DNA from: an uncultured virus (IMG/VR IMGVR_UViG_2667527573_000005) | Lineage: Duplodnaviria; Heunggongvirae; Uroviricota; Caudoviricetes | DNA: 64,000 nt | Strand: one strand, 5' to 3' | Virus record (IMG/VR): IMGVR_UViG_2667527573_000005 | Coordinates: 1-64,000 of that record | Shown: positions 1 through 64,000 of the stretch, piece by piece | Position numbering within the stretch: the stretch's first letter is position 1 | How the letters are laid out: each line of letters opens with the position of its first letter | Made by a program: the position numbers and the translations under genes | Notes under the pieces: generated by a model | Seen by the model: the letters and a program-made list of their open reading frames with translations, nothing else | Database searches by the model: none | What the model was told of the DNA's origin: nothing

Positions 1-102
1 ATGGATGTTCCTTTCTTTTGCATATTGGGCAGTAGTATTATCATACCAAACCCTGCATGTGTATACCACAAATCGATTGCTTTGAAATGCGGAAATACGA
101 GC

Positions 103-134
103 AAAAAACAGACCTCTCAAAAACTGAGAGGTCT
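103..134 (-). terminator. Intrinsic terminator downstream of spoVK
   Basis: GACCTCTC/GAGAGGTC inverted repeat (111-118, 127-134) followed by a T-run on the minus strand. Confidence 0.75.
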
Positions 135-549
135 ATGCAGATCCAGATGCTTCTTCTTTAATGGAAAGATCTTGGCTTTTGATGGTCATCAAGTCGCTTT
201 TTAAGTATTGGTCTCCCATTAAAAGCCTCATGGCTTGTGCTCTGATCGATTTTTCGATCACATTTCTGACAAAACGTCCATTGCTGAATTTAATGGGACT
301 TGTCGTGCTTTTCACTGTCATTAAGTAATCTTTCAATTTCCATTCAGCTTCTTGACTGAGCTGGTATTCCCTTTCATCGATCATTCGTTTCGCAATCTCC
401 ATGAGCTGGGTCACAGAGTAATCCGGAAAATCAATGGAGATGGGAAATCTTGATTGGAGTCCGGGATTTAACGAGAGAAAATGATCCATTTCCCGTGAAT
501 ATCCGGCGAGTATCAAAATAAACTCATGCTGTTTGTCTTCCATATGCTT
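133..549 (-). pseudogene. spoVK: 3' half of host spoVK (AAA+ ATPase), interrupted by the prophage; restorable on excision
   Basis: Translation (K)HMEDKQHEFILILAGYSREMDHFLSLNPGLQSRFPISIDFPDYS...FSNGRFVRN is the SpoVK C-terminal half; similarity stops just upstream of KHMEDK where phage sequence begins. Confidence 0.93.
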
Positions 550-2224
550 GAATATGGTTTAGTCTTTTATGCGAGTTTATAAACTCCCCTCCCTGCTCGC
601 CGTTAAGAAAATCCACATGGCTGTTTTCATTATTAAGTGAAGAACTTTTCCATACAACTTCCATGTGATCATCATCAAACAGAGTTACTTTTTCAATGAA
701 GAAATCAAGGAATTGCCGTTTTTCTTCTATTGTAATTTCATTTTTAATCATTTTAGAGAACGAGCCAATATACTCGATCATTTTTTGTTTTTTGTCTTCA
801 GTTTGTTTATTTGCAGCCAATTGTGAATTAATTATTTTAATCTCATTCTCAATATGCTCTTTGTTCTGTTCCAATGGCTGAGACAGTTGGTCGAACATAC
901 TTTCTTTAATTTTCCCTTTCCCAAAAAGAATTACATAATTTGCTATTTCTTCATCTATCTCACCGAGTTGTTTTTCTAGTCGACTTGCTTTTGCTTTGAG
1001 TTCATCGATTTTCTTTTGATCAGACGCTTCCTCTAAAAATGATTCTAGAAATTTCTCTGGATTCTTCAGGAGTTTTATAAACCAGTTCCAAAAAACTTCA
1101 TCAACGATATCGACTCTCCAGTTCTTACCTTCACATGAAACAACTTTCTTGCCATTTTGATATCCTTTTGCAGTCTTTGCTCTACAAGAATAATACTTAT
1201 ATACGCCTGATTTAGTTTTAGAAGTTATTCCTGAGCCACATGCCCCTCCACAACGACCACATTTCGCCTTGTTTTTCAGCAAATAGTCTTTAGTAGCTCG
1301 ACTTCTTCCCTTAAAGTTGCTCTTCAATCGCTCAATGATTTGCTCTCGTGTAGCTTTATCCCACATTGGAGGAATCTTTATCAATATCCATTCGTCTTTG
1401 TTTGTCGGCACCTGTTTCTTCTTACCATTAATTTGAACAACTTTTGACTTTCCATAATAAAAATCACCTGTGTAATCTTCATTCTGCAACATTCTACTTA
1501 CAGTTGCCTGATACCAAGTCTTTCCGTTAGGAGCAGCAACTCCCCTTCTTGAAAGCTCTTTAGCAATTTCATTCGAGGACATTTTTTTGTTTAAGAGCAT
1601 ATCCTTCATTTCAAGCAAAATTTCTTTTTCTTCTTCGTTATACTCAGGAAGATCTGTCACTGTATTAAATTTGTACCCATACAACCTTTTAAATGAAGGA
1701 AATTCACCTTTCTTTGCTTTAGCCAATCTTCCTCGCTTTGAGTTAGCATGAATTTTCGCCTTATTGTACTGTGCAATTGAACCTTGAATGTTGTACATCA
1801 GCATTGATTCAGGATCATGAGGATTTACTTCAAATTCAATAAACTCGATATCAACACCCATACCCCATATTCTTCTTGATACCACACCCTGTAAGGTGTT
1901 ATCTCTAGTTAGACGATCTGGGTGTAATACAATGAATTTTTTTCCTAGTCCTTTTTCTAATAAATATAAGGCGTGATTAAGAGCTGGCCGGTTTGGATCA
2001 TCTCCCATGCCCCCCGGTTCAACTAACGCAATTATTTCGCTTTCCTTGTATCCAAATTTAGAGATTGCTCTTTCTTTACACCTTTCTATTTGTGACTCAA
2101 TTGAAAAACCCTTATTAGCTTGATCTGTTGTTGATACTCTGGCATAAATCAATGCATTAATTTTGCCAATCAAATGCATTATATTGTCCGTACTTAGCTT
2201 TTGATCTCCCTTTAATATAAGCAA
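524..2224 (-). CDS. Large serine recombinase (phage integrase)
   Basis: YARVST catalytic motif, DRLTR, recombinase domain, Zn ribbon (CGRCG...YYSC), coiled coil; GGAGG RBS before TTG start. Confidence 0.95.
   Translation of the reverse strand: MLILKGDQKLSTDNIMHLIGKINALIYARVSTTDQANKGFSIESQIERCKERAISKFGYKESEIIALVEPGGMGDDPNRPALNHALYLLEKGLGKKFIVLHPDRLTRDNTLQGVVSRRIWGMGVDIEFIEFEVNPHDPESMLMYNIQGSIAQYNKAKIHANSKRGRLAKAKKGEFPSFKRLYGYKFNTVTDLPEYNEEEKEILLEMKDMLLNKKMSSNEIAKELSRRGVAAPNGKTWYQATVSRMLQNEDYTGDFYYGKSKVVQINGKKKQVPTNKDEWILIKIPPMWDKATREQIIERLKSNFKGRSRATKDYLLKNKAKCGRCGGACGSGITSKTKSGVYKYYSCRAKTAKGYQNGKKVVSCEGKNWRVDIVDEVFWNWFIKLLKNPEKFLESFLEEASDQKKIDELKAKASRLEKQLGEIDEEIANYVILFGKGKIKESMFDQLSQPLEQNKEHIENEIKIINSQLAANKQTEDKKQKMIEYIGSFSKMIKNEITIEEKRQFLDFFIEKVTLFDDDHMEVVWKSSSLNNENSHVDFLNGEQGGEFINSHKRLNHIQAYGRQTA
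540..557. other. Prophage-host attachment junction (att), probable crossover dinucleotide at 548-549
   Basis: CCATAT-gcTTga-ATATGG inverted repeat centred on TT/AA exactly where spoVK coding similarity ends; serine-integrase site geometry. Confidence 0.8.
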
Positions 2225-2273
2225 TAGATCATAACCTCCATATTGCTTTATCTTTTATGTCTGTATATAAGCA

Positions 2274-2285
2274 CAAGTATACCAT
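2274..2285 (-). promoter_or_regulatory. Extended -10 sigmaA-type promoter element upstream of the integrase
   Basis: Minus strand TGgTATACT about 50 nt upstream of the start codon. Confidence 0.5.
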
Positions 2286-2312
2286 GGGAAAAACAGGTAT
2301 ACTTGTTTTACC

Positions 2313-2459
2313 TTATGCTTTTTTATACTTGTACATTAATGTAGCTGCAAAATCATAAAATTCTTTAGTTGATATCACCTTTTCAACCCAATTTTCTACA
2401 TCCTGATTAATGACTGTGGTTACCTTATAGTTTTCTGCGCATTCTCTTCTTTTGCTCAT
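2313..2459 (-). CDS. 48-aa protein, candidate recombination directionality factor (RDF)
   Basis: Not in ORF track; MSKRRECAENYKVTTVINQDVENWVEKVISTKEFYDFAATLMYKYKKA; ATGA overlap with yotM stop; same position as SPbeta sprB/yotN; adjacent to integrase. Confidence 0.65.
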   Translation of the reverse strand: MSKRRECAENYKVTTVINQDVENWVEKVISTKEFYDFAATLMYKYKKA

Positions 2460-3055
2460 TGATGCACCACTCCCATAGATGACTTGTCATCAATGTATGA
2501 ATTAAGTGGGTTGTCCAATAACTTGGATTTCTTTATCAAATCATCGCAAAGTTTGTTTAAATAATATGTATAATTCACTTTCTTTTTCATCCAGCGCACT
2601 TCAGTACCAATCTCTTCACAAATCGCAATCGAGATACTGGACTTGTTAACTTTATTATTATATGTATGCTCTAATTGTTTTTCAGCTATGTTTTTGTATT
2701 TCAAGAATTCATCAATATGTACGAAATAAACCTTGTTCTCAGGCTCTCTAAATTGAAAAAGAAAACCAGGAATTATGTTTGGGTACTGTGTTGCTTCTTT
2801 TAAGTGTTTAATCTGCTGTGCTTTTATGATCTTCTCACTGAAAGAAATGGACTTGTTCTTTGTAGACTTTAACTCAAAGGGGAACAAGTATCCGTTAAAA
2901 TGCAGGAAACAGTCATATTTGTTTTTTGATACTGCTGCCCCTCTTTTCAAGAACATTGGATTAACATCTTTAATCCGGTAAAAGAACAGCTTCTGATCCG
3001 CTGCTGATTTTTCAATGTTCGCTTCAAAAACTTTCCCTTGATTGTTTGCTCCCAA
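2456..3055 (-). CDS. yotM: RecU-like Holliday junction resolvase (YotM)
   Basis: N.GK.FE...YDC...FELKST PD-(D/E)XK motifs of RecU family; synteny. Confidence 0.85.
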   Translation of the reverse strand: MGANNQGKVFEANIEKSAADQKLFFYRIKDVNPMFLKRGAAVSKNKYDCFLHFNGYLFPFELKSTKNKSISFSEKIIKAQQIKHLKEATQYPNIIPGFLFQFREPENKVYFVHIDEFLKYKNIAEKQLEHTYNNKVNKSSISIAICEEIGTEVRWMKKKVNYTYYLNKLCDDLIKKSKLLDNPLNSYIDDKSSMGVVHQ

Positions 3056-3129
3056 TCAATCACTCTCCTAATCTATATTGAAGGTAAATTATGTATGTGC
3101 TAAAATCGTTGCTGAAAGAGGTGTGCATA

Positions 3130-3372
3130 GTGAAAAAACAATGGAAACCAGTTGATTCAAGACTCAATGAACTCATGCATGAATATAGCGTTTCAATTGA
3201 AGATCTTGTTGAACGTACTGGATTACCTAAACAACGTATTAATGATTATGTAAGTGGTTTTAAATCAAATATGAATATTGGAACAGCAATGACATTTGCT
3301 GATGCCATAGGTTGCTCTATTGAAGAGCTGTATGTATGGAACTTTAAAGAGCGCAGACAATTGATCAAATAA
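3130..3372 (+). CDS. yotL: XRE-family HTH regulator (YotL)
   Basis: HTH sequence; GTG start after GAGGTG RBS gives 80 aa. Confidence 0.8.
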   Translation: MKKQWKPVDSRLNELMHEYSVSIEDLVERTGLPKQRINDYVSGFKSNMNIGTAMTFADAIGCSIEELYVWNFKERRQLIK

Positions 3373-3373
3373 A

Positions 3374-3568
3374 TTACATGGTGGTTCCCTTTTTGATCCA
3401 CCTAATTTCCTGCATTAATTCTTCATTATTGTCAGCCAAGTTAATTAAGTTACGATGTGCTCTTTGCAAATCTTTTTCTTCAATGGCCTCCTTTACTGTT
3501 TTCATTTGTCTATCCATCTTGTTATACAGTGTTTGAATTGAATGATATGCCTCGTTAATTTTTCTCAC
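3374..3568 (-). CDS. Small coiled-coil phage protein (YotK-like)
   Basis: ORF track; synteny next to yotL. Confidence 0.65.
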   Translation of the reverse strand: MRKINEAYHSIQTLYNKMDRQMKTVKEAIEEKDLQRAHRNLINLADNNEELMQEIRWIKKGTTM

Positions 3569-3780
3569 CCTTCATTTTTTGGTTTTTATCTATGTAATCA
3601 ATAACCATTCTGCTGACTTGTTTAACGAACTGTTCATATTTCTCGTTTTCATTATCACTGTAGATAATCTGGCCCCATGAAGTCTCTAACAATTTCGCTA
3701 GAGGAGAAAAGTTGGTCTTCAATTGTACTGAACATTGTTTTCCAATCTTTAAACTCTTTCTCAATCAGTGTTGTGTTCAT
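3555..3780 (-). pseudogene. YotJ-like gene with a +1 frameshift in a G4 tract
   Basis: AAGGAG RBS and ATG at 3780 give MNTTLIEKEFKDWKT...RDFMG; removing one G at 3673-3676 joins it to QIIYSDNENEK...; span 226 nt = 3n+1. Confidence 0.65.
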
Positions 3781-5930
3781 TATGTAAGCTCCTTAATTTG
3801 GTTTATTTTTTTAGAACAAAATTCAAATAGCTCTTCAAAGCCCTTTCCTAAGTCATAATCAAAGTCCTCCTCGAATTTGGAATGCTCATCAATTTCATAA
3901 AAAGAAATGAAAATATCACAAATACCGATAAAAAATGTCGTGTTACGGGTGGGTATTGTCAAGTCTATCCAATCACCATCATCACTGTAGGGCCCGCAAT
4001 ATTCCCTTTTAATTGAGAATTCTAAATTATTTTTCAATAACACCTCACAAATATAGCGTTCAATTTTTTCTAAGCTCTGCAGCTTCTTTTTATATTCTTG
4101 ACATTCTTCACATCTTTTTGCTAAAGACTTTTCAATATGCATGTGTATATTCTCATCACTTTTAACAGCATTAACAAAATCATTTAATGTAGCTCTGACC
4201 TCTCCACATTCACAAGCGTATTCATATGGCAAGATTGCCGCTTTAATGATTTCCTTGAATTTCAAGTAATATTGCTCTTCATCAAGGTTGTGGACTTCTA
4301 GGGTGTCATCCAATTTATATTTGCAATTAAAGCCCATATAAACTTTTAATATTCCCTTTTTAATTAAAATTCTTCCTATCTGACTCCTATCCCGACATTT
4401 CCTTTTAATCCAAATACAAAGCTCCTCTTCGGAAGGTTTCTGCCAATCAAGCGTTACGAAGATGGATGGATCAGATATTTGATCTCTAATAAATTTAAGG
4501 GTTTGTTCTTCCCCTTGCAAAAATCTGCACAATTTTTCAGGACACGGAATCGGTTTAAGCTTTTCCTTATATTTAAATATCTTCTTATCGAAAACTTTAA
4601 ATAATTTCTCTGCGTTTTTAAGTTTTTTTATCTGTGACCAGACATCTTCACAAACAGTTAAACATTTAAAACTATTGTAATAAAGGTAAAGACCGTTCCT
4701 CTTATAAAGAACTTCATACAAATCGTCGTTATATTTTTTTTGCATTTCAGATAGAGTTTCAATAAAACAACGGCTAGTTTTAATTTGTTCTATTTTTAAC
4801 ATATCCACCAAATCTCTTGCTACGGATTCAACGCTTTTTCCTGAAGTGAAAGAACTTATTTCAATAGAATCTTTGATGGTTTCTATGTCACTGTCTAATT
4901 TTTCAACACTCGACACAGTAAACTCTATATGAGAATTTCCAAGTGTCTTATATTTCATTGAAAAATCATTGTTGTCATTATTGAATGTCACTTTGAATTT
5001 ATGAATTTCATCTTTAATCCGTTGTTCATTTTTAAATTGTAGATAATCAGTCTTTAATCCATTGCAACTTTTTTTATTCAATATTGATTCGATGATTTCT
5101 TTATCTTGTTCATTAAATGAATCAATAAGCAATACCATTTCTTCAATACTTATTTCATCTTTTTTGTATCTAAGAACGTCTTGCCAAAACCAATCTAATT
5201 TTTCAATCCTCATTTTATATTCATTTAATTTGACTGATTTATAGATTTCTTCCTTGTACTGCCCAATGGTTTGATGATACAGATCATTCTTTTTTGTGTA
5301 TCTGCATTTCCCATCGTAAAATAAAGGAACAAGTGTATAAACTTCACCATTATGTTTAAGCCTTTTTATATCAACTTCCACAATTGTTTTATTTAGCTCT
5401 AGCCAATAATCAATATAGTCTTCAACATTCTTCTTATTGCTATATTGCATTTCAATAATAATCTCTTGGTTACACTCTGTCTTTATGCTTAAGTCGGGGT
5501 TGTATTTCCCATTAGAAAGCTTATAAACAGGTTCAATGTTGATTTCTTTACACACATATTCAATGACATCATTTGTCTTTATGTAAAATTTGTCACCAGA
5601 TTCTATGAATTTATTTTTAAACCACCAGTGAACCATTGATTCTGCATGACAACTAGATAAATCAACATGCGCAAAATGAGGTGTTACTTTCTTAGACTCA
5701 ATTGCTTTTGGGATTAAACTTGATCCACAAATCGGACAGAAAAATGTACTTTTTTTATTAAATTCATTAATTTTGTCAATGGTTATAACTCTATTATCAA
5801 TATCTCTTGCAAACCACTGTTTTACATTCTCAAAAGACACCGACTCCCCTCCTCTTTCTTTAATTATTCTTGTCCTTTGCTCAACATATTCATCCCATAT
5901 AGATCCGTCTATACAATAATTATCTTTCAA
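3780..5930 (-). CDS. 716-aa protein with N-terminal CoiA-like Zn-finger / PD-(D/E)XK nuclease domain
   Basis: FCPICG...PHFAH...C.AES..H...PDL...IEMQYS motifs; long uncharacterised C-terminus with CECG/CEEC. Confidence 0.7.
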   Translation of the reverse strand: MKDNYCIDGSIWDEYVEQRTRIIKERGGESVSFENVKQWFARDIDNRVITIDKINEFNKKSTFFCPICGSSLIPKAIESKKVTPHFAHVDLSSCHAESMVHWWFKNKFIESGDKFYIKTNDVIEYVCKEINIEPVYKLSNGKYNPDLSIKTECNQEIIIEMQYSNKKNVEDYIDYWLELNKTIVEVDIKRLKHNGEVYTLVPLFYDGKCRYTKKNDLYHQTIGQYKEEIYKSVKLNEYKMRIEKLDWFWQDVLRYKKDEISIEEMVLLIDSFNEQDKEIIESILNKKSCNGLKTDYLQFKNEQRIKDEIHKFKVTFNNDNNDFSMKYKTLGNSHIEFTVSSVEKLDSDIETIKDSIEISSFTSGKSVESVARDLVDMLKIEQIKTSRCFIETLSEMQKKYNDDLYEVLYKRNGLYLYYNSFKCLTVCEDVWSQIKKLKNAEKLFKVFDKKIFKYKEKLKPIPCPEKLCRFLQGEEQTLKFIRDQISDPSIFVTLDWQKPSEEELCIWIKRKCRDRSQIGRILIKKGILKVYMGFNCKYKLDDTLEVHNLDEEQYYLKFKEIIKAAILPYEYACECGEVRATLNDFVNAVKSDENIHMHIEKSLAKRCEECQEYKKKLQSLEKIERYICEVLLKNNLEFSIKREYCGPYSDDGDWIDLTIPTRNTTFFIGICDIFISFYEIDEHSKFEEDFDYDLGKGFEELFEFCSKKINQIKELT

Positions 5931-6092
5931 ACTTTTTAATATTCCTTATAGTCTGTATCTTCTCCCTTATTGTGTATTTCATTCAAAATCCTCAATAGCT
6001 TACCTTCAAGTGTTTCCTTATGTAAATTGAATAAGGTTTCCACTTGTTCTCCACTAATTTTATTTTTATTCTCAATAAAAGACCGATTTTAT

Positions 6093-6248
6093 TTAGAATT
6101 CTCTGTTCTTGAAAATGTCACGATAAGTAAGTCCAGAAATCCCACGATCCTTTTTCGTTTGTTCATTGGCTTCTTTCCAATCATTTTCAGTTAAATTGGA
6201 AAACTTATTTTTAGATAACTTAGGTTTCTTGACTGCTTTAAGTTTAAT
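6093..6248 (-). CDS. 51-aa hypothetical protein with ATT start
   Basis: AGGGGG RBS, 8 nt, ATT AAA CTT...; open frame filling the intergenic gap; no in-frame ATG/GTG/TTG near the RBS. Confidence 0.5.
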   Translation of the reverse strand: MKLKAVKKPKLSKNKFSNLTENDWKEANEQTKKDRGISGLTYRDIFKNREF

Positions 6249-6252
6249 AAAA

Positions 6253-6441
6253 CTAACCCCCTAAAAATTCTGTGATTTTATTTATGTCATCGGTATTCAA
6301 ACAAATCGACACTTTCTTACTGTACTTCTTGTCTTCAATAGTCATTAAAACATGGTCTCTTCCTTTCTCGAAAATAACTTTATCTTCTTTAGGAAAAGTA
6401 CGACATTTAAAAACTTTTTTCATTGAAACAATCCTCCCCAA
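6253..6441 (-). CDS. Hypothetical phage protein
   Basis: ORF with RBS, co-oriented with neighbours. Confidence 0.6.
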
Positions 6442-6584
6442 ATCACTCCTGCAGCTATTAAGACAGAAACAAATTTCATTATTATGAAGTATTTGATATG
6501 CTTTGTTTCATCTTCAGTTAAGTTCAAGTCTGATAAAGCGAATAAACCAAACATGACCAACAAAATCCATGCTGTAACAATCAT

Positions 6585-7133
6585 CTACTTAGAACCTCTT
6601 CCAACTGTATATCCGCCGGTAATGTCATTTAAGATCGTGCTGCTTGGGGACAGCTTTTCACTCTCAATATCTTTATTTTTAGTGTAATTAATGAAATCCT
6701 CGAACTGAATCAAATACACTCCGTAAGCTGTGTTATTCAATTTATCAATGGTATCGTCACTTAGTTTCAAAAACCAGCTGTCAGTACCTTGTCCATACAC
6801 TTCAAAAATTTGAACAATCTCATCCTTAAACTCAAAGTAAGCCAGCTTATTTTCAAATTCACATTCCTCATCAACTGGATTTCCTACATGATTTGTCGCA
6901 TATTCCATCATTGAAGTAAGCATGTAACCTAATTCAACGTCCGAGAAACTTAGCTGTGGTTTAGGTGTTCCATAGTGAATATCTGCTTCATTTAGCGATC
7001 CTCTTTGATTCACTTCTCTAATGATTTCCTTCATAGCCGTACGGCCTTTGTGAATGATGAATTCCCTACGTTCCTCATCTCTTCGTTTATAATTCTCTAA
7101 TACATCATTAATATTAAATTCTGTTTTAGCCAT
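6585..7133 (-). CDS. Hypothetical phage protein
   Basis: 182-aa ORF with GGGGAG RBS. Confidence 0.75.
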   Translation of the reverse strand: MAKTEFNINDVLENYKRRDEERREFIIHKGRTAMKEIIREVNQRGSLNEADIHYGTPKPQLSFSDVELGYMLTSMMEYATNHVGNPVDEECEFENKLAYFEFKDEIVQIFEVYGQGTDSWFLKLSDDTIDKLNNTAYGVYLIQFEDFINYTKNKDIESEKLSPSSTILNDITGGYTVGRGSK

Positions 7134-7560
7134 TAGTACACTCCCCTTTGATTAACTGTTTGCAAATATTAATATATTCTTGCAGACTATTAACTGTTGA
7201 AATAATACACCCCCGAACCTCTTCAGAATCTTCAAAATCTATTTCACATTTAAGGCAATGCTCATCAATCTCAATCATTGCAAGAAATTGATCATTGTTT
7301 GGCACATTTTTAAAGTCAATATTCTTTAATCTTGGAATGCCCTTTTCCTTAATCCATTCAATAAATGGATAATCGACATTGGTTTTTGTTGTAGCGATTT
7401 TTAAAAACCCATGTATATCAAAAGAGTTCTCAATATTGAAATAAATGTGAAGGCTCTTCTTCATGAGATCAAATAATCGCATTAGCGCTTTATCAATGTT
7501 ATTGTCTGGTTTAACTTCAAATTCTAAATCAAACCATGTTGCAGAGTTTGCGTTATTCAT
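7126..7560 (-). CDS. Hypothetical phage protein
   Basis: 144-aa ORF with GGAGG RBS, coupled to neighbours. Confidence 0.75.
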   Translation of the reverse strand: MNNANSATWFDLEFEVKPDNNIDKALMRLFDLMKKSLHIYFNIENSFDIHGFLKIATTKTNVDYPFIEWIKEKGIPRLKNIDFKNVPNNDQFLAMIEIDEHCLKCEIDFEDSEEVRGCIISTVNSLQEYINICKQLIKGECTNG

Positions 7561-7902
7561 TTAACCCCTCCAAGGATCATGTTTTTCGATAACAGTCAGT
7601 CCATCCCTATTTCTCTTAGTGTTTTGTTCTGCTAATTTTAATAACGCATTTCTAGACTTTTCATCATTAAAGACCTCTTCCAGGTTTATTAAATGCGTCC
7701 TTTTCTCCTTTGTCATTGCTTGAGTATGTAAGTCGGTAACCTTATTGTTGTTAGCTGCTTTTCTAAATTCGTAGTATTTGGGTGGATTGTATGACTTAAA
7801 CCATTTTTCCACTTTAATCGGGGACAATTGCCCAAAACCAAACTTGATTAACACTGCCTTTTTGCTTTCAGGGTGGCTCATAATTTTTTCATATACAGTC
7901 AA
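7561..7902 (-). CDS. Hypothetical phage protein
   Basis: 113-aa ORF with AAGGAG RBS. Confidence 0.7.
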   Translation of the reverse strand: MTVYEKIMSHPESKKAVLIKFGFGQLSPIKVEKWFKSYNPPKYYEFRKAANNNKVTDLHTQAMTKEKRTHLINLEEVFNDEKSRNALLKLAEQNTKRNRDGLTVIEKHDPWRG

Positions 7903-7937
7903 GAGTTCATCTCCTTTAAATCACTTCGCTACTTTGT

Positions 7938-8294
7938 TTACCACGTACTAATGTCTGTAATGTCTTTTTTGGTTTTACATTTGGAGCAAATAACCTCTAC
8001 AGCTGTACCCATACTCACTCCTGTCAAAAGATAAGCTATGCTACCTTTGCATTTCCCCAAATGTTCATCCCTAAAAGCATCTGCTTCATTTCTTTCTTTT
8101 TCTGATAAAGTATGAAGGCTATTATTTCTCAGATTCTCATTTTCTTTTAACAATTTTGCGATTTCCTCATCTTTGCTGAGCTTTCTTACCTTGTCTACAA
8201 GGGAATCCCTTTCATTGATTAGATTGTCGATGAATGCACTTAGGTCATCCATCATCTTATCCTTCTCTCTTTTTTCAACCCATTTAAGGAACAT
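7938..8294 (-). CDS. Hypothetical phage protein (coiled coil, C-terminal CxxC)
   Basis: 118-aa ORF; H..C...CSKC possible Zn site. Confidence 0.75.
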   Translation of the reverse strand: MFLKWVEKREKDKMMDDLSAFIDNLINERDSLVDKVRKLSKDEEIAKLLKENENLRNNSLHTLSEKERNEADAFRDEHLGKCKGSIAYLLTGVSMGTAVEVICSKCKTKKDITDISTW

Positions 8295-8332
8295 GTCATC
8301 CCATCCTTTTTTTGAATCAAATCAACATTTTA

Positions 8333-8638
8333 TCAATAATAAAACTCCATTAACGCATCTCTTCCTGCTCTGTTCAATAATTCAATATCGAATATTACAT
8401 CTCTTCCCTTTAATTCGTTGTAATGATAATTAGGGTCTTGCTTTTCATTGTAATGAATGAAGGAGACGTTATGAGAAGTATATACGTCATAACGATTTTT
8501 CAAAATAATCAACATTCCATTTATCTCAATTGCTCCGATTGAAACATTGTTTAACATTGTCCTACTGGGTAAAGAATGACGTAGTACACTTCTAAGTTCT
8601 TCGAATTTTTCACTTCTCTTATAACCATAACTGTTCAT
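8333..8638 (-). CDS. Hypothetical phage protein
   Basis: 101-aa ORF with AAGGAG RBS; flanked by near-consensus palindromic sites at 8317 and 8662. Confidence 0.7.
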   Translation of the reverse strand: MNSYGYKRSEKFEELRSVLRHSLPSRTMLNNVSIGAIEINGMLIILKNRYDVYTSHNVSFIHYNEKQDPNYHYNELKGRDVIFDIELLNRAGRDALMEFYY

Positions 8639-8688
8639 ATTGATCGTGCTCCTTTTCTGTATAAAATTAGAATTTCACCCGAATCGTA

Positions 8689-8919
8689 TTAATTAACTAA
8701 TTCCCACTCTCCAGGATTAAGTTGATCTAATGTGAAGAACATTGGCGTACCGTCGTTCATAAACTCAATAATCATCAATCGATCTTGTTCATTTCTTGGG
8801 CAGCTATCTGGGTTACTGTATGTAGATTCGGCTGTAACAGTTGTATAGGTTCCACCGTAAGCCCAAGAATCACCGATATATTTAATTACGTCTCCTTCTT
8901 TAACACTTGAAAAATCCAT
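8689..8919 (-). CDS. Hypothetical phage protein
   Basis: 76-aa ORF with GAGG RBS. Confidence 0.65.
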   Translation of the reverse strand: MDFSSVKEGDVIKYIGDSWAYGGTYTTVTAESTYSNPDSCPRNEQDRLMIIEFMNDGTPMFFTLDQLNPGEWELVN

Positions 8920-8944
8920 GTAATCCTCTCACTTCAAATTAATG

Positions 8945-8974
8945 TGTATAATCTCAAAACATCTCCACACAATA
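8945..8974 (+). promoter_or_regulatory. SigG-type forespore promoter for sspC
   Basis: TGTATA-17 nt-CACAATA resembles the SigG consensus, upstream of the SASP gene. Confidence 0.6.
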
Positions 8975-9019
8975 CAATTGAACAAACTTGTTTTACATAC
9001 TACTTTAGGAGATGATCAA

Positions 9020-9232
9020 ATGGCTCAACAAAACAGATCAAACAACAGCAATGACTTACTCGTACCTCAAGCTGCAGGTGCACTTGAACAAATGAAGTAC
9101 GAAATTGCTTCTGAGTTCGGTGTGAACTTAGGGCCTGAGACAACTAGCCGAGCAAACGGATCAGTAGGTGGAGAAATTACAAAACGTTTGGTTCGCCTGG
9201 CTCAACAAAGCATGAATGGTCAATTTCATTAA
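9020..9232 (+). CDS. sspC: Alpha/beta-type small acid-soluble spore protein
   Basis: MAQQNRSN...[42 protein letters not shown]. Confidence 0.95.
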
Positions 9233-9237
9233 TGTAT

Positions 9238-9261
9238 GAGGGGTTAATCCCCTCTATTTTT
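9238..9261 (+). terminator. Intrinsic terminator after sspC
   Basis: GAGGGG-ttaat-CCCCTC followed by TATTTTT. Confidence 0.75.
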
Positions 9262-9286
9262 ATACTCCTTTCCCAAACCCAAACAC

Positions 9287-9565
9287 CTAGATCATCTCTT
9301 CTCTCAACCATTTATAAATTTTTTCTCTGACCTCTGTGTCATTCCATCCCCATTCTTCTGCTAACAAGTGAATATCTTTCGGCAGGTGTTTATGTATTTT
9401 GACCACAGATGATGGGTCTAGTTTTTTGCCATAATAATCATAATAACAATCGAAAATCTGGTCGTACGCATCTTCGTCTATCCATAAATAATGACAAACA
9501 GCACATCCTGAAATTCCCTTTGGACAAGGTGTCTTAATCCTATACCTGCCATTGATTTTCTCCAT
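9287..9565 (-). CDS. Hypothetical phage protein (Cys cluster)
   Basis: 92-aa ORF, CPKG.SGCAVCH. Confidence 0.7.
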   Translation of the reverse strand: MEKINGRYRIKTPCPKGISGCAVCHYLWIDEDAYDQIFDCYYDYYGKKLDPSSVVKIHKHLPKDIHLLAEEWGWNDTEVREKIYKWLREEMI

Positions 9566-10818
9566 AGCTCACTATCCTTCTCTTTAAAATACAGATTTTA
9601 TATTAATTTAAACGTAATAACTAATTTTTTTTAGTAGGGTTCCGTAATTCATAATTCATAAGAGCTCCCCCTCGCGTGAGTATTTTCGATAACACCCTTC
9701 GCAGTAAACGTATTTAGGTATTTCGCTTCTCGGAAACCTCTCTTTACTTCCGCAGTAAGGGCATTCGACGACCTCAGTTTCGCGCAAATATAATCCGAGG
9801 TTATTCCACTTGTTTACGTCAATCATTACGTAACCACCTCTCAGCCGTTTTAATCGCGATCTCTGCGTGCTCAAGCGTTAAAGGTTCCGTTCTCTCATCC
9901 GTCAGAAATACCGCATTACCGACCCTTCCGCGCTCTTTATACCACATCATTACGATATAGCCGCCAAACCCTTCGTCAGGCGCATAATTATCGCTTAAAG
10001 GTACGTATCCTATTGATCCGCAATCCCTCCTCGTTTTTGTTTGCGTCAAAACCACGTATTATCTACGCCTTCATTGCGCTAGGCTCTTTGCTCGTCGATC
10101 ATCAGTTTTAAGTTCTTCGCCTCCATGCCGCGATTGTTCGTTACGTAAGGAATTCCGTAAGTTTCTTTGTGCTTGGCGTGCAGGTAGCCGATAAAATCGC
10201 GCGTATTCCACTTGGCGACCGGCTTTGATTCATACGTTGTCATCTTCGTCACTTCCTTCGTACTTATATTCACGTAGTACATCCGTTAAGGAAATAGAAC
10301 CCATCGAACCACTTCCGATGAATCTTCGTAATTGTTCTTTTCGGTCGGCTTTCAGAGGAGCGTAACACGCGGATTTTAATTCCGCCTCAAGCTCCGCAAT
10401 GTGATCGAGTAGCGCCGGAATGTCTTGGCGTGCGTTTGCGATGAAGTCTGCGTATACATCTCCGCTAGTCATACAAACCAAATGAACTTCACAAGATCCC
10501 GGTGGATATTCGTAGGACACGTCTGTTCTATCCGAAACAAACCACCGCGCATCTCCAACCGCTTCCGCGCGCTTACGGATTTCTTCGAGCTGTTCCTTAT
10601 TCAACCGATTCATACTTAACGCCAACCTTTCGTTTTATTTTCGTAAGATTTCCGCCCTTTACCGCAAATTTATAACGTCCGTGTCCGTGAACCTTAACGA
10701 AGTAATATCTGCTGTTTAAGAAACGCCACGACCTTGAATCTACACTTTGCGATTAACTCGGACGCCTCTTTATACGACGTTCCAATCAACCGGACAACGG
10801 CGCGATCCAGGCGGAGCA

Positions 10819-11160
10819 TCAAGCGTTCACTCCTTCGATTTTGATTCCGAGACGTTCCAGCGTTATTTTAATAACACGCTGATATTCTTCGAAACGAAAG
10901 TGAGTTTCGGAGTGAGAAGTTCCGAATCCTGTATTAAAACTCTCGTAGAACTCCCGCACCTTTTCCTCCGGCGTCTTTTTGACTTCGTATCCGTTGACCA
11001 ATGCGGCCGCTAGCGTCATGATGTCGAGTTCATTTAGACACGAAAACTCTTCGATCCATCGATCCTTTGCGTGAATTCGTAGTAAGTCGGATTTCTCCTT
11101 GTCGCCATCCATAAATATCTGAATAGCCCCCGCCTGTTCCTTCGTGATTGTCGGCTTCAT
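10819..11160 (-). CDS. DUF1642-like phage protein
   Basis: MKPTITKEQA...LAAALVNGYEV motif typical of this phage family. Confidence 0.55.
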   Translation of the reverse strand: MKPTITKEQAGAIQIFMDGDKEKSDLLRIHAKDRWIEEFSCLNELDIMTLAAALVNGYEVKKTPEEKVREFYESFNTGFGTSHSETHFRFEEYQRVIKITLERLGIKIEGVNA

Positions 11161-11335
11161 TTTAGCGCCTCCTTTGCGTGTAAATTAATTTCGTATAGCG
11201 CAGTAACCGGAACCAAATCGACGCTTTCTTCGGGTAACTGCGACTTTATTTCGATCACCCTCAACGCCGCCGTCAACCGCTCATTCTCGCCAATCAAATC
11301 CGCCACAGCACAACGCAATCGTTTAACTTCTTCGG

Positions 11336-11938
11336 TCATCGCTTGCCCTCCTCTAAACTTTCGTTATAGTCACAGATAGCCGCACCACAAAACGCCTCTG
11401 CCGTCTTTTTCAACGCGATAAGTTCCTCCGCAGTCAAATACTTAATAACGATTGCTTCTCCGAAATCTTCTCTAAATACGCCATCATCGTCTCGCCCAAG
11501 TAGCGCTCTTCCAATCGTCAACGTATACTCCGACCACTTTTTCGGAGATTCTTCGTCTTCTTGCTTTACCGAGTAGTCGTACCGTTCAATTTTGTAATAG
11601 TATTCGTTATCCATTCCGAAGGCATCTTCGAGAACAAGTTGCGCATAGTCTACGTTGCGTACAAACCCACCATCCTCGGTTCGTTCCAGCGCGTATCCTT
11701 TCGTCATATCGAACGTTAGAATATGTTCGAGGAAAGCCGGCAAGCTTGGAACCTTCGGAAAGTCGTGTGTGCTCGCTGAGAATATCGTTTTCTTTCCGTG
11801 TAAAATTGTAATGTCGTAGTAAAAATAAATTACATCCCGCATACTTTCGATTTTCTCATCGTCATCACCAAACGTGGTTATTATCGGGTTACCGTATGAA
11901 ATCAACAGGTCACCTTTCCGCCAAGTTCTACGTGTCAA
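11336..11938 (-). CDS. Hypothetical phage protein
   Basis: 200-aa ORF with GGAGG RBS. Confidence 0.7.
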   Translation of the reverse strand: MTRRTWRKGDLLISYGNPIITTFGDDDEKIESMRDVIYFYYDITILHGKKTIFSASTHDFPKVPSLPAFLEHILTFDMTKGYALERTEDGGFVRNVDYAQLVLEDAFGMDNEYYYKIERYDYSVKQEDEESPKKWSEYTLTIGRALLGRDDDGVFREDFGEAIVIKYLTAEELIALKKTAEAFCGAAICDYNESLEEGKR

Positions 11939-12166
11939 TTTAACGCCTCCACTCCGTGTATTTTCGCGTTTTATCGTCTACCCTACCGAATACCCTCGAC
12001 CGTCAGTAACGCCGCTAATTCGCCGCGATACGCACGTTTATTCGTGCTAATTCCGCCAGCGATTGCGCATCCGAAGACCTCAACCGCCGATTGCGTTCGT
12101 CTGACGTGAGTTAATCGTCGGGTGATACCGGAATGTTAATCGTCATGGTTATCGTTACTCCTTTCG

Positions 12167-12640
12167 TTAATCAAAAAGTCCGTAATACGATTCGTCTTCT
12201 GCGAGTACGTCTTCGAAGTAACTCTCTACCGTTTCTTTTCCGCTAATTACGAGGAACAAGTCGCCAGTATACTTGTTTAACTTAGTCGTTTGATTTCGGT
12301 TGATTTCGTCAGAATTTCCAAGCCAGTTTACGAGGATATAATCGTTACTTCCGTCCTCGTAGAAAACATCTATCGCGACAATGTCCGGATACTGCTGCAG
12401 ACGATCGAAAGGGAACTCGTTTGACGACCAAGATTGTTCGAACGCAATGGAGTCGTTCCCTTTCGAAGATAATTGTAGAAATACATTTTCCGCTGAGTAG
12501 CTTTCGCTGATGAGGTTCGATGCTTTGCGGGAAATCGTTCTCGTTATATTTGTCATGTAGAAGCGACCGATGTACTTACTGTCGAACTTAAGAACTTCAC
12601 AATTCTCTAACACAAGGTCAATGCTTTTTACTTTCTTCAA
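12167..12640 (-). CDS. Hypothetical phage protein
   Basis: 157-aa ORF with AGGAGG RBS. Confidence 0.75.
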   Translation of the reverse strand: MKKVKSIDLVLENCEVLKFDSKYIGRFYMTNITRTISRKASNLISESYSAENVFLQLSSKGNDSIAFEQSWSSNEFPFDRLQQYPDIVAIDVFYEDGSNDYILVNWLGNSDEINRNQTTKLNKYTGDLFLVISGKETVESYFEDVLAEDESYYGLFD

Positions 12641-12941
12641 CGCAACGTCCTCCTTTGCCTGCTCAACGATCTCATCGCGGCGTATTTGTGTGCTTTTCCG
12701 GCTTCCATAAACGTTCCTCTAGCGTCGTACAAACCGGAGTCGTTACCGTATTTACATCGCCAGGTATAATAACAACGTCTTGATTCGTTTTTGCGTAATG
12801 AACTACGAATCTATAAGAATATGCTCCCCCAATAACGATATCTCCAAAACGAGATTTATAACCGAAATATTTATCGTCCTTCTTTTCAAATACCGTATTC
12901 GCATTATTGATCAGCAATTTATTTTCCAATTCGCCAACTCC

Positions 12942-13295
12942 TTAGATATCATTTAATTTTTGTGTCAGATGAATAAATTGATCATTTAACTCTTTGAATT
13001 TTTCCTTATTTATGTATGCTTTATTTTCCCTAAACAAAAATAGATCCCGATATGCTTTTCTATTCCTGTTAATAATTTTAGTCGCAATAGTTGAGCTTAC
13101 CCATTCTTCATTTACTATCTGGTTTAGGATTTCACCAAGTTCGAATAGAATTTCTAGCTTCTCTTTGTTTTGCTGTGTTTCAAGTCTTAACAATTCACTC
13201 TGTGTTTCAAGTTGCATTGTTTCAAATTTGTATTTCTTTTTCTTCAAGGCTGCTATCTTTTCATTTGCGTTATGTATTTTATTTCCCGTCTCCAA
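12942..13295 (-). CDS. yosX: YosX-like protein
   Basis: 117 aa, AAGGAGGTG RBS, synteny. Confidence 0.7.
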
Positions 13296-13329
13296 TGAAT
13301 CACCTCCTTAAAGTTTGACAGTTTTTCTT

Positions 13330-13910
13330 CTATTCTGAACCCTTTTTATTACAGTCTAAATGAGATTTAAAACGTTTAACTGCTTCTTCATATACAACCA
13401 ATTTATTCAAATAAACATCAAGACATACTCCATTACCTTGTAACCCATCAGAATCGTATAGGCTGTAATTGTTATTTAACTTGTACTCCAAATTGTCCAA
13501 AGCGTTACGAACTTTTTATTTGCTCCTTTAAACGTAATTCAGCCCTTACTTTTTCTGCCTCAAGTATCATCAGGTTATTGTTAATTTCATTTGTCACATA
13601 AAACGGGTATTTAACTATGAAGGTGAAATTAGTGGATTATTCCACTAAAATCTACCATATTCCAAAATCTTACTTAATGTGGTTAAATCAACTCCAAGTG
13701 ATACAGATTTGTCTTTTACTTCTTCATAATAAGCATTAAATTCTTGCTCATTTCGGAAGTCAAAGGCGTTAAATTCCATATCGTGGTCATACTTTGGTTT
13801 CTTCAATGTGGCTTCAGTACCATAACATCTTCTGCTTTATCGTGTTCAGACTTAATCCAACCACAAAATGTTTAGCATTCTTCACCTCGAAAGTTCATTT
13901 TAGACCATTG
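13330..13910 (-). pseudogene. Degraded coding remnants, including a class B sortase-like fragment
   Basis: Stop-interrupted frames; fragment FDFRNEQEFNAYYEEVKDKSVSLGVDLTTLSKIL resembles the SrtB region preceding TLSTC. Confidence 0.35.
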
Positions 13911-13954
13911 TGCAATATTTTAAGTCTAATTTGAACTATCAGGGTGAAATTTAT

Positions 13955-14974
13955 TTACATTTCTATTACATCAGTAGTGTAATCATCAACTTTAATTCCA
14001 GTGTTCAGCAATTGTTCAATCTCTTTCCATCTACAATTTAATAAGTTATTTACAATATTCCTTGCTTCATTTTCGTCTTTTGCATCAATGTAATAATTTC
14101 CACTAAGCCGAAAATTAACTTCGTACTCTTTCAATGGTGATTCAATATGTTCAAACACATTCAACCATTCTTCATTTGTACTTTTCCTATTACCAGATAT
14201 ACCACCTTTAGACCTACTACCACTAATCAAATGAGCAGTTTCAGACATTTTAACACCTTCGCTCACATAGACTGTTTTATTTAATTTATTTATATATTCT
14301 AAGATATTAAACTCATATCCATACCCAGATGTATTTTGATATGGTGGGTCTATGTATATTACAGAATTACTCTCAAAATCTGTTAAATTCTTAATGTTAT
14401 CATATATTCCTTTTATACCCTTCATATGTAAAGCAATCCTATTTACTCTATCTTTCAATGTATTCGGCATAGGCATCATTGGATTTACAGGACTTCTTCT
14501 GCTTGATGTTGCAGTTGGTGTCCAATAACTCCTAAAACTGCTCGTTGCCCATTCGCTATCACTCTTTAACCATACTGCTTTTGAGCCAAAACTCGATGCT
14601 TGTAGCAATAAAAATTTATATACAGTATCTATGTTTGCAGGTTGTTTGTATAATTCTTTGATGTGCGATTGAATTTCCGATACATCACTTGGAATATCGC
14701 CTATGTAGTCAGCAAATTTTTCTGTGTCAAACTCTCCATTGCCTACCATTTGCCAAAACAAACCCCAAGGAGATTTATCTAACATAATTATATTTTGTGG
14801 CTTAATTCCTCTGTTTACGAGTTCTACTGATATGGAACCAGAGCCACAGCATAAGTCATAAAACTTTGTATATTCATTTATTTTATTTTCACGAAAGATT
14901 ATATCTACAATTTGTTTAGCAATCCTATTCTTACCACCTTGATACGCACAAGGTATCTCTAAACCTTTACTCAT
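13955..14974 (-). CDS. Dam-like (D12 class) DNA adenine methyltransferase with C-terminal extension
   Basis: YQGGK, DLCCGSG (motif I), YIDPPY (motif IV). Confidence 0.88.
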   Translation of the reverse strand: MSKGLEIPCAYQGGKNRIAKQIVDIIFRENKINEYTKFYDLCCGSGSISVELVNRGIKPQNIIMLDKSPWGLFWQMVGNGEFDTEKFADYIGDIPSDVSEIQSHIKELYKQPANIDTVYKFLLLQASSFGSKAVWLKSDSEWATSSFRSYWTPTATSSRRSPVNPMMPMPNTLKDRVNRIALHMKGIKGIYDNIKNLTDFESNSVIYIDPPYQNTSGYGYEFNILEYINKLNKTVYVSEGVKMSETAHLISGSRSKGGISGNRKSTNEEWLNVFEHIESPLKEYEVNFRLSGNYYIDAKDENEARNIVNNLLNCRWKEIEQLLNTGIKVDDYTTDVIEM

Positions 14975-15357
14975 TTATCCACTCTCCTATTTTATTATTA
15001 AACTTCATTTTCACCTTGAAAGTTAAAGAAACTACTTGTCTATCAGTTTATAAATTTCCTTCTCTACCACCTTGAAAGTTGGATACCCTAAAAAACTCCC
15101 CATTTTAAATAAAATATTAGTTTTATAGTAATTTTATTTTTATTCTAAATATATAAAAGAACAAGCTGATTAACTTGTCTCTATCTTATCACCTGTTCAT
15201 TATGTATGTCTATAGTTATTTTATTTTTATTCTTTATTTATTGGTTTTGCTTTATTAGCCTTTTGTTCCGTAAGCAAGCCGGAGGCAATATTTCACCAAT
15301 TTCATAATTCATCTTACCCTATAGGTTTCACTTTTAATGCACAATAAAGAGGCAGCA

Positions 15358-16197
15358 TTAAACCGCTACCTCAAATAAAAGCTTGTCCCCATGTTTATAG
15401 TTGATTAATTTGAAATCATCAACGGTAAAGTTATAAAAATCTTTCACTTCAGGATTGATCCATAGTTCAGGTGCTTCAAACTGTTCTCTTTCCATTTGAA
15501 TTTTCAAATTGTCTATATGACGTGTGTACACATGGCAATCCCCAATGTTAAAGATATATTCACCAAGCTTATAACCAGTCACTTGAGCAATCATGCGCTG
15601 CAACACATTGTACTGGAATACATTGAATGGATTCCCCAACGCCATATCATTGCTCCGTGCTCTTACCTCGAGGTGGAGCTTACCTTGCTTAACATACCAT
15701 TGAGTTTCGTATACACATGGCGTTAAGGCCATTGCGTCTAAATCATCAGAATTCCACAGCATTGTAATGTGTCTGCGTGAAGACGGGTTGTTCTTCAATT
15801 GATGAAGAAGATAGTCTACCTGATCCACTTTTTCTCCATTTAGACTTCTGTTTTTCTTCCCCAGCTGAAATCCATATGCATGTCCGATGGTGCCGTCTTC
15901 TTGTTTCCACTGATCCCAAATATGTACGCCCATTTTGTTCAATTCAGTAACATCGTTCGATTTCAGCTGCCAAATCCAGAGTAACTCTTTAATGGCTGTT
16001 TTCCAGGCAACCTTTTTTGTCGTTAAAATCGGAACCTCTGAGTTGTCGAATCTCATTTGCTTACTCATTACACTTAGAGTATGTGCCGGCGTTCCATCTG
16101 AGTCCCACTTGGTTCTTACATCAAACTCTTCGTCTGAGATTCCATTATTGATAATATCCTTTATAATTGAATTGTATTGTTTATCGAATTGAGTCAT
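15358..16197 (-). CDS. thyA: Thymidylate synthase (phage ThyP3/ThyA type)
   Basis: 279 aa; SRRHI, ALTPCVY, RSNDMALGNPFN, GDCHVY motifs. Confidence 0.97.
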   Translation of the reverse strand: MTQFDKQYNSIIKDIINNGISDEEFDVRTKWDSDGTPAHTLSVMSKQMRFDNSEVPILTTKKVAWKTAIKELLWIWQLKSNDVTELNKMGVHIWDQWKQEDGTIGHAYGFQLGKKNRSLNGEKVDQVDYLLHQLKNNPSSRRHITMLWNSDDLDAMALTPCVYETQWYVKQGKLHLEVRARSNDMALGNPFNVFQYNVLQRMIAQVTGYKLGEYIFNIGDCHVYTRHIDNLKIQMEREQFEAPELWINPEVKDFYNFTVDDFKLINYKHGDKLLFEVAV

Positions 16198-16253
16198 GTT
16201 TCTCAGTCCTTTTTTGAATTATATATGAAAAAACAAAGCATTAATTAAATATT

Positions 16254-16670
16254 TTATAAGAATACACCTGCCAAATAAAATACAACAAAAAGAAAATTCC
16301 CACAAACAAACACCCAGTAAATATATGTATTTTGCTTAGTTTTTTCACCGTCTAATACATCTAAAACTTTAAACATGCTAAGTACAACATATATAAGTGA
16401 AACTGCTGTCCATGCAAGCATTAGGATGTTATCGTGCATAACTAATCCAATATAAGCCAGAGGGACAATGAAAGATATTCCCTTGAGCAAAGTAAACAGG
16501 TAAATCAAATTCTTATTTCGTTTCACATTTTCTAATGTTGAATTATCAATCGCACTCTTTACCTTTCTATATGTATCACCTTCTCCTCGAACAATCAATC
16601 TGACCTCATTAATGTTTAATGCAATTAGATAAGCTGCTAGAAATAAAGTTACATATGTTATAATAAACAT
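16254..16670 (-). CDS. Multi-pass membrane protein
   Basis: Four hydrophobic segments; AAGGAG RBS. Confidence 0.75.
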
Positions 16671-16923
16671 CTCCTTATTTTATATTTGTCTTTTGATTTA
16701 TTACTACTCTAATCAAGTGATAATTAAGCATTTAGGCGAGTCATGGAAATCATAATCCCCTACTTTAAATAAATTAGTCGGTCTTGATCTATTCACTCGG
16801 CTAAGCTGGCCAAAGTTCCTCATTAATAAATCATCTTCCAGCATATTTTATATCCATGTAAATTGATCAATTCATTTATTTCTTCGGGCGTACCCTCAAA
16901 TTCAACACCATTAATTTTTACTT

Positions 16924-17214
16924 TCATTCAATAATCCCCTTTAAATCATTCATTTGATCAGCGATGCTTTCTTTAATTGTATGTGGCAACTGATCTATTC
17001 TCTTTTCAATTCGTTTCTGACCAGTTTTCCTGATTTTTGTAGTCATCTCTTTAAAACACTCTAAAGCAGTATCTGCAATTTCATCATATAGCCCCTGAAT
17101 TTTCACTAATACACTTAAATACTCTTCGTCACCTTCTTCAAATAGTGCCAACCCTTCTTCAAGTTTATTGATCTTTTCAATACTCTTTATTATTTTATTT
17201 TTATTCTTAAACAA
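16924..17214 (-). CDS. yosV: YosV-like protein
   Basis: 96 aa, synteny. Confidence 0.7.
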   Translation of the reverse strand: MFKNKNKIIKSIEKINKLEEGLALFEEGDEEYLSVLVKIQGLYDEIADTALECFKEMTTKIRKTGQKRIEKRIDQLPHTIKESIADQMNDLKGIIE

Positions 17215-17218
17215 TTAA

Positions 17219-17431
17219 TCACCCACCCAGTTTATTTTGGTCATGCATCTTCATGAAGTTAGCTGCTGCCTTCTTGTATTTCAGGTCTTTCTCGTACTCA
17301 GCAACTTGTCTCATATGTTCAATAAATTCATCTTCAAGTCCTTGCAACTGAAGAAATCCAAAGCAAAGACCGTTCCTATAAAGCATGTCATCATATTTTG
17401 CTTGTAAAGTTCTTTCTTTGTTGTTAATGAT
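17219..17431 (-). CDS. 70-aa hypothetical protein with ATC/ATT start
   Basis: AAGGAGG RBS, 6 nt, ATC ATT AAC...; open to TGA at 17219; absent from ORF track. Confidence 0.6.
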   Translation of the reverse strand: MINNKERTLQAKYDDMLYRNGLCFGFLQLQGLEDEFIEHMRQVAEYEKDLKYKKAAANFMKMHDQNKLGG

Positions 17432-17540
17432 CTCTTTCCTCCTTATCGATTTTAGATAAAAGTATTCTTTTATTCGGAAATATTTCCAACAAAAATCTTT
17501 TATGGTAAATTAAAAGCAATGTATTTAAAGGAGTGTTAAT

Positions 17541-17786
17541 TTGCGAAAAATATTCAAAATAATTAGTTTACTGATTCTGTTGTTATTATTGGTTTATTCT
17601 TTCTTCAGTTCTAACTCACAATTATTTGTGTTCGTTCAGCTAATCATAATTGCATTTTTGATTGGTTTTGGAATTAACTGTTTTGTTAAAAAAGAACGAT
17701 ACCAAGGTACTCTATACTTCGTAATTGCAATATGCAACATTACTATTAATCTTGATAAAATAAACAAGTTAATTCAGAGCATTTAA
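17541..17786 (+). CDS. yosU: Small membrane protein (YosU)
   Basis: 81 aa, three hydrophobic segments; AAGGAG RBS; opposite strand as in SPbeta. Confidence 0.7.
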   Translation: MRKIFKIISLLILLLLLVYSFFSSNSQLFVFVQLIIIAFLIGFGINCFVKKERYQGTLYFVIAICNITINLDKINKLIQSI

Positions 17787-17801
17787 CTTATACATATATA
17801 G

Positions 17802-17830
17802 GAGGTGGGAAATTTCCCACCTTCTTTATT
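17802..17830. terminator. Hairpin between convergent yosU and yosT
   Basis: GAGGTGGGAA-AT-TTCCCACCTTC inverted repeat. Confidence 0.7.
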
Positions 17831-18275
17831 GTATAGGAACTAATATTTCACATAAGTCATTATCAATCATTTGTGAAGTATATCTCTCTATAATTGGTTC
17901 TTCTCTTATAGTTAGACTATTTTTTTCTATTTCAGAGAAAATAATGCCCCACAATTCACTTACTGCCTCTTTTGTATGGTCAAGCAAGAAAACAGCGTAT
18001 TTCCCTCCAGGTAACTTACCAACTTGAGCTGGTTGCGGCACATTAAAATCTTTATTTACAACAACGCAAACATCATAACGGCATTCCTCTTTAGGAGTAA
18101 TACTTGGATTATCTTGTGGAATTCCTAAAATAATAGAGTTATGAAATACACCATTCAACAGTGCCCACTTTTTAAAGGATTCCATTAGTTCTTTGTTTTG
18201 CTTGCCACCATACTCTCCAACATTTCGGAAATATGCAATCCTTGATTCAGGTAATTCTTCAATAGTTATTTTCAT
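17826..18275 (-). CDS. yosT: GyrI-like / AraC effector-binding domain protein (YosT)
   Basis: GIPQDNP..TP.EECRYDVC, LPGGKYAVF motifs. Confidence 0.88.
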   Translation of the reverse strand: MKITIEELPESRIAYFRNVGEYGGKQNKELMESFKKWALLNGVFHNSIILGIPQDNPSITPKEECRYDVCVVVNKDFNVPQPAQVGKLPGGKYAVFLLDHTKEAVSELWGIIFSEIEKNSLTIREEPIIERYTSQMIDNDLCEILVPIQ

Positions 18276-18351
18276 ATTTTTAATCCCCCTTCCCTAGAAA
18301 AAGGTAATATGATTAAAAATATTTTTCAAGAAAATTTTAAAAATAATCTAT

Positions 18352-18780
18352 TTACTTCGTTCCAGTTGATCCGTGTCCACCTCGGTCATCGTTGCCTAGG
18401 TGGTCTACCTCGATCCATTCAACTGCAGGCATCTTCTTCATAATTCTGAACTGACATATTCGATCCCCTTTCTTAATCTTTGTGTCACGTAACGCATAAG
18501 CAGGAAAGAACCAAAAATCCTTGTCACCCTTATAAGACTCATCGATAACACCCATTGAGTTTGTTTGAATCACACCAAAGTTCTTATACGTACTCGACCG
18601 AGGTACGACATGTGCTTCGTAACCTTCAGGCAGTTCCATGGCCACACCTAATGGGATAAGTTTAAATTCATCTTTTTTGATCACTGCATCTTCAGCTGCA
18701 CGAAGATCAATCCAATCTCCTTGCTCAATTTTTCTGATTCTTGTTTGTGTTTCATCTAGATATTTAATTTTAATTTGCAT
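18352..18780 (-). CDS. yosS: Trimeric dUTPase
   Basis: [32 protein letters not shown] motifs. Confidence 0.95.
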
Positions 18781-18852
18781 TATGTATTAGCTCCTTTTGT
18801 TTTTAATCTATGTACGTTCTCATATTATCTTTTCAGTTAAACAAACAGCTCA

Positions 18853-19215
18853 TTACTGTTCGAACTTTGCCCTCAACTCTTCATATAGTTTACGATCACT
18901 TTCTTCTTTCTCTTTGAGATACTTTTCTCTTTCAGCTTCTTGCTTCTTTTTTAGCTCATTTTCATACTCTTCCCACTCTGATTCATCGATCACGCCTTTG
19001 TCATGCAAGTCTTTTTTCAGAGGATATAATATCTTCTTAGCTTCATGCGGGTATAATATTCTTGTCTCATAGCCATCATCCCAGTCAGATTGTTGACAAG
19101 CCATAAACACGCCTCCATCTTTAGTAATAATCGTTGTTTGCTCACAAAATTGGTTTGCCCAAACATAAGCAACTTCTTTTCCAATTAACCCTTCCTGATT
19201 TTCAATGAAATACAT
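18853..19215 (-). CDS. Hypothetical phage protein (paralog of 26753-27131)
   Basis: 120-aa ORF with AAGGAG RBS. Confidence 0.75.
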   Translation of the reverse strand: MYFIENQEGLIGKEVAYVWANQFCEQTTIITKDGGVFMACQQSDWDDGYETRILYPHEAKKILYPLKKDLHDKGVIDESEWEEYENELKKKQEAEREKYLKEKEESDRKLYEELRAKFEQ

Positions 19216-19257
19216 TTATTAGCTCCTTTTGATTTAAGTTTGTTTAAAATTACCCTT

Positions 19258-19500
19258 TTATCGTAATTCGTTTAGTAACTCATCAAGTTCATTAGGCTTA
19301 AAACCAACACTTCGGTTTACTTCTTCTCCTTGATCATTCAGCAAAATGGTTACCGGTACTCCCATAACACCAAATCTAGCTGCCACTTCTGGTTCCTGTG
19401 TAACGTCAACTGTCTCAAATTGAATATTTGCTTGCTCTAAGTAATTGGACACCATTTTACATGGGTTGCAATTAGGCTGCTCTAATTTAATTAATCTCAT
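19258..19500 (-). CDS. yosR: Thioredoxin/NrdH-like redoxin
   Basis: CNPC active site, GVPV; 80 aa from ATG at 19500. Confidence 0.92.
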
Positions 19501-21294
19501 TGAATACATCCTCTCTCGGTAAAAATGAAATCTGAATCCCTTAATGGTTCAACCGTTGCTTTTTTGTACCCATTTCCTTTAGTTGAAAAGAAGTCATGAG
19601 ATTTGGTCTTAGTGCTCAATCCATTAATAACAATTGGGTTAACGTCTTCTTCCTCAAACAGATGATCGAATCCCAGGTTGTTTAAAGCTTTATTAGCATT
19701 GTATCTGATGAATTTCTTAACATCAGGAGCTAAGCCAACTTGATCATAGACATCTTCTGTATACTCCAATTCATTTTCGTAAAGCTCCTGCAGTAAGTTT
19801 AAAGCCCATTCGTATAATTCCTTTTGCTTCTGTGGTGTTTGCTTCTTATAAATCTCCTGAGCTAGCAATCCGATGTATGTTCCATGTATCGCTTCGTCTC
19901 TAATACCCTTAGTTCAACCGAGTTCGCTACTATCGGTTCGTTGCCTTACCGCAACCGCCTTACGTTACCGTAAGGAGCAGACTATATCATCATCCCAGTA
20001 GGATGCCTCCCGTTTCGATTTAAGGGGTTCTCACCCACGCCAATAGCTTGCGCCCTACTCGTTTTGCGGAATTTCGCCGCCTATGCGATAGTCGTTGAAC
20101 GTTCTATGCGATCCCATAAAGTCTTCCATCTTCTTTTATGTCGAATTAGACTAACGTAACGAGGATGAAGGCTGTATTTTTCACCAGCTTCAACATTGTT
20201 CATTCCAGCAATCAAATCATAGATTAAATTTGTTGCCTCCATATTAGTGAGCTTTGACATTGAATTACTTTCTCCAGGTTGTCCTGACATTAATCCAATT
20301 TTCATTGCATGTAGAGTATTTTCTTTAGGTGTAACTATTTCTAAGTTCCGAACGTGGTTGTTTAGTTTATTTCCATCTATGTGGTTTACAAACATTCCTT
20401 TTGGTATATCATGAATAAAATATTTTGCGACTAACCTATGTACTAAATAGTTCTGTGTTCCTTTTTTCGGATGCGTGTATCCTATCATTTCATAGCCATG
20501 TGGAGTAATAAATGTCTTTCTTGGTTTCTTTATTTTTTTTGATATGATAACTCCCGTTTCCGTTATCCACCAAGGTGCTTCTTCGACTTCTTTCCTTATC
20601 ATTTTCACCTCCTTTGGGTTCGCATAGCTTCGCTGCTGATTGTCCTAATAAGGATTTTCCAGCAATTAGAGAGGTTCACATTTGCCGTTGCCGACAAAAG
20701 GGACTATTAAATAATCAGGTTGATGATTTCACCGCTTTGCATGAGTTTTCCTTGTCCGTAAAAGTAAAGTGGATAATAAAACCCTGAGTAGAAAAGAAAA
20801 CTCTCCAGAAACACAGATGCAACCATTGCTTTGAATAAGGAAATATCATCGTTTTTCTGAACTGCTTTATAAATTGAAACAATTGTTCTAGCCTTCTTTT
20901 GAAGAAACCTATTGTTTTTCACCCATTCGAAGACTTCATTGATCTTCTCGGTTGGAGCCAAAGTTAGAAAGATGTTGCTGTAAGATTTCGCATGGACAGC
21001 ATTTTCCATCATGGCCATAAAGTTTAATACTGCTTTTCTTTGATGCCCTTCAACGTGCTCGGCTACAATCGGCATGCCTGTGTTCCCCTGCTCTGTGTCC
21101 AATAATGTAAGTCCAGCTAAAACTTTCATATAAGTGTCTTGTTCCTTTGTTCCAAGATACTTCCAAGTGAGAAGATCGCCGTTTAATGCGATCTCTTCCG
21201 GAAGCCAGAACTGCTTTACGTTTTGGTTGTAAAACATTTGGGTAAAATCATCTTCATGCTTTGACCAGTTTGCTGCGTCATAAATTTTTGTCAA
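19497..21294 (-). CDS. nrdF: Class Ib ribonucleotide reductase beta subunit, split by an intron: exons 21294-20714 and 19905-19497 (329 aa spliced)
   Basis: Exon 1 ...GEIINL-AT joined to T-ATT-AGA-GAC restores [10 protein letters not shown]; 581+409 = 990 nt. Confidence 0.95.
19906..20713 (-). ncRNA. Group I self-splicing intron (808 nt) in nrdF
   Basis: 5' exon ends in U, intron ends in G; removal restores the frame; contains GATATAGTC core-like motif and an HNH ORF. Confidence 0.93.
20081..20608 (-). CDS. yosQ: Intron-encoded HNH homing endonuclease
   Basis: VHRLVA...[11 protein letters not shown]...NLE...EN..HA motif. Confidence 0.93.
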
Positions 21295-21540
21295 TTATTT
21301 ATCCTCCTTTTCTAATTTGAAAATCACGTCTGTACTACAGGTAGGACATGCGTCGTTGAGGGTAGTAAAACCGTCGTAATCGCATGTAGTTATCTTTCTC
21401 TTTTCACTAGATCCGAAAATATGCCCGTTAATACATTCGTACTTTTGTTCGTTAGCTTCGAAATTAAGTCCACAACCTAATAACAAAACCGTAACGATAA
21501 CTACTCCCCAAATAATAAAAATTGCCCCTTTCTTAAACAA
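21295..21540 (-). CDS. Small protein between nrdE and nrdF: hydrophobic N-terminus with LLGC lipobox-like motif and Zn-ribbon-like C-terminus (start uncertain: TTG 21540 or ATT 21516)
   Basis: FKKGAIFIIWGVVIVTVLLLGC...YECINGH...ACPTC. Confidence 0.55.
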   Translation of the reverse strand: MFKKGAIFIIWGVVIVTVLLLGCGLNFEANEQKYECINGHIFGSSEKRKITTCDYDGFTTLNDACPTCSTDVIFKLEKEDK

Positions 21541-24500
21541 CGCATGACAAGCAACCCTCTTGAGTCGTATCCTTCGTTCGAGCATAATACAGCGTCTTAA
21601 TTCCTTTGTGATGCGCATATAAATCAATCCGGTTCAGATCGCGCGTCGTCATCGTATCCTTCAAGAACAGCGTAAATGAAATCCCTTGATCGACGTGCTG
21701 CTGAATAGTCGCAATAAGATCAACAACTTTAAACATATCCATGTCGTACGCTTCCTTGTAGAAGAACCAATTCTGCGGCGATAAACCTGGCATTGGATAA
21801 TATGTCTTACTGTTTCCGTATGTACGTTCCTCAATTCTTTCCATAATGGGCATTACACCCGCCGTAGATGATTGAACATATGAGATGCTTCCCGTAGGTG
21901 CAATAGCCTGCCTATACGAATGGTATAAGCCATATTTCATTACATCTTCTTTAAGTTTCGTCCAATCTTCAATGTTAGGAATATGTTGATCTCCAAATAG
22001 CTTTTTAACCTTTTCAAACTGAGGGCTATAATCATTTGTTACGTACTTTTCGAAATACTCACCTGATTTATAAGTTGAACAATCAAACTTGTAGTATGTC
22101 TCCCCTGTTTCTCGTGCAATTTCCATAGAACGCTGCAGTGAGTAGAAGTTAACCATCATAAAGTATGTATTTGCAAAATCCTTAGCTTCTTCACTTTCAT
22201 AAGCAATATTATTTTGAGCTAGAAATCCATGGAGGTTCATCTGCCCAAGACCAATTGATCTCATTAGTGTATTTGCTCTCGCAACTGCTGGAGCATTTAC
22301 AATGTTTGTTTTCCTTGTGACAGTTGTCAATGAGTCAATTGCTATTCTTACTGTTGAAGCAATTGATTGATTACTCATTACATTTACAATGTTCATTGAG
22401 CCAAGATTGCAGGAGATATCTAAACCAATTTCATCTTCCTGATCATAATCTGTATAAACTGATACTTGTGATGATTGAAGTACCTCTGAACAGTTGCCAG
22501 TAACAATTCCATTGAAAATCAGAGAGTGATAGTCTTCTTGTGTTGTATCATAAACATCCTCAACACCATCTTCTTCAATACTAATAATTTCAGCTGTAAA
22601 ATCATGCTTTGGCTTTCTTGACTTAGGTTGCAATGTCTCAGTTAACAAATTGAATTTATAAACATCGTAATCTTTCAATTCAACAATACTCATAAACAAC
22701 TCTCTTGAGTTTCTATCTTGAATACTGATTTTGTGTGTTGGTTTAACATTGTAAAGCTTAGAACCGCCTTTTCCATCAGGAAGGAGTTCTTGTGAGCGCT
22801 TGTTGTTAGAATAAATCGTTGTATAAACACCCATGTTCAGTAACAGCTTCTGAACGTCCTGAAGGCTCTCATAGTGGATGGATGTTAACTCAATAGTTAA
22901 TGCTTTGGCTTTATGATTTGCATTTACACACCCATCAGTCTGGAATAAACCCGATAAATAAGCTGCTTGCGTTTCCTTGTTAGCTTGAAAAATGAATTCT
23001 GGGACTCTTGTTTTTCTTTCTTTGTTCATACCGAACTTCTTCAAGATGTCAAATAAGACAGTACTATTCATGTAAAGCAAATCTTGTTTTTCTGGGTTGG
23101 CCATATTAAATGTTGGGAGAAGTGATGTATTGTGCTTATAAGCACGATCAACCTTGTGTTTATGAATAATACGGTGAACTGCATCAGTAACTTTCTGCTC
23201 AAGAACTTTTTTATTATCGTATAAATAAATCTTGGCAGTTTTTTCAGTAATTGTTCCATCACCAGCTATAATGCCCATAATGTATGCAAGATCGGGTTCA
23301 TGAATTTTCCCGTATGCTCCTTCAGCTGATTGGACTAATAATTTATCGCCCGTTTTCAGTTGATTCAATTGGAGCTTTTGAATTTCGCCATCTCTTTTCA
23401 CATAGAATTTGTGCCACTCAGTTGCCCTAATTTCATATCCTTGCTTCGTTTTGACTTTAAATATTTCCGCATCTTTTTTAGTCAGTTGCATTGGAATTGC
23501 ATCTACAATTGTTGTACCTTTGCTATCAACTGCAAAATCTTTTGTTCTATTATCAATGACAACTTTAAGATTATTCTGCTTTTTGTAAAGATCGGCTGCT
23601 TTTTCATATCCATTCTCAGTTAAAAGAAGTGTTTCTCCAGTAACACACAAATTTGAAAACTTCACTTTTGAAATATGTTCATTTGGATGCACTTTATTTA
23701 CATTGTCAGCAAACATGACATATGGATAACCAGATTCGCTTCTTAGAATGGCCAATTGCTCTAACAGCTTTCGAGCATTTCCCTTTGATTTTCTAATCCT
23801 AGGATTTTCGACAAGCTCATCATACATTTTATTGATGTCCATCTCATCAAGATACTGTCTATATTCTTTGTAGACTGAATGAGGATAGAACATGTAATAA
23901 TCCTTGTCTTCCCTTGCAAGTTCAATAAATTTATCTGGAACAACTACACCAATAGATAATGTTTTAACTCGGACATCTTCATCAGCACTTATTTTTTTGG
24001 TATCTAGGAAATCTGTAATGTCTGGATGGAATACACTTAGATAAACTGCTCCTGATCCTTGTCTTTGTCCCATCTGATCTGCATATCTAAAAGCATTATC
24101 CAATAGCTTCATAACACCTACGACACCTTTAGTCGCATTCTCTACGTCTTTAATCGCTTCACCTTTGGCTCTTAGTTTGTTTAGATTTAATGCTACTCCT
24201 CCACCTAGCTTAGAAAGCTGCATGGAGATATCAATAGCACGTGAAATATCATTCAAACTGTCGCCTACTTCAAGTAAGAAGCAGCTCACCATTTCACCTC
24301 TTCGCTTACGTCCAGCATTAAGGAAAGTAGGTGTTGCCGGCTGATACTCTTGTTTCATCATAGTATGTACTTCCTCAACAGCTTTCTCATAATCACCATC
24401 AGCGCAATATAAAGCCACAATTGAGACACGATCCTCGTACCTCTCCAGGATCTTTGTTTTATCGTTTGTCTTCAATGCGTAGTCATTGTAGAACTTAAAC

Positions 24501-24787
24501 GCGCTCATAAAAGATGGGAATCTAAATTTGTAACTGTAAGCAATCTTATAAATTGATTTAATCTGTTCAAATGTGTATTGATCTAAGAATTCTTCTTCGT
24601 AATAATCATTTTTAATCAGATAATCCAGCTTCTCTTTTAAATCATGGAAAAAGACTGTGTTTTGATTAATGTAGTCAACAAAGTAACTATGTACGGCCTC
24701 CTTATCCTTTTGGAATTGATACTTTCCATCTTTCTGAATCATGATCTCATTATTGAGCTTGATCCACTTTGGTATTGTGTTTGTCAA
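21533..24787 (-). CDS. nrdE: Class Ib ribonucleotide reductase alpha subunit with intein (1084 aa from TTG at 24787)
   Basis: PATPTFLNAG, VSCFL, SNL/CSE, APTGSIS, C-terminal CLSCVV; AGGAGG RBS. Confidence 0.97.
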   Translation of the reverse strand: MTNTIPKWIKLNNEIMIQKDGKYQFQKDKEAVHSYFVDYINQNTVFFHDLKEKLDYLIKNDYYEEEFLDQYTFEQIKSIYKIAYSYKFRFPSFMSAFKFYNDYALKTNDKTKILERYEDRVSIVALYCADGDYEKAVEEVHTMMKQEYQPATPTFLNAGRKRRGEMVSCFLLEVGDSLNDISRAIDISMQLSKLGGGVALNLNKLRAKGEAIKDVENATKGVVGVMKLLDNAFRYADQMGQRQGSGAVYLSVFHPDITDFLDTKKISADEDVRVKTLSIGVVVPDKFIELAREDKDYYMFYPHSVYKEYRQYLDEMDINKMYDELVENPRIRKSKGNARKLLEQLAILRSESGYPYVMFADNVNKVHPNEHISKVKFSNLCVTGETLLLTENGYEKAADLYKKQNNLKVVIDNRTKDFAVDSKGTTIVDAIPMQLTKKDAEIFKVKTKQGYEIRATEWHKFYVKRDGEIQKLQLNQLKTGDKLLVQSAEGAYGKIHEPDLAYIMGIIAGDGTITEKTAKIYLYDNKKVLEQKVTDAVHRIIHKHKVDRAYKHNTSLLPTFNMANPEKQDLLYMNSTVLFDILKKFGMNKERKTRVPEFIFQANKETQAAYLSGLFQTDGCVNANHKAKALTIELTSIHYESLQDVQKLLLNMGVYTTIYSNNKRSQELLPDGKGGSKLYNVKPTHKISIQDRNSRELFMSIVELKDYDVYKFNLLTETLQPKSRKPKHDFTAEIISIEEDGVEDVYDTTQEDYHSLIFNGIVTGNCSEVLQSSQVSVYTDYDQEDEIGLDISCNLGSMNIVNVMSNQSIASTVRIAIDSLTTVTRKTNIVNAPAVARANTLMRSIGLGQMNLHGFLAQNNIAYESEEAKDFANTYFMMVNFYSLQRSMEIARETGETYYKFDCSTYKSGEYFEKYVTNDYSPQFEKVKKLFGDQHIPNIEDWTKLKEDVMKYGLYHSYRQAIAPTGSISYVQSSTAGVMPIMERIEERTYGNSKTYYPMPGLSPQNWFFYKEAYDMDMFKVVDLIATIQQHVDQGISFTLFLKDTMTTRDLNRIDLYAHHKGIKTLYYARTKDTTQEGCLSCVV
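22493..23647 (-). mobile_element. Intein (385 aa) with LAGLIDADG homing endonuclease in nrdE
   Basis: CVTGET...IVTGN followed by extein Cys; MGIIAGDG and LSGLFQTDG motifs; inserted at the catalytic SNL|C. Confidence 0.96.
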
Positions 24788-25145
24788 TAAGTTGTACCTC
24801 CTGAATGATCTTCTGTAAGTCATGTTTCGTTCCACTAAGTTCAAATTTTAATAACAATGGTGTGTGGAACTTAGCTGAAAGCTTGTCTCCAGCTAAACCA
24901 TAGTTATCACCCCAAACCTTGTTACCACTAACAGCAACTCCCCTTATTTTATTTTTATTCTTATTGATAAAACTCAAAGTCCTTTCAGGTACTTCCCCAA
25001 AGCCTATCGTATATGTAATATGTATGAACTCTTGAGTGATGATCGTATCATCAGTTATTTCAATTGCCTCAATGTCTAACTCTTGTTGCAACGCTTTTAC
25101 AAACCTTCTTACATTGCCAGTTTTACTCTCATATGTAATGATCAC
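24750..25145 (-). CDS. nrdI: Flavodoxin-like NrdI
   Basis: YESKTGNVRRF, TYTIGFG, SGNKVWG, KFELSG. Confidence 0.95.
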   Translation of the reverse strand: MIITYESKTGNVRRFVKALQQELDIEAIEITDDTIITQEFIHITYTIGFGEVPERTLSFINKNKNKIRGVAVSGNKVWGDNYGLAGDKLSAKFHTPLLLKFELSGTKHDLQKIIQEVQLIDKHNTKVDQAQ

Positions 25146-25498
25146 TAATCGTTATAGGCTCCTGTAATTAATCTTGTAGTTGCACATTCAGCTTCATTTT
25201 CAGCGTAATTGAATGCTTCTGATATCTCACGATTAATGTCGCCCATTTCCATGTATCCCTGTGCCATACTTTCATATAAGGAACTCTTCTTAACTGGAAC
25301 GTAATCATCTAGATTCTTTTCTAATTCAACAAATTGATTTCCCTGTTGGTCAGTTGCAATAATCTCTCCTTTTAATACAGGAAAAGATTGCCCATCAGCT
25401 AAATGAATATGAGTGTTCTCATCGGCTATTGTAAAGCTAATAATGTTCTTCTTTTTTACATATTGTTGAGTTGGATCAATACGTCTAGCTGCCCCCAT
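25145..25498 (-). CDS. yosL: YosL-like protein
   Basis: 117 aa upstream of nrdI; C-terminal YESMAQGYMEMGDINREIS resembles the MazE/EndoAI C-terminus. Confidence 0.75.
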   Translation of the reverse strand: MGAARRIDPTQQYVKKKNIISFTIADENTHIHLADGQSFPVLKGEIIATDQQGNQFVELEKNLDDYVPVKKSSLYESMAQGYMEMGDINREISEAFNYAENEAECATTRLITGAYND

Positions 25499-25499
25499 T

Positions 25500-26228
25500 T
25501 TACATCTCCTTATTAATCTTATTTAACTTAGCTTTGCTTCCTTTTAGCTGTATAGCTTTTATATTATATGCTTGCGCAGCTTCTATCTCTGAAGCAAACT
25601 CACCAATTTTGATATTTTTCTTACCATCCCATATTTGTGCTATCCATAATTCTTTAAAGCGACTTACGCCCCTATACTGTGATGTCTTTTTTCTTGTTCT
25701 ACGGTGTTTCATCCACTCATTTTTGTCCATATACGGACAATCATTAAGGTTTGAAAACTCTCCAAATCTTTTAACAGCATAGTAGTTATATGCGTTCACT
25801 GCTGCAATTTCATTATCAAAGTCTCCCACATTGTCATTTTGAATTCGGACTGTCCAACAGTTTTTGTTTTTATGATATGAAACTCCTTTAAATTTAGAGG
25901 TCTTATTCTTACCTAAAAAACCATAATGAATATTTCTATTTCTCATGTTCTCTTTATGAGAGCAAACTCTTAAGTTCTCCCTTCTATTATCTAATGGATT
26001 ACGGTTTATATGATCTACGTGTACTGACCTTCCTTTTGGAGGTTGCAACAAGATACGGTGCAACTCACCCGTAGGGAGTCCCATGTTTCTAATCTTTAGC
26101 TTACATTGAACATATCCTAGCTTATTGACATATAAGTCATAGCAAAGGCTAATGAACGGGTAATCTAATTCGCTTACAAGCACTTCTTCATTATTAATGG
26201 TCAATATCCGTTTACTTATTGTCATCAT
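25500..26228 (-). CDS. Free-standing HNH endonuclease with two AP2 DNA-binding domains
   Basis: LHR...VDHINRNPLDNRRENL; SKFKGVS..W...AVNAYN and SQYRGVS..WIAQI...EAAQAYN repeats. Confidence 0.9.
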   Translation of the reverse strand: MMTISKRILTINNEEVLVSELDYPFISLCYDLYVNKLGYVQCKLKIRNMGLPTGELHRILLQPPKGRSVHVDHINRNPLDNRRENLRVCSHKENMRNRNIHYGFLGKNKTSKFKGVSYHKNKNCWTVRIQNDNVGDFDNEIAAVNAYNYYAVKRFGEFSNLNDCPYMDKNEWMKHRRTRKKTSQYRGVSRFKELWIAQIWDGKKNIKIGEFASEIEAAQAYNIKAIQLKGSKAKLNKINKEM

Positions 26229-26250
26229 CCTCTTAATTTATTTTTATTCT

Positions 26251-26517
26251 TTAAAGTAAACTTCCATCCATAATCAAAACTCTTTCTTCATTACTTTGAA
26301 GTTCTTCGAGAACATCTGATATTGGGGACAGTTCCTGATCCTCGGTTACTGTTCGGCTGTGTTTAACAGCTGCGTACAACATACCAACTTCTTTGATCTC
26401 ATCTCTTAAGTTCCCGTCATCATCCGCAACTTCTTCTGTATATAGCTTTATTGCCTTTTCCTTTGTATTTGCTTTAATTAATGCGTAGTATGGGTCACAC
26501 ACCTCAAAGAATTTCAT
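26251..26517 (-). CDS. Hypothetical phage protein
   Basis: 88-aa ORF. Confidence 0.7.
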   Translation of the reverse strand: MKFFEVCDPYYALIKANTKEKAIKLYTEEVADDDGNLRDEIKEVGMLYAAVKHSRTVTEDQELSPISDVLEELQSNEERVLIMDGSLL

Positions 26518-26533
26518 CTTATTACATCATCTC

Positions 26534-26746
26534 CTAATTGATTTTTGTAAACCTATTTACCTCTTTTCCATCAACAACAATTTTTCCAAAGAACATTTCT
26601 TTAGGCCTTGCCCACAGAATGCCATCCATGTCTTCATATGTAACCAGCTTTTCTTCTGTTTCAGTGTGAATGACCTCTCCTATAACCTTATACAGACCGC
26701 CTTTATAATGTCTAAACCAGCAACCAACTACTTCGTATGTATCCAT
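26534..26746 (-). CDS. DUF1653 family protein
   Basis: RHYKGGLY.V...HTETEEKLVTY...WARPKEMF. Confidence 0.85.
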   Translation of the reverse strand: MDTYEVVGCWFRHYKGGLYKVIGEVIHTETEEKLVTYEDMDGILWARPKEMFFGKIVVDGKEVNRFTKIN

Positions 26747-26752
26747 TTGAAT

Positions 26753-27131
26753 TTATTGTCCCTCAAATTTCAGTTTTAGTCGTTCATATTCTAATCTTTC
26801 CTGCTCTTCTTTTTTCTTCTGGTATTCAATTTGACGAGCTTCTTCTGCTTTTTTAAGCTTCAGCTCATAATCAGCCCAATCCTTTTTTGTAATGATTTTT
26901 AGTCTATTAAGTTCATGTTTTGCATATCTGTTCTCATATAACTCTTTTTTTGCCCGGCATTCATTAAATACAATGGTATTTGTTTGATCTTCGTCCAAAT
27001 CAAAAACCTGTTTTACAATCAACACCCCCACCATCTTTGGTTACGATTATAGTGCTATCACAAAATCGGTTTGCATGAATGAATCCAATTTCTTTGCCGA
27101 TCAGTTCATTCGGTTCTGATATAAAGTACAT
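26753..27131 (-). pseudogene. Frameshifted paralog of the 18853-19215 gene
   Basis: AGGAGG RBS, MYFISEPNELIGKEIGFIHANRFCDSTIIVTKDGG then +1 shift in G5 tract (27025-27029); span 379 = 3n+1. Confidence 0.8.
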
Positions 27132-27146
27132 TTCCTGCCTCCTTAT

Positions 27147-27338
27147 TTAAGACTCCTCTAAATGAAACAATAAAACATTTTCATATGGATCTAATTGAAT
27201 TTCATTGCTTGTTTCTTCACCATTAATTCTGAATTCAATTGGCGTATCTCCGTTAAAATCAAATTGGTCTTGCAGCGCTTTAATTACATCACTAACTTTA
27301 GGATTAATTAATTTCCCATTGATCTCATCATAAGCCAT
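27147..27338 (-). CDS. Hypothetical phage protein
   Basis: 63 aa, AGGAGG RBS. Confidence 0.7.
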   Translation of the reverse strand: MAYDEINGKLINPKVSDVIKALQDQFDFNGDTPIEFRINGEETSNEIQLDPYENVLLFHLEES

Positions 27339-27365
27339 TGGTTATTCCTCCTTTTCTCTTTAAAA

Positions 27366-27701
27366 TCATCCTTTTAAAGTAATGAATAAAATCCCAGTTC
27401 GCTGACTGCCCCGCCATTTAACTGCCAAGTCTCCTGCCATGTTGAAATGAATTTTATTAATGTCCACCTTTAACACCTTTGTTTCGCCCTCATAACTTGT
27501 CAATTTCATTTTAAGTGGACTTTTTATCCCCTCATTCAAATCAAACACCTTATATGCTGTTGAATTCTTACCAGTGTTTATAGTAATCCTGTCCTCATCC
27601 TCAACAGCTTCAATGTTCTGGTAGTGAAGAACAATTTTCGTTTCCTTCGGTAAATAATTATTAAATTTTTCTTTATAAACAGAGATTTCCTTTAAAATCA
27701 T
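27366..27701 (-). CDS. Hypothetical phage protein
   Basis: 111 aa; sole gene between palindromic sites 27361 and 27730. Confidence 0.7.
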   Translation of the reverse strand: MILKEISVYKEKFNNYLPKETKIVLHYQNIEAVEDEDRITINTGKNSTAYKVFDLNEGIKSPLKMKLTSYEGETKVLKVDINKIHFNMAGDLAVKWRGSQRTGILFITLKG

Positions 27702-27754
27702 ATCTGCCTCTCCTTTTGCAAAATTGGTTTAAAATAAAACTTTTATTTAGATCT

Positions 27755-28177
27755 CTAAATCTCATCGGCTCTAAAGAATCTCCAGAGACGTTTCCACCAG
27801 GAAGTTTTGCACTTATCATTTTCTTCTTTAACACATTGATTTTCTTGTCTTACACACTGTTGCCATTCTTCTTCAAGTTTTGCTTGCTCTTGAATCGCCT
27901 TTTCAAGGCTTTCTTTGTCTTCAATTGTTTTAATGATTTTATCAGTCTGATACGTCCATTCATTATTGGTGTTCCGCTGCCTATCAGTAACAACTACATA
28001 TTCATTAAAACCAGGAATGTATACTTTGCCCCCAACTTCAATTGGATCTAAGTCAATTATTCCTTCGAAGAAACAGTTGAGTTCGATTTTCTCATATTCA
28101 GAAAAACGACTGAGTGCGTCCAATCCATATGATTTATTGATTATCTTGCCTTCAAACTTAGCTTGATGTCTCCCCAC
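27755..28177 (-). CDS. Hypothetical phage protein
   Basis: 140 aa, AAGGAGGTG RBS. Confidence 0.75.
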   Translation of the reverse strand: MGRHQAKFEGKIINKSYGLDALSRFSEYEKIELNCFFEGIIDLDPIEVGGKVYIPGFNEYVVVTDRQRNTNNEWTYQTDKIIKTIEDKESLEKAIQEQAKLEEEWQQCVRQENQCVKEENDKCKTSWWKRLWRFFRADEI

Positions 28178-28189
28178 TTATTCACCTCC

Positions 28190-28510
28190 TTAAATGTAGC
28201 TTCCCATTTCATATTCTGTTATGATACCTTGTTCAATAAAATTAGCCATAATTTCTTGCACTTTATCATTAGTAACGTATGGGAATTCAAGTTCCTCTCT
28301 TGTGCAAGCTTTCATATAGTATTGATAATCATATGGCTGTAAGTATCTTTCATCTAATACGTCAATTTCACCCTTGAGACTCTTTTTATGTATTGTTAAA
28401 TTAAATGTGATGTTAGGTTGAATTGACTTTATGAAGTACCACTTTGATTTCACGTGATCCGTAAAACCAATATCCCTCATTTGTTTATCTTCAAGAATAT
28501 GAAACTTCAT
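28190..28510 (-). CDS. Hypothetical phage protein
   Basis: 106-aa ORF. Confidence 0.7.
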   Translation of the reverse strand: MKFHILEDKQMRDIGFTDHVKSKWYFIKSIQPNITFNLTIHKKSLKGEIDVLDERYLQPYDYQYYMKACTREELEFPYVTNDKVQEIMANFIEQGIITEYEMGSYI

Positions 28511-28642
28511 TATCTTCCCTCATTGATGATCTTCTTTAATGCTTTTAGAAGCATATTTAGTGATTTCTTGTCACCCATTTCATCCCGACTTAATTTATCC
28601 TGCATTTCAGTTGCTCCTTTCACGATAAAAATTGAATTTTAT

Positions 28643-28819
28643 TTAGACATTACTGATAATCAATAAAACCAAGCCGGCTATGAATGACATTCCAGCTATA
28701 ACTAATAATCCAAAAGCAATTTGAGGTTTTATTCTCCTTTTCGATCCATATGTATCTATTGATACAAGCCCAATCAACAAAAGACCGATGATTTCAAGGA
28801 CATTAATTGCAAATTGCAC
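28643..28819 (-). CDS. 58-aa two-helix membrane protein (YosB-like)
   Basis: AAGGAG RBS, GTG start; MQFAINVLEIIGLLLIGLVSIDTYG...AGLVLLIISNV. Confidence 0.65.
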   Translation of the reverse strand: MQFAINVLEIIGLLLIGLVSIDTYGSKRRIKPQIAFGLLVIAGMSFIAGLVLLIISNV

Positions 28820-29137
28820 TGTGCCACTCCTTATTATTTGTTTTGATTTGTCACATACTGCGCTTACCCGGGAAATTATGAATATTTTCTTCTGACTATT
28901 TCCTCTTTTATAAGTCCACCAACAGCAACCCGTCTAACCCATACACTCTATCTCTTTCAGTTAACTTTCCGTTTTTTCTATTGTCTTCAATGCATTTTCT
29001 GCTTGTTTTCGATTTGAGTAAATATGTGGGTGGTAACCATAGAGATATTTCCCTTCACTCTTTGCAGCAATTACGAACATGTTCATTGCTCATCTCTCCA
29101 TTCTGGATAAAAGGAATATTTTATAGTAATTTTATTT

Positions 29138-29329
29138 TTATTCTAATTGCAACTTCAAAAATTTTAGTGTCTTTTCTAATTTCATGGCCATACAATGTTC
29201 CAAACAATTTTTCTGCAATTCTTCACCGCATTCTTTATGTACCGGAAATTCTTTATAATCTTTGTCGTCAGTAATTCTTATGTAATAGACAATCCCGTCA
29301 ATATGCTCTTTACATTTTGCGCACCCCAT
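29138..29329 (-). CDS. Small Zn-finger-like protein
   Basis: CAKC...HKEC; first gene after promoter at 29356-29384. Confidence 0.65.
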   Translation of the reverse strand: MGCAKCKEHIDGIVYYIRITDDKDYKEFPVHKECGEELQKNCLEHCMAMKLEKTLKFLKLQLE

Positions 29330-29355
29330 ATCCTCACCTCTCTTCTTATGAATCT

Positions 29356-29408
29356 AGCATACTCTTTATTGCCCACTCAGTCAATAGTAATTTTATTTTT
29401 ATTCTTTA
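29356..29408 (-). promoter_or_regulatory. SigA promoter with upstream repeated element
   Basis: Minus strand AGAATAAAAATAAAATTACTA-TTGACT-17 nt-TATGCT. Confidence 0.8.
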
Positions 29409-29588
29409 TATTGTTTCTTTAATATTTCTTAGCTTATCAAAAGCAGCCATTATATCTATATCACACCGTTTCCAAATCTGACTCTCTTCTGGCCTAAGTG
29501 TGTTCTCCAAATAAACATAAAGCTTATCTAATATCCCTTCAACAGTATCAATATCATCGATTACAATATCTCTGACAGTATCCCTAAT
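29406..29588 (-). CDS. 60-aa hypothetical protein with ATT start
   Basis: GGGAGAGG RBS then ATT AGG GAT...; open frame fills the gap after yorX. Confidence 0.55.
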
Positions 29589-29600
29589 GATACCCTCTCC

Positions 29601-29828
29601 CTATGAAAATATGGTTATTGCTTTTCCATTGTCATTTTTTATGTACGGAGAATGATTTCGGGCAAGATAGTTCCTTGACTTTCCTTCTCCCAGACTTACA
29701 TTATAAATATCCCTTACCTCATGTACTTCGTATGCTTGTTCTTTTGCATGTTCAGGTGATAGCGCCTCAATAACTAGAGACGCATTTTCACCTTTGCTAT
29801 CTTTACACCTTACATAATACTTTTTCAA
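29601..29828 (-). CDS. yorX: YorX-like protein
   Basis: 75 aa, synteny. Confidence 0.65.
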   Translation of the reverse strand: MKKYYVRCKDSKGENASLVIEALSPEHAKEQAYEVHEVRDIYNVSLGEGKSRNYLARNHSPYIKNDNGKAITIFS

Positions 29829-29867
29829 TAAACATCCCTTTATCCTTTCATTTTTTCTTGAAACAAT

Positions 29868-30239
29868 TTAATGAATCAAGCCTTGATATGTATTTGGTTT
29901 AATATTGTGTAGAGTGATTAGGTTAGCTAACCGCTCGATTTCCTTACTCATCGCATAACATTGATCAACATAAAATTTCTTTGGCATAATCACAAACTGG
30001 CCATCTTTAAATCCTTCCGCACCGGCTTCTTGCATTGCTGCTGGAAAGATATCAATTAGACTCCCTTTTTTAAAGCTCTCAATATACTCATCTACTGAAA
30101 TAGTGTGCAAAACCCTAGCTAATACTCCATTGGTCTTTTCATCGTTATGTACGTAAATGCTTTGTGTATGTGGTTCAATAACTACAAAATCAAGAGCGTT
30201 TACCAAGTCAATTTTTTCTTGATCAGTTAGCATATTCAC
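29868..30239 (-). CDS. yorW: YorW-like protein
   Basis: About 121-123 aa, synteny. Confidence 0.65.
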   Translation of the reverse strand: MNMLTDQEKIDLVNALDFVVIEPHTQSIYVHNDEKTNGVLARVLHTISVDEYIESFKKGSLIDIFPAAMQEAGAEGFKDGQFVIMPKKFYVDQCYAMSKEIERLANLITLHNIKPNTYQGLIH

Positions 30240-30439
30240 TCCCCTTTTTGTCGTAATATCTCATACTCAATCGTTTTTTTCCCAGCTTTGAGGACTTCCA
30301 TAAAGTTTGCTATTGCTTCAATTTCAACTCCTAATGATTCTACATAACGCTGCGCTTGATCAGTTTCCCCATTACTGATTTTCTTTCTATAATCTTCGAC
30401 ACTTTGTTTAAACCTTTCAATTATTTGCTCATTGTTAAT
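30236..30439 (-). CDS. 67-aa hypothetical protein with ATT start (or frameshifted ATG)
   Basis: GGGAG RBS, 9 nt, ATT AAC AAT GAG...; in-frame stop two codons upstream. Confidence 0.5.
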   Translation of the reverse strand: MNNEQIIERFKQSVEDYRKKISNGETDQAQRYVESLGVEIEAIANFMEVLKAGKKTIEYEILRQKGE

Positions 30440-30560
30440 ACATCAACACTCCCACCAACATTATTTTTATTCTAAATAAAATTGATCTTTTATATAGATC
30501 CCAATGTTCTTGTCCCGCTTCTTAGTATTAAGTATCATTAAATTAAGGTAGGGTGAGACA

Positions 30561-30818
30561 ATGAAACTTAAACCATCTTCCATTTTTAATAAGGAATATA
30601 ATGATGAAGCGACCTTTTGTCATGATGTTGATAAGCTCAAAACAAACCTAAGTACAAGCGCTTTAAGCCTTTTGCTATTCTTGGCAGACTTTTGTGAATC
30701 TAACTCTTACATCGAGTACTCTGATCTACTAGAAGTACATCCGTACCCTAATAAAGTAAGAGAAAACTTGAATGAACTATTAGAAAATGGATACGTAATT
30801 GTTATCCATAAGATTTAA
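30561..30818 (+). CDS. Possible winged-helix protein
   Basis: 85 aa, LSTSALSLLLFL...KVRENLNELLENGYV pattern; own RBS. Confidence 0.55.
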   Translation: MKLKPSSIFNKEYNDEATFCHDVDKLKTNLSTSALSLLLFLADFCESNSYIEYSDLLEVHPYPNKVRENLNELLENGYVIVIHKI

Positions 30819-30873
30819 TCCAAGGTTATTTATCTCAGTTTCACAAACACTTCACACATTTCAAATATTTAAC

Positions 30874-31068
30874 ATGCTAGACTAGAGTTCTAATGTCTCC
30901 CTGTTAAAAGGTTATACACGTTGGGAAATAGTATCTGGCAGCAACCTAATTAGCATTAGTTCAAGTGGTGTTGTATCTTCTTATTCATCACTAGGCACAG
31001 CAGTAGTTTACGCATATGACATTAACGACAATTATGTTATTTATAAAATTACAGTAGAAGCACGTTAG
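30874..31068 (+). pseudogene. Remnant of a YjdB-like exported Ig-fold protein
   Basis: MLD*SSNVSLLKGYTRWEIVSGSNLISISSSGVVSS...TAVVYAYD...YKITVEAR; internal stop, no signal peptide. Confidence 0.55.
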
Positions 31069-31105
31069 TTTACTGAGGAGTGTTAGTTCACTCCTTCCTT
31101 TTTGT

Positions 31106-31603
31106 TCACTCAAATAATTGAAGCAAATCCTCTACAATCTCATCGCTGCCCCATTGTCCAGTATCCCATGAATATGTATGTAATCCAGCACTGCTCATAA
31201 CTTCTCTGTATAACTCCAAAATTGAATCAATGTCTTTTCCTTCTATATACTCATCTCCCCGTACGTTTAACCGTTCCTTAATAATGCTTGGATCAGCATG
31301 TAAATATACAATCTTCGCTTTTATTTTAATTTTATCCTCAATAAATCTAAGCTGGTGTTCTGTAAGGATCGAATAATCTTTGAATTTCTTTGCATATACC
31401 AAGTTAGAATAAACAAACCTGTCAATAATCACGCTGTCTTCGTCAGCTAATCTGTTGAAGTGCTCGAATAATTTCTCATTCCCGCTTGTGGCCAACTCAA
31501 AGCTTGAACCTTTGATAATTGGATACTTCAGTTCTTTGCTTAGCTTTGCTGCAACTGTTGATTTAAAGCAGCAATCAGGCCCCTCCAAGATAATCAATGT
31601 CAT
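31106..31603 (-). CDS. yorR: Nucleoside monophosphate kinase (thymidylate kinase-like)
   Basis: LEGPDCCFKST P-loop variant, IIDRF, ERLNVRGD. Confidence 0.88.
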   Translation of the reverse strand: MTLIILEGPDCCFKSTVAAKLSKELKYPIIKGSSFELATSGNEKLFEHFNRLADEDSVIIDRFVYSNLVYAKKFKDYSILTEHQLRFIEDKIKIKAKIVYLHADPSIIKERLNVRGDEYIEGKDIDSILELYREVMSSAGLHTYSWDTGQWGSDEIVEDLLQLFE

Positions 31604-31758
31604 TAATCCTCCACCTTTCTTATTTTATGAAATCCAACAACCTGATAAGTACCGTCAGGATACTTCACTTCTACCTGGTTGTATCGGTAATCAACTTTCG
31701 CAACAGCTCCAATCTCATCTGTAAAATCAACAATTACCTTTTGACCTTTTCTAAACAT
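31603..31758 (-). CDS. yorQ: 51-aa SH3/KOW-like protein
   Basis: MFRKGQKVIVDF...; GGAGG RBS; synteny. Confidence 0.7.
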   Translation of the reverse strand: MFRKGQKVIVDFTDEIGAVAKVDYRYNQVEVKYPDGTYQVVGFHKIRKVED

Positions 31759-31966
31759 AAGTTAATCCTCCCTTTAGTGGCGTTAATTCATGTTCTTTAA
31801 AGTAAGTAATGTCACCTGTTTCATCGCTAACTGCATAGTCATATGTAGCTGAATGCAAATGCTCAATAATCTTTCCTTTTCTTCCAACATGATGAGGACA
31901 GCCATATCGTGCATTATTGTTAATTTCTACAGCTAGTCCAACAGGATAACTCCAGTATTTAGGCAA
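31751..31966 (-). CDS. yorP: YorP protein
   Basis: MPKYWSYPVGLAVEIN, 71 aa. Confidence 0.85.
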   Translation of the reverse strand: MPKYWSYPVGLAVEINNNARYGCPHHVGRKGKIIEHLHSATYDYAVSDETGDITYFKEHELTPLKGGLTYV

Positions 31967-31977
31967 TTTAATACCCC

Positions 31978-32691
31978 CTAATTAATAATTGAAACCGTTC
32001 CATGTTGTCTTCCGAAGTTAATTGCATCCTGTTCATTTGATACCAGCAAGTCCACTTTATTGCCAACAATCGCTCCACCTGTATCAATGGCTATGGCCTT
32101 AAATGAGCTCCCTCCTACTTTTATTAATACTACGGAGTTAAGTGGAATAATACTTGGATCTGTAGCTATTACTCTATAACCTTTGTAAAAAATTGATTGT
32201 GTTACATCTACGCCAGTTTTGGTTCGACCGGTGCAGCCTTCGGTACAGTTAGCAACATATGCACTAAATTCGATATCTAGTGTCTTAGCTTCATCATTTT
32301 CCACATATGTAATTTTATTTTTATTCTTTATTTGTTTATTCTTGTTTTTACCCTCACCTCCCTTCTTGATACTTTTCTTTTTCACTGGTTTGGGTTTAAT
32401 AATAGCTGCGTTAAGAATATCATCTCGCCGCTTTTCTTGTTTAGCTTTCTGTTTCTTAGAAACTTCATCGAACTTATTTAGCACCTGATTCTTGTGTTGT
32501 GGTAAGTTGATTTGTTTTGGTTTTCCATAAAATGATTCTTTTATTGAGTTATGATTGTTTCCTGTGTCTAAATGATGTTGTTCAAAATTTATGTATGAAA
32601 AGGTTGCCAGTGGGATTAAAATTATCATAGCACATTTAGTTTTTATTGTATATAATTTAATTTTATTTTTATTCTTTATTTCTTTATAGAT
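31978..32691 (-). CDS. yorM: 3D-domain (cell-wall lytic transglycosylase-like) exported protein; likely ATC start at 32691
   Basis: FSAY...TKTG, IATDPSIIPL, AIDTGGAIVGNKVDL; AGGAGG RBS lies 7 nt before ATC, none before ATG 32628. Confidence 0.85.
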   Translation of the reverse strand: MYKEIKNKNKIKLYTIKTKCAMIILIPLATFSYINFEQHHLDTGNNHNSIKESFYGKPKQINLPQHKNQVLNKFDEVSKKQKAKQEKRRDDILNAAIIKPKPVKKKSIKKGGEGKNKNKQIKNKNKITYVENDEAKTLDIEFSAYVANCTEGCTGRTKTGVDVTQSIFYKGYRVIATDPSIIPLNSVVLIKVGGSSFKAIAIDTGGAIVGNKVDLLVSNEQDAINFGRQHGTVSIIN

Positions 32692-32702
32692 AAGGTTTCC
32701 TC

Positions 32703-35700
32703 CTATATTTCTTCCCTTTTTGTTGTCAAACTCATATTTCCTTCATTATCAACAAAATCTATTCTGCAGACAGTGTGATTATATATGCTATCTTTATAGA
32801 CCTTCGGAATAAAATTGTTACCTCTTCTGAAACCAGTAAACATGAGCAATGTCCCTCTGGTATACCAAGATTTCTCGACTACCTCTTTCTTTCCGCCACC
32901 AATGGATCTAGAAATCTGTTTATTGTAATGACTAAAGCTGCCCGACCACTGTTTAACTGTAACCACCCCTGTAGGTGTTAGAAGAGTAATTGTATGTTTG
33001 TTTTTATCCCTATCTAAAACAGTGCCTATAATCCGTGTAGTCTCATATTCATAGAGAGTTTTCCCTCTCCATTGATAAGGTTTACCTTTGACCGGCTCTG
33101 CTGGCAGTTTATAAAAGTCAGCAATATCATACTTGGCAAAGTTTACACCAGAAAGCTCATGGTCATTATAATAATAGCTCAATGAATCCATTTCCCACTT
33201 TCCTAATGACCCATCGGCGTATTTTTCCCACTCTTTTATTAATAAACAATCATTCAATTTCTTCAGTGGTTCTTCTGTTGTTATCCAGGACTTTATATTA
33301 GACATCTTGTTATCATATTCTTTTTTAAAAGCTTTTTCAGAAATGACAAGCTGCCCGTTTAACATGTCAACTACACTATCCTCACTGAAATGCTGGTTAT
33401 AAAACGAAGCTGATACATCATCCAATAAAAAAAGTTTATCTTTTGGCGACTTTAATGTTTTGTACACCTTTTTGCTGATGTAATCTTTAAAACGAAAGAA
33501 TCTCACTTCTTGTGCAAATTCTGAAGGTACAATGTTGTTTTCAATTAGCATTTTTAAATTAGACAACGTAAGCTTACTTTTTGGTTCTGATATTAAGCTA
33601 ATAAAGGCCTTCATGATTTCTTGCCTGTTTCCAAAAGAATCAAAGCAGCCTCCTTTTATTAATTGGATTACTTGTCCTTTCTTAATAATGCCGCTCTTAA
33701 ACATTCTTTCAATAAAGTCGTTAAAGTCACTATATGGTCTATTTAGAACTATATGATGAATAACATCGTCTCCAATTCCATTCATTCCTTTAAGTCCAAA
33801 TAAAATTGAATTGTTGTTAATATCAGTCCTAAAACCAAAATCAGCCTTATTTATATCTGGGAGGTCTATTTTAATCCCTCTTTGTCTAATGTTTCCGATG
33901 GCTGAAGCAACTTTTCCGTAGTTTGTAGCAGCTGTCTTTTTGTTGTCTTTTGTATCCTCGGTATCTATTCCTCCGCTGTTTACCGTTAAACAAGCAGTAT
34001 TCCAGTATAAAGGATTATATCGATAGTTTAAGTTCAATTCCTGTAATGCAATAATTGAATATGCCAAGGTATGAAGTAAACTAAAACTGTAGCCAAACTG
34101 TCTTTTAAATTGAACATTCCAGACATAATTCAACAGGTTATCAGAAGTGCCAATCTCCTTTCCTTTTTTAAAAAACAATTCTTCCACTTCTTTTAGTACA
34201 TCTTCTTTCTTTTTTGCTATGGATTTCCTAAGATAATTTGATTCTTTAATGTCAAAGTTAGCTATATCTTTATCCATAACCATCTGCATAACCACTTCTT
34301 GAGTATCAGCAACACCATAAATGTCCTTAAGGTGCCTCTCCATTACTCTGATTTCCTTTTCGCTTAGACCGTACCGTGTCATTTCTTCATACCATTTATT
34401 AAGGTTATTTTTGTATTTAACATATGTATCTACAGGCTGTTCTTCACCGTCTGACATAAGCCTCATTAAAGAATTGGTTACTGCTGCTTCAAGTAAATTC
34501 TTAGGTTTTACTTTGACAACTGATTGATGACCGACTTCAGTTGAGAACTGGAATAAATCCATGATCTCCCCATTACCAGCCATTTCCCATAGCTTATCAT
34601 CTTCATACTCAATTACGTCTGGATGGATGTATTTGTTGTAAGTTTCCTTCAAGCTTCCTTGCCATTCAATTTCTTTATTCTCGATTAATTGGTCTAATGT
34701 TACTCTAATCTTATCTAAAGCTTCAATTGTAAGAAGGTCAAACTTTACTGAGCCCATGGCTTCACTGTCACCCATATTAAACTGTGTAATATAAGCTCCT
34801 TTAGGAGTTTTCATCATTGCATTCGACTTTGTATATTCATCGTTAAAGATAATTACTCCGGCTGCATGAGAAGAGCGCTTATTAGTTAACCCTTCAATTT
34901 TTAGAGCTGTTTCTTTAAGATTAGGGTATTGTTCAACCTCTCTAATAAACTCTTTAATCGGCTTCCTGCCAGTTTCTTTGTCACCATAAAAACAATGTGT
35001 TAAAGGCCAGTTAGATCCTCTTTCAAATGGAATCATTCCACTTAAATACTGGGATATATCATTATCGATTCCTAAGCCTCTACACGCTGTCTGAAGCGCT
35101 GATTTTGAACCCTCAGTTCCAAAAGTAGCAATTTGAAGAACACGTTTGTCTCCAAACCTTTCTCTAAGTGCCTTAAGAATTTTTTGTCTTTTTGATCCTT
35201 CAGTATCAATATCGATATCTGGAAGGTCAGGTCTCGATTTATGTATATGTCTCCAATGTGGTAAATCATATTGCATTGGATTAATTTGAGTGTTATCGAG
35301 AAGATAATTAACTAAGTAACCTGCAGCACTTCCCCTGGCTGCCCCAACTAAACTGTCTCCTCCACACTCATCATCCCAAATAATATTAATGATTTCTCTA
35401 ACTGTTATGTAATAAGAAGGCATAGACTGGCTCAGCTTTTGGCTGATTTCCCAAAGTTCACCCAGCTCAACGTTAATCCTATTCAATATTTTATGAAAAG
35501 CTTCTCTCGTTAGTTCGCTTGTCTTTAATTTCTCTTCAAATCCGTCCTCAATTAACTTAAGGAGATATCTATCTTGTTCATCTACTGATTCAGACATCTT
35601 TTTTATATATTCATATTGATCATATGCTGGTTTAAATAAATGTCTTAATTTAAAGTTTGGAAGATCCATTTTAGGGATAATTGGTTCGTGCTCTATAGTA

Positions 35701-36620
35701 TAGTCTTCAATCATCTCGCCAATGAGCATTGTATTTTTTATGGCCTGATCGATGACTTCTTTATCAATGTAGTCCATTCTCTCGTGAATTTCATCAACGT
35801 TTTGAACGAAACAGGCTTCATAAAAGGAATCAACTTCTCTTTCTCCATCCTTAGCGTTTAAAAAGGCTTGATGAATTGCTCTATCTTCGGGTCTTAGATA
35901 GTGAGCATCTGTTGTAACAATCATTTGTAAGTCATACCCGTTGGCTATATCTATCAGCTTCTTGTTACAGTAAATCTGTTCTTCACTCAGTGCAGGTTGA
36001 AGCTCGATAAAAAACTTATCCTTCCCAAAAACCTCTATACACCAAGTTATAAACTCATGAATCTTTAGTTTGTGCTGCTTAATTGACTGAGAATCACCAG
36101 TTTCTTCAAAAGCCTTTATCTTTAACAGGTGAATGTTTACCTCAGACCCCAAGCAAGCTGTGGTAGCAATGATGTGTCCTGGATCTTTACTTAATAGCTT
36201 CTCTACATCCTTTTTTACTGTCGGCACTCTTTCCATTGTTCCTGTATAAAATGAGTTTTCCCAGGCTTGAGAAGACAGTATTCTTAACTGCTCATGTCCT
36301 TTTGGATCAATTGCCAACATCAAGAAATGCGGAAATTTTGTCACTCCCGATTTATAGTTATCTCGAACTTCCTCTAAAGAATCGACTAGGTACGCTTCAT
36401 TACCCAATATCAGTTTAAAATCTTCTGGCATATCCCCCTTCTTTTTCATTTCTCTAACTGTTCGAATAGCATCTAAATGTGCTGAGAGGACTTCATGGTC
36501 TGTTATGGCCAGTCCCTTATATTCCATCTTCACTGCAGTTTTGAGCAGTTCTTTAACTGAGTTTGTTGAATCAAGTAGTCTTATGTTACTTTTATCAGTG
36601 TGACAGTGACATCCAATCAA
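32703..36620 (-). CDS. yorL: DNA polymerase III alpha subunit (DnaE-type)
   Basis: PHP domain (HCHT, ITDH), ARGSAAG, PDIDID, HAAG, KFDLL, GYSF; 1305 aa, no intein. Confidence 0.96.
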   Translation of the reverse strand: MIGCHCHTDKSNIRLLDSTNSVKELLKTAVKMEYKGLAITDHEVLSAHLDAIRTVREMKKKGDMPEDFKLILGNEAYLVDSLEEVRDNYKSGVTKFPHFLMLAIDPKGHEQLRILSSQAWENSFYTGTMERVPTVKKDVEKLLSKDPGHIIATTACLGSEVNIHLLKIKAFEETGDSQSIKQHKLKIHEFITWCIEVFGKDKFFIELQPALSEEQIYCNKKLIDIANGYDLQMIVTTDAHYLRPEDRAIHQAFLNAKDGEREVDSFYEACFVQNVDEIHERMDYIDKEVIDQAIKNTMLIGEMIEDYTIEHEPIIPKMDLPNFKLRHLFKPAYDQYEYIKKMSESVDEQDRYLLKLIEDGFEEKLKTSELTREAFHKILNRINVELGELWEISQKLSQSMPSYYITVREIINIIWDDECGGDSLVGAARGSAAGYLVNYLLDNTQINPMQYDLPHWRHIHKSRPDLPDIDIDTEGSKRQKILKALRERFGDKRVLQIATFGTEGSKSALQTACRGLGIDNDISQYLSGMIPFERGSNWPLTHCFYGDKETGRKPIKEFIREVEQYPNLKETALKIEGLTNKRSSHAAGVIIFNDEYTKSNAMMKTPKGAYITQFNMGDSEAMGSVKFDLLTIEALDKIRVTLDQLIENKEIEWQGSLKETYNKYIHPDVIEYEDDKLWEMAGNGEIMDLFQFSTEVGHQSVVKVKPKNLLEAAVTNSLMRLMSDGEEQPVDTYVKYKNNLNKWYEEMTRYGLSEKEIRVMERHLKDIYGVADTQEVVMQMVMDKDIANFDIKESNYLRKSIAKKKEDVLKEVEELFFKKGKEIGTSDNLLNYVWNVQFKRQFGYSFSLLHTLAYSIIALQELNLNYRYNPLYWNTACLTVNSGGIDTEDTKDNKKTAATNYGKVASAIGNIRQRGIKIDLPDINKADFGFRTDINNNSILFGLKGMNGIGDDVIHHIVLNRPYSDFNDFIERMFKSGIIKKGQVIQLIKGGCFDSFGNRQEIMKAFISLISEPKSKLTLSNLKMLIENNIVPSEFAQEVRFFRFKDYISKKVYKTLKSPKDKLFLLDDVSASFYNQHFSEDSVVDMLNGQLVISEKAFKKEYDNKMSNIKSWITTEEPLKKLNDCLLIKEWEKYADGSLGKWEMDSLSYYYNDHELSGVNFAKYDIADFYKLPAEPVKGKPYQWRGKTLYEYETTRIIGTVLDRDKNKHTITLLTPTGVVTVKQWSGSFSHYNKQISRSIGGGKKEVVEKSWYTRGTLLMFTGFRRGNNFIPKVYKDSIYNHTVCRIDFVDNEGNMSLTTKREEI

Positions 36621-36632
36621 CTTTTCTCCCCC

Positions 36633-38363
36633 TTAAAACACAAGTTCTTTTTGTTTTGTGCGAACCACCTCCAATTCATAAATCTCGATTTGAGGTGTTT
36701 TCTTGCCTTTGTATTCATTTGCCTTTGCTTTACCAATTACATTAATGACTAATGTTCCATTTGATGCAGTAAGCTGATTAAAGTAGTTCTCATCACTTTT
36801 AAACCTTATGTATTCAATATCGCCATGCTTAAATTTAACAGTTGTCTTATTCTTTTTCCCTAAATGCTCAATTTGTTCGACTTCAATTTCAAGATCCGTT
36901 ATAGCTATTAAGGGTTCTTCAACTTTGTAACCCCAATAGTCTTTATAACCATCAAGTTGAAGGATAAATTCTTTTCTCAATCGTTTTGCTGGGATCTCAA
37001 AATCAACATTCTGAATATCTTCTTCGATATCTATGTCTTTAAATTTTTCATTCAGCACTTTGTTCACCAGGATTAAGTTCTGTCGTTTAATTGCAAAGCC
37101 AGCTGCATTTGGGTGACCTTCAACAAACTCAAATAATCCAGTATCTATAAGCTCTTTCTTAAAATCCTTTATAAACCCTTTATCATATCCTCGTATAGAG
37201 CCACTCAAAATATCTTTACCTTTTTCGGGATCGTTTCTGGCTAACAAGACCGGCTTTTTATATTCTTCTGCAAGCTGATTGGCCACCAGTCCAGTTAGGC
37301 TTTTATCTAGAATCCCTTCAATATAAACAATGAGTACTTTATTCGCTGTTAAATTTTTCTCCTCTATTCTATTTTTAATTTCAGCTCCAGCTGCATCTGC
37401 AATCCTTTTCTGCTTTGCTTTTAGATTTCCTAGAACCCTAACTGTGTCATCATGTATTGACACAAGCTCAGTTTCATTTTGCCCACGTTTTTTATAGGGT
37501 ACCTTTTCTTTAGAAAGGAGGAATGCTCTCATCATTTGATTTTTTTCTTCACTGCTTCCAACCCTAATGGCAGCGTTAATTAAAGGGTTAATAAAGAACT
37601 GTGTATTCTGTATGTTCTTGTCACCCTTGGTTGAAAACTCTTGCTTCTTAAATAGCTTCTTTAATAATGGATGCTTAATTTTCTTCAAACCTTCATTCAT
37701 AAAATACCTGGTTTCAAGGTTTCTTGAATCAGCCGAATCTGCTATGTTACCAATAGATACAAGGTCTAAGAATTGTTCAGCTTCATTTTTATTTAGCTTT
37801 TCATCAACTGCCTGGCAAAATTTATAGGCCATTCCTGCACCTGTCAGAGTTTTATTCGAATAATTAGGCGAAAGTTGATTATTTACTACGATCGCGTGTT
37901 CAGACACTCGTTCACATTCATGGTGATCAATAACAATTATTTCTGTGCCTCTCTTATTAAGAGCCTCATGTTCCTCAAATTGACTTGAACCTGCATCTGG
38001 GATTATGACTAAGTCAACATCATCAGGAATTGTATCAATAAAAATCCCATGCTCTTTCCCATCTTGAATTCTGTAATGTATATTAGCTTTCGGACAAATC
38101 TTCTTTATGTAGTTTATAATGATTGAGCTGGATGTGTATCCATCAACATCACTGTCTACCTGAACAAACAATTTATTTTTATTATTTAAATGCTTAATAA
38201 GACAATCTGCAGCTTTATCAATATTATTTAGCTTTGAATAATGAATAACTGAACTTTGATCAACATTAACAAACAACTTTGGATCTTCTATGCCTCTATT
38301 TTTTAAGATAGTAGCTAAAGGATCGAAATTATAATCATTGTCGCCAATTAGTCTATACTCCAT
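36633..38363 (-). CDS. yorK: RecJ-like DHH exonuclease
   Basis: DSDVDG, IDHH, GHPNAAG. Confidence 0.93.
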   Translation of the reverse strand: MEYRLIGDNDYNFDPLATILKNRGIEDPKLFVNVDQSSVIHYSKLNNIDKAADCLIKHLNNKNKLFVQVDSDVDGYTSSSIIINYIKKICPKANIHYRIQDGKEHGIFIDTIPDDVDLVIIPDAGSSQFEEHEALNKRGTEIIVIDHHECERVSEHAIVVNNQLSPNYSNKTLTGAGMAYKFCQAVDEKLNKNEAEQFLDLVSIGNIADSADSRNLETRYFMNEGLKKIKHPLLKKLFKKQEFSTKGDKNIQNTQFFINPLINAAIRVGSSEEKNQMMRAFLLSKEKVPYKKRGQNETELVSIHDDTVRVLGNLKAKQKRIADAAGAEIKNRIEEKNLTANKVLIVYIEGILDKSLTGLVANQLAEEYKKPVLLARNDPEKGKDILSGSIRGYDKGFIKDFKKELIDTGLFEFVEGHPNAAGFAIKRQNLILVNKVLNEKFKDIDIEEDIQNVDFEIPAKRLRKEFILQLDGYKDYWGYKVEEPLIAITDLEIEVEQIEHLGKKNKTTVKFKHGDIEYIRFKSDENYFNQLTASNGTLVINVIGKAKANEYKGKKTPQIEIYELEVVRTKQKELVF

Positions 38364-39499
38364 TAAATTCCCCCTTCATCTGTGCCAATCTCAATTTTCC
38401 TTCTCATTAGCTCCTCTAGAGTTTCCTTTCCCTTGTCAGCTGGGCTGTCCTTATAATCCAGTAAGCCTTCAAAATCCCACAAAACATACACACGAACATA
38501 AGGAGTAAATTTTGCTGCGACCTTTAGAATTTTCTTCTGATATTCAACCAATTTTTCTTGATATTTCTCCTCTGTTTCATGTTCTTTTGGTGGTCGGTAT
38601 TTATCAAGAGCAATAAAAACTTCTTCAACACCAAGAGACAATAAAATGTCCCGGTGAAAATTAGATATATTACTTGAACAAACAGCACAGGTAAAGTTTG
38701 ATTCACCGTAAAAATCTTGGCATTTTAATACTGATTTTTCTGATTCGAAAATCAATACTTTCTTGAACCTTTCTATCGAATTTTTTGTTTTATGTAATCC
38801 ATATAGATTCATCATTGTTTGATGGTTATATAAGGTATTGCCAACTTTTAAAGGCATATATTTATAGCCTGCATCTACTTCTTCTTTAATCATTGAGCGC
38901 CTACGTATACCAATCAACCTATTATTTAAATCTCGATGAGGAATGGTAATCCCTTCTGTATGAGGTCTAAAATAGTACCCAATCTCAAACTCTTTTAATG
39001 TCTTGTGACTTATTCCCTCACCTAGCCACAATTGGTGAGGATAAGGCACAAATACATCTAGAACCGTTTCATTAAAGCTGGGGAGCTCAATATGTATTTT
39101 TTTCTTCTTTTTGAACTTCCCCATCCATTCCCAGTCATCAATCAAATCATTGTTTATGTATGTCTCTCTATTCCCAAATCCAAATGTTCTTCCTGCTATT
39201 TTGGCAACATATTCGATAGCCTGATTAAAAGAGATATTAATACCTTTTTGACTTTTTGCTCTTATAACAAGTTCAAATACATCAAAATTATCTCCACACT
39301 CTGTATAACAGTGAAACTGTTTTGCTTCATGATAGTAATACAGCTTATAGCTCCCACCAGAAGAATTGTGACAAACGGTTCTGTAAATTGGATTTCCTTG
39401 TTGATCCCACTGATTGTTCTCGCTACCTAAGTCTTTTAAAATCTTATGTATATCCTCAATGGTCAGGCTTTCTTTTACTCTGTCTTTATCATACTTCAA
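38363..39499 (-). CDS. yorJ: DNA primase-like protein (Zn finger + TOPRIM)
   Basis: CH...FHCYTEC, FESEKS, IALD, KDSPAD. Confidence 0.85.
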   Translation of the reverse strand: MKYDKDRVKESLTIEDIHKILKDLGSENNQWDQQGNPIYRTVCHNSSGGSYKLYYYHEAKQFHCYTECGDNFDVFELVIRAKSQKGINISFNQAIEYVAKIAGRTFGFGNRETYINNDLIDDWEWMGKFKKKKKIHIELPSFNETVLDVFVPYPHQLWLGEGISHKTLKEFEIGYYFRPHTEGITIPHRDLNNRLIGIRRRSMIKEEVDAGYKYMPLKVGNTLYNHQTMMNLYGLHKTKNSIERFKKVLIFESEKSVLKCQDFYGESNFTCAVCSSNISNFHRDILLSLGVEEVFIALDKYRPPKEHETEEKYQEKLVEYQKKILKVAAKFTPYVRVYVLWDFEGLLDYKDSPADKGKETLEELMRRKIEIGTDEGGI

Positions 39500-39514
39500 A
39501 GGGCGCTACACCCC

Positions 39515-41038
39515 TCATCCTGCTTTTATATTCAATTTTTCAACTGTAATTAATTCGTTATCAATATTTGTTGTAAAACAATCTTCTGTTCTCATGATAT
39601 CCATGTTTATGTATGTAAAAATCTTAAGCTTATCATGCTTATTTCCACGATTCTTAAACACGTGTACAACAAAATTAGGTTCCTTATATCCAAAGCCATT
39701 CTTCATTATGTCTGCAGCAGCTTCTTTTTCCTTTTTGCTTAATGGAAGAATAATCATCGCTACGTCAGTTTTATCAGCAATAGCCTTACTCCCTCTTAAA
39801 TAGTTAGCATCAATTTGTAGTCCTTTTAGCCAAGCGTCTTTCCAATCACCATTTAACTGCGTTGCACTCATCATAAAAACATCATATTTATTACATAAAG
39901 CCTTTAACTTATCGGCCATGAGCAGTAAAATTTGATCTTCTCTTAAGCTAATTCCACTATTTCTACTCATTTCTGAAAAGATAGTTACAGAGGAATGGAT
40001 ATAATCAAAATAAACATAGCCAACATTGTGTTTTCTGACGTTTTTCTCAATAGTCTCTTCTATTTCTTTGATATTGAAATCCGGTAAATGTTCGAACCAA
40101 ATAGGTGATTCCTCTAATATATCTGCCGCCTTTCTAATTCTTTCTTCTTCAGACTCTGTAACAGAATTTTGAAGTATTTTCTCTTCTGGTACACCTGAGA
40201 TATATGCTATTGCGATACTTTGTAGTTCCTCAGGTACCATTTCCGTTGAAATTACAGATGCATTCTCTCTAAAAAGGTTATCTTCCCATTGTTTTTCTTT
40301 GATGTTGTAAATTTTGGTTGCGCCTAAGAAACAGGCATCTGCAACCATGTTTCTTGTCTTACCTCCTCCAGTAGTACCGGATCTCAAATAAAATTTTTTC
40401 CTCCGAGATCCCCTAAAAATCGATGTTTGAATTTCACTGTTCAAAGGTACACCAATATCTGGTGAGAGCTTTAATCTATCTAAAAACTGATGAGCACCCT
40501 CTCCAGCCTGAATACCTTTGCTTTGACTATTTGTTTTGAATTTATCTTTTACTTCAATAATCTTCATTTCGTAATGTGAAAGTATTTCTTCTATTGACTT
40601 CTTATCAAAACGTTCCTGCATAGCCTCTTGTTCTCTAGGATCAATTATTGTGTGGTCATAAATTTCCCTAACGTCAAACCCAAGTCCGTGCATTTCTCTG
40701 ATCAAACTAAACTTTTTTAAACGGTTATAATAAAACTCAAAATTTTCAACTTCCGCCAAATTCTGTATTGTTTGAATATAATTTATACCGTCATTATCAT
40801 TAAAAACTTTGTACTGAATTCCATAGTTTTTTAGATATCCATCAATCTCTACTTCATTTATAACCTCTGTTCCTTGATTAAATAAGTTATACATTGCAGC
40901 AAAGAGAATGGAATGAAATCTTTCGGGAAAATCGGTCTTTGATAAGGTATATCCGTTACTTTCAGATAAGAGTGAGGGTTCCTTCAATATGCTCCCCAAC
41001 ACTTGGATAATTGCTTTTTTATCTTGTAACAAGAACAA
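39515..41038 (-). CDS. yorI: DnaB-like replicative helicase
   Basis: TGGGKT, ISTEM, FDYI, ATQLN, KNR. Confidence 0.92.
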   Translation of the reverse strand: MFLLQDKKAIIQVLGSILKEPSLLSESNGYTLSKTDFPERFHSILFAAMYNLFNQGTEVINEVEIDGYLKNYGIQYKVFNDNDGINYIQTIQNLAEVENFEFYYNRLKKFSLIREMHGLGFDVREIYDHTIIDPREQEAMQERFDKKSIEEILSHYEMKIIEVKDKFKTNSQSKGIQAGEGAHQFLDRLKLSPDIGVPLNSEIQTSIFRGSRRKKFYLRSGTTGGGKTRNMVADACFLGATKIYNIKEKQWEDNLFRENASVISTEMVPEELQSIAIAYISGVPEEKILQNSVTESEEERIRKAADILEESPIWFEHLPDFNIKEIEETIEKNVRKHNVGYVYFDYIHSSVTIFSEMSRNSGISLREDQILLLMADKLKALCNKYDVFMMSATQLNGDWKDAWLKGLQIDANYLRGSKAIADKTDVAMIILPLSKKEKEAAADIMKNGFGYKEPNFVVHVFKNRGNKHDKLKIFTYINMDIMRTEDCFTTNIDNELITVEKLNIKAG

Positions 41039-41046
41039 TCTCCTCT

Positions 41047-41517
41047 CTATAAGCTGCTAATGTCAAATGTTTTTTTATTAGGTATTTCATTCAGTTTTAT
41101 TGTGACTTCTCTAACAGGTCTCTGATGAAGAAGTTTATCCTCAGCTATTTTTTTTGCTTTTTGTCTAGCAATATAGTGCCTTTTAGCTTCTTCATAAATA
41201 TAAGGTACTATGTCTAAGTCTCCATCTTGCCTCACAGGATGTCCTAACGTCTCATGAAAGTATTCTAAAGACAAGCGCATCCCTTCGACTTTTAAATTAT
41301 ATTCTTTTTCATACTGTTTAATTTGTTTCAGCATTTTTCCTGTTGGAGCTTTGATTCCGTAAAGTCTGCACAGATACCTAATAAGTTCCTTTCTTGGATT
41401 TACTTTTGATCTCCACTCTTTGTAACAACTCTCATGATAGTATCCTTTGCCATGTTTAACACTAATGTCTTTATCAAAGCGTATATCACAATATTGACAT
41501 TTAACTTGTCTACCCAA
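41047..41517 (-). CDS. yorH: YorH-like Zn-finger protein (possible helicase loader)
   Basis: CQYC...YHESC; 156 aa; synteny. Confidence 0.75.
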   Translation of the reverse strand: MGRQVKCQYCDIRFDKDISVKHGKGYYHESCYKEWRSKVNPRKELIRYLCRLYGIKAPTGKMLKQIKQYEKEYNLKVEGMRLSLEYFHETLGHPVRQDGDLDIVPYIYEEAKRHYIARQKAKKIAEDKLLHQRPVREVTIKLNEIPNKKTFDISSL

Positions 41518-41558
41518 TTAATCACCCCTAATAAGGAGGAGGGGATACTCCCCCCTGT

Positions 41559-42530
41559 TTATTCAGATAGAAGGTCTTTTAGATCATCTAGAATTACAGA
41601 CATTACACCTACTTGCTTACGGCTGCACTCAGTAACTTTTACACCCTTACCTAAATGTTTTTCTGTAATCTCATTAACTTCTTCTAAACGACCTTCTTCA
41701 TTAAGCTTCATGCCAATTTCTTTAATTTGATCCATTAATGAGTTGAAATCAAGTTCTTCTGAAGCGTTGTTTTGTTTTTGCTCTTCGTATGTAACAGCAA
41801 CAATTCCTTCTGCTTGCTCCTGTCTCTCGACTGCTTCAATAATTGCTTTTTCTAAGTTTTCTGCAGTAAATTCAGGTAAGTATGTGTCAATGTAATCAAA
41901 TCGGCTACGAGCAAAATGCTCTTCAGTTTCAGCTAACCAAGCACTTGATTTGATTACTTTTCTATCTTCATCAACACCATTAGAACTTAGATAGAGAACA
42001 ATATCACTGTTATCAATTACTGGAGCTAAAACTCGTTTATCCCCCTTAGGATATACTTTACCTTTTTTGTCTTCAGCAGCATGAGCAATAAAGATAACAG
42101 TAAATCCTACACCAATTAATTTATTGATTTCTTCCCATACTTCAGTTTCATACTCTTTCCAAAGGCCAAACCCATCATTACCATCTTTAATCCGTTCTAC
42201 ATCATATTGCTCACATACGTATCTAGTTGCATATTTAGCAAAAGCGTCTACTTCATCAACAATGATTGTCTGATACATTTCTTTGGCCTTTTCAGCATTT
42301 TTAGTTAACTGTTTGTTTACCTTTTTAAAATCAGCCCAACTATTGATAGGCATGAATTGTACGCCTGCGATTGCATTTAATCCTTTTTCGAATGGCAGAT
42401 ACAAAGGTTTCTTCATCCGAGTGCTTTGCTTAGTTTTACCTAAGTTGTTAGAACCGTAGATTGTGATAACTTTTCCTTCTAATCCTTTTGCTACTACAGA
42501 AACTTGAGGGTTGAAAATATCGATTGCCAT
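41559..42530 (-). CDS. yorG: AAA/Sak4-like ATPase
   Basis: YGSNNLGKT, IIVDE, FIAH. Confidence 0.88.
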   Translation of the reverse strand: MAIDIFNPQVSVVAKGLEGKVITIYGSNNLGKTKQSTRMKKPLYLPFEKGLNAIAGVQFMPINSWADFKKVNKQLTKNAEKAKEMYQTIIVDEVDAFAKYATRYVCEQYDVERIKDGNDGFGLWKEYETEVWEEINKLIGVGFTVIFIAHAAEDKKGKVYPKGDKRVLAPVIDNSDIVLYLSSNGVDEDRKVIKSSAWLAETEEHFARSRFDYIDTYLPEFTAENLEKAIIEAVERQEQAEGIVAVTYEEQKQNNASEELDFNSLMDQIKEIGMKLNEEGRLEEVNEITEKHLGKGVKVTECSRKQVGVMSVILDDLKDLLSE

Positions 42531-42613
42531 TAGAACTCTCCTTTAATTTTGGAATTTGTTGGGTGAGTCGAAGCTCACCCCAGTTATGTATTAGAATAAC
42601 GATTTATTTGTTT

Positions 42614-43528
42614 TTAAAAAGGTAGATCATCATCTGAAATTTCAACCGGCTTTGAAGGCTTGTTATTAGGAGCACTTCCACCAAAACCAGATTTTTTATT
42701 GTTTTCATTGCTGCTTTCGTTCTTAAGTCCTTCTAGATAAGTCTCCCTTTCAGTCAATGCTTTTTTAATTACTTCTGGATTAAAAGCATTTTTACTATCT
42801 TCATCATAAGGATCGTTACCCCCTGTAACTAGATACTCTCTTTTTGTAATTGAAGTGATTTCTTTTTTGTCTTCTCCAAATGCAGCAGTTTTGGTTGTTA
42901 CTTTTTGTTCTTTATAATTAATGATCTTCCCAAAAACGTTAACCGTAGATCCTTTTTCATAATTGTTTTCAACATATTGAGAACCTTCCTTAGTCACTAC
43001 AAATGTAAAAGGAATGACTTTCCCGCCATACAAAGGGATATAACCATTTAAATTAACTCTCCCTGTTTCTTCACCTTTAACTTTTTCTTCAGTTACATTT
43101 TTAACAAACAGTTCAACATCAAATTCAGCTTTAGGATTAAATTCTTCATTAGCATCCAGTCTGTTTACAAAGTTAGTGGTTAACTGTGGGTACGCCTTTA
43201 AAATCCCTTGAGAGTAATATTCGTTTAATCCAATCTTCCCTTGGGTGATTCTCACTTTATCAGCTTGTTCTCTCCCATGTTCTGCAATGGACTTATAATC
43301 ACTTATGATAGTTTGATACCCTTTTGCAATAGCATTATCTGTGCCATCAGCTTTCTTATATTTCGAAAATCCTTTCACTGTATGTACTTCGTTTGGCGCA
43401 ACTTCAATGTCTAATTCAATATTTAATCCATTTCCATTTTTCCATTCAGTGTGTCGTACTTCAGCTAAAGTTCCTTCAATTGTTACAATGTTATCTGCTT
43501 CGCGTAATACCGTTTTGTTTTCTGCCAT
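42614..43528 (-). CDS. yorF: OB-fold single-stranded DNA-binding-like protein
   Basis: Acidic C-terminal tail DDDLPF; 304 aa. Confidence 0.82.
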
Positions 43529-43546
43529 GTAAATAATCAGCCTCTT

Positions 43547-43927
43547 TCATTTATTAATTTTATTTTTATTCTTATTATTTCTATAATTAGACTTGCTGCT
43601 AAACTTACAATCTCTAATACCAAGTAGTTTGTTTAGCTCTATGTATCTCTTTTTAGGAAAATTCCAAGGCTCTGGATCGCCTTTAATGTTTCTTACTTTA
43701 ATGATCGTATTATGTCTTACAGTGATCTTTAGATTTCCATATGAATATGTCTTTGAAATAAAACCTTTCTTAATTCCTTCGGGCCTAAATTCCTTTACCA
43801 ACATTACATTCCTTGTTAATTTTCTTCTAGCCTGGTCTTCTTCGATGTCATAATTCCTTTTAACATCATTTCTATAGGCTTCAATTGCAGCTGGTTTAAT
43901 TTTTAATATCTTCAATTCCTTTTTCAC
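43547..43927 (-). CDS. yorE: YorE-like basic protein
   Basis: First gene of the replication operon; AGGAGG RBS. Confidence 0.7.
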   Translation of the reverse strand: MKKELKILKIKPAAIEAYRNDVKRNYDIEEDQARRKLTRNVMLVKEFRPEGIKKGFISKTYSYGNLKITVRHNTIIKVRNIKGDPEPWNFPKKRYIELNKLLGIRDCKFSSKSNYRNNKNKNKINK

Positions 43928-43961
43928 TTTACGACCTCCTTTCTCTCTGTGGGATATTCTT

Positions 43962-44012
43962 ATCTTACATCACCCTCACATTATCGTCAATAGTAATTTT
44001 ATTTTTACTCTA
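43962..44012 (-). promoter_or_regulatory. SigA promoter of the replication operon with upstream repeated element
   Basis: Minus strand AGAGTAAAAATAAAATTACTA-TTGACG-17 nt-TAAGAT (TG extended). Confidence 0.82.
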
Positions 44013-44060
44013 AATAATTTTTAAGAGAAGTTCCGTTCTGAACGGAACACCTGGGCAAAG

Positions 44061-44720
44061 CTATTCATATTTCTTTTTAAGCTCTTTAAAGGTTACTTTC
44101 TTCAAATCGTAATCATCCATTGCAGATGAAGTAGCATTGTCGGTATCCAAAGCCTCTTGTTTATAAGTCTCAAGACTTCCCTTTGGTTCAATAGCCAAAT
44201 CAGACAATTGCTTTACGTTTTTATATATCTCGAGCAGATAATCATAATTATCATCGAACTCAGAAGGATGATTCTTCATCAATTTAATCTGCTTTTCAAT
44301 TGTCTCTTGAGTATCTTCTAAATCAGAAATCTTACCTTCATCTTCATAACCTGCGTAAAGCTGAACTAATGCATCATTAAAATCGCTAACATATGTTCCA
44401 TTTACTTTATGTAGGTCATTAAAAATAACATCATGCCAAGTTGTCTCAACTTCGTTAATTATTTCTTCTGAACTTGCACCTAAAGAAGTCATATCAGTGA
44501 CAAGACTTTCTTCTTTCTTAGAATACGCTTCTAGCTGCTCAAGTTTTTTGTTCTTTTTGTAAACTTGATAGCCATAGATTCCTCCAATTATAAGTGCAAC
44601 CACCGCACAAACTGAAACAATCCAAATAACTTTTTTAGTCTTCTTTGGCTTTTCTAAAGGTAACTCCCCTGTAGCCTCATGATCCATGTTGTTTATCCCC
44701 CTATAGTAAAAAAGAATCAT
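44061..44720 (-). CDS. Membrane-anchored protein with extracellular helical domain
   Basis: KKTKK then hydrophobic VIWIVSVCAVVALIIGGIYGY; acidic coiled coil; likely start near 44687. Confidence 0.75.
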   Translation of the reverse strand: MILFYYRGINNMDHEATGELPLEKPKKTKKVIWIVSVCAVVALIIGGIYGYQVYKKNKKLEQLEAYSKKEESLVTDMTSLGASSEEIINEVETTWHDVIFNDLHKVNGTYVSDFNDALVQLYAGYEDEGKISDLEDTQETIEKQIKLMKNHPSEFDDNYDYLLEIYKNVKQLSDLAIEPKGSLETYKQEALDTDNATSSAMDDYDLKKVTFKELKKKYE

Positions 44721-44967
44721 TAATTCAATAACATATTACCATGAGGGGAAAAACTTAACAATTCCTTTTGAAATTAAAATAAAATGATGATTTTATTGGG
44801 TTATAGATAAAAGAGCCACCTAGTGGCAGCTCCAGAGTTGATCAGCCTCCGACTCTAACTTCCATATTAGCTCATCCCCCAATAATATTAATCACTTTTT
44901 AACCCCCAAAACCATTTTAATACTCTCCCTTAGGATTAAAGAGAATTATATCATGAATTTATAAAAT

Positions 44968-45348
44968 TTACACAATTTCACTCCATAGCCACATATCCAT
45001 TGTTTGCAATGTAAATCCGTCAGGTAGTTGCTTCATTTTGACATTTACATTGTATCTTCTGCCTGTTGTTTTATGTACAATAGCTAGTTCTTCACCATTA
45101 AAGAAACGTACAATGGCCTCATCAAATGCAATTGGCTGATTAACCACATAACCTTCCTTTAAAGCTCTAATAAACAAATAAGGGTCGTTTTTATAAAGCT
45201 CGTAAAGGACATTGGCATATTGTTCGTTTTTGTCTCTAAGTAGTTCAAAATTAATCAACGGTATGTATAAGTCTTTGTCTGATAAATTTAATTTGTTTCT
45301 AAAGTATTTAATTGCTTCATCTTGCTCTTTAGAAATGATGTTTGACAT
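44968..45348 (-). CDS. yorC: YorC protein
   Basis: 126 aa, synteny. Confidence 0.8.
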   Translation of the reverse strand: MSNIISKEQDEAIKYFRNKLNLSDKDLYIPLINFELLRDKNEQYANVLYELYKNDPYLFIRALKEGYVVNQPIAFDEAIVRFFNGEELAIVHKTTGRRYNVNVKMKQLPDGFTLQTMDMWLWSEIV

Positions 45349-45410
45349 TCAGTTAACCCCTTTATTCGTATGATAACTAGGCTAATCTTAGAGACTAGCC
45401 CAGCATTGCC

Positions 45411-45707
45411 TTATAAATATTCTACTAGACCATCATCTTTAGCCCCTTCTGCTATTAAACTATATGCAGCCAGAAGATGCTCTTTGATTTTCTTTTTTGT
45501 TTCTTCCCCGAAAGCATCAAAACCAACTTTAACATCGCTTGAGTAATTAATTTTCCTATTCCCTACTTGAACTACATTTTCCTTTTTAATTTCAGCAATA
45601 AAATAAGCATTTGCTAGGTTCTTTCCTAAATACTCCTCTGTTAATGGATCATAATCATCGAAAACCTCATACCGTATTTCTCCGATTCTAAGCTTCTGCT
45701 CACTCAT
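45411..45707 (-). CDS. yorB: YorB protein (DNA-damage inducible)
   Basis: 98 aa, synteny, upstream SOS box. Confidence 0.8.
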   Translation of the reverse strand: MSEQKLRIGEIRYEVFDDYDPLTEEYLGKNLANAYFIAEIKKENVVQVGNRKINYSSDVKVGFDAFGEETKKKIKEHLLAAYSLIAEGAKDDGLVEYL

Positions 45708-45745
45708 ACTCTCATCCCCTGTTTTGAAATTATTGGTACTACTAA

Positions 45746-45781
45746 ATTATATACCAAAACCCATAAAGGGAACAAGTGTTC
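45746..45781 (-). promoter_or_regulatory. SigA promoter overlapped by a LexA (Cheo) box
   Basis: GAAC-AAGT-GTTC at 45770-45781 overlaps -35 TTGTTC; TATAAT 18 nt downstream. Confidence 0.85.
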
Positions 45782-45794
45782 CTGTTGAGATTTT

Positions 45795-46285
45795 TTATTT
45801 ATAATCAATTACTGTATCATCTAAGGCTAATCTAGGTGTGCCGCTGTCGTATGTATTATGTATTAAAGTTGTACTGGAAGCATTAAACGTTGCAAATGGA
45901 TGCGAAAGCACTCTTGCACCAATACCTTGAACATCATTCCTTATTAATCGAACCTTTTTTGTCCCGTTTAAATATATTCCATAGCCTTGATCTGAATCTC
46001 AGTTAAACATGATTTCATTTCCTCTAACCATATGCTCAGAACCGCCTATTAAGTGGATCGCAATGATTGCTTTGCAATTATATATCTGGTTATCACTTAT
46101 TCTGATATTGTACATATCAGCTGCCCCCATAATTGCAACATTTCTTGGTTCAAATATCTCATTCCTTGTTAGGAAGACTTCTGAATCTTTATCCCAATAT
46201 ATACCGTAACCTTTTCCACTCAATAAGAAATCGTTTAGCTTAATTCTGACTGCTTGAGATCTCTCACAATATAGACCTCCGTAAT
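45795..46285 (-). pseudogene. 3' remnant of yorA-like parallel beta-helix protein
   Basis: GYGIY...NIRISDNQIY...GNEI...GYGIYLNG repeats; no start; internal TGA at 45999. Confidence 0.7.
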
Positions 46286-46376
46286 GTCTTCATAACTAAG
46301 TCCCTTTTGTACAAAATAATTTCTTGCTTCTTCTGAAGTCATTTAAACATCTCCCTATCTGGTTAAAATATCGTTT

Positions 46377-46823
46377 TTATTTAGATTCTAAAAGCTCAGG
46401 ATCTTCGTAAATGTTACCTATGACTTCATAATCTTCTTCACAGTAATTTATATCCCCGATCCAGCATATACCTTTCCCGTTTTCTTCCCCTGTATAATCT
46501 GAATAATAACGGCTATTAATGTTCTCTAAAGTAAATGAGCCATCCCGAAATCCGACTGAAGCAGTAAAGTGTTCTTCTATTTCGTTTCCATCAAAGAACC
46601 AGTGAACACAATGAATAATATCCCCCTCGTAAATCTCCCGGCTGTTCTTATCCTTCAAACCGGTATATTGCATTAAAGGCGATACATTTGAAAACTCGTT
46701 TCTGAAATAACAAGCTAACTCCTCTTCGTCATTATTGAGAAGTTCGTCCCAGTCAATCATTCGTGGAAATTCTTGACCATCTCTTTTCTCTGTATGATAA
46801 GCGCGAAACTTGAATTCCCTCAT
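46377..46823 (-). CDS. YopX family protein
   Basis: MREFKFRAY, LMQYTGLKDKN..EIYEGDII, EVIGNIYEDPELL. Confidence 0.9.
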   Translation of the reverse strand: MREFKFRAYHTEKRDGQEFPRMIDWDELLNNDEEELACYFRNEFSNVSPLMQYTGLKDKNSREIYEGDIIHCVHWFFDGNEIEEHFTASVGFRDGSFTLENINSRYYSDYTGEENGKGICWIGDINYCEEDYEVIGNIYEDPELLESK

Positions 46824-46846
46824 TGTATAGCCTCCATTTGATTTTT

Positions 46847-47119
46847 TTATTTAGATTCTTTCCTTATCCATTTTCTAACCTTCACTTCTTTTAACTCCAC
46901 TTCATAACAATCCACTTGATCTTCATATTCCCAAGGGCTCTCATACTGACTTTCAGTAGCGCCCTTGCTATAGAAAGTTTCAAAAAAGCGACCCTGATAT
47001 GAGAACACACATCTATAGTGAATGCTCCATCTAGACGTGTCAGTGATTTCTTCTAAAATTGAGGATTCCGGCAGTCCCAATTCATTTACCATGTAATCTT
47101 TGTCCAATTTAATTTTCAT
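46847..47119 (-). CDS. Hypothetical phage protein
   Basis: 90 aa, SRWS...GATESQ motif. Confidence 0.75.
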   Translation of the reverse strand: MKIKLDKDYMVNELGLPESSILEEITDTSRWSIHYRCVFSYQGRFFETFYSKGATESQYESPWEYEDQVDCYEVELKEVKVRKWIRKESK

Positions 47120-47996
47120 TTAAAATAACTCCTCTCCCTTTGCAGCATTTACATTCAACTAAAGGCTCGTTGATTTTAGCCATCAGATCATCTAAAAATT
47201 TCTTAATATTACTCTTTAAATCTTCAACGTCCTTACCACTAAAAGGCTCTACAATTGGGTAGCTCTGATAGGCTTTAGGTGCAACATTGTAAATTTCAAC
47301 TTCCCTCTTTGTTTGAAATCTTTTCTCAAGTTTAGGCTTTCTCCGTTTGTACATTGCATTAAGATCCACTACATACTCGTGAGGTTTGTAAAGCTCCAAA
47401 ACTTTGACCACAGTTAAACAGAAATCATAATCACTCGTGATTCTTGCAAACTTAGGGTTTATATTGGCTTTTATATGGTTTCTGATAATCTTATAGCTTT
47501 CTTCTCGGGACAGGTAACACGGCTTTGTTTCAAGAAGCATTGGATGTGTTTGAATTCTATCCAGTAAGTTATAATTCAAGTTAAAATTATGACTTTGTAG
47601 CTTAAGTTCTCCATCAATTTCTTCAATTACGTTCATTTCAAACTCAATTTTTTCATTTTGTTGTGGGACTTCTTCAAATTTCAAATCATATAGACCTTTT
47701 ACTTCGTAGTATTCACTTTCTTCATCTATGTAAGAAACATTAATTACTTGTGGTGTTAAATCAGTTTCCTGGAATCCCTCTTTTAATTCATACCTATGAT
47801 TGATTTTTTTAGCTGGCATTTGCCTTTCAATGACCCTTGGCTCCTTATCTAACTTAAACCAGTCTGACTTATACGTTTCAGTTGCTCGTTTCCCATCGAA
47901 AAGCAATTCATCTAATTGACTATGAAAATATCTCTTGCCCTCAATATTGTCAGACACCAAAAAACAGTTACTTGTTTTAATACCAATTAGCTTCAT
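47109..47996 (-). CDS. yoqZ: YoqZ-like protein
   Basis: MKLIGIKTSNCFLVSDN; C-terminal CKCCKG.G; start after AAGGGG RBS. Confidence 0.75.
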   Translation of the reverse strand: MKLIGIKTSNCFLVSDNIEGKRYFHSQLDELLFDGKRATETYKSDWFKLDKEPRVIERQMPAKKINHRYELKEGFQETDLTPQVINVSYIDEESEYYEVKGLYDLKFEEVPQQNEKIEFEMNVIEEIDGELKLQSHNFNLNYNLLDRIQTHPMLLETKPCYLSREESYKIIRNHIKANINPKFARITSDYDFCLTVVKVLELYKPHEYVVDLNAMYKRRKPKLEKRFQTKREVEIYNVAPKAYQSYPIVEPFSGKDVEDLKSNIKKFLDDLMAKINEPLVECKCCKGRGVILNEN

Positions 47997-48060
47997 CAAA
48001 AATCCCCTTTTTAATTTTATTTTCATCCTTATAAAATCTCTGTTTTATCTAGATTTCTGT

Positions 48061-48285
48061 TTACATACTCCTTCTAATTTTATTTTTATCCAACAAATCA
48101 ATAATGTAAGTCTCATACATGTCATCCCAATAAGGATCTGTTCTCGCTATGTATTTCTTTGTTCTTCCGTTCTCCTCAATCTTAAAGGTTTGTCCCTTTT
48201 GAATATCGGTGAACTTTTTCTTTCTCCATATTCCCCTGATCAACACATCAACTTCTTTAACCTCAACTGTTTGCTGCAGCATCAC
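48061..48285 (-). CDS. YoqX-like protein
   Basis: 74 aa, AGGAGG RBS, synteny. Confidence 0.7.
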
Positions 48286-48352
48286 ATTCCTCCTTTTTGA
48301 TTTTCATGTACCAAGCCTGTACAATATTCAAAAACCCTAAAGGATGATGAAC

Positions 48353-49027
48353 ATGTGTGGCAGGTTCACTTTATTTTCTGAGTTTGATGACATCATTGAG
48401 CAATTCAATATAGATCAATTCTTACCCGAAGATGAATATCACCCAAGCTATAATGTCGCTCCTTCACAAAATATCTTGACAATAATCAACGATGGCTCTA
48501 ATAACCGTCTTGGTAAACTTAGATGGGGTCTCATTCCTCCTTGGGCAAAAGATGAGAAGATCGGTTATAAAATGATCAACGCTCGAGCTGAAACATTGGC
48601 TGAGAAACCAAGTTTTCGAAAGCCGCTCGTCAGCAAACGTTGTATCATACCCGCTGACAGTTTTTATGAATGGAAACGCCTAGATCCAAAGACTAAGATT
48701 CCTATGCGGATTAAGCTTAAATCATCTAATCTCTTTGCTTTTGCCGGCTTATATGAAAAGTGGAGCACGCCAGAAGGGAATCCTTTGTACACTTGCACAA
48801 TCATCACAACAAAGCCTAATGAGCTTATGGAAGACATTCATGATCGGATGCCAGTTATCCTTACTGATGAGAACGAAAAGGAATGGCTTAACCCTAAAAA
48901 TACTGATCCTGATTATCTACAAAGCTTACTGCAACCATATGATGCTGATGACATGGAAGCATACCAGGTTTCATCTTTAGTGAATTCACCTAAAAACAAT
49001 TCACCTGAGCTTATTGAATCCCATTAA
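48353..49027 (+). CDS. yoqW: SRAP family abasic-site protection protein
   Basis: N-terminal MCGRF, YNVAP, INARAET, HDRMP. Confidence 0.95.
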   Translation: MCGRFTLFSEFDDIIEQFNIDQFLPEDEYHPSYNVAPSQNILTIINDGSNNRLGKLRWGLIPPWAKDEKIGYKMINARAETLAEKPSFRKPLVSKRCIIPADSFYEWKRLDPKTKIPMRIKLKSSNLFAFAGLYEKWSTPEGNPLYTCTIITTKPNELMEDIHDRMPVILTDENEKEWLNPKNTDPDYLQSLLQPYDADDMEAYQVSSLVNSPKNNSPELIESH

Positions 49028-49096
49028 GTACCACTGCCATATCGCTTTATATATCACCTTCGCTTAGCTAATATGTTCTAAGTAGGAGGTGATATT

Positions 49097-49909
49097 TTGT
49101 TTGTATCGCCAATGCTATTGCATTCAATAAAAGAGCCTTTTAACGACGAGAACTATATCACTGAGCTCAAATTTGATGGAATCAGACTCATCCTTTCTAA
49201 ATTTGATAATCAGATTAAGCTATACACTCGTCACAACAACGAAGTAACAAGTAAGTTCCCAGAACTCATGGACTTAGATATTCCAGATGGAACAGTGCTC
49301 GATGGTGAAATTATTGTAGCTGCCCCAGGCGGTGCTCCTGACTTTGAAGCTGTAATGGAACGTTTCATGTCCAAAAAATCAGCTCATAAGATTGTTTACT
49401 GTGTCTTTGATGTTATTTACAAAGACGGTCAGTCAATAGCAGCTAAGCCGCTCACTGAGCGTAAGACAGTTCTGAACTCACTTGAACTGAATCATCCAAA
49501 TGTTTATGTTATCGAAGGAATTCAAGGTAACGGTCTTGCTTACTTCAACCTGGCCAAAGAAAAGAATTTAGAGGGAATCGTAATCAAGAAAGCGGACTCC
49601 TCTTATGAGATCAATAAACGTTCGCATAATTGGCTGAAAGTGATCAATTACGATTACACCGAAGTTCTTATTACCGGCTACACCAAAAAGGATATAAAAT
49701 TCCTTCTATCCTATCCTGATGGAACTGCAGCTGGATTTATGGAATTCATGCCCAATGCAGAACGTGGCAAATTTCATTCTATGAAACAAGTAAAGTCTGA
49801 ATCTGATGAATATGTATTTATTGAGCCTATATTATGTAAGGTTAAGCACAGATTTAAGACTAAGCACGGCAAACTCCGCATACCTTCCTTCGAATCCTGG
49901 AGAGTATAA
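49097..49909 (+). CDS. ligB: ATP-dependent DNA ligase
   Basis: ELKFDGIR, LDGEI, FDV, EGIVIK, WLK. Confidence 0.95.
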   Translation: MFVSPMLLHSIKEPFNDENYITELKFDGIRLILSKFDNQIKLYTRHNNEVTSKFPELMDLDIPDGTVLDGEIIVAAPGGAPDFEAVMERFMSKKSAHKIVYCVFDVIYKDGQSIAAKPLTERKTVLNSLELNHPNVYVIEGIQGNGLAYFNLAKEKNLEGIVIKKADSSYEINKRSHNWLKVINYDYTEVLITGYTKKDIKFLLSYPDGTAAGFMEFMPNAERGKFHSMKQVKSESDEYVFIEPILCKVKHRFKTKHGKLRIPSFESWRV

Positions 49910-49989
49910 TCTCTCCGTTACATAATTCCTTAGAGCCTTTTTCATAACAAAATAAATTTAAATTTTATTACATTAACACTAAGTTAGTT

Positions 49990-50145
49990 CTATTCCATTT
50001 CAATCCACTTATAATACTTTCCTATTTGATAATCAAAGCGCCAACCATCCTCAAGGACTTTCGAATGACTATTCTTATATTTCGAGTGATTTAATAACAC
50101 CCTAGGAGAAAACATTATTCTCTGCCAGTTAAATAATTCTTTCAT
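49990..50145 (-). CDS. 51-aa hypothetical protein
   Basis: MKELFNWQRIMFSPRV...; sole gene between site 50192 and near-site 49952. Confidence 0.5.
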   Translation of the reverse strand: MKELFNWQRIMFSPRVLLNHSKYKNSHSKVLEDGWRFDYQIGKYYKWIEME

Positions 50146-50224
50146 TTTTCATTCCCCATTTCTAATAAATTTAAATTTGATTAAAACTACATAAAATAAA
50201 TATTTTATTTTCACTCTAATTTGA

Positions 50225-50338
50225 TCACCAATCCAGTCCTAAATCGTCCATAATACTTGTCATTGCATCATCCTCTTCCTCTATTAAACCGTAATCAGCA
50301 AGCCTGTTTAAATAGTCTTCTCGCTCGTGTTTGGTCAA
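50225..50338 (-). CDS. 37-aa acidic peptide
   Basis: AGGAGG RBS; MTKHEREDYLNRLADYGLIEEEDDAMTSIMDDLGLDW. Confidence 0.55.
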   Translation of the reverse strand: MTKHEREDYLNRLADYGLIEEEDDAMTSIMDDLGLDW

Positions 50339-51162
50339 TTTCTTTCCTCCTTTAATTCCACATTAATGTTCAATACCTTTGCAATACGCTTACCTACCTC
50401 ATCGGAAACTGTTTGCGATACCCTATCCTTAAAGCCATACAGCAATCGACCACCATCCCTAAAACCTTCTTCAATAAGAGAGTCAATCTTTGCTCCCACA
50501 ATTATGTCCAGTTTTCCTGACTCAAACAGCTTCTGAACTTCGTTAGAAACCGCAACACTAATCATTTCTTGTATGTCTTGCCTTGTGATACCTAAGTCAT
50601 TATGTATGAGGTTTTTTATTTCTTTGTATCCACTATTTTTATTTTCAAATGTCTTCTCACATTTATCTAATGGAACAAGAACGCGGTAATCTTCATGTGG
50701 GACACGCCATGCGACTGCCCTCGTTTCAAATCGAACATAAATATAGCGAGGTGGACTTTGATACCCAACAGTTCCAATCTCCCCTTTACAGTAAATATCA
50801 CATTTAGTAATCGTAATAACTTTCTCGCCTACTTTTGCCTTACGATCGGCCATTTCGTAGCGCTGACCGTCAATGTGAACGATGTCGGTCGGTTTGAGTA
50901 CGCGGTATTCGCGATCATATAAGGCGATCGATTGCCCATTTGCGAGTATAGATTCCACATAATAACCGAGTCTTGAGTCGTCTTTTACGAATCGACTGAC
51001 AAACGCCATATCACCGTTTCTATATTCGGATTGACAGTCCGCCTTAACAATAATTATTCTTTCGCCAACCTCCGCCTTCCGATCGACCTCGATGTATTCC
51101 CGCTTGATACCGCCTAGTGTTTCGTCAGCCAGTACGTGGATGTTTACGTTAGATTTCGTCAT
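50335..51162 (-). CDS. Chimeric hypothetical protein with two N-terminal repeats
   Basis: Repeats VDRKAEVGERI...EYRVL and ADRKAKVGEKV...DYRVL, followed by an unrelated helical tail. Confidence 0.7.
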   Translation of the reverse strand: MTKSNVNIHVLADETLGGIKREYIEVDRKAEVGERIIIVKADCQSEYRNGDMAFVSRFVKDDSRLGYYVESILANGQSIALYDREYRVLKPTDIVHIDGQRYEMADRKAKVGEKVITITKCDIYCKGEIGTVGYQSPPRYIYVRFETRAVAWRVPHEDYRVLVPLDKCEKTFENKNSGYKEIKNLIHNDLGITRQDIQEMISVAVSNEVQKLFESGKLDIIVGAKIDSLIEEGFRDGGRLLYGFKDRVSQTVSDEVGKRIAKVLNINVELKEERN

Positions 51163-51600
51163 TTATTCCGCCTCCCTTTCGCTTTTTAATTCATTTCGAA
51201 TCCGCATCAGAATCTTTCCAAGTTTATTTTCACCTTGGCCTTTACACATGCCCCAAATAACATCTCCCCATGTATTTCCTTCAATTAATTCAGACGTTCC
51301 TGTTGCGAGCAAACGTTTTTTAAGGTCTCTGTTTTGTTTAAATTTAGCTAGGACAATTTCATACATATATTGTTCTTTAACTTCTTCCCAATCATTCCGT
51401 AACTGAACGTTACGTCCTTTTCTCTTAGCAAGATTTGGTGGGAGGTCTGCGAATTGTTTTCTAATTTCGTCAGTCGTGACTTTCATAGCTTGGAATGCTG
51501 CTTCATTGTTCTGATATGTGATACCTTCGTATGTAACTGGTGAATTATAAAAGTTACTCAAAAAATAATATTTGCCTCGAAACTCATCAATTTTGTTCAT
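51163..51600 (-). CDS. NADAR family N-glycosidase
   Basis: FLSNFY, EAAFQAMK, AKRKGR, DWE, KFKQN, LIEGN.W.D..WG, N.LGKILM. Confidence 0.92.
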   Translation of the reverse strand: MNKIDEFRGKYYFLSNFYNSPVTYEGITYQNNEAAFQAMKVTTDEIRKQFADLPPNLAKRKGRNVQLRNDWEEVKEQYMYEIVLAKFKQNRDLKKRLLATGTSELIEGNTWGDVIWGMCKGQGENKLGKILMRIRNELKSEREAE

Positions 51601-51639
51601 TTAACTATCCTCCTAAGTTATTAAAATAAAAACTATCTT

Positions 51640-52086
51640 TTATTTGAAATATTGCACAACTCCATCACCCTCAAAGTTAAATGGCTGTGGTGGCGGAGTT
51701 GATCCTAACAAGGCGTATGATTTTTGTCGCATTTGTTTAAATGCCATTGATAAATTTTTCGATTTCATCAATTTTTCAAGTAACTGTTTCCCTATTTGCT
51801 CTAATATTTTCATAGACTCATTTTTAGTTATGTCCATTTTAGGTATTGGTAAGTCCATAACTAATGCACCTGTCGTTATCTCTGAAACCTTTAAGGTATC
51901 ATCTAATGGTGTCACACAAAAACTATATCCACCGACAAATACTTCGTGACCAACTGCCTGCTTCCAATGATTTTTGTAATTTAAGCTGAAACGCTTCAAA
52001 TTAGCATCAACTATAATTTTTTCACATTCCAAATTGAGCATCCTCCAACTTGTGATTATTCGTATATATCTTCTTTGAAATCCCAT
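51640..52086 (-). CDS. Hypothetical phage protein
   Basis: ORF; likely start near 52040 after GGAGG. Confidence 0.7.
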   Translation of the reverse strand: MGFQRRYIRIITSWRMLNLECEKIIVDANLKRFSLNYKNHWKQAVGHEVFVGGYSFCVTPLDDTLKVSEITTGALVMDLPIPKMDITKNESMKILEQIGKQLLEKLMKSKNLSMAFKQMRQKSYALLGSTPPPQPFNFEGDGVVQYFK

Positions 52087-52379
52087 AATGTGGCGTTTGA
52101 TTTATTCTCATTATCATTTTCTTTCATTTCAAACTCTTCAGTATTGAACGAATAATAATTCTTCTTAACCTTGGCTAAGATTACCCTTTCGTCGCCATAA
52201 ATTTCATTTCCATTGATCTGGGTGTCCTCATTTAGATTATCTTTAGTCCGCTCATATGCTAAATTTGCTTCGTCTTCATCATCATAAACCCCAATAAGAC
52301 CAAGCTCATGTTCAAATACCATCCACAATTCATTATTTTTACTCATTTCATTGAGCCTCCTCTTTCTGTTTAAAATCAC
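52056..52379 (-). CDS. Acidic hypothetical phage protein
   Basis: ORF; likely start MSKNN after AGGAGG. Confidence 0.7.
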   Translation of the reverse strand: MILNRKRRLNEMSKNNELWMVFEHELGLIGVYDDEDEANLAYERTKDNLNEDTQINGNEIYGDERVILAKVKKNYYSFNTEEFEMKENDNENKSNATLWDFKEDIYE

Positions 52380-52470
52380 GATTTTAAGTTAATTTTAAAG
52401 CGTATCACATTGAAGAAACCTATTTTCATTGGTAAAATTTTCACAAGTAATATTTAGATGAGGTGACATC

Positions 52471-52845
52471 TTGAATAGAAAAATAGGAATCGCAGGCTTT
52501 ATCATCTGTTTTTTAATACAATCATTTTCAGACACTGGCTCACTATTGCATGAAATTAACTCTCTGTTGTTTTTTGTCTTTTTAATGATTTACTTCTTTG
52601 ACCAAGCAAAAAGTTATTCCAATGCATCACTTGCTGTAATATGCATATCCTTTCTCATACTATTTTTTTGTGTTTATAGGCTTCTTTCCTTTTCCCGTGA
52701 CTTATTTGACAATGTGAATATAAACTTTGGATTAATTTTTATTCTCCAAATCACAATAATAATTGGATCTGTAACAATAGCTATGAGTATAATGAAACTG
52801 ATCTGTGATCGCCTAAAAAAGAAACAAAACGGTAAAGAGTGTTAA
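52471..52845 (+). CDS. yoqO: YoqO family membrane protein
   Basis: 124 aa, four hydrophobic segments, opposite strand as in SPbeta. Confidence 0.7.
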   Translation: MNRKIGIAGFIICFLIQSFSDTGSLLHEINSLLFFVFLMIYFFDQAKSYSNASLAVICISFLILFFCVYRLLSFSRDLFDNVNINFGLIFILQITIIIGSVTIAMSIMKLICDRLKKKQNGKEC

Positions 52846-52860
52846 TTCCTCTTTGCCTTT

Positions 52861-53076
52861 TTATGCTAAACGCTTCTTTCTATGCGGTCTTTTATGTATG
52901 AAATCGAATGCTAAATCTACTTCCTCCGGTTCCCTTTCCTCTTTTACTCGCTGCGTAACAACAATGAGTTGACCATTTTCTTGGCGATCAATGCTCTGGA
53001 CTGAATATCCCTTAGCAGCGTAATGCTCACTTATAATTTCATCAACATGGTTGCTATGCAGATTCGTCTTTATCAT
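52861..53076 (-). CDS. YoqN-like protein
   Basis: 71 aa, GGAGG RBS, synteny. Confidence 0.65.
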   Translation of the reverse strand: MIKTNLHSNHVDEIISEHYAAKGYSVQSIDRQENGQLIVVTQRVKEEREPEEVDLAFDFIHKRPHRKKRLA

Positions 53077-53255
53077 TCAAATAACCTCCACTTATTTTAT
53101 TTTTATTCTTTATACGTTTATATGTATTCCATCCGCAGCTGTCAAAAATGCTTATGTCCGCTCCAAGGTGCCATTTAAACCAAACTAAGTTAAACCAGGC
53201 GATTTCAAATACGTATTTGATGTATCCTATCCTATTGCCCTCCATTCTGCATAAT

Positions 53256-53447
53256 TTATTGTGATTTATTTTCCAACGCTTTTAATTCTTCTTTATACAA
53301 AGGTAAAATAGCCTTTTCAGCTTCGGCCTTAGACACACCATGCTGCTCCATATATGTAACAATATCCATTCCAATGTTATTTCCTAGCTCGGTTTCCCAA
53401 ACTATGTAATCAGCCATAGCAAGATTTCCATCCATTAAGTAGTTCAT
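53256..53447 (-). CDS. Hypothetical phage protein
   Basis: 63 aa with RBS. Confidence 0.6.
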   Translation of the reverse strand: MNYLMDGNLAMADYIVWETELGNNIGMDIVTYMEQHGVSKAEAEKAILPLYKEELKALENKSQ

Positions 53448-53472
53448 CCCCTTTCTATATAAAACAGTCTTT

Positions 53473-53667
53473 TTATTGAAAATATTTATCTGATGTGCGG
53501 GCCATGTCTTCCCCGCCTAAATAGTTTTTTATTTCATTTAAGCTATAAATGACCTTATCGAATTTATCCCTAATGTGCAGTGCATATTCAACTGATGAAT
53601 CAGACATCCCTAATTCCTTTAGATTTGTGTCTAATTCTTTAAAGTAGCCTTGTAACTTTACGTTCAC
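53473..53667 (-). CDS. Hypothetical phage protein
   Basis: 64 aa; stop codon lies inside the palindromic site at 53460. Confidence 0.6.
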   Translation of the reverse strand: MNVKLQGYFKELDTNLKELGMSDSSVEYALHIRDKFDKVIYSLNEIKNYLGGEDMARTSDKYFQ

Positions 53668-53715
53668 TAAAAACTCTCCTTTTTTATTGAATTCTTTTCT
53701 TATTAAACTTCAATT

Positions 53716-53940
53716 TTATTTTGATTTAATCTCAACAATTAGACTGTCAGGATAGTTCTTCAAATCAAGTGCGTTTACATGACAGTGACCTACATATCCT
53801 TCTTTATCAACGTAATTATAATAAAACTTTTCCCCATTATTAATGATAACTTCACCCTGATGTGTATACTCCATCTCTAACTTTTGTGCCAGGTATGATT
53901 TTATTTAAATCAAATATTGTTATTTCTTTTAGCAAAATCA
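53716..53940 (-). pseudogene. Frameshifted small gene
   Basis: MILLKEITIFDLNKIIPGTKV / EMEYTHQGEVIINNGEKFYY...IVEIKSK in two frames; bounded by sites 53970 and 53703. Confidence 0.55.
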
Positions 53941-53993
53941 TTTCCTCCATTTCCATTTTCCACTCTCTATAAAATTTTACTTTTATCTAGAAT

Positions 53994-56201
53994 TCATTTG
54001 GCTTCCAATACCACAGTTTCTTTTTCAAAATCATTTCTCAATTTGATAATGGAAGTTGATTTTAGATACCCTCTGTCCTTTGTCTTAGCCCATGCAAAAA
54101 ATCTATTATGCAAAGGAGTGTAAAGGCTTCCTGTGTTAACCATATGCTCATGTTTGTTGCTGATCTTATGCTTTACTCCCCTCATTTGTTTCCAAAAGTT
54201 ATAGTAAGGGAGCTTAAGTTTTGTCATGAAGCCAGTAGCATCTTCAATTACATAACCCTCTCCCTCAATTGAAAAATCTTGTGACACGTCCAGATACCAT
54301 CTATAGAAATCTGTCCAGTTACTAAACTCCGCAACTTGTTTTTTGCACTCAATGGATAAACACTCTGCAGTAGCTTTCACTTCACTGTAAGGGAGTTTTT
54401 CATATATCATTTGCCTTTTTACGATGTCTAATAGGACTAGCTTGTCTTTACTGTATTCAATGATATGCGGATCTTTTTTTGGAAGTATTACTTCAAAAAC
54501 GAATGAAACATTATTTAGCTTCAGATAATCTTTAATGATATTTACCTTAAATTCATCAAAGGACTTGAAGAACAGCTCCTCGACCCATTTTGCATGGTCA
54601 TTTGATAATTGAGATGTAAAGGATTTAGAAGTGAATACCAACTGATCTGACAAAGAGTCATACCCTACAGTCCCTAAATATCCATTCGCCTTATCGAAGA
54701 CTGTTACTGGAAACTTCATTGTATCTACGAGATGATGCATCCTTGTTTCAGACCGTTCTCCAATATTAAAAAATTTATCATAGCTTCTACTTACAATTTC
54801 ATTGCTCTGGGTGTTAATAAACAAGCCCCTTGCCTTAATATTTGTTTCATCCCACTTTTTCTTTCTAAAGGCTTGCTTTGTAAAATTAAATGATGAGATA
54901 TTGTTTGGCATCTTGTTCTCTTGGACATATTCATGATCACGTAAGTGGGAAACCAAATCATCAATTGTTCCAACAGTTACACTATTACTCTGCACATCAC
55001 TTGAACTTTGTTTAAAAACTTTATTCTTCACTTCATGCGTTTCAATTCCGTTCTCAGACAGTGTAACGACTCTAAGATGACCTCCTCTTTCCACTTGCCC
55101 TTCCAGGTTATAAGATCTTTCTGCTGCTAACACAGGTAAACGGTACATGTTTCTATGTCCATGAATCTGTACAACATTTTGGCCAGCCGTATTTTTTGCA
55201 AATTCATAATCAATATCGTCTGAATAATCTCCAACTCCATTGATGAATTGTGTTGTTGCGGTCATCAAGAGATTTTCAGGTACGGTTGAAACTCCTCCAT
55301 GAGTTACAATGTATGTAGTGTTTTTATATGTAAAGTAAGCTAACTGATGAAACTTCCTGGCCAACTGTCTAATGTCTTTTTTATCAATGTTGGATTGTTC
55401 GATTTCTGGTTTAGTTTTGTTGTTAAATGTGCTGCTAGGTGTTTCTTCATCATTCCCATACATATTGATATATCTATCGTGATTTCCTTCCAGAATAATC
55501 ACATTTTTATTATCTTTAATTTTGATCATGAATTCTAATAGCTGTGCATTTTCAATACCTCTGTCGATAAGATCTCCTACAAAGATGTATAGTTCATTTT
55601 CATTTAAATCACCGTTTAAGTACTCTTGAAGCACAGTATTACACCCATGAACATCTCCGAAAATATGAATCTTTTTATAATCGTCAAAACATCTCGGCTT
55701 ATAAGTCATCGTGTTGTCAAACTCATCTGGTTTTAGAACAGTTACCCAAGATGGCACTTTTTCTGTTGTCATTCTTTCATAAATATTTATAATACTGCTT
55801 TCAGGAACATGTTTATGTTCAGCCCTCATTTTATTTCTTTTTAAGATTCTCCGAACATCAACATCAGAAAAATCAACTACATATACACGGTATCTATATT
55901 TTTGAGCTAGTGGCTTATATCTTGAAATCATGCTTTGCTTTGAATGAGTTGCATCGATAATTGTGAATTCACCGCGATCCATCCTATCTTCAAGCAACTT
56001 TAGTAATAAATCCCACACCTTGTTGTCGTGTTTTGGAGAGATTTCATATTTTCCACTTTTGTTTAACACAGGTGACTGAAACAGCAGTCTAATGTTGTCT
56101 GCAGAAAGAGTGTATTGCTCAAGTCCATTTTCCTTAATCCAAGTTGATTTCCCCACTCCTGGGCACCCTCTTAATAACACTAATGTTCTCATTTCCATCA
56201 A
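53994..56201 (-). CDS. Trifunctional RNA repair enzyme: polynucleotide kinase + metallophosphoesterase + Rnl1-type RNA ligase
   Basis: GCPGVGKS and IIDAT; GDVHG, GDLIDRG, GNHD, THGG, HGH; ARGLF, YDKFFN, KANG, FVFE, EGYV, KLK. Confidence 0.9.
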   Translation of the reverse strand: MMEMRTLVLLRGCPGVGKSTWIKENGLEQYTLSADNIRLLFQSPVLNKSGKYEISPKHDNKVWDLLLKLLEDRMDRGEFTIIDATHSKQSMISRYKPLAQKYRYRVYVVDFSDVDVRRILKRNKMRAEHKHVPESSIINIYERMTTEKVPSWVTVLKPDEFDNTMTYKPRCFDDYKKIHIFGDVHGCNTVLQEYLNGDLNENELYIFVGDLIDRGIENAQLLEFMIKIKDNKNVIILEGNHDRYINMYGNDEETPSSTFNNKTKPEIEQSNIDKKDIRQLARKFHQLAYFTYKNTTYIVTHGGVSTVPENLLMTATTQFINGVGDYSDDIDYEFAKNTAGQNVVQIHGHRNMYRLPVLAAERSYNLEGQVERGGHLRVVTLSENGIETHEVKNKVFKQSSSDVQSNSVTVGTIDDLVSHLRDHEYVQENKMPNNISSFNFTKQAFRKKKWDETNIKARGLFINTQSNEIVSRSYDKFFNIGERSETRMHHLVDTMKFPVTVFDKANGYLGTVGYDSLSDQLVFTSKSFTSQLSNDHAKWVEELFFKSFDEFKVNIIKDYLKLNNVSFVFEVILPKKDPHIIEYSKDKLVLLDIVKRQMIYEKLPYSEVKATAECLSIECKKQVAEFSNWTDFYRWYLDVSQDFSIEGEGYVIEDATGFMTKLKLPYYNFWKQMRGVKHKISNKHEHMVNTGSLYTPLHNRFFAWAKTKDRGYLKSTSIIKLRNDFEKETVVLEAK

Positions 56202-56220
56202 CCTTTCTATTTTTCACTTT

Positions 56221-56571
56221 TCATCCAAACTGCTTTCTCCAAGGGACTTTGCCCACAACACTGTAATCAAGCATTTCTTCGCAACTTTTACACAGAGTTG
56301 ATTTAATTATCGTCATATGGAATGAATCCCACTTACCACAACAATGACACGTCTTTTCAAAGGCTGCTGACTCCTTTTGTTTTTCCCTTTCAGAGCCCGT
56401 TCCAGTTAACAATAAGCCGTTACTATAAAGATCGTTCTGTCTCACTTCTGCTTCTACACACCAAGGGTATATTCGCTTCTTTAAGTACCTTTCCACTAAC
56501 GACTTGCTTTGGTTACTTCCGATCTTCATGAACTCTCTATTTTCAGTAAGGTCAACTGTTCTTTTCATCAC
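56221..56571 (-). CDS. Zn-finger-like hypothetical protein
   Basis: CHCC...LCKSC. Confidence 0.7.
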   Translation of the reverse strand: MMKRTVDLTENREFMKIGSNQSKSLVERYLKKRIYPWCVEAEVRQNDLYSNGLLLTGTGSEREKQKESAAFEKTCHCCGKWDSFHMTIIKSTLCKSCEEMLDYSVVGKVPWRKQFG

Positions 56572-57302
56572 TTCGCCCTTTTGAACAGTTTTTTAAACCA
56601 ATTTTCCTTTTCGTTAACTACTGAAAATCCGGGATTATTCATCCTAAACCCATTTGCTATCTTGTCCATGCTGTTTAACTGTATCTTCAATTGCTCAATA
56701 TCTTGGGGTGTATTGATGGTCATTGCAATATTGGATTCTTTTGCTTCCTGTACTTCGGAAATCATCTTATCTAAAGTGAGATCACAATATTCGTCTTCCC
56801 AGTCACCTATGTAATAAAAACGTTCAATCAAAGTACCGCTCGATTCATCTTGAAAAGTGCCAAATAAAATTGGATCTTTATCTCTCCGTTCTTTTTCGAT
56901 CTGCCTTTCAACCTTCCCCGTATAATCTGTAAACACCACATAAAACCGATCCAATTTGTCTTTCACTTTGTTGTATTTAATGATTACCTCATCAGGGATT
57001 TCACGTTCGTAATTTTCAAGCTCAATAATTTTGACTGTATCTTTTGCAATGTTATCTATGTATTCTTCAATGTCGTCCCGATAAACAAACGTATCAATAC
57101 CAAGCTTTACAATCTCCCGTTCTTTTTCAATTGATTCTAAATGGAATATCAGTTTCTTTGCAGCTTTAATTTGATTGGTTTGCTTATATTTATTGAGTAA
57201 TACCAAGCAATTGTCGTAATACCTTTGAAGCTCTTTGTCTGTAACCTTATTTTTCTTTGATTTAATCATGTCGAAATATTGATTTGGTTGTAACATTTCC
57301 AT
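56568..57302 (-). CDS. Hypothetical phage protein
   Basis: 244-aa ORF; KDPILFG, YYIGDW.DEYCDLT look like conserved motifs. Confidence 0.8.
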   Translation of the reverse strand: MEMLQPNQYFDMIKSKKNKVTDKELQRYYDNCLVLLNKYKQTNQIKAAKKLIFHLESIEKEREIVKLGIDTFVYRDDIEEYIDNIAKDTVKIIELENYEREIPDEVIIKYNKVKDKLDRFYVVFTDYTGKVERQIEKERRDKDPILFGTFQDESSGTLIERFYYIGDWEDEYCDLTLDKMISEVQEAKESNIAMTINTPQDIEQLKIQLNSMDKIANGFRMNNPGFSVVNEKENWFKKLFKRAK

Positions 57303-57318
57303 CTTTCCACTCCTTTAC

Positions 57319-57567
57319 TTAATCTAATTCCCTCATGTCTTCTCTCTGCTCAATATAACTTTTAAAGTCCTCCCACTCTCTATCGATCTCTTTAATATTC
57401 CTAGCAATATAGGCTTCTGCAATGGCTGGATCAATCAACTTTTGAAGAGACAGCTGATACATAAATTCAATCTTTGACACTGTTTCTAGAAATGACTGGG
57501 CATAACTTTTTGCTTTATTTAAGCGATATTGACTCATTCCATGTTTTGATTCCATTATTATTCTCAC
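57319..57567 (-). CDS. Hypothetical phage protein
   Basis: ORF with AAGGAG RBS. Confidence 0.7.
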   Translation of the reverse strand: MRIIMESKHGMSQYRLNKAKSYAQSFLETVSKIEFMYQLSLQKLIDPAIAEAYIARNIKEIDREWEDFKSYIEQREDMRELD

Positions 57568-57605
57568 TCCTTTTAATCACATTAAAATGCATCTTTTATT
57601 TTAAA

Positions 57606-58652
57606 TTAACTGTAGAGGTTATATGTAGCTTCATTTATTTTAATTTTCCTGTCATCCATGAATAAGATATATGCATGGTCAAATTTCCCTTTGTTTTTCC
57701 CCCTAGTTAAAAACTTTGGCTCTGATACATTTAAACCATTTTCATCAACATATTCTTTCATCATTCTAAAGGCTTCTTGACTGTACTTTATTTCGGAAAC
57801 AGTTTGACCCCCTTTTTCCGTAAGATTAATACTAATACAATCATCTTGGTAACCAGCAGCACCTTTAGGGGTTTTATAAAACCCAAGGTCTCTTGCTAGA
57901 TTCTCTGCAAATCTAATATGTGGCTTATGAGTTAAAGAGAATACATTAAATTTTCTGGCTATCGATTCTGCAGACATGTCTCCTTCTCTAAGAACTGTGG
58001 TTTTAGAAATTTTGTGGCTAATCTCATCAACTTTGTTGTTTACTTCTTCAATCCTTTTATCATTTAGATATTGGTTTAGTTCAAGTTTACAAGTATTTAA
58101 TTGGTTAATTGCAACTAAATCAGCACTATCAACTTTAAGAACATCTTCATACATCTTAATTTTCATCTTTAAGGTTCTTTCATGAATATCTTCAGTTCTC
58201 ATTATTTCATTTTCAATTCTATCGAACTTCCCTTCTTTACTTAGTTGCGGATTGACTTCTCTTCTCATAAATTTTTTGAACCTGTTCGCATGACCAGAGT
58301 TTGAATAATGCATAACCCCAAAAATTCCTTCTTCTAAGACAATATCTAAAGTAGGTACTCTCCAATATTGCTGTTTTAAAGTCGTTGCCAAATTGGCAAC
58401 GAGTGAAGGTGAGTCGTTGCCTTCCAGGATACTCTTCTTAAAAATTTTCAAGTTATCGTCTGACAAAGATATGTATTCAAAACCTTCCTCAAATTCTTCT
58501 CTTGTTTTGATGTTATGCCATGCTTTTCTTACATCCTTATAACCTTCAAAGGACATTAATTCTGAAGCAAGAGTTGCAACTTTACCGTCTAATTCAAATA
58601 AAAATAAATTCCTGTTCTCATCGATAGAGAAATTAATAATATTTTTTTCCAT
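57606..58652 (-). CDS. Bro-N domain antirepressor-like protein
   Basis: LASEL...GY.D...; EEGIFGVM..S....A.RFKKFM..EV.P.L pattern; coiled coil. Confidence 0.75.
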   Translation of the reverse strand: MEKNIINFSIDENRNLFLFELDGKVATLASELMSFEGYKDVRKAWHNIKTREEFEEGFEYISLSDDNLKIFKKSILEGNDSPSLVANLATTLKQQYWRVPTLDIVLEEGIFGVMHYSNSGHANRFKKFMRREVNPQLSKEGKFDRIENEIMRTEDIHERTLKMKIKMYEDVLKVDSADLVAINQLNTCKLELNQYLNDKRIEEVNNKVDEISHKISKTTVLREGDMSAESIARKFNVFSLTHKPHIRFAENLARDLGFYKTPKGAAGYQDDCISINLTEKGGQTVSEIKYSQEAFRMMKEYVDENGLNVSEPKFLTRGKNKGKFDHAYILFMDDRKIKINEATYNLYS

Positions 58653-58690
58653 ACTTTTTACATCTCTCCTTTTATAAATCTCGATAAAAC

Positions 58691-58930
58691 TTACATTTTA
58701 TTTTGATTCTTAATGATTTCATTCTTTCTCTCTTCATTTGTAAAAACAATATCCTTTAAAATAAACTGTATTTCTTCGAGGTTGTCCTTAACAAAGTCCA
58801 AATCACCAATGGTCTTTCTTATTTCATCCTTATTCAAGTTATGTAAAGCTCTGTTGCATGAAGCAAAAACCTTTAAAAATTTTTTCATGACCATGTTTTT
58901 TATTTCTTTATTCTGCGGATCATTAATCAA
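58691..58930 (-). CDS. Hypothetical phage protein
   Basis: 79 aa; stop codon within the site at 58685. Confidence 0.65.
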   Translation of the reverse strand: MINDPQNKEIKNMVMKKFLKVFASCNRALHNLNKDEIRKTIGDLDFVKDNLEEIQFILKDIVFTNEERKNEIIKNQNKM

Positions 58931-58971
58931 ATAAAAGCGACATCTCCTTTCTTTAGTATCTTTATGATTTG

Positions 58972-59022
58972 AATTATACAGTTCATGGGATCATATGTAA
59001 ATAGTAATTTTATTTTTATTCT
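58972..59022 (-). promoter_or_regulatory. SigA promoter with upstream repeated element
   Basis: Minus strand AGAATAAAAATAAAATTACTA-TTTACA-17 nt-TATAAT (TG extended). Confidence 0.82.
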
Positions 59023-59047
59023 TAATTTGTTTAAAAACAAGCTTTAC

Positions 59048-59287
59048 TTACATAGTAAAGCCACTGTTTAATACTGTTTTAGCATCGTCCAATTTCCACA
59101 GAGTTTCATTAATTTTATCTCTAAGATCCAACAGTGCAGCCCTGTCAATCCTCAACGTTAACTTATTGCCTGTATTCTGAAAGTCAATTTCTATGTAATA
59201 TTCTCCACTTGATATGTTATCAGATCCAACGTTAAAGATAATTGCTGCTAAGTTATCTCTCATATCAATTTCAATGTCCAGTTTCAT
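59048..59287 (-). CDS. Hypothetical phage protein
   Basis: 79-aa ORF. Confidence 0.65.
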   Translation of the reverse strand: MKLDIEIDMRDNLAAIIFNVGSDNISSGEYYIEIDFQNTGNKLTLRIDRAALLDLRDKINETLWKLDDAKTVLNSGFTM

Positions 59288-59358
59288 TTTTAAACTCCAG
59301 TCTGACTATAAAGCCATCAATTTTTTATCTCTCTGATGACTGACAAGATGTGTGAATT

Positions 59359-59682
<324 letters not shown>

Positions 59683-59825
59683 TTAACCAAACATACGTTC
59701 TCTTTAGATCAAAATAATTATACCCTTTTTCCTATTAGTCTGCAATTCTTTTTTGATCATTTAAAAATCAGGTAAGAATTGATATAGTAAGATAAGGAGA
59801 ATACATAAAATCAGGAGGTTGTCCG

Positions 59826-60047
59826 ATGCTAGAAGTGGAATTCGGACAATGTTTGATTCCAGATCTCCTTCAAAAAAGAGGGCTTTCATTGGGGCAGCTT
59901 TCGCGTATCACCGGTATCAGTACCCAAAGGTTAAGTGATTACGCTAATGGCGTTAGACCTTCTATGAACATTCGAACAGCCAAACTTATAGCTGTAGCGC
60001 TAAATTGTACCCTCGAAGACCTCTATGAATGGAAAATCAAACATTGA
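59826..60047 (+). CDS. yopS: XRE-family HTH regulator
   Basis: LSLGQLSRITGISTQRLSDYANG HTH; AGGAGG RBS; convergent with yopR. Confidence 0.82.
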   Translation: MLEVEFGQCLIPDLLQKRGLSLGQLSRITGISTQRLSDYANGVRPSMNIRTAKLIAVALNCTLEDLYEWKIKH

Positions 60048-60255
60048 AAATCGCTAGGAATTTCGCCCTAGCGAACCTCCCTGTACCCTTTTTAGGGTAT
60101 AGTCTTATTTTACCACAAATTACCCCTATTGTCTTTGTCTACTTTTGTCGAATTCTGAAAATACGAACAAAATCCTACCATCTAATATTTAAATGTCACG
60201 ATTCAGCTCATATTTATGTTGGTTATTTTATTTTTATTCTTTTTGTTATGTAAGA

Positions 60256-60277
60256 TTAATCCCTATCAAGGGATTAA
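60256..60277. terminator. Hairpin after yopR
   Basis: TTAATCCCT-ATCA-AGGGATTAA. Confidence 0.65.
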
Positions 60278-61267
<990 letters not shown>

Positions 61268-62629
61268 CTAACGAACATCAATTTCATCATAGAAAACTTT
61301 TTTCAGTTTTTTCTTCATAGCAGCATTTAATTGTTCTTCATAATTTCTGCTGCTTAACTCCTTGAATGTCTTACCTTTATCAAAATCAACCTGCTGTAGT
61401 ATCGTTGCTAGTTTAGCTAGTGGTGTGCCATTCTCTTGCATTTTTTTGGCCAAATAAATGTATCCATAAAATACAGCATTATAGTTAATGTATGATCTGT
61501 TTCTTGACTCGCTAAGATCATCTTCAAGGAAATCATCTGGAAAAGCATAAAAAAGCTCAGCAAAGAAGTCCCTTAAATACTTGGACAATTGAATAGCGTC
61601 TCTCCGTGAATTGATCTCAAAAGCATCGTCAATTGCTTCAGAAAGTGTATAATAAGTAACCAAGAATGGACTACTCATACCAATTTCACTTTGTACACTA
61701 ATTTTGTCTTTGAGTTCACTATTATATTTAAGTTGCTCAACAATAGTGGAAGAATAGCGTTTTTGACCAAGTTCTTCAATCCTTGATTTCTCAACAGGAT
61801 TTATTGTATTCATTTGGGCAAAATGACGTTTTGCTTTTTCTTCAGTATAATTTAAGATATTCAAAATAAAGGTTTGATCTAATTCAGGAGCTTCAGTAAT
61901 AGCTTTAACAACTCCAGATATTCTATGGTAACCATCTAGAACATCAACTAATGTACCCTTAGTAACAGTTAAGCTTAGGTCGCTTGGATTGTACTCAATT
62001 TCTTCATCCTCATCTGATGTGCCAAACCGTGCATTAAATGTAAACATAGACACGATTAAGTCGCCCTTTTTAAAAAGTTCTTTAATCTCTTCAACTGATT
62101 TAGGATTAGTCTTTGGCACAGGTATTAAGCTTCCCTTAATGAATCTGCCTTCCCGTTGAGTATTATAGTTGTATTGTAGTATTGAGCTATTATATAGTTC
62201 ACTTAATTCTTTCGCAGTAATTGAAGTCACATAATTATCTTCATTTATTTTTATTACGTTTTTAAATGTATAAGGAAGTGTTAGAACCTCTTCACCGGCA
62301 AAAATTCTTCCGCCCTCTAACTCCTTAGCCAGCCTTGGTGGAAAATAACTCAAAGGGTCTAAAGCGGCTACGCCAGTAAGTTTGTGTAGTTCTTTAGAGA
62401 AAATATAAACTTCCTTTTCATTCAAGCGTTGAATGTTATTATCATTGTTATTCAAAATTTCTTGTACATAACCAGGCAGCGTTTTATACTGCGCTCCCAT
62501 GATTGCTTTTAATTCCTTTACTTTTCTGGAATCATGTTTAATATCAGACGCAACTTCTTCTATTTTATTTTTAAGCTTTAAAAGCTTATCTGTTGTCAAC
62601 AGATCCTGAACCACAGTATCACCTCGCAC
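61268..62629 (-). CDS. yopQ: DndB/ParB-like DGQHR-domain protein (YopQ/SroE)
   Basis: VLDGYHR motif, F..MN; synteny. Confidence 0.82.
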   Translation of the reverse strand: MRGDTVVQDLLTTDKLLKLKNKIEEVASDIKHDSRKVKELKAIMGAQYKTLPGYVQEILNNNDNNIQRLNEKEVYIFSKELHKLTGVAALDPLSYFPPRLAKELEGGRIFAGEEVLTLPYTFKNVIKINEDNYVTSITAKELSELYNSSILQYNYNTQREGRFIKGSLIPVPKTNPKSVEEIKELFKKGDLIVSMFTFNARFGTSDEDEEIEYNPSDLSLTVTKGTLVDVLDGYHRISGVVKAITEAPELDQTFILNILNYTEEKAKRHFAQMNTINPVEKSRIEELGQKRYSSTIVEQLKYNSELKDKISVQSEIGMSSPFLVTYYTLSEAIDDAFEINSRRDAIQLSKYLRDFFAELFYAFPDDFLEDDLSESRNRSYINYNAVFYGYIYLAKKMQENGTPLAKLATILQQVDFDKGKTFKELSSRNYEEQLNAAMKKKLKKVFYDEIDVR

Positions 62630-62698
62630 ATAATCATATTAAATTTATCATTACATTAACATACAAGTAAAGCATTTATATGATTATTTATATCACTT

Positions 62699-63769
62699 TT
62701 ATTTTAATTCTAAAAATTTTTTGAGCTTTTTTAGAGTGGAAACATCACAATCTAAAAAGAACTGTCTAAACTGGTCTAATGTAACAGTATCCAGGAAATC
62801 AATATCTATATCTTGATCAATTATAACACCAGGATCTTGAGAATAATCTCTTTCCTTATTTAGATAATGATCATTTAGCACATTGATGTTTTTATGTCCT
62901 GAAAATGCTGCCACCTTTTTAATGTCTCCGCTTATATTATAAGAAAAATTAGTGGCTGTATTACGTAAACTGTGTGGCCTAAGATTTCTTTCCTGTGGAA
63001 TATTTAACACTCTGCAAACTCTGTGCCACATATCATTAATTGAGTCTACAGTTAATTTATGAAAGATCAGTTCATGCTCACCATACTCATTCTTGAGTGT
63101 TAACAACTCCTCATAAAAGGAGCTAGAAATACCTACTGGTCTCGCTTTCTTCTGTTTAGTCTTCTTGAAATTGACTAAGTAACAATCGTGCTTCGATGAA
63201 TACGTTATGTCTTCCCATTTTACTCGTAAGACTTCTGATTTTCTTGCTCCTGTGCGTACACTAAATAAAATAAAGAGCTTTTTCATTAACCTGTTCTGTC
63301 TCTCATGGATAAATGCAGCTTCTGCAAACTCTTCAGCTTCAGGAATCCCCTCAAATGAACCAGCTGGATTCTTCTCTGTCGGCAAGGGTCTAAAATTAAA
63401 AACGCTTGATTCACAATCGTGTTCTGACTCCAAGAATTTAATTAAACTTTTCAGTGCTGCGATTTTATTATTAATCGTAGCATTTGTATTATTTTTATTT
63501 TTAGCCAAATAAGTCCTATAATCCATTAAATCATTCTTTTTAATTATTACATCTTCTTCAGTTAAATATTCAATATCCTTACCAACTTGATAATTAAAGA
63601 ATTCTCTAATATGCCTTTCATAGGTGGTTCTAGTATTAGACTTTTCAATAAATCCTGATTTGTCATCCCTATTTCTCAAATCTAATTCATCAAACCATCT
63701 ATTTATGTCATTAAAAATGGAGTAATCCCTAACAGATGGTGTTTGCTTTTTCACTTCCAAGGTTTCCAC
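62699..63769 (-). CDS. yopP: Tyrosine recombinase-family protein (YopP/SroD) with intact catalytic motifs
   Basis: TGARKSE, KTK, HSLR, SGH, HY; N-terminal core-binding domain. Confidence 0.88.
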   Translation of the reverse strand: METLEVKKQTPSVRDYSIFNDINRWFDELDLRNRDDKSGFIEKSNTRTTYERHIREFFNYQVGKDIEYLTEEDVIIKKNDLMDYRTYLAKNKNNTNATINNKIAALKSLIKFLESEHDCESSVFNFRPLPTEKNPAGSFEGIPEAEEFAEAAFIHERQNRLMKKLFILFSVRTGARKSEVLRVKWEDITYSSKHDCYLVNFKKTKQKKARPVGISSSFYEELLTLKNEYGEHELIFHKLTVDSINDMWHRVCRVLNIPQERNLRPHSLRNTATNFSYNISGDIKKVAAFSGHKNINVLNDHYLNKERDYSQDPGVIIDQDIDIDFLDTVTLDQFRQFFLDCDVSTLKKLKKFLELK

Positions 63770-63770
63770 C

Positions 63771-63935
63771 TCATTTAATTTTATCCATTAAATAAATATC
63801 TAACTCATACCACAATTTTAACCAATCAGTATCTTGCTTAAAGCTTCTTAGCAGCATAATATTTGTATTGCAGATTTCTATTTGCTCCAATAAGTCGTGA
63901 CCGTCTAGCAACTTAATCAAAATAGATAAATTCAA
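63771..63935 (-). CDS. 54-aa hypothetical protein in the sro operon
   Basis: AGGTG RBS, TTG start, MNLSILIKLLDGHDLLEQ...; stop abuts yopP. Confidence 0.5.
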   Translation of the reverse strand: MNLSILIKLLDGHDLLEQIEICNTNIMLLRSFKQDTDWLKLWYELDIYLMDKIK

Positions 63936-64000
63936 TATAGCACCTACTTTAAGTATATTACTTGCTCAATGAACAGCTGAGTATTGTTTTGTCGCCTTAA

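What the first reader, a model, noticed from the sequence alone, without database searches (positions are those of the whole stretch)
6076..58700. Candidate phage gene-cassette system: recombinase-like TAAAA-N6-TTTTA sites at accessory gene junctions
Seen in sequence: 21 exact copies by manual scan (6076, 9585, 15110, 17457, 19245, 27361, 27730, 28626, 29108, 30477, 32528, 44780, 46364, 48032, 50192, 51627, 52371, 53460, 53970, 57583, 58685) plus near matches (8317, 8662, 49952, 53703). Twenty sit at gene boundaries; one (32528) is inside yorM. A simple base-composition estimate predicts about one chance copy. Flanks extend the palindrome to roughly CTnnW-TAAAA-N6-TTTTA-WnnAG, i.e. about 10+6+10 bp. 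The upstream gene's stop codon often lies within the site (19258, 27366, 46377, 51640, 53473, 58691) and the next RBS follows it. Some units hold a single gene (27366-27701, 8333-8638, 49990-50145, 53473-53667, 57606-58652). I saw no sites in the replication block (32.7-44 kb), nrd operon, sro operon or GC-rich insert. Established: inverted arms around a 6-bp spacer is the XerCD-dif / tyrosine-recombinase geometry, and gene-plus-site units recall integron cassettes and pdif modules. Inference: the variable regions of SPbeta-like phages are site-delimited cassettes exchanged by site-specific recombination. I am not aware of this being described.
Basis: partly seen in the sequence, partly recalled or inferred. 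Interest (0 to 1): 0.93.

Follow-up and report, generated by a model that had tools for sequence, protein, structure and literature searches.

The report
Gene-junction dyads of SPbeta-like phages
A strict 16-base mirror-symmetric DNA site sits between many small genes of this SPbeta-like Bacillus phage and marks the exact points where related phages have swapped neighbouring genes, which makes an old question about how phage genomes become mosaics testable in a model phage.

Summary
All 21 TAAAA-N6-TTTTA sites are at the stated coordinates, against 1.0 expected; N5 gives 1 and N7 gives 0. The window is the first 64 kb of a phi3T-like provirus. Eleven SPbeta-like genomes carry 29-37 N6 sites each, and 0-7 at any other spacing.

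The site is not the known SroF/MrpR operator (SPBRE), which is a different sequence. Its outer positions do not covary and the RNA hairpins are weak. It is therefore read as duplex DNA by a symmetric protein that I could not identify.

Each site keeps its own 6-bp centre across phages. Long homology blocks stop or start within 10 bp of the core at 20 of 33 sites. In 8 of 20 adjacent site pairs, at least one phage holds unrelated DNA between identical cores.

This is same-slot exchange, not integron-like capture: one site-to-site joint was found among 110 genome comparisons. A Xer-type recombinase, YopP/SroD, with an intact active site is encoded, but nothing links it to the sites.

Earlier notes of this scan reached similar readings on other genomes. 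I found no paper describing the site.

The parts
6076..6091 (.). junction dyad, centre GACCGA
   Evidence: Stop of a small ORF overlaps it. An SroF-type box at 6055-6072 abuts it with a 3-bp gap. HSPs of 3.57 kb at 97-99% from SPbetaL3, Goe12, Goe13 and SPbetaL5 stop 5-10 bp past the core.
9585..9600 (.). junction dyad, centre TACAGA
   Evidence: Lies 19 nt before the start of gene 9287-9565.
15110..15125 (.). junction dyad, centre TATTAG
   Evidence: SroF-type box at 15129-15146, 3 bp away. A phi3T HSP of 3252 bp at 96% starts 6 bp before the core. Only the right flank is homologous in 4 phages, with the same centre.
17457..17472 (.). junction dyad, centre GTATTC
   Evidence: Only the left flank is homologous in Goe11 and SPbetaL3, and only the right flank in 6 other phages, all with the same centre.
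19245..19260 (.). junction dyad, centre TTACCC
   Evidence: Holds the stop of the thioredoxin-like gene 19258-19500, and lies 29 nt before the next start.
27361..27376 (.). junction dyad, centre TCATCC
   Evidence: Stop of gene 27366-27701 lies inside it. An SPR HSP of 856 bp at 96% stops 1 bp past the core.
27730..27745 (.). junction dyad, centre TAAAAC
   Evidence: HSPs of 861-865 bp at 95-99% start 2-6 bp before the core. Between 27361 and 27730 six phages hold unrelated DNA (0% BLAST coverage) between identical cores.
28626..28641 (.). junction dyad, centre ATTGAA
   Evidence: Only the left flank is homologous in SPR, and only the right flank in BUCT083, Goe13 and Goe11, with the same centre.
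29108..29123 (.). junction dyad, centre GGAATA
   Evidence: SroF-type box at 29127-29144, 3 bp away.
30477..30492 (.). junction dyad, centre TTGATC
   Evidence: Degenerate SroF-type box at 30456. An SPbetaL3 HSP stops 7 bp past the core.
32528..32543 (.). dyad inside the yorM-like gene
   Evidence: 3D domain protein, 31978-32628.
44780..44795 (.). junction dyad, centre TGATGA
   Evidence: Goe11, Goe12 and Goe13 HSPs of 1.5 kb at 94% start 8 bp before the core.
46364..46379 (.). junction dyad, centre TATCGT
   Evidence: Holds the stop of the YopX-like gene 46377-46823.
48032..48047 (.). junction dyad, centre TCTCTG, upstream of Gad1
   Evidence: Different partners on the two sides: BUCT083 1226 bp on one, SPBc2 1907 bp on the other.
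50192..50207 (.). junction dyad, centre TAAATA
   Evidence: An SPR HSP of 3383 bp stops 3 bp past the core. Goe12 and Goe13 HSPs of 716 bp at 99.3% start at the core.
51627..51642 (.). junction dyad, centre ACTATC
   Evidence: Holds an upstream stop. An SPbetaL3 HSP stops 2 bp past the core.
52371..52386 (.). junction dyad, centre TCACGA
   Evidence: Lies 24 nt before the start of gene 52056-52346.
53460..53475 (.). junction dyad, centre CAGTCT
   Evidence: Holds the stop of gene 53473-53667.
53970..53985 (.). junction dyad, centre TTTTAC
   Evidence: A Goe11 HSP of 2253 bp at 97.6% starts 6 bp before the core.
57583..57598 (.). junction dyad, centre TGCATC
   Evidence: Between 57583 and 58685 all 8 phages that hold both cores carry unrelated DNA.
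58685..58700 (.). junction dyad, centre CTTACA
   Evidence: Stop of gene 58691-58930 lies inside it. A phi3T HSP of 6351 bp at 98.5% starts 8 bp before the core.
62699..63760 (-). YopP/SroD, a Xer-type tyrosine recombinase; candidate actor only, not linked to the sites
   Evidence: Pfam Phage_integrase plus Phage_int_SAM_1. R173, K202/K205, H263, R266 and H289 are invariant in 7 homologues, and a tyrosine follows at 299. A profile hits XerA 5hxy at 8.5e-12.
60278..61249 (-). MrpR/SroF-type repressor; binds a different motif
   Evidence: Pfam MrpR_N_CB and MrpR_C_cat. The phi3T box is given in the preprint read.
61268..62614 (-). YopQ/SroE, DndB/ParB-like; candidate binder only
   Evidence: Pfam DndB. 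PHROG 5732.
41559..42530 (-). YorG-like AAA_24 protein; possible strand-annealing enzyme of the phage
   Evidence: Pfam AAA_24. 84-85% identical in distant relatives. The Sak4-type assignment is recalled, not from a call.
2456..3055 (-). Holliday-junction-resolvase-like protein
   Evidence: PHROG 843, E 1.2e-36. 79-84% identical in distant relatives.

Best explanation
The 21 sites are copies of a junction dyad shared by the whole SPbeta-like phage family.

Anatomy. Each site is duplex DNA with two invariant 5-bp arms (TAAAA/TTTTA) and weaker outer positions, about 11+6+11 bp in all. The 6-bp centre differs from site to site but is kept at the same genomic position in different phages, so it acts as an 'address'.

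Who reads it. A symmetric, probably dimeric, protein that I could not identify, and which is conserved across the family.

What it does. The sites are the joints at which related phages have exchanged neighbouring genes. Crossovers fall in the shared 16-bp core between like-addressed sites, so the slot between two dyads can hold alternative, unrelated genes while gene order is kept. This is same-slot (allelic) exchange, not capture or excision of cassettes between unlike sites.

Shown: spacing, family-wide presence, phage specificity, lack of pairing covariation, conservation of the centre, and homology blocks ending at the cores.

Inferred: protein binding, and that the crossover is made at the core. 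The crossover may come from the phage's general recombination enzymes acting on 16-28 bp of identity, or from a dedicated enzyme.
For: - Spacing and enrichment.
- Family-wide presence: 29-37 sites in each of 11 genomes. There are 25-29 sites in three distant proviruses and 21-37 in five further records.
- Phage-specific: a 4.5-Mb Bacillus genome has 72 sites against 40 for the reversed control. By my own tally of the partly listed places (28 of the 72 sites are shown), roughly half lie on the contigs that carry the prophage.
- Arms are sequence-specific: single-mismatch variants are near background.
- Outer positions do not covary. Observed pairing is 3.19 against 3.24 for shuffled partners (z -0.4). 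At flank position 5 the counts are C-G 14, C-A 14, T-A 11, T-G 11.
- RNA hairpins are weak: mean -2.1 kcal/mol, and 9 of 33 do not pair the arms.
- Centres diverge 1.7% between orthologous sites, against 4.6% for inner and 6.9% for outer flanks (148 pairs).
- In 61 of 68 one-flank-homologous junctions the centre is identical. Five sites have left-only partners in some phages and right-only partners in others.
- A breakpoint lies within 12 bp at 20 of 33 dyads, 2 of 19 SroF boxes and 44 of 163 RBS windows.
- HSPs of 0.2-10.5 kb stop or start within 10 bp of the core at 20 of 33 sites. Five sites have different partners on the two sides.
- In 8 of 20 adjacent site pairs, at least one phage holds unrelated DNA between identical cores.
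Against: - No binding protein is identified and no reaction is shown.
- Most mosaic boundaries are elsewhere: 132 of 177 unique unmatched segments have no end at a site, 41 have one and 4 have both.
- Junctions without a site also often carry a breakpoint. The count is 49 of 88 with a gap of 20 or more, against 27 of 32 with a site (p 0.005). When restricted to gaps of 20-120 bp it is 31 of 60 against 14 of 18 (p 0.06).
- In laboratory phi3Ts x SPbeta hybrids, every parent switch lies in identical blocks of 1.4-18.2 kb, where it cannot be placed. The rest lie in 22-87 bp patches that hold no dyad.
- Selection for intact genes would also place surviving junctions between genes.
- Breakpoint counts come from 10 related genomes and are not independent events.
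- Gene calls are my own rough ones.
Confidence: 0.5

Rival explanations
1. The dyads are dif-like core sites for the phage's own Xer-type tyrosine recombinase YopP/SroD. It cuts at the edges of the 6-bp centre and exchanges strands between sites with the same centre in two co-resident phages.
For: - The 11+6+11 layout.
- YopP carries the catalytic R, K, H-x-x-R, H and Y residues and is Xer-like: a profile hits XerA at 8.5e-12, and also XerH and XerD.
- A need for identical centres would explain why exchange is between like addresses, why centres are conserved, and why unlike sites almost never join.
- Dyads and a YopP-family gene co-occur in 5 of 5 further records tested and in 10 of 10 reference phages.
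Against: - YopP is only 31% identical between phi3T-type and SPbeta-type phages, and 30% in distant proviruses. Yet the arms are unchanged and the same addresses are shared.
- YopP is a core gene, so co-occurrence is uninformative.
- By my recollection of the abstract of Brady et al. 2023, which I could not read, SroD is an auxiliary repressor.
- Laboratory hybrids give no switch placed at a dyad.
- No hybrid or circular products were looked for.
Confidence: 0.15
2. The dyads are operators or roadblock sites for a phage regulator, for example the ParB/DndB-like SroE or SroD. This regulator silences or tunes the small early genes. The coincidence with mosaic joints is a by-product of their position between genes and of their short shared identity.
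For: - The site sits just upstream of the RBS, also ahead of first genes after promoters.
- There is a fixed 3-bp abutment to the SroF operator box at 5 window sites, in either order.
- By my recollection of the abstract of Brady et al. 2023, SroE and SroF bind many sites in the phage genome.
- 16-bp palindromes are typical of dimeric regulators and of ParB-type proteins (general knowledge).
Against: - There is no consistent promoter at the sites.
- MrpR ChAP-seq in SPbeta gave ten peaks, all assigned to the SPBRE motif (paper passages). The SPBRE lies 79-269 bp from the nearest dyads.
- The sro proteins diverge to about 30% identity while the arms are invariant.
- A pure operator does not explain why the free centre is 3-4 times better conserved than its flanks.
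- It also does not explain why SroF boxes, equally short repeats, carry few breakpoints: 2 of 19.
Confidence: 0.25
3. The element works in RNA. It would be a small hairpin, or a pair of A/U-rich words, between cistrons. This structure would guide processing, stability or translation of the downstream gene.
For: - Constant placement between the stop codon and the RBS, 19-32 nt before the start codon.
- The arms are complementary, and 24 of 33 minimum-energy folds pair them.
Against: - Folds are very weak: mean -2.1 kcal/mol, three at 0.0, mean z -0.86.
- Flanks do not covary.
- Compensated arm variants are not favoured over single changes.
- The arms are fixed in sequence, not just in pairing.
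- There is no terminator-like context.
- The RNA runs found were assembled contigs with small shares, which cannot show RNA ends.
Confidence: 0.05

Closest known systems
PeSLs (promoter-early stem-loops) of T4-type phages (Arbiol et al. 2010, PMC2839356; abstract and outline read)
   Same: Short conserved intergenic elements, many per genome. They are concentrated among small non-essential genes, and gene insertion, deletion and replacement between related phages occurs at them.
   Different: PeSLs are sigma-70-type promoters plus terminator stem-loops, and they recombine with one another to give mini-circles. The SPbeta-family dyads show no promoter or terminator. They have site-specific centres, and they joined unlike sites only once in 110 comparisons.
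pdif sites and dif modules of Acinetobacter plasmids (Mindlin et al. 2019, PMC6449649; abstract and outline read)
   Same: Multiple sites of about 28 bp with Xer-type geometry (arms around a 6-bp centre) flank accessory genes in variable regions. A Xer-type recombinase is at hand.
   Different: By general knowledge, pdif sites have distinct XerC and XerD arms and use the host's enzymes, and the modules move between replicons. Here the arms are identical and the site is phage-specific. Exchange is between the same slot in related phages, and no enzyme is tied to the sites.
SPBRE / SroF (MrpR, YopR) operators of SPbeta and phi3T (PMC10516654, passages read; bioRxiv 10.1101/2025.11.27.690993, sections 3 and 5 read)
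   Same: A repeated element of the same phages, scattered in intergenic DNA and bound by a protein with a tyrosine-recombinase fold. It abuts the dyad at 5 window sites.
   Different: The sequence is different and asymmetric, and it is bound by a monomer. In phi3T-type phages it is AGAATAAAAATAAAATTA. In SPBc2 it is a promoter element of the type TAGACAAA..AATATGTATATAAT. Few breakpoints fall at these boxes (2 of 19).
Integron attC sites and cassettes
   Same: Single genes bounded by imperfect inverted repeats, with a tyrosine recombinase nearby.
   Different: By general knowledge, attC sites act as folded single strands and cassettes move between sites. Here there is no pairing covariation and only one unlike-site joint. 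The recombinase profile is closest to Xer enzymes, not IntI: XerA 8.5e-12 against IntI4 1.4e-5.

Membership tests
Xer/dif-type recombination site | Two arms of about 11 bp around a 6-8 bp central region | tested here: met
   The 5 inner arm bases are invariant, and outer positions at -6, -5, -4 and -1 are conserved, around a fixed 6-bp centre.
Xer/dif-type recombination site | A cognate Xer-type tyrosine recombinase with catalytic R-K-H-R-H-Y | tested here: inconclusive
   YopP is Xer-like and keeps the residues. Nothing shows that it is cognate to these sites, and it diverges to 30% identity while the arms do not change.
Xer/dif-type recombination site | Cleavage and strand exchange at the borders of the central region | not testable with these tools
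   Needs in vitro cleavage assays or sequencing of junctions from crosses.
Integron (attC cassettes) | Sites fold as single-stranded hairpins whose pairing, not sequence, is conserved | tested here: not met
   Flanks do not covary (z -0.4 to -1.6). The arms are fixed in sequence.
Integron (attC cassettes) | Cassettes excise and insert by recombination between different sites | tested here: not met
   One joint of two unlike sites (SPbetaL5) in 110 ordered genome comparisons.
SPBRE / SroF-MrpR operator | Matches the operator sequence bound by SroF or MrpR | tested here: not met
   The phi3T box from the crystal structure paper and the SPBc2 promoter element are other sequences. They lie 3 bp to several kb from the dyads.
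PeSL regulatory cassette | Strong sigma-70-type promoter | tested here: not met
   Promoter-like matches number 48 and 64 in the two scanned stretches, below the shuffle means of 63 and 78. None is consistently at the dyads.
PeSL regulatory cassette | Stem-loop that terminates transcription | tested here: not met
   None of the terminator-like sites listed lies at a dyad. Mean fold energy is -2.1 kcal/mol.
ComK box (A4-N5-T4; consensus recalled, not from a call) | A-tract and T-tract separated by 5 bp | tested here: not met
   The N5 form of the motif occurs 0-4 times per genome, against 29-37 for N6.

The most novel reading that the evidence does not exclude
SPbeta-like phages carry a built-in, addressed gene-exchange system. 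About 30 dif-like dyads per genome each carry a private 6-bp centre that acts as an address. A phage-encoded single Xer-type recombinase (YopP/SroD), or another conserved phage protein that provokes breaks there, swaps whatever lies between like-addressed dyads of two co-resident phages. This shuffles accessory and anti-defence genes while keeping gene order.
Probability: 0.2. Interest if true: 0.9.

Novelty: new variant of a known kind. Interest (0 to 1): 0.68.

Why it matters
How phage genomes become mosaics is an old open question. One view holds that short conserved linker sequences between modules guide exchange. The other holds that random illegitimate joins are sieved by selection.

Here a strictly defined site, present about 30 times per genome, coincides with the joints to within a few bases. 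It occurs in a family that includes the genetically tractable model phages SPbeta and phi3T of Bacillus subtilis. The slots between the sites hold accessory genes, among them an anti-defence gene (Gad1, 47109-47999). The sites may therefore govern how counter-defence genes spread among these phages.

The idea can be tested directly by phage crosses, by edits to the centre or the arms, and by binding assays. If a dedicated enzyme is involved, the address-coded centres would be a new way to keep gene order during exchange.

Tried and rejected
- Identity with the known SPBRE/MrpR-SroF operator was my first guess. It was rejected by sequence.
- Sigma-A promoter or intrinsic terminator: no consistent match.
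- RNA hairpin: no covariation and weak folds.
- Compensatory arm variants: not enriched.
- Host-wide motif: a 4.5-Mb Bacillus genome has background levels outside its prophage contigs.
- Co-variation of the arms with YopP lineage: none. The same arms occur at 99%, 76% and 32% YopP identity, so this neither names nor excludes a binder.
- Laboratory hybrids (phi3Ts x SPbeta, 4 records): parent switches could not be placed at dyads.
- RNA evidence: the 24 runs found are assembled contigs with shares of 0.20 or less, which cannot show RNA ends. I did not lay them.
- The distant YopP relative P0007 could not be located in viral or metagenome contigs.
- Papers not held, so not read: Lazarevic et al. 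1999 and Brady et al. 2023. What I say of them is recalled. Brady 2023 holds binding data for SroE and SroF that could bear directly on who binds the dyads.
- Searches that found no description of the dyad. Passage searches also found none.

Full report
**Observation**

Dinucleotide-preserving shuffles give a mean of 1.00 and a largest count of 4. N5 gives 1 match and N7 gives 0, both at chance level.

Restricted to 102 intergenic intervals (11,035 bases, 67% A+T), 19 sites are seen against 0.2 after shuffling each interval. None occurs at N4, N5, N7 or N8. Allowing one mismatch adds 15 sites, no more than chance.

**Setting**

The window is the first 64 kb of a 127,190-bp provirus record, which has 33 sites in all, 28 of them in the first 73 kb. 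It is an SPbeta-like phage closest to phi3T. Nearly all its genes are on the minus strand.

By my own rough gene calls, the sites lie 0-17 nt after, or overlapping, the upstream stop codon. They lie mostly 19-32 nt before the next start codon, with the RBS in between.

No site lies in the replication block, the nrd genes, the sro genes or the 46% GC stretch at 10-12 kb. The gene-strand consensus is T[C/T]nAAA-TAAAA-N6-TTTTA-TnnAGA, about 11+6+11 bp.

**Family-wide and phage-specific**

I fetched ten named SPbeta-like genomes. Each of the 11 genomes holds 29-37 N6 sites and 0-7 at every other spacing from 0 to 15. Everted or direct arrangements of the arms occur 0-7 times.

The motif is equally enriched around YopP homologues of 99-96%, 77-75% and 33-30% identity. 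The counts are 43, 143 and 121, with other spacings at most 5, 27 and 11. Three distant proviruses hold 25-29 sites. Five further IMG/VR records hold 21-37.

A 4.5-Mb Bacillus genome with such a prophage has 72 sites against 40 for the reversed control. By my tally of the partly listed places, roughly half lie on the prophage contigs. The motif therefore belongs to the phage, not the host.

**Not the known operator**

My first guess was that this is the SPBRE, the repeated element that MrpR (YopR, SroF) binds (PMC10516654, passages). It is not.

The phi3T SroF box given with the crystal structure is a different, asymmetric sequence (bioRxiv 10.1101/2025.11.27.690993, section 5). That box has 19 copies with at most one mismatch in this provirus. 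In SPBc2 the promoters of yorE, yorZ and yosX share another element overlapping the -35 and -10 regions. Its copies lie 79-269 bp from the nearest dyads at the genes where MrpR peaks were reported.

At five window sites the SroF-type box abuts the dyad with a fixed 3-bp gap, on either side. This hints at neighbouring proteins but proves nothing.

**DNA, not RNA**

Pairing between the eight outer positions on the two sides is no better within a site than between shuffled partners. With one site per distinct centre (n = 64) it is 3.19 against 3.24 (z -0.4). With all 238 unique sites z is -1.6. At flank position 5 the counts are C-G 14, C-A 14, T-A 11, T-G 11.

Arm variants, compensated or not, are near background. 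RNA folds of 32-nt stretches average -2.1 kcal/mol (shuffled -1.05). Three are unfolded, and 9 of 33 do not pair the arms. Promoter-like and terminator-like scans show no excess and no consistent hit at the sites.

Two independently constrained half-sites one helical turn apart point to a symmetric protein on duplex DNA. This is inference.

**Joints of the mosaic**

- BLAST of the provirus against the ten genomes gives 272 unique block ends. Of these, 23 lie within 15 bp of a site centre, against 0.8% for random positions.
- Against other gene junctions the excess is moderate. A breakpoint is present at 27 of 32 junctions with a site and at 49 of 88 without one (gap of 20 or more), p 0.005. 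Restricted to gaps of 20-120 bp the counts are 14 of 18 and 31 of 60, p 0.06.
- Against an internal control the contrast is sharper. A breakpoint lies within 12 bp at 20 of 33 dyads, at 2 of 19 SroF boxes, and at 44 of 163 RBS windows without a dyad.
- HSPs of 0.2-10.5 kb at 82-99% identity stop or start within 10 bp of the core at 20 of 33 sites. At five sites (48032, 50192, 68788, 71788, 72698) different phages match on the two sides.

**Addresses**

Across the 11 genomes there are 64 distinct centres. I matched sites by 40-bp flanks alone. This gave 47 pairs homologous on both sides, 25 on the left only and 43 on the right only.

In 61 of those 68 one-sided cases the 6-bp centre is identical. 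Sites 17457, 28626, 50192, 68788 and 72698 have left-only partners in some phages and right-only partners in others, always with the same centre. Between orthologous sites the centre diverges 1.7%, against 4.6% for the inner and 6.9% for the outer flanks (148 non-identical pairs, not independent).

For 8 of 20 adjacent site pairs, at least one phage holds DNA with 0% BLAST coverage between the same two 16-bp cores. Between 27361 and 27730 this is so in six phages. Between 57583 and 58685 it is so in all eight phages that have both cores (this test selects on identical cores).

So slots bounded by addressed dyads hold alternative genes.

**Limits of the cassette picture**

Only one joint of two unlike sites exists. 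SPbetaL5 joins the left flank of 68788 to the right flank of 72698. This is the only case in 110 ordered genome comparisons.

Of 177 unique segments of the provirus that lack a homologue in some phage, 132 have no end at a site, 41 have one and 4 have both.

In four laboratory phi3Ts-SPbeta hybrids, parent switches lie in identical blocks of 1.4, 3.3, 4.9 and 18.2 kb, where they cannot be placed. The others lie in 22-87 bp patches that hold no dyad. The 1.4-kb shared block is itself bounded by dyads at both ends. The authors ascribe these hybrids to homologous recombination (bioRxiv 10.1101/2020.05.06.055103, passages).

**Candidate enzymes**

- YopP/SroD (62699-63760) has Phage_integrase and SAM-like N-terminal domains. 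It keeps R173, K202/K205, H263, R266 and H289 in 7 homologues, with a tyrosine at 299. Its profile hits XerA, XerH and XerD.
- However, YopP is 31% identical between phi3T-type and SPbeta-type phages that share dyads and addresses. The whole sro trio is 27-34% identical in distant proviruses whose arms are unchanged.
- Better conserved are an AAA_24 protein (84-85%), the DNA polymerase, a 63-aa zinc-ribbon protein (83-89%) and a protein matching a Holliday-junction-resolvase PHROG (79-84%).
- The phage thus has its own general recombination tools, which could work on 16-28 bp of identity. I cannot tell which route is used.

**Known and new**

The closest described systems are the PeSLs of T4-type phages and the pdif modules of Acinetobacter plasmids. 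The dyads work like the first, as exchange joints among small genes, and look like the second, with Xer-type geometry. They meet the defining tests of neither.

My searches found no paper describing the dyad (passages). Two papers that might mention it were not held: Lazarevic 1999 and Brady 2023.

Earlier notes of this scan on other genomes reached similar readings. I treat them as leads, not evidence.

**Verdict**

Noticed in passing
window 6055-6072, 15129-15146, 29127-29144, 30456-30473, 48012-48029: The phi3T-type SroF operator box (gene strand AGAATAAAAATAAAATTA) abuts a dyad with a fixed 3-bp gap, on either side of it. The provirus has 19 copies of the box with at most one mismatch. Many are followed by cta plus a -35-like TTGACA or TAGACA.
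   Followed up: partly
window 62699-63760, and the same gene in SPBc2, SPR, Goe11-13: YopP/SroD comes in two types only 31% identical, among phages that are otherwise about 95% identical over long stretches. The sro genes in the two distant proviruses are about 30% identical as well, which suggests the whole module may be swapped.
   Followed up: partly
window 10001-12000: A stretch of 46% GC in a phage of about 34% GC. Its ORFs have no Pfam match and it holds no dyads.
   Followed up: no
window 47109-47999: A Gad1 (anti-Gabija) gene, E 3.6e-152, lies in a slot that begins at dyad 48032. Nearby are NADAR, a polynucleotide-kinase/phosphatase/RNA-ligase fusion (53994-56198), SRAP and an ATP-dependent DNA ligase on the other strand.
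   Followed up: no
window 19497-24787: nrdF is split by an HNH endonuclease gene (20081-20602). nrdE carries an intein with a LAGLIDADG domain, as in SPBc2 (annotation).
   Followed up: no
window 2456-3055: A 199-aa protein next to the serine integrase matches PHROG 843, 'Holliday junction resolvase' (E 1.2e-36). It is 79-84% identical in distant relatives.
   Followed up: partly
G000 67854-68045 (outside the window, + strand): A 63-aa protein with two CxxC pairs, of unknown function (PHROG 8829). It is among the best-conserved proteins of the family: 83-89% identical where the sro proteins are about 30%.
   Followed up: partly
SPBc2 (AF020713.1) 99577, 110897, 116146, 129201: The SPBc2 early promoters share an element of about 29 bp spanning -35 to -10. 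It fits the genes where MrpR peaks were reported, so it is probably the SPBRE.
   Followed up: partly
Hyb2phi3Ts-SPbeta (MT366947.1) 104631-106034: The 1.4-kb block identical in phi3Ts and SPbeta, in which a laboratory hybrid switched parent, is bounded by dyads at both ends.
   Followed up: partly

Follow-up and report, generated by a model that had tools for sequence, protein, structure and literature searches.

The window analysed here, a stretch of 64,000 nucleotides from an SPbeta-like phage of a soil bacterium, carries an array of short palindromes of the form TAAAA-N6-TTTTA, which are probably tyrosine recombinase sites of 11-6-11 geometry that recombine only with a site of matching spacer and so support a natural exchange of cassettes between phage genomes. 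This reading is drawn from sequence comparison across the relatives of the phage.

The palindrome is found in 21 strict copies in the window, with about one expected: word counts give 1.06 copies, and Markov simulations of order 2 and 5 (100 each) averaged 0.95-0.96 copies, with at most 3 and 5. Only the spacing of six is enriched, the other gaps between TAAAA and TTTTA from 0 to 15 giving 0-4 copies each. The cores extend from 6076-6091 (spacer from 6081) to 58685-58700 (Table 1), and the 21 hexamers listed in the first-pass annotation were verified as their centres, in the correct order. Three further sites in the window have one core mismatch each and spacers known from relatives, and the full genome (G000, 127,190 bp) contains 33 strict copies. 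Outer bases widen the core to a loose 28-bp palindrome, TCTAAATAAAA-N6-TTTTATTTAGA; its symmetric inverted 11-bp arms and single enriched spacing of 6 correspond to cores of the Cre/Xer type (inverted arms of 11-13 bp, fixed spacer of 6-8 bp). That no spacer is repeated, as the annotation had noted, is true of the 21 window sites and, in either orientation, of the 33 genome copies; uniqueness was nevertheless dropped as evidence for an address code because it is at chance level. The probability that 21 spacers are all distinct by chance is 0.95 (uniform), 0.91 (genome composition) or 0.77 (position-specific), and nine genomes pooled have no repeated spacers vs 2.07 expected (P = 0.12). In the relative G002 one spacer occurs at two sites, and the outer arms of the second are weak.

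Table 1. Sites and related features, in window coordinates except where another genome is given.
Feature	Position	Strand	Details
Site core	6076..6091		spacer GACCGA (coding TCGGTC); same address and slot in SPbeta, phi3Ts, Goe12 and G001
Degenerate site	8317..8332		one core mismatch, outer half; coding spacer TGTTGA; border of shared cassette
One-gene cassette	8317..8677	-	ORF 8333-8638, 101 aa, phrog_34883; between TTCTAA and TGTTGA
Degenerate site	8662..8677		one core mismatch, outer half; coding spacer TTCTAA
Site core	9585..9600		spacer TACAGA (coding TCTGTA)
Site core	15110..15125		spacer TATTAG (coding CTAATA)
Site core	17457..17472		spacer GTATTC (coding GAATAC; variant in relatives GAAGAC)
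Site core	19245..19260		spacer TTACCC (coding GGGTAA); starts with stop codon of thioredoxin gene
Site core	27361..27376		spacer TCATCC (coding GGATGA)
Site core	27730..27745		spacer TAAAAC (coding GTTTTA)
Site core	28626..28641		spacer ATTGAA (coding TTCAAT)
Site core	29108..29123		spacer GGAATA (coding TATTCC)
Site core	30477..30492		spacer TTGATC (coding GATCAA)
Site core	32528..32543		spacer TGATTC (coding GAATCA); within 5' part of ORF 31978-32628 as called
Sak4-like single-strand annealing protein	41559..42530	-	enzyme of the short-homology alternative
Site core	44780..44795		spacer TGATGA (coding TCATCA); relatives' spacers around this slot TGATAA, TTATCA or T/CTGTAG
Site core	46364..46379		spacer TATCGT (coding ACGATA); starts with upstream stop codon
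Site core	48032..48047		spacer TCTCTG (coding CAGAGA)
Site core	50192..50207		spacer TAAATA (coding TATTTA; variant TAGTTA)
Cargo protein	50335..51162	-	275 aa; slot GATAGT-TATTTA
Site core	51627..51642		spacer ACTATC (coding GATAGT); starts with upstream stop codon
Site core	52371..52386		spacer TCACGA (coding TCGTGA)
Site core	53460..53475		spacer CAGTCT (coding AGACTG)
Degenerate site	53703..53718		one core mismatch; coding spacer TTGAAG; absent from first-pass list
Site core	53970..53985		spacer TTTTAC (coding GTAAAA)
Site core	57583..57598		spacer TGCATC (coding GATGCA)
Site core	58685..58700		spacer CTTACA (coding TGTAAG)
MrpR/SroF repressor	60278..61249	-	recombinase fold; inactive in SPbeta according to the literature
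YopP/SroD-type tyrosine recombinase	62699..63769	-	356 aa; R-K-H-R-H-Y residues present
YomM, tail-operon recombinase	G000 104378-105412		344 aa; outside window; site at 105414, just behind stop codon

The first-pass annotation had suggested that the spacer is a positional address, to be checked by its conservation at syntenic slots across SPbeta-like genomes. This is borne out by the comparison, in which slot and a single order are kept while both flanks change and homology breaks at the core. Among 1988 pairwise order observations from 47 sequences and 844 from 18, the minority order was seen in 2 and 0, and no spacer occurs twice within any one of these sequences. Both flanks are unrelated in 3400 of the 5450 same-spacer context pairs classified. 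At the AGACTG site 12 left-flank and 7 right-flank families are found among relatives in 29 combinations. Pairs that share one flank but are unrelated in the other have the same spacer in 860/1044 and 533/615 cases (1393/1659 in total, a count not conditioned on spacer identity, in which pairs do not equal independent events as the loci are kin to one another). Spacers differing in at least three bases are joined in 35/1044 and 5/615 pairs (6 and 2 distinct spacer pairs); these mismatched joins mostly link neighbouring addresses, and one gene end was found at two distant addresses. For full orthologues, identity is 0.98-1.00 at the four central bases of the spacer and 0.93-0.95 in the flanks. 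The left outer 6-mer is identical in 0.66-0.67 of pairs if the left flank is shared and in 0.06-0.09 if it is not, and the right outer 6-mer in 0.70-0.73 and 0.13-0.14, respectively; thus, the outer arms travel with their own flank and are not specific to the slot.

Concerning the borders of homology, 106 of the 236 distinct abrupt ends of near-identical tracts of at least 300 bp fall on a site, taken as a 24-bp window, where 1.1% are expected. These ends peak just before TAAAA and just after TTTTA, which means that both spacers are included in the exchanged tract. Gene junctions have a breakpoint in 19/22 cases where a site is present vs 16/66 without one. Off-site breakpoints number 66/105 in the window, and only 80/733 alignment ends across four whole genomes lie within 10 bp of a site. 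As the arms follow their own flank and the partners' spacers are identical, the comparison suggests a crossover inside the core, with a position resolvable only to its 16 bp because TAAAA and TTTTA are invariant. In laboratory phi3T x SPbeta hybrids, eight of nine crossovers lie in identical tracts of 1.4-18 kb, where sites are present and homologous recombination fits equally; the ninth is in a site-free stretch of 39 bp. Short A/B flips at about 1.2, 23.6 and 48.1 kb were excluded from this count; one recurs in two hybrids, and they probably reflect positions at which the SPbeta record of the 1990s departs from the true parent. The available text of the hybrid study gives 15/16 junctions in homologous regions (bioRxiv 2020.05.06.055103). 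In public metagenome runs, which consist of contigs, pieces stop at 27376 and 27377, the end of a site, in two of four runs; joints through repeated SroF boxes with 21-28 letters per side were disregarded.

Two slots can be described in more detail. The cassette at 8317-8677 is identical in 358 of 361 bases to one in phage FADO, which shares less than 2 kb with the window genome; in FADO the same two addresses enclose it, and the flanking DNA is unrelated. The copies of Goe12 and FADO show no difference over 364 bp. The 275-aa cargo protein is 77% identical to a 279-aa phi3Ts protein in the same slot, which from its length appears to be the counter-defence protein Nip.

In the mechanism that we propose, a simple tyrosine recombinase would recognise 28-bp sites built around TAAAA-N6-TTTTA, binding their two arms and exchanging strands within the six-base centre; by analogy with the Cre/Xer family, the centre would have to match for exchange to finish. 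Given a centre of its own at each site and one order across relatives, the only partner open to a site would be its counterpart on another genome present in the cell, whether that of a co-infecting phage, a resident prophage or a sister copy. A single crossover would give a left/right hybrid, and two would replace the contents between two addresses, a reaction suggested by the borders observed. Rare joins of unequal neighbouring addresses, of which few cases were seen, may create or delete slots.

The motif is enriched in all 28 YomM-bearing viral contigs chosen (10-61 copies, control 0-5), as well as in E3, Perkons, phi127, FADO and Kirov, and in none of five large phages picked as controls from the same host genera. 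Counts of 7, 7 and 4 in 9183, VPE25 and Ldl1 are close to their controls (5, 4 and 3). W15 has a variant array, TGAAA-N6-TTTCA (25 copies vs 1.8 expected). No array was detectable in Lactococcus phage 949, which encodes both candidate enzymes, and BtiUFT6.51-F has a YomM-like gene and only two sites; when these two and Basilisk were searched de novo for another palindrome, no comparable array with a spacing of 6 emerged. The distant yoqW contigs G003 and G004 contain no sites.

The enzyme of the array is most likely YomM, somewhat better than an even chance in our estimate; YopP/SroD, alone or acting together with YomM, and a host Xer enzyme are the alternatives. The choice is drawn from the co-occurrence of gene and array. 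YomM has a predicted Xer/Cre fold and invariant R, K, H, H and Y residues, with Lys replacing the Arg of HxxR in the SPbeta clade, while YopP of the window genome has all six. An absence of YopP from distant phages was dropped as an argument, since a profile finds YopP-family genes in FADO, Kirov, phi127 and 949; the two enzymes can therefore be told apart only by means of W15 and the smaller lytic phages. The YomM-like protein accounts for the sole PF00589 match in 9183, P1, Satyr and 6ec. W15, whose YomM is divergent, has four PF00589 matches, and the YopP profile finds nothing in it. A YopP-family protein is also encoded by 27/28 YomM-bearing contigs, which thus cannot tell YomM from YopP. 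The Basilisk enzyme is nearer the YopP profile.

In 9183, P1, Satyr and 6ec the sites are conserved and homology blocks begin at them. Their spacing is even in 9183 (P = 0.001) and in P1 of this group (P = 0.006); in the large genomes even spacing was not significant, and the largest gaps in four SPbeta-like genomes are about 16 kb. We tentatively see in the sparse, even backbone of the smaller lytic relatives an older housekeeping use between sister copies, an idea to which we give somewhat less than even chances. Such a use would be to circularise terminally redundant DNA or to make and resolve multimers, and in SPbeta-like phages it may have been extended into the dense cassette system. Phage P1 circularises by Cre-loxP, a simple two-domain recombinase in a headful-packaging phage, at one site, whereas the array has many, each distinct. 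Headful packaging is described for SPbeta-like phages in the available text of bioRxiv 2021.11.22.469490, and a circularly permuted genome for VPE25 in that of PMC4999554. The fixed 284-bp ends of Tsamsa count against a circularisation role in its group.

Swapped borders could also arise if the cores were short-homology linkers for general recombination by the Sak4-like protein and host RecA, without site-specific exchange, a palindrome-binding or -nicking protein perhaps starting the event. The phage encodes Sak4-like and RecU-like proteins, one laboratory crossover is site-free and most published hybrid junctions are homologous; slot fidelity would be expected here as well, since a matching spacer adds to the length of shared sequence. 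We consider this unlikely, as swapped borders share only the A/T-rich 16-bp core while the outer arms go with the flank, and an invariant palindrome with a fixed 6-bp gap in phages of several host genera requires a sequence-specific dimeric binder. The sites could also be operators of a dimeric regulator (e.g. SroD or SroE), the spacer being passive and kept by descent: a palindrome with a free centre suits an operator, a ribosome-binding site follows closely downstream of most sites, and SPbeta-like phages use recombinase-fold repressors. An operator is, however, very unlikely: the spacer centre is more conserved than the flanks and common to unrelated ones, and does not vary freely, as the first-pass annotation had expected of one; 5 of 23 sites are within operons and begin with a stop codon; and lytic phages without a YopP-family gene still carry the motif. 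Known boxes also differ, and the palindrome is near only 3 of 10 SPBRE promoters (260-300 bp upstream examined). SPBRE and Phi3TRE, the MrpR/SroF operators, are likewise repeated intergenic motifs of the same phages read by a recombinase-fold protein, but are described as non-palindromic, monomer-bound and different between SPbeta and phi3T (available text of PMC10516654; bioRxiv 2025.11.27.690993), whereas the palindrome is identical in both. The phi3T box corresponds to the second repeat of the window (14 copies), not to the palindrome (bioRxiv 2025.11.27.690993, as available). SPBRE, its letters inferred from named promoters, has seven copies in SPbeta and none in the window. An SPBRE/MrpR operator was thus rejected as the identity of the palindrome, and MrpR/SroF, which binds a different motif, is not its reader.

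Integron attC arrays, whose sites are much longer than 28 bp, and Tn916 coupling sequences are also served by tyrosine recombinases, and there cassettes are inserted, excised and reordered without spacer matching. Gene-sized cassettes, a candidate enzyme of this class and, with Tn916, a variable 6-bp centre are common traits, and the unequal-spacer joins and the gene end at two addresses would suit homology-independent excision and insertion of circular cassettes. This is the least probable explanation, and the Tn916 Int-like alternative of the annotation is likewise not supported, as order is fixed, 82-87% of one-sided joins retain the spacer, exchanged tracts carry both resident addresses and mismatched joins are mostly between neighbours. 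It is also highly improbable that the address logic holds with the host XerC/D pair (CodV/RipX) as enzyme. The array is missing in phage 949, whose host presumably uses a different Xer system, and the 11-6-11 geometry with matched-spacer pairs is that of Acinetobacter pdif; however, the arms are symmetric and not of C/D type, Firmicute dif, we assume, differs from the array core, and the core changes with the phage (W15) and is absent from all five same-genera controls. In pdif modules, according to the available text of PMC9947245, 28-bp 11-6-11 sites with asymmetric arms and differing spacers flank accessory genes, several per replicon, and are recombined by host XerC/D; reversible recombination depends on spacer identity, sites with a mismatch rarely fuse, and inversions and fusions arise from same-spacer pairs on one plasmid. 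The array resembles pdif in flanking accessory genes and in apparently needing a matching spacer; it differs in its symmetric arms, its phage enzyme candidate and its tens of sites per genome, which hardly ever repeat a spacer and keep a fixed order, and the outcome appears to be that a slot of one genome is replaced by its counterpart from another. In engineered RMCE, heterospecific lox/FRT sites allow a cassette to be replaced by two crossovers at two non-cross-reacting spacers; the proposed phage system would be natural, genome-wide, evolved in phages and equipped with more than 30 addresses per genome. Lambdoid boundary sequences are repeated junction elements at shuffled phage modules. 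In T4-type phages the available text of PMC2839356 describes such elements for PeSL cassettes. These boundaries are promoter/terminator homologies used by general recombination, with within-genome mini-circles, and have neither an address nor recombinase-site geometry. A literature search found no system of the kind proposed here.

How phage genomes turn into mosaics with sharp borders at gene junctions has long been debated, and the customary explanation is illegitimate or relaxed homologous recombination with subsequent selection. In the model phages SPbeta and phi3T, such borders can now be assigned to a defined recombinase-type site that bears a positional code, which opens the idea of programmed module exchange to direct testing. 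We give even chances to the wider view that a broad group of Bacillota tailed phages possesses a built-in, genome-wide crossing-over system, made up of one YomM-family recombinase and as many as about 60 mutually exclusive addresses in ordered series. Co-resident phages, even with almost no other shared DNA, would swap slots, including counter-defence genes, like for like, without homology or self-deletion, the genome behaving as if segmented. If true, this would assign a role to the so far puzzling 'integrase' of obligately lytic phages such as VPE25 and 9183, explain the arrival of defence and counter-defence genes at fixed slots, and provide cassette-exchange engineering with dozens of naturally orthogonal spacers for a single recombinase.

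The palindrome TAAAA-N6-TTTTA was found in 21 copies in the window at spacing 6, with 0–4 copies at other spacings and about one expected, and the array is a real feature. The window covers bases 1–64000 of a provirus record of 127,190 bp from an SPbeta-like Bacillus phage; it contains the early and replication region, and the minus strand codes for nearly everything. Its first 25 kb match 47 phage records, the best at ~95%. The palindrome becomes a loose 11-6-11 one once the outer bases are included, and three more sites have one mismatch. Gene junctions hold 22 of the 23 scored window sites, and five of the 23 begin with the upstream stop codon. The 21 hexamers listed by the first-pass annotation are the centres of these palindromes, in the same order. 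All 21 differ, as it had stated, but this lack of repeats is unremarkable against chance (P = 0.77–0.95); pooled over nine genomes, no repeats were seen vs 2.07 expected (P = 0.12). One relative (G002) has one spacer twice, the second copy being weak (score 8.2 vs 24.7). A site-like match lies within the replicative helicase gene of SPbeta (L001, 103854) and its orthologues (spacers GAAGGA, GCAGGA and GCAGGT), while the helicase of the window has none. In FADO, Kirov and phi127, sites are also found within tape-measure or recombinase genes.

The possibility that the palindrome is the known repressor box was ruled out by the different motif. MrpR binds SPBRE at ten promoters, according to PMC10516654; the motif recurring 5′ of most of those ten SPbeta genes is different and non-palindromic, and the palindrome is found at three of the ten in the upstream stretch examined. 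The phi3T SroF box, as given in bioRxiv 2025.11.27.690993, is the other repeat of the window (14 copies). The repressor boxes differ between SPbeta and phi3T, whereas the palindrome and 22 spacers are common to both. Three SroF boxes adjoin palindromic sites (6076, 15110 and 29108).

We compared viral loci around yoqW (45), yosL (16) and yotM (50), together with the window and SPbeta. On the coding strand, the spacers of the yoqW region form one series: TGTAAG, GATGCA, GTAAAA, TTGAAG, AGACTG, GGATTA, TCGTGA, GATAGT, TATTTA/TAGTTA, CAGAGA, ACGATA, GTAATT and onwards; two distant yoqW loci have no sites. For spacers seen at least three times, the minority order accounts for 2/1988 and 0/844 order observations, both instances tracing to one probably spurious match, and no spacer occurs twice in one sequence of these loci. 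Shared order alone could reflect descent, but the flanks differ between same-spacer sites. Among 5450 same-spacer pairs, with ambiguous ones dropped and the pairs not being independent events since the loci are related, both flanks are unrelated in 3400, only the left is common in 1005, only the right in 663 and both in 382. AGACTG alone is found in 29 combinations of 12 left and 7 right flank families. Right where the 16-bp core ends, identity is down to the background level; each outer arm tracks its own flank. When pairs sharing one flank only were taken without conditioning on the spacer, it was the same in 860/1044 and 533/615. In full orthologues, identity is 0.98–1.00 for the central four spacer bases, 0.85 and 0.95 for those at the spacer ends, and 0.93–0.95 for the flanks. 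Unequal joins, where at least three spacer bases differ, make up 35/1044 and 5/615 of the one-sided pairs and involve six and two combinations of spacers, most of them adjacent in the series; such joins would create or remove slots, the stretches between two addresses. The spacer is conserved at its syntenic slot across SPbeta-like loci, with one order kept and flanks differing, and this comparative evidence supports the proposal of the first-pass annotation that the spacers may serve as an address code.

Where near-identical tracts of at least 300 bp give way to unrelated DNA, 106 of the 236 distinct ends lie on a site, vs an expected fraction of 0.011; the on-site ends are 13/225 into diverged homologous DNA and 7/581 into close homologues. 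Tract starts peak 0–2 bases before TAAAA and ends 14–18 bases past the point where the core begins, which places both spacers within the tract. In the window, a breakpoint is present at 19/22 junctions with a site vs 16/66 without, and 39 of 105 breakpoint events lie within 12 bp of a core. The clearest case is 8317–8677, one small gene between the addresses TTCTAA and TGTTGA: FADO has the same base at 358/361 positions, its flanks matching at 38% and 24%; in Goe12 the copy is the same as that of FADO over 364 bp and has flanks that are different again. Only 1,976 bases of FADO can be aligned to the genome; its other high-identity block likewise has its ends close to two addresses that both phages carry, and of the 33 FADO spacers, 7 are in common with the genome vs ~0.8 by chance. 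In metagenome contigs from four runs of four studies, pieces end at 27376–27377 and begin at 30476–30479, the joints, seen in contigs only, replacing the slot 27376–27730. Among four whole genomes, 80/733 alignment ends fall within 10 bp of a site; most homology borders lie elsewhere, and therefore ordinary recombination acts too. In four laboratory hybrids, 8/9 crossovers lie in identical tracts of 1.4–18 kb which contain sites and are often bounded by one, and 1/9 in 39 bp without a site; the authors interpret them as homologous (bioRxiv 2020.05.06.055103).

The recombinase-type genes of the genome are a serine integrase, an inactive-type MrpR, YopP and YomM. YopP has all its catalytic residues, and a YopP-family gene is also present in 27 of 28 YomM-bearing contigs; its identity between the SPbeta and phi3T types is 31% though their sites are the same, compared with 98% or 65% for YomM. 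The YomM gene adjoins the tape-measure gene, and the YomM model (pLDDT 80) matches XerA and Cre. Its R, K, H, H, Y residues are invariant in 31 relatives; this clade has Lys at the HxxR position, where distant members have Arg. The 28 contigs, picked for length and divergence from 79 YomM loci, are all enriched in sites (10–61 copies vs 0–5 in the control). Motif/reversed-control counts in individual phages are: E3 30/7, Perkons 17/2, Staphylococcus SPbeta-like 17/8, phi127 37/3, FADO 33/1, Kirov 25/1, 6ec 14/6, P1 7/2, 9183 7/5, Ldl1 4/3, 949 7/3, Basilisk 2/0, BtiUFT 2/0, W15 7/5, VPE25 7/4 and Satyr 7/0; in the control phages they are SPO1 0/0, K 4/4, A511 0/1, EF24C 1/2 and AR9 9/10. The cases separating YomM from YopP are 9183, P1, Satyr and 6ec, in which the sole PF00589 match is a YomM-like protein. 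Site spacing is even in 9183 and P1, 5/6 syntenic spacers are the same between P1 and Satyr, and blocks of homology begin at sites. Lactococcus phage 949 (L156–L161) is an exception: it encodes both YomM- and YopP-family enzymes and shows no palindromic array. W15 carries a variant, TGAAA-N6-TTTCA, in 25 copies with 25 spacers, mostly ahead of ribosome-binding sites; it has no YopP match, but four PF00589 matches. With moderate confidence, YomM is predicted to be the recombinase acting at the sites.

The small lytic phages 9183, P1, Ldl1 (L138–L150) and Satyr (L341–L345) have 4–7 strict sites, spaced ~10–14 kb in 9183, P1 and Satyr. The address TGGTAA is common to P1, Satyr and Ldl1, and one syntenic P1/Satyr site has reverse-complement spacers (TTCAAA and TTTGAA). 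The gut phage MT835469 (L351–L359) has 50 matches to T[G/A]AAA-N6-TTT[C/T]A over ~90 kb, 25 of them TGAAA-N6-TTTCA; almost all precede ribosome-binding sites.

The features of the slots and other genes are collected in the table. The 279-aa phi3Ts protein is, judged by its length, presumably the NADase inhibitor Nip, and the slot cargo probably includes a relative of this counter-defence protein; in SPbeta, the GATAGT-TATTTA slot holds the small yoqT. The kinase/phosphatase-RNA ligase is possibly RNA-repair counter-defence cargo. An HNH endonuclease interrupts nrdF in an intron-like manner, as in SPbeta, nrdE is long and intein-like, and another HNH gene is free-standing. The AbiH and UvrD genes sit in a site-rich accessory region beyond the window.

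Coordinates of the described features (window positions unless stated)
Feature	Position	Remarks
One-mismatch sites	8317, 8662, 53703	
SroF boxes, phi3T type	6057, 15131, 15218, 17192, 24946, 29129, 29390, 32312, 32660, 43557, 43996, 53094, 59007, 60225	
HNH endonuclease splitting nrdF; nrdE; free-standing HNH gene	20081–20608, 21533–24844, 25500–26228	
275-aa gene	50335–51162	slot GATAGT-TATTTA; 77% identical to 279-aa phi3Ts protein, same slot
735-aa polynucleotide kinase/phosphatase-RNA ligase	53994–56201	slot GATGCA-GTAAAA
Ant-like anti-repressor	57606–58652	exactly fills slot TGTAAG-GATGCA
YopP	62699–63769	
AbiH abortive-infection gene and UvrD helicase gene	7171–8133 and 9723–11519 of compared sequence L003	~70–74.5 kb of the phage genome

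Backbone sites occur every 10–16 kb, some within core genes, which is consistent with use between sister copies. Headful packaging from concatemers in SPbeta-like phages (bioRxiv 2021.11.22.469490) and the circular permutation of VPE25, which has an unexplained integrase (PMC4999554 and bioRxiv 2020.09.22.309401), would fit such use; the fixed ends of 284 bp in Tsamsa (PMC3903500) speak against circularisation as an overall explanation.

The motif or system is not described in the literature searched, which covered few subscription papers and included PMC4191935, PMC8270828, PMC8612738, PMC11984713 and PMC2839356. In pdif modules, the unequal joins have a likeness: mismatched fusion is rare and reversal was not observed, according to PMC9947245. 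The word yomM is absent from the literature matched in two of the searches. The exchange chemistry is of a known kind; to our knowledge, no ordered genome-wide address series for exchange between viral genomes is known.

What was observed is the geometry of the sites, spacers that stay with their slot in an unchanging order, borders located at the core, and arms tied to flanks. In Cre and Xer systems, cleavage occurs at the spacer edges and spacers must match; by analogy, the same would hold here. Recombinase-mediated exchange at the sites is judged likely. It would amount to crossing-over at matching addresses when two genomes share a cell, which would produce hybrids and like-for-like cassette replacement while self-deletion would be avoided.

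Follow-up and report, generated by a model that had tools for sequence, protein, structure and literature searches.

A complete tyrosine-recombinase active site in SroD of a phi3T-like phage and its possible role at dif-like dyads between early genes

Why would a phage that carries a serine integrase keep, in its lysogeny operon, a gene for a tyrosine recombinase with every catalytic residue in place? The question arises from an earlier note on a 64,000-nucleotide stretch of phage DNA, here called the window. The note claimed that YopP/SroD retains a complete tyrosine-recombinase active site although integration is left to a serine integrase, and that it is the best candidate in the window to act on short inverted motifs of the form TAAAA-N6-TTTTA (hereafter dyads). 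The genes concerned are the following:

524..2224, minus strand: large serine recombinase (SprA-type integrase), 566-aa ORF
60278..61249, minus strand: sroF (YopR/MrpR position), integrase-fold master repressor lacking R, H, R, H and Y
61268..62629, minus strand: sroE (YopQ position), DndB/DGQHR (ParB-like) protein, adjoining sroD
62699..63769, minus strand: sroD, predicted Xer-like tyrosine recombinase of the sro operon
63771..63935, minus strand: small sro-operon ORF at the phi3T_94 position, directly upstream of sroD

The serine integrase is indeed present, with matches to PF00239 and PF07508 in the frame at 524..2224 (minus strand). The sroD gene is not new. It is the known sroD/yopP of SPbeta-family phages, here of the phi3T_95 type and in the YopP position of a phi3T-like Spbetavirus. 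Residues 1-345 of its product share 98.8% amino acid identity with phi3T_95, and the window DNA from 60000 to 64000 is 99.5% identical to phi3T; identity to the YopP of SPbeta is only 31%. Read from its GTG, the ORF encodes 356 amino acids; the true start may instead be a TTG three codons in, which would yield the 353 amino acids of the homologues. As in phi3T and SPbeta, the gene is preceded by a small gene and followed by those for the DndB-like and MrpR-like proteins, and nothing distinguishes it from phi3T sroD, which is the same gene. Its expression comes from the sro lysogeny operon, which also encodes the DndB-like SroE and the catalytically dead SroF; all 73 SroE-anchored loci show the order sroD, sroE, sroF.

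An XerC-type integrase domain has been noted in YopP (Brady et al., 2021; PMC8612738). SroD matches the Pfam domains Phage_integrase (PF00589; 57.3 bits, cut-off 27.1, E 2.2e-15) and N-terminal SAM-like (PF02899; 25.2 bits, cut-off 22.3). In a scan of the whole 127,190-bp phage record it scored 59.8 bits for PF00589, with no second match. A profile built from 81 members of the SroD family found XerA (1e-20), an archaeal XerC-like protein (3.9e-19) and XerD (1.1e-15). The AlphaFold2 model of SroD (mean pLDDT 92.1, pTM 0.84) is predicted to adopt a two-domain clamp fold with a core-binding and a catalytic domain. Its best Foldseek matches were XerH-difH, Tn1549 Int, XerA, Cre and lambda Int, with a probability of 1.00 and TM values of 0.51-0.57 for XerH, Tn1549 Int, Cre and lambda Int. 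SroD also departs from the Xer proteins. It scores far under the cut-offs of the NCBIfam equivalogs (XerA 67.5 of 220 bits, XerC 45.7 of 335, XerD 38.2 of 330), and in the model a tail of about 54 residues extends beyond the tyrosine.

The active site is complete. The motifs are TGARKSE (residues 173-179), KKTKQKK (202-208), HSLRN (266-270), SGHKN (290-294) and NDHYL (299-303), and profile alignments place R, K, HxxR, H and Y under the corresponding motifs of XerA and the XerC-like protein. The six codons and the conservation of each residue, counted in a 147-sequence family alignment with members at 25-40% identity, are these:

63242..63244, minus strand: R176, Arg I (TGARKSE), in 147 of 147
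63155..63157, minus strand: K205, catalytic Lys of the beta-hairpin (KTK), in 145 of 147
62972..62974, minus strand: H266, His II (HSLR), in 147 of 147
62963..62965, minus strand: R269, Arg II (HSLR), R in 89 and K in 58 of 147
62894..62896, minus strand: H292, His/Trp III (SGH), H in 139 and W in 4 of 147
62864..62866, minus strand: Y302, nucleophile (NDHY), in 145 of 147

The observation that SroD keeps a full set of catalytic residues is thus confirmed. As far as its sequence can tell, SroD is an Xer-like tyrosine recombinase with intact catalytic residues under selection. A T46-x3-Y50 pair is conserved as well, in 144 of the 147 sequences. A few residues are invariant only in the SroD proteins of the sroDEF trio (K107, R172, R250 and others), too thin a set to speak for a shared DNA specificity.

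The MrpR-like neighbor SroF shares its fold and operon with SroD (PMC10516654; 10.1101/2025.11.27.690993). The catalytic positions of SroF, assigned through the MrpR table of PMC10516654, are occupied by I142/D143, K170, K255, A258/N259, N292 and V305. The lysine alone is kept, so the claim that YopR has lost its active-site residues holds for R, H, R, H and Y but not for the lysine. SroD, unlike SroF, has all six residues, and it gave no match to the MrpR families PF22823 and PF22822 at E<=0.1.

One possibility, which we consider serious though doubtful, is that SroD is a DNA-binding auxiliary repressor and nothing else. The dyads would then be operators of SroE or of another phage protein, the mosaic of related phage genomes described below would stem from short-homology recombination, and the catalytic residues would persist because they hold the DNA backbone or serve some minor function. 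SroD has reportedly been described as an auxiliary repressor. The earlier remark that an intact YopP has no obvious substrate leaves this role out, and the literature searched held no link between SroD and the dyads. The lysine that replaces Arg II in SPbeta YopP (HSFK) and in 58 of the 147 family members also suits a protein that only represses. The fate of the active sites argues the other way: the pure-repressor paralogue SroF lost five of its six catalytic residues, whereas in the SroD family R, K, H, H and Y each persist in 139-147 of the 147 sequences.

The motifs proposed as substrates are real as well. TAAAA-N6-TTTTA occurs 21 times in the window against 1.00 expected (the maximum in 100 shuffles was 4), and 33 times genome-wide, with 28 of the sites in the early region. 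In a de novo dyad scan of that region the same motif came out clearly on top (28 sites, 1.4 expected), and the second result was TAAAA-N6-TTTTA read one base wider. The dyads of the window, to which no strand is assigned, are listed here; SPbeta indicates the comparison with that phage.

6076..6091: junction dyad; SroF box abuts at 6055-6074; 16-mer also in SPbeta
9585..9600: junction dyad, from the motif scan
15110..15125: junction dyad; SroF box abuts at 15129-15148; 16-mer also in SPbeta
17457..17472: junction dyad; 16-mer also in SPbeta, both flanks homologous
19245..19260: junction dyad; 16-mer also in SPbeta, homology stops about 45 nt downstream
27361..27376: junction dyad; 16-mer also in SPbeta, flanks unrelated
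27730..27745: junction dyad; 16-mer also in SPbeta
28626..28641: junction dyad; 16-mer also in SPbeta, flanks unrelated
29108..29123: junction dyad; SroF box abuts at 29127-29146; 16-mer also in SPbeta
30477..30492: junction dyad; degenerate SroF box abuts at 30456-30475; 16-mer also in SPbeta
32528..32543: dyad inside a greedily called ORF, from the motif scan
44780..44795: junction dyad, from the motif scan
46364..46379: junction dyad; 16-mer also in SPbeta, in an identity island of about 28 bp
48032..48047: junction dyad; SPbeta homology begins exactly here; SroF-like box abuts at 48012-48031
50192..50207: junction dyad; 16-mer also in SPbeta, flanks unrelated
51627..51642: junction dyad; 16-mer also in SPbeta, flanks unrelated
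52371..52386: junction dyad; SPbeta homology begins exactly here
53460..53475: junction dyad; 16-mer shared by 28 of 35 sequences; flank types (crude clustering): 10 upstream, 6 downstream
53970..53985: junction dyad; 16-mer also in SPbeta, an isolated island
57583..57598: junction dyad; 16-mer shared by 30 of 35 sequences; flank types (crude clustering): 10 upstream, 12 downstream
58685..58700: downstream of the sro region, the junction dyad closest to it

The consensus of the sites extends to TCTAAATAAAA-N6-TTTTATTTAGA, with arms of 11 bp around a 6-bp center. This 11-6-11 layout is, by analogy, that of Xer/dif sites. Half-sites of 11 bp with a 6-bp center suit the clamp of a recombinase better than they suit a helix-turn-helix operator, which argues against dyads that serve repression only. 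The same geometry would also suit another enzyme, a point to which we return.

The position of the dyads invites a further explanation. In the early region, 26 of the 28 are intergenic, at medians of 8.5 nt past the stop codon and 28.5 nt ahead of the next start codon. A location between the stop codon and the following ribosome-binding site could mean that they act in RNA or transcription (as processing sites, attenuators or promoters), unrelated to recombination, and the left arm often resembles a -10-like hexamer. We consider this very improbable. The complementarity of the outer arms (3.38 pairs) is no higher than that with shuffled partners (3.42); because the outer arms follow the consensus without covariation, the dyad is better read as a protein site than as a hairpin, and a hairpin or RNA stem was ruled out on this ground. 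Promoters were rejected too. The dyads have no conserved -35 element, and a sigma-70 scan of 44001-64000 returned 62 promoter-like sites, few of them overlapping dyads, against 81.9 in shuffles. A role in RNA or transcription also leaves unexplained why slot-specific centers are preserved between unrelated flanks.

The promoter-like -35 elements accompany the boxes of SroF instead. The dyads are therefore not classic operators, a further difficulty for the notion that they only serve repression. SroF, a monomer on its 26-bp box, reads DNA with T22/L25/Y26 (10.1101/2025.11.27.690993), residues that the T46-x3-Y50 pair of SroD may parallel. Its published, A-tract-rich operator has AGA and ATAAAA elements in common with the dyad arm, and SroF boxes overlap the outer arm of a dyad at five sites.

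What sets the dyads apart is their behavior in comparisons between phages. For 17 of the 33, the identical 16-mer is found in SPbeta, in collinear order and often with both flanks unrelated. Among 1680 context pairs, which are non-independent and were selected for sharing a 16-mer, identity stops no more than 2 nt from the core in 873 on the right and in 1027 on the left. One 16-mer joins 10 upstream to 12 downstream flank types in 22 combinations (35 sequences), and 5 of 25 dyads pass a four-gamete test, the flank types in both counts coming from crude clustering. Conversely, dyads make up 12 of the 20 isolated collinear identity islands shared with SPbeta and 10 of the 19 shared with SPR. 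The same 16-mer, spacer included, between unrelated flanks implies exchange within about 16 bp and assigns each spacer to one slot. In these alignments the dyads behave as exact cassette joints with a slot-specific spacer.

Could homology alone have produced this pattern? If SroD only represses, recombination would be the work of host RecA or of a phage Sak4-like annealing protein with an exonuclease. SPbeta is annotated with a Sak4-like protein, a RecJ-like exonuclease and a Holliday-junction resolvase, and the same mosaic could result if an annealing protein worked on 16-28 bp of identity. Laboratory hybrids are consistent with such a route, as they formed by homologous recombination: in four phi3T(s) x SPbeta hybrids the crossovers fall inside shared segments of 1.4-18 kb rather than at isolated dyads, and the preprint on hybrids places 15 of 16 crossover sites at homology. 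The hybrids Hyb1-3 and PP526179 were set aside as evidence for crossovers at dyads, each switch lying in a shared segment or short patch. The natural mosaic is harder to explain in this way, because breaks within 2 nt of a 16-bp core leave very little homology for a homology-driven route.

The distribution of the dyads connects them to the sro trio. Related loci were collected with a 10-sequence SroD alignment, as the 81-sequence alignment was too diverse. Dyads were enriched (p<=1e-3) at 30 of 31 viral sroDEF loci versus 1 of 10 where an SroD-like gene stands alone, and in genome_contigs at 4 of 4 versus 0 of 4. Loci combining sroDEF and dyads occur in the B. subtilis group, B. pseudomycoides and Terribacillus. 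Because the dyads follow sroDEF phages across host genera, we find it quite improbable that they are used by a different enzyme, be it the host XerC/XerD (RipX/CodV) or the recombinase of a co-resident element. The dif-type 11-6-11 geometry would nonetheless suit the host proteins, and pdif modules offer a precedent for host Xer sites that flank mobile gene modules (PMC6449649).

The lone SroD-like loci raise yet another alternative. Their lack of dyad enrichment (9 of 10 viral loci and all 4 in genome_contigs) implies that members of the family work without TAAAA dyads. SroD could then be active on some other substrate: it might have a single dedicated site for resolving replication dimers or concatemers, like loxP for Cre and dif for Xer, or it might invert or excise some other segment. 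The intact, conserved active site and the Xer-like fold and profile of SroD fit this explanation equally. We nevertheless regard it as improbable, since the de novo scan of the early region revealed no other candidate site.

Co-occurrence links the dyads to the trio but cannot single out SroD, because sroD never occurs without sroE and sroF (73 of 73 loci). Nor did any of the 73 SroE-anchored loci lack SroD. SroE, which is ParB-like and is reported to bind many sites in the phage, is an equally placed candidate for the dyads. The co-occurrence that the earlier note proposed to check is therefore seen for the sroDEF trio as a whole. The rank of YopP as best candidate in the window is supported by the sole PF00589 match, the conserved active site and the dif-like sites. 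The inseparable trio leaves room for SroD as a repressor only, and so do other observations. The dyad core is constant while SroD diverges to 30-40% identity, and we found no shift of the dyad arms with SroD lineage, including at the weakly enriched loci L144 and L163. Phages with Lys at Arg II of SroD are equally rich in dyads. Finally, two lineages with a frameshifted sroD retain 6 and 11 dyads in 21 kb, which speaks, if weakly, against the note, for phages without an intact yopP were expected to have lost the arrays. Its interpretation as a whole is partly supported.

Our preferred reading, tentative and with somewhat less than an even chance of being right, is that SroD binds the dyads, adds to repression in the lysogen and exchanges strands between matching centers of related genomes. 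Two SroD monomers would occupy the two 11-bp arms of a dyad between early genes, and their binding would add to repression in the lysogen, the auxiliary role reported for SroD. When two related genomes meet in one cell, SroD would exchange strands across the 6-bp center, and only between dyads with the same center. A genome could not delete its own genes in this manner because all dyad centers within one genome differ. Instead, cognate slots of two phages would swap whatever lies between them. Such swapping would account for the mosaic seen between phages, whose shared identity breaks off where the 16-bp core ends.

A more ambitious version, which the sequence comparisons suggest but which we hold to be doubtful, describes a natural recombinase-mediated cassette exchange in SPbeta-family phages, with some 30 dif-like dyads whose centers are slot addresses and SroD as the dedicated recombinase. 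At non-matching centers SroD would form unproductive complexes that help to silence the prophage, hence the repressor phenotype. Matching centers on an incoming relative would permit precise, order-preserving swaps of accessory and counter-defense genes.

Known systems resemble parts of this proposal. XerC/XerD, XerH and XerA with dif are the best profile and fold matches of SroD and act at two inverted 11-bp arms with a 6-bp center. SroD differs in being encoded by a phage and would face about 30 sites with differing centers rather than one. Heterospecific lox and FRT sites (Cre, Flp) have identical arms and different centers and recombine only with same-center partners, which allows swaps without deletions. 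The slot-specific centers of the dyads are similar, but lox/FRT cassette exchange is engineered, with two or three site variants, whereas this one genome holds about 30 variants of natural origin, and the reaction is a predicted one. Integrons (IntI/attC) and shufflons (Rci/sfx) pair a dedicated tyrosine recombinase with many short sites separating cassettes or segments, as is predicted for SroD. Unlike integrons, the dyads show no folded single-stranded site, and SroD scores below the cut-off of the integron integrase model TIGR02249 (20.2 against 265 bits). The SroD system also has neither an attI nor a common promoter, and its exchange would be between genomes rather than by capture or inversion.

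Mobile modules offer looser parallels. In Acinetobacter, many Xer-type pdif sites flank accessory modules that move between replicons; as described in PMC6449649, these are plasmid-borne, rely on host XerC/XerD and form no single ordered, addressed series. Related T4-type phages shuffle modules at PeSL cassettes, short intergenic elements present in repeated copies, though in the account of PMC2839356 each is a promoter with a terminator stem-loop and exchange is by homologous recombination. The dyads are neither promoters nor stable stem-loops, and share a core of just 16 bp.

The usual account of mosaic phage genomes is illegitimate or homology-driven recombination, with selection acting afterwards. 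If the proposal is correct, a phage-encoded enzyme and addressed sites would make modular exchange a programmed reaction. It would give the conserved and puzzling SroD a second role and would supply genome engineers with about 30 natural recombination sites that exclude one another. Furthermore, it would explain how large Bacillus phages reshuffle their accessory genes while their gene order stays unbroken.

The provirus record is 127,190 bp long, with an estimated completeness of 99%, and the window is its initial 64 kb. Positions 60000–64000 match Bacillus phage phi3T and its close relatives at 99.5–99.7% identity (11 phage records match, all at 99% or more). The gene under study, sroD (yopP), is phi3T_95 in the annotated phi3T record and belongs to the six-gene operon phi3T_92–97, named yopMNOPQR or sroABCDEF in two papers (PMC8612738, PMC10769878). 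The features relevant to its function are:

62699..63769, minus strand: sroD, 356 aa counted from GTG
61268–62629: SroE, a DndB/DGQHR protein, gene next to sroD
60278–61249: SroF, matching both MrpR Pfam domains, gene after SroE
524–2224, minus strand: large serine recombinase

All sequence and fold criteria that could be tested place SroD in the tyrosine recombinase superfamily. Close homologues begin three residues downstream of the GTG from which residues are numbered here, and translation may instead begin at a TTG, for a product of 353 aa. The protein matches the Pfam Phage_integrase domain (57.3 bits, cut-off 27.1) and an N-terminal SAM-like domain (25.2 bits, cut-off 22.3). A profile of 81 family members retrieves XerA (1e-20), an archaeal XerC-like enzyme (3.9e-19) and XerD (1.1e-15), and also IntI4 and XerH; its alignments to Xer-type enzymes cover Arg I, Lys, HxxR, the second His and Tyr. 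The confident AlphaFold2 model (pLDDT 92.1, pTM 0.84) matches 78 chains in Foldseek at E ≤ 0.001, led by XerH on difH, Tn1549 Int, XerA, Cre and lambda Int. XerA, XerC and XerD are also the nearest NCBIfam families, yet the scores fall far under their equivalog cut-offs. SroD is thus Xer-like, but it is neither an Xer orthologue, nor an integron integrase, nor a dead protein of the MrpR kind. Past the catalytic Tyr, residues 303–356 (window 62699–62863) form a helical tail of some 54 residues in the model, predicted with confidence and longer than the tail of SroF past the corresponding position. Residues D308, G314, F334 and F337 of the tail are conserved among close relatives, and it could mediate contacts between protomers.

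All five active-site motifs described in the earlier note were found in SroD (TGARKSE at 173, KKTKQKK at 202, HSLRN at 266, SGHKN at 290 and NDHYL at 299). An exhaustive HMMER search gave 1425 cluster representatives at E ≤ 1e-3, of which 283 also pass E ≤ 1e-10, and we aligned the query with 146 proteins of 300–400 aa from 154 retrieved (n = 147). R176, H266 and S267 are kept in 147/147 sequences, K205 and Y302 in 145/147, and H292 is His in 139 and Trp in four. Most members share only 25–40% identity with the query, which indicates that the catalytic residues are under selection. The sole active-site position that toggles is R269 (Arg II), with Arg in 89/147 and Lys in 58/147. SPbeta YopP (31% identity to the SroD of the window) reads HSFK at this motif. 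The description of the active site as complete is, therefore, exact for the phi3T-type SroD of the window but slightly generous for SPbeta YopP.

What the earlier note stated about the neighboring proteins was also confirmed in full. When aligned to MrpR at the seven positions in Table 3 of PMC10516654, SroF has I142/D143, E149, K170, K255, A258/N259, N292 and V305, so that Lys and Glu alone remain. A preprint (10.1101/2025.11.27.690993) likewise describes SroF as having lost catalysis and the tyrosine. The prophage does encode a serine integrase, the large serine recombinase at 524–2224, and PMC8612738 assigns integration to SprA and an XerC-type integrase domain to YopP. yopP is listed among the core genes, and one of three data sets shows its transcription in the dormant prophage (Kohm preprint; repeated in PMC10516654). 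A link of SroD to a palindrome or to cassette exchange was not found in the limited collection of literature searched.

The proposed target of SroD, the TAAAA-N6-TTTTA dyad, occurs 21 times in the window versus 1.00 expected (sd 0.89; maximum of 4 in 100 shuffles). Of the 33 dyads in the whole genome, 28 fall below 75 kb, in the early region on the minus strand. When all 5-nt dyads with spacers of 4–8 nt were scanned de novo, this motif ranked first (28 versus 1.4 expected). The coding-strand consensus, TCTAAATAAAA-N6-TTTTATTTAGA, consists of a pair of 11-bp arms flanking a free 6-bp center. Early dyads lie outside predicted ORFs in 26/28 cases, at a median of 8.5 nt past a stop codon and 28.5 nt ahead of the next start. 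Complementarity of the outer arms is the same within one dyad (3.38/8 pairs) as across different dyads (3.42), indicating that the arms obey the consensus rather than mutual pairing. This fits a protein on duplex DNA rather than a hairpin, which we rejected on the same grounds. A promoter was also rejected: the dyads have no conserved −35 element, and promoter-like sites are not enriched. Two annotated "palindrome" features of SPbeta (77856–77871 and 82394–82411; 27856–27871 and 32394–32411 in the extracted locus L002), of which one lies upstream of yopM and the other next to yopS, differ in sequence from the dyad.

The operators of SroF (SroF boxes) number 37 on the gene strand versus 4 on the opposite strand. 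The TTGAC −35-like elements accompany these boxes rather than the dyads, often directly after a box (e.g., boxes at 59005–59024, 43555–43574 and 29388–29407; predicted promoter at 59001–58973), and the boxes seem to sit at the upstream edge of early promoters. Box and dyad arm have AGA and ATAAAA elements in common, and five boxes overlap a dyad in its outer right arm.

Comparisons among related phages place the dyads at the joints of their mosaic genomes. SPbeta (50–134 kb) has 29 dyads, and 17/33 dyads of this genome have an identical 16-mer there, center included, in collinear order. Many of these are islands in the alignments, with a 16–28 bp match and unrelated flanks on both sides. In a control comparison, dyads account for 12/20 isolated collinear exact matches of 16–40 nt to SPbeta (SroF boxes for 5) and for 10/19 such matches to SPR. 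We then pooled 35 coding-strand sequences (this genome, SPbeta, SPR, phi3T and 31 IMG/VR loci), which yielded 1680 pairs with a common 16-mer in distinct contexts; the pairs are non-independent and selected for that 16-mer. On the right, ungapped identity stops at offsets 15–17 in 873 pairs; on the left, it stops at offsets 0 to −2 in 1027. It extends about 90 nt or more in some 265 (right) and 350 (left). By crude k-mer clustering, the 16-mer at 57583 (30 sequences) has 10 flank types upstream and 12 downstream, combined in 22 ways, and that at 53460 (28 sequences) has 10 and 6 types. Five of the 25 dyads seen at least four times pass the four-gamete test. Within each of four genomes the centers are all distinct (33, 34, 35 and 30), and there is no palindromic center among them, a result equally expected by chance. 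From these sequence patterns, genomes appear to have exchanged repeatedly inside the 16-bp core, each slot retaining its own center. A tyrosine recombinase needing identical overlap regions would produce exactly such joints, and rare short-homology events favoring the longest identity could leave the same pattern.

More distant sroDEF phages have different center sets. Three of them have one 16-mer in common (L032 17807, L033 15597, L104 16926), lying about equally far downstream of sroD in each, and their remaining centers are unlike those of B. subtilis-group phages. In the window, an extra 1.65 kb relative to SPbeta lies between two dyads (46380–48031); the downstream dyad has the SPbeta center and the upstream one, exactly where SPbeta homology restarts, a new center.

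Several observations point to SroD as the enzyme. No other canonical tyrosine recombinase is encoded by the phage (PF00589 scan of the whole record), and the Xer/dif-type fold family of SroD acts on exactly the 11-6-11 geometry of the dyads. Furthermore, the A-tract sequence read by SroF, the dead paralogue of SroD, is related and overlaps some of the dyads. SroF contacts DNA via T22/L25/Y26, and a similar T46-x3-Y50 lies in the first long helix of SroD (H45–62 in the model) in 144/147 sequences. Dyads are enriched (p ≤ 1e-3) at 30/31 viral sroD-sroE-sroF loci versus 1/10 loci with a lone SroD-like gene, and at 4/4 versus 0/4 loci in genome contigs (Bacillus rugosus, Bacillus sp. T33-2, B. pseudomycoides and Terribacillus aidingensis).

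The co-occurrence with the motif cannot single out SroD, as the trio is inseparable. Among 73 SroE-anchored loci, many of them contigs of the SroD-based set, SroD and SroF are present in 73/73 and about 68 pass dyad enrichment. SroE, which is ParB-like, is an equally placed candidate binder. The dyad core stays constant though SroD, SroE and SroF diverge to 30–40% identity, and a substitute dyad sought in two weakly enriched lineages was not found. Dyads are equally numerous in SPbeta-type phages that carry Lys at Arg II (8–14 per 21 kb). In two lineages, frameshifts split sroD into two ORFs:

L034 9914–10934 (Terribacillus aidingensis, same assembly as L107): frameshifted sroD
L157 8826–9865: frameshifted sroD

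These loci retain 6 (L034/L107) and 11 (L157) dyads in 21 kb. They point toward motif arrays persisting without intact yopP, the outcome named as refuting its role, but the frameshifts may be recent breaks, real pseudogenes or sequencing errors. Such data suit the main rival reading, in which SroD is a repressor only, the dyads belong to SroE or another protein and short-homology recombination makes the mosaic; we consider it somewhat less likely than the reading favored below.

In laboratory hybrids (Hyb1–3 and PP526179), all major changes of parentage fall within segments present in both parents (1.4, 3.2, 4.9 or 18 kb), and the remaining ones are patches only some tens of bases long. The hybrid preprint places 15/16 recombination sites at homology. 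Thus, the hybrids reflect ordinary homologous recombination and are silent on dyad-specific exchange. Dyads lie at the edges of several of these common segments.

In phi3T, nip (phi3T_120; PMC11984713), a gene for counter-defense, sits between two dyads (phi3Ts record 83282–84649), whose 16-mers (window 50192–51642) flank only a 359-bp slot in SPbeta (92394–92768). This known accessory gene, therefore, occupies an addressed slot.

SroE and SroF are reportedly master repressors with many binding sites, and SroD is said to be an auxiliary repressor. We tentatively favor a dual role in which SroD acts on the junction dyads both as an auxiliary repressor and as the enzyme of cassette exchange. SroD bound at the dyads would add auxiliary repression, and by recombining them it would direct cassettes to addressed positions in the genome.
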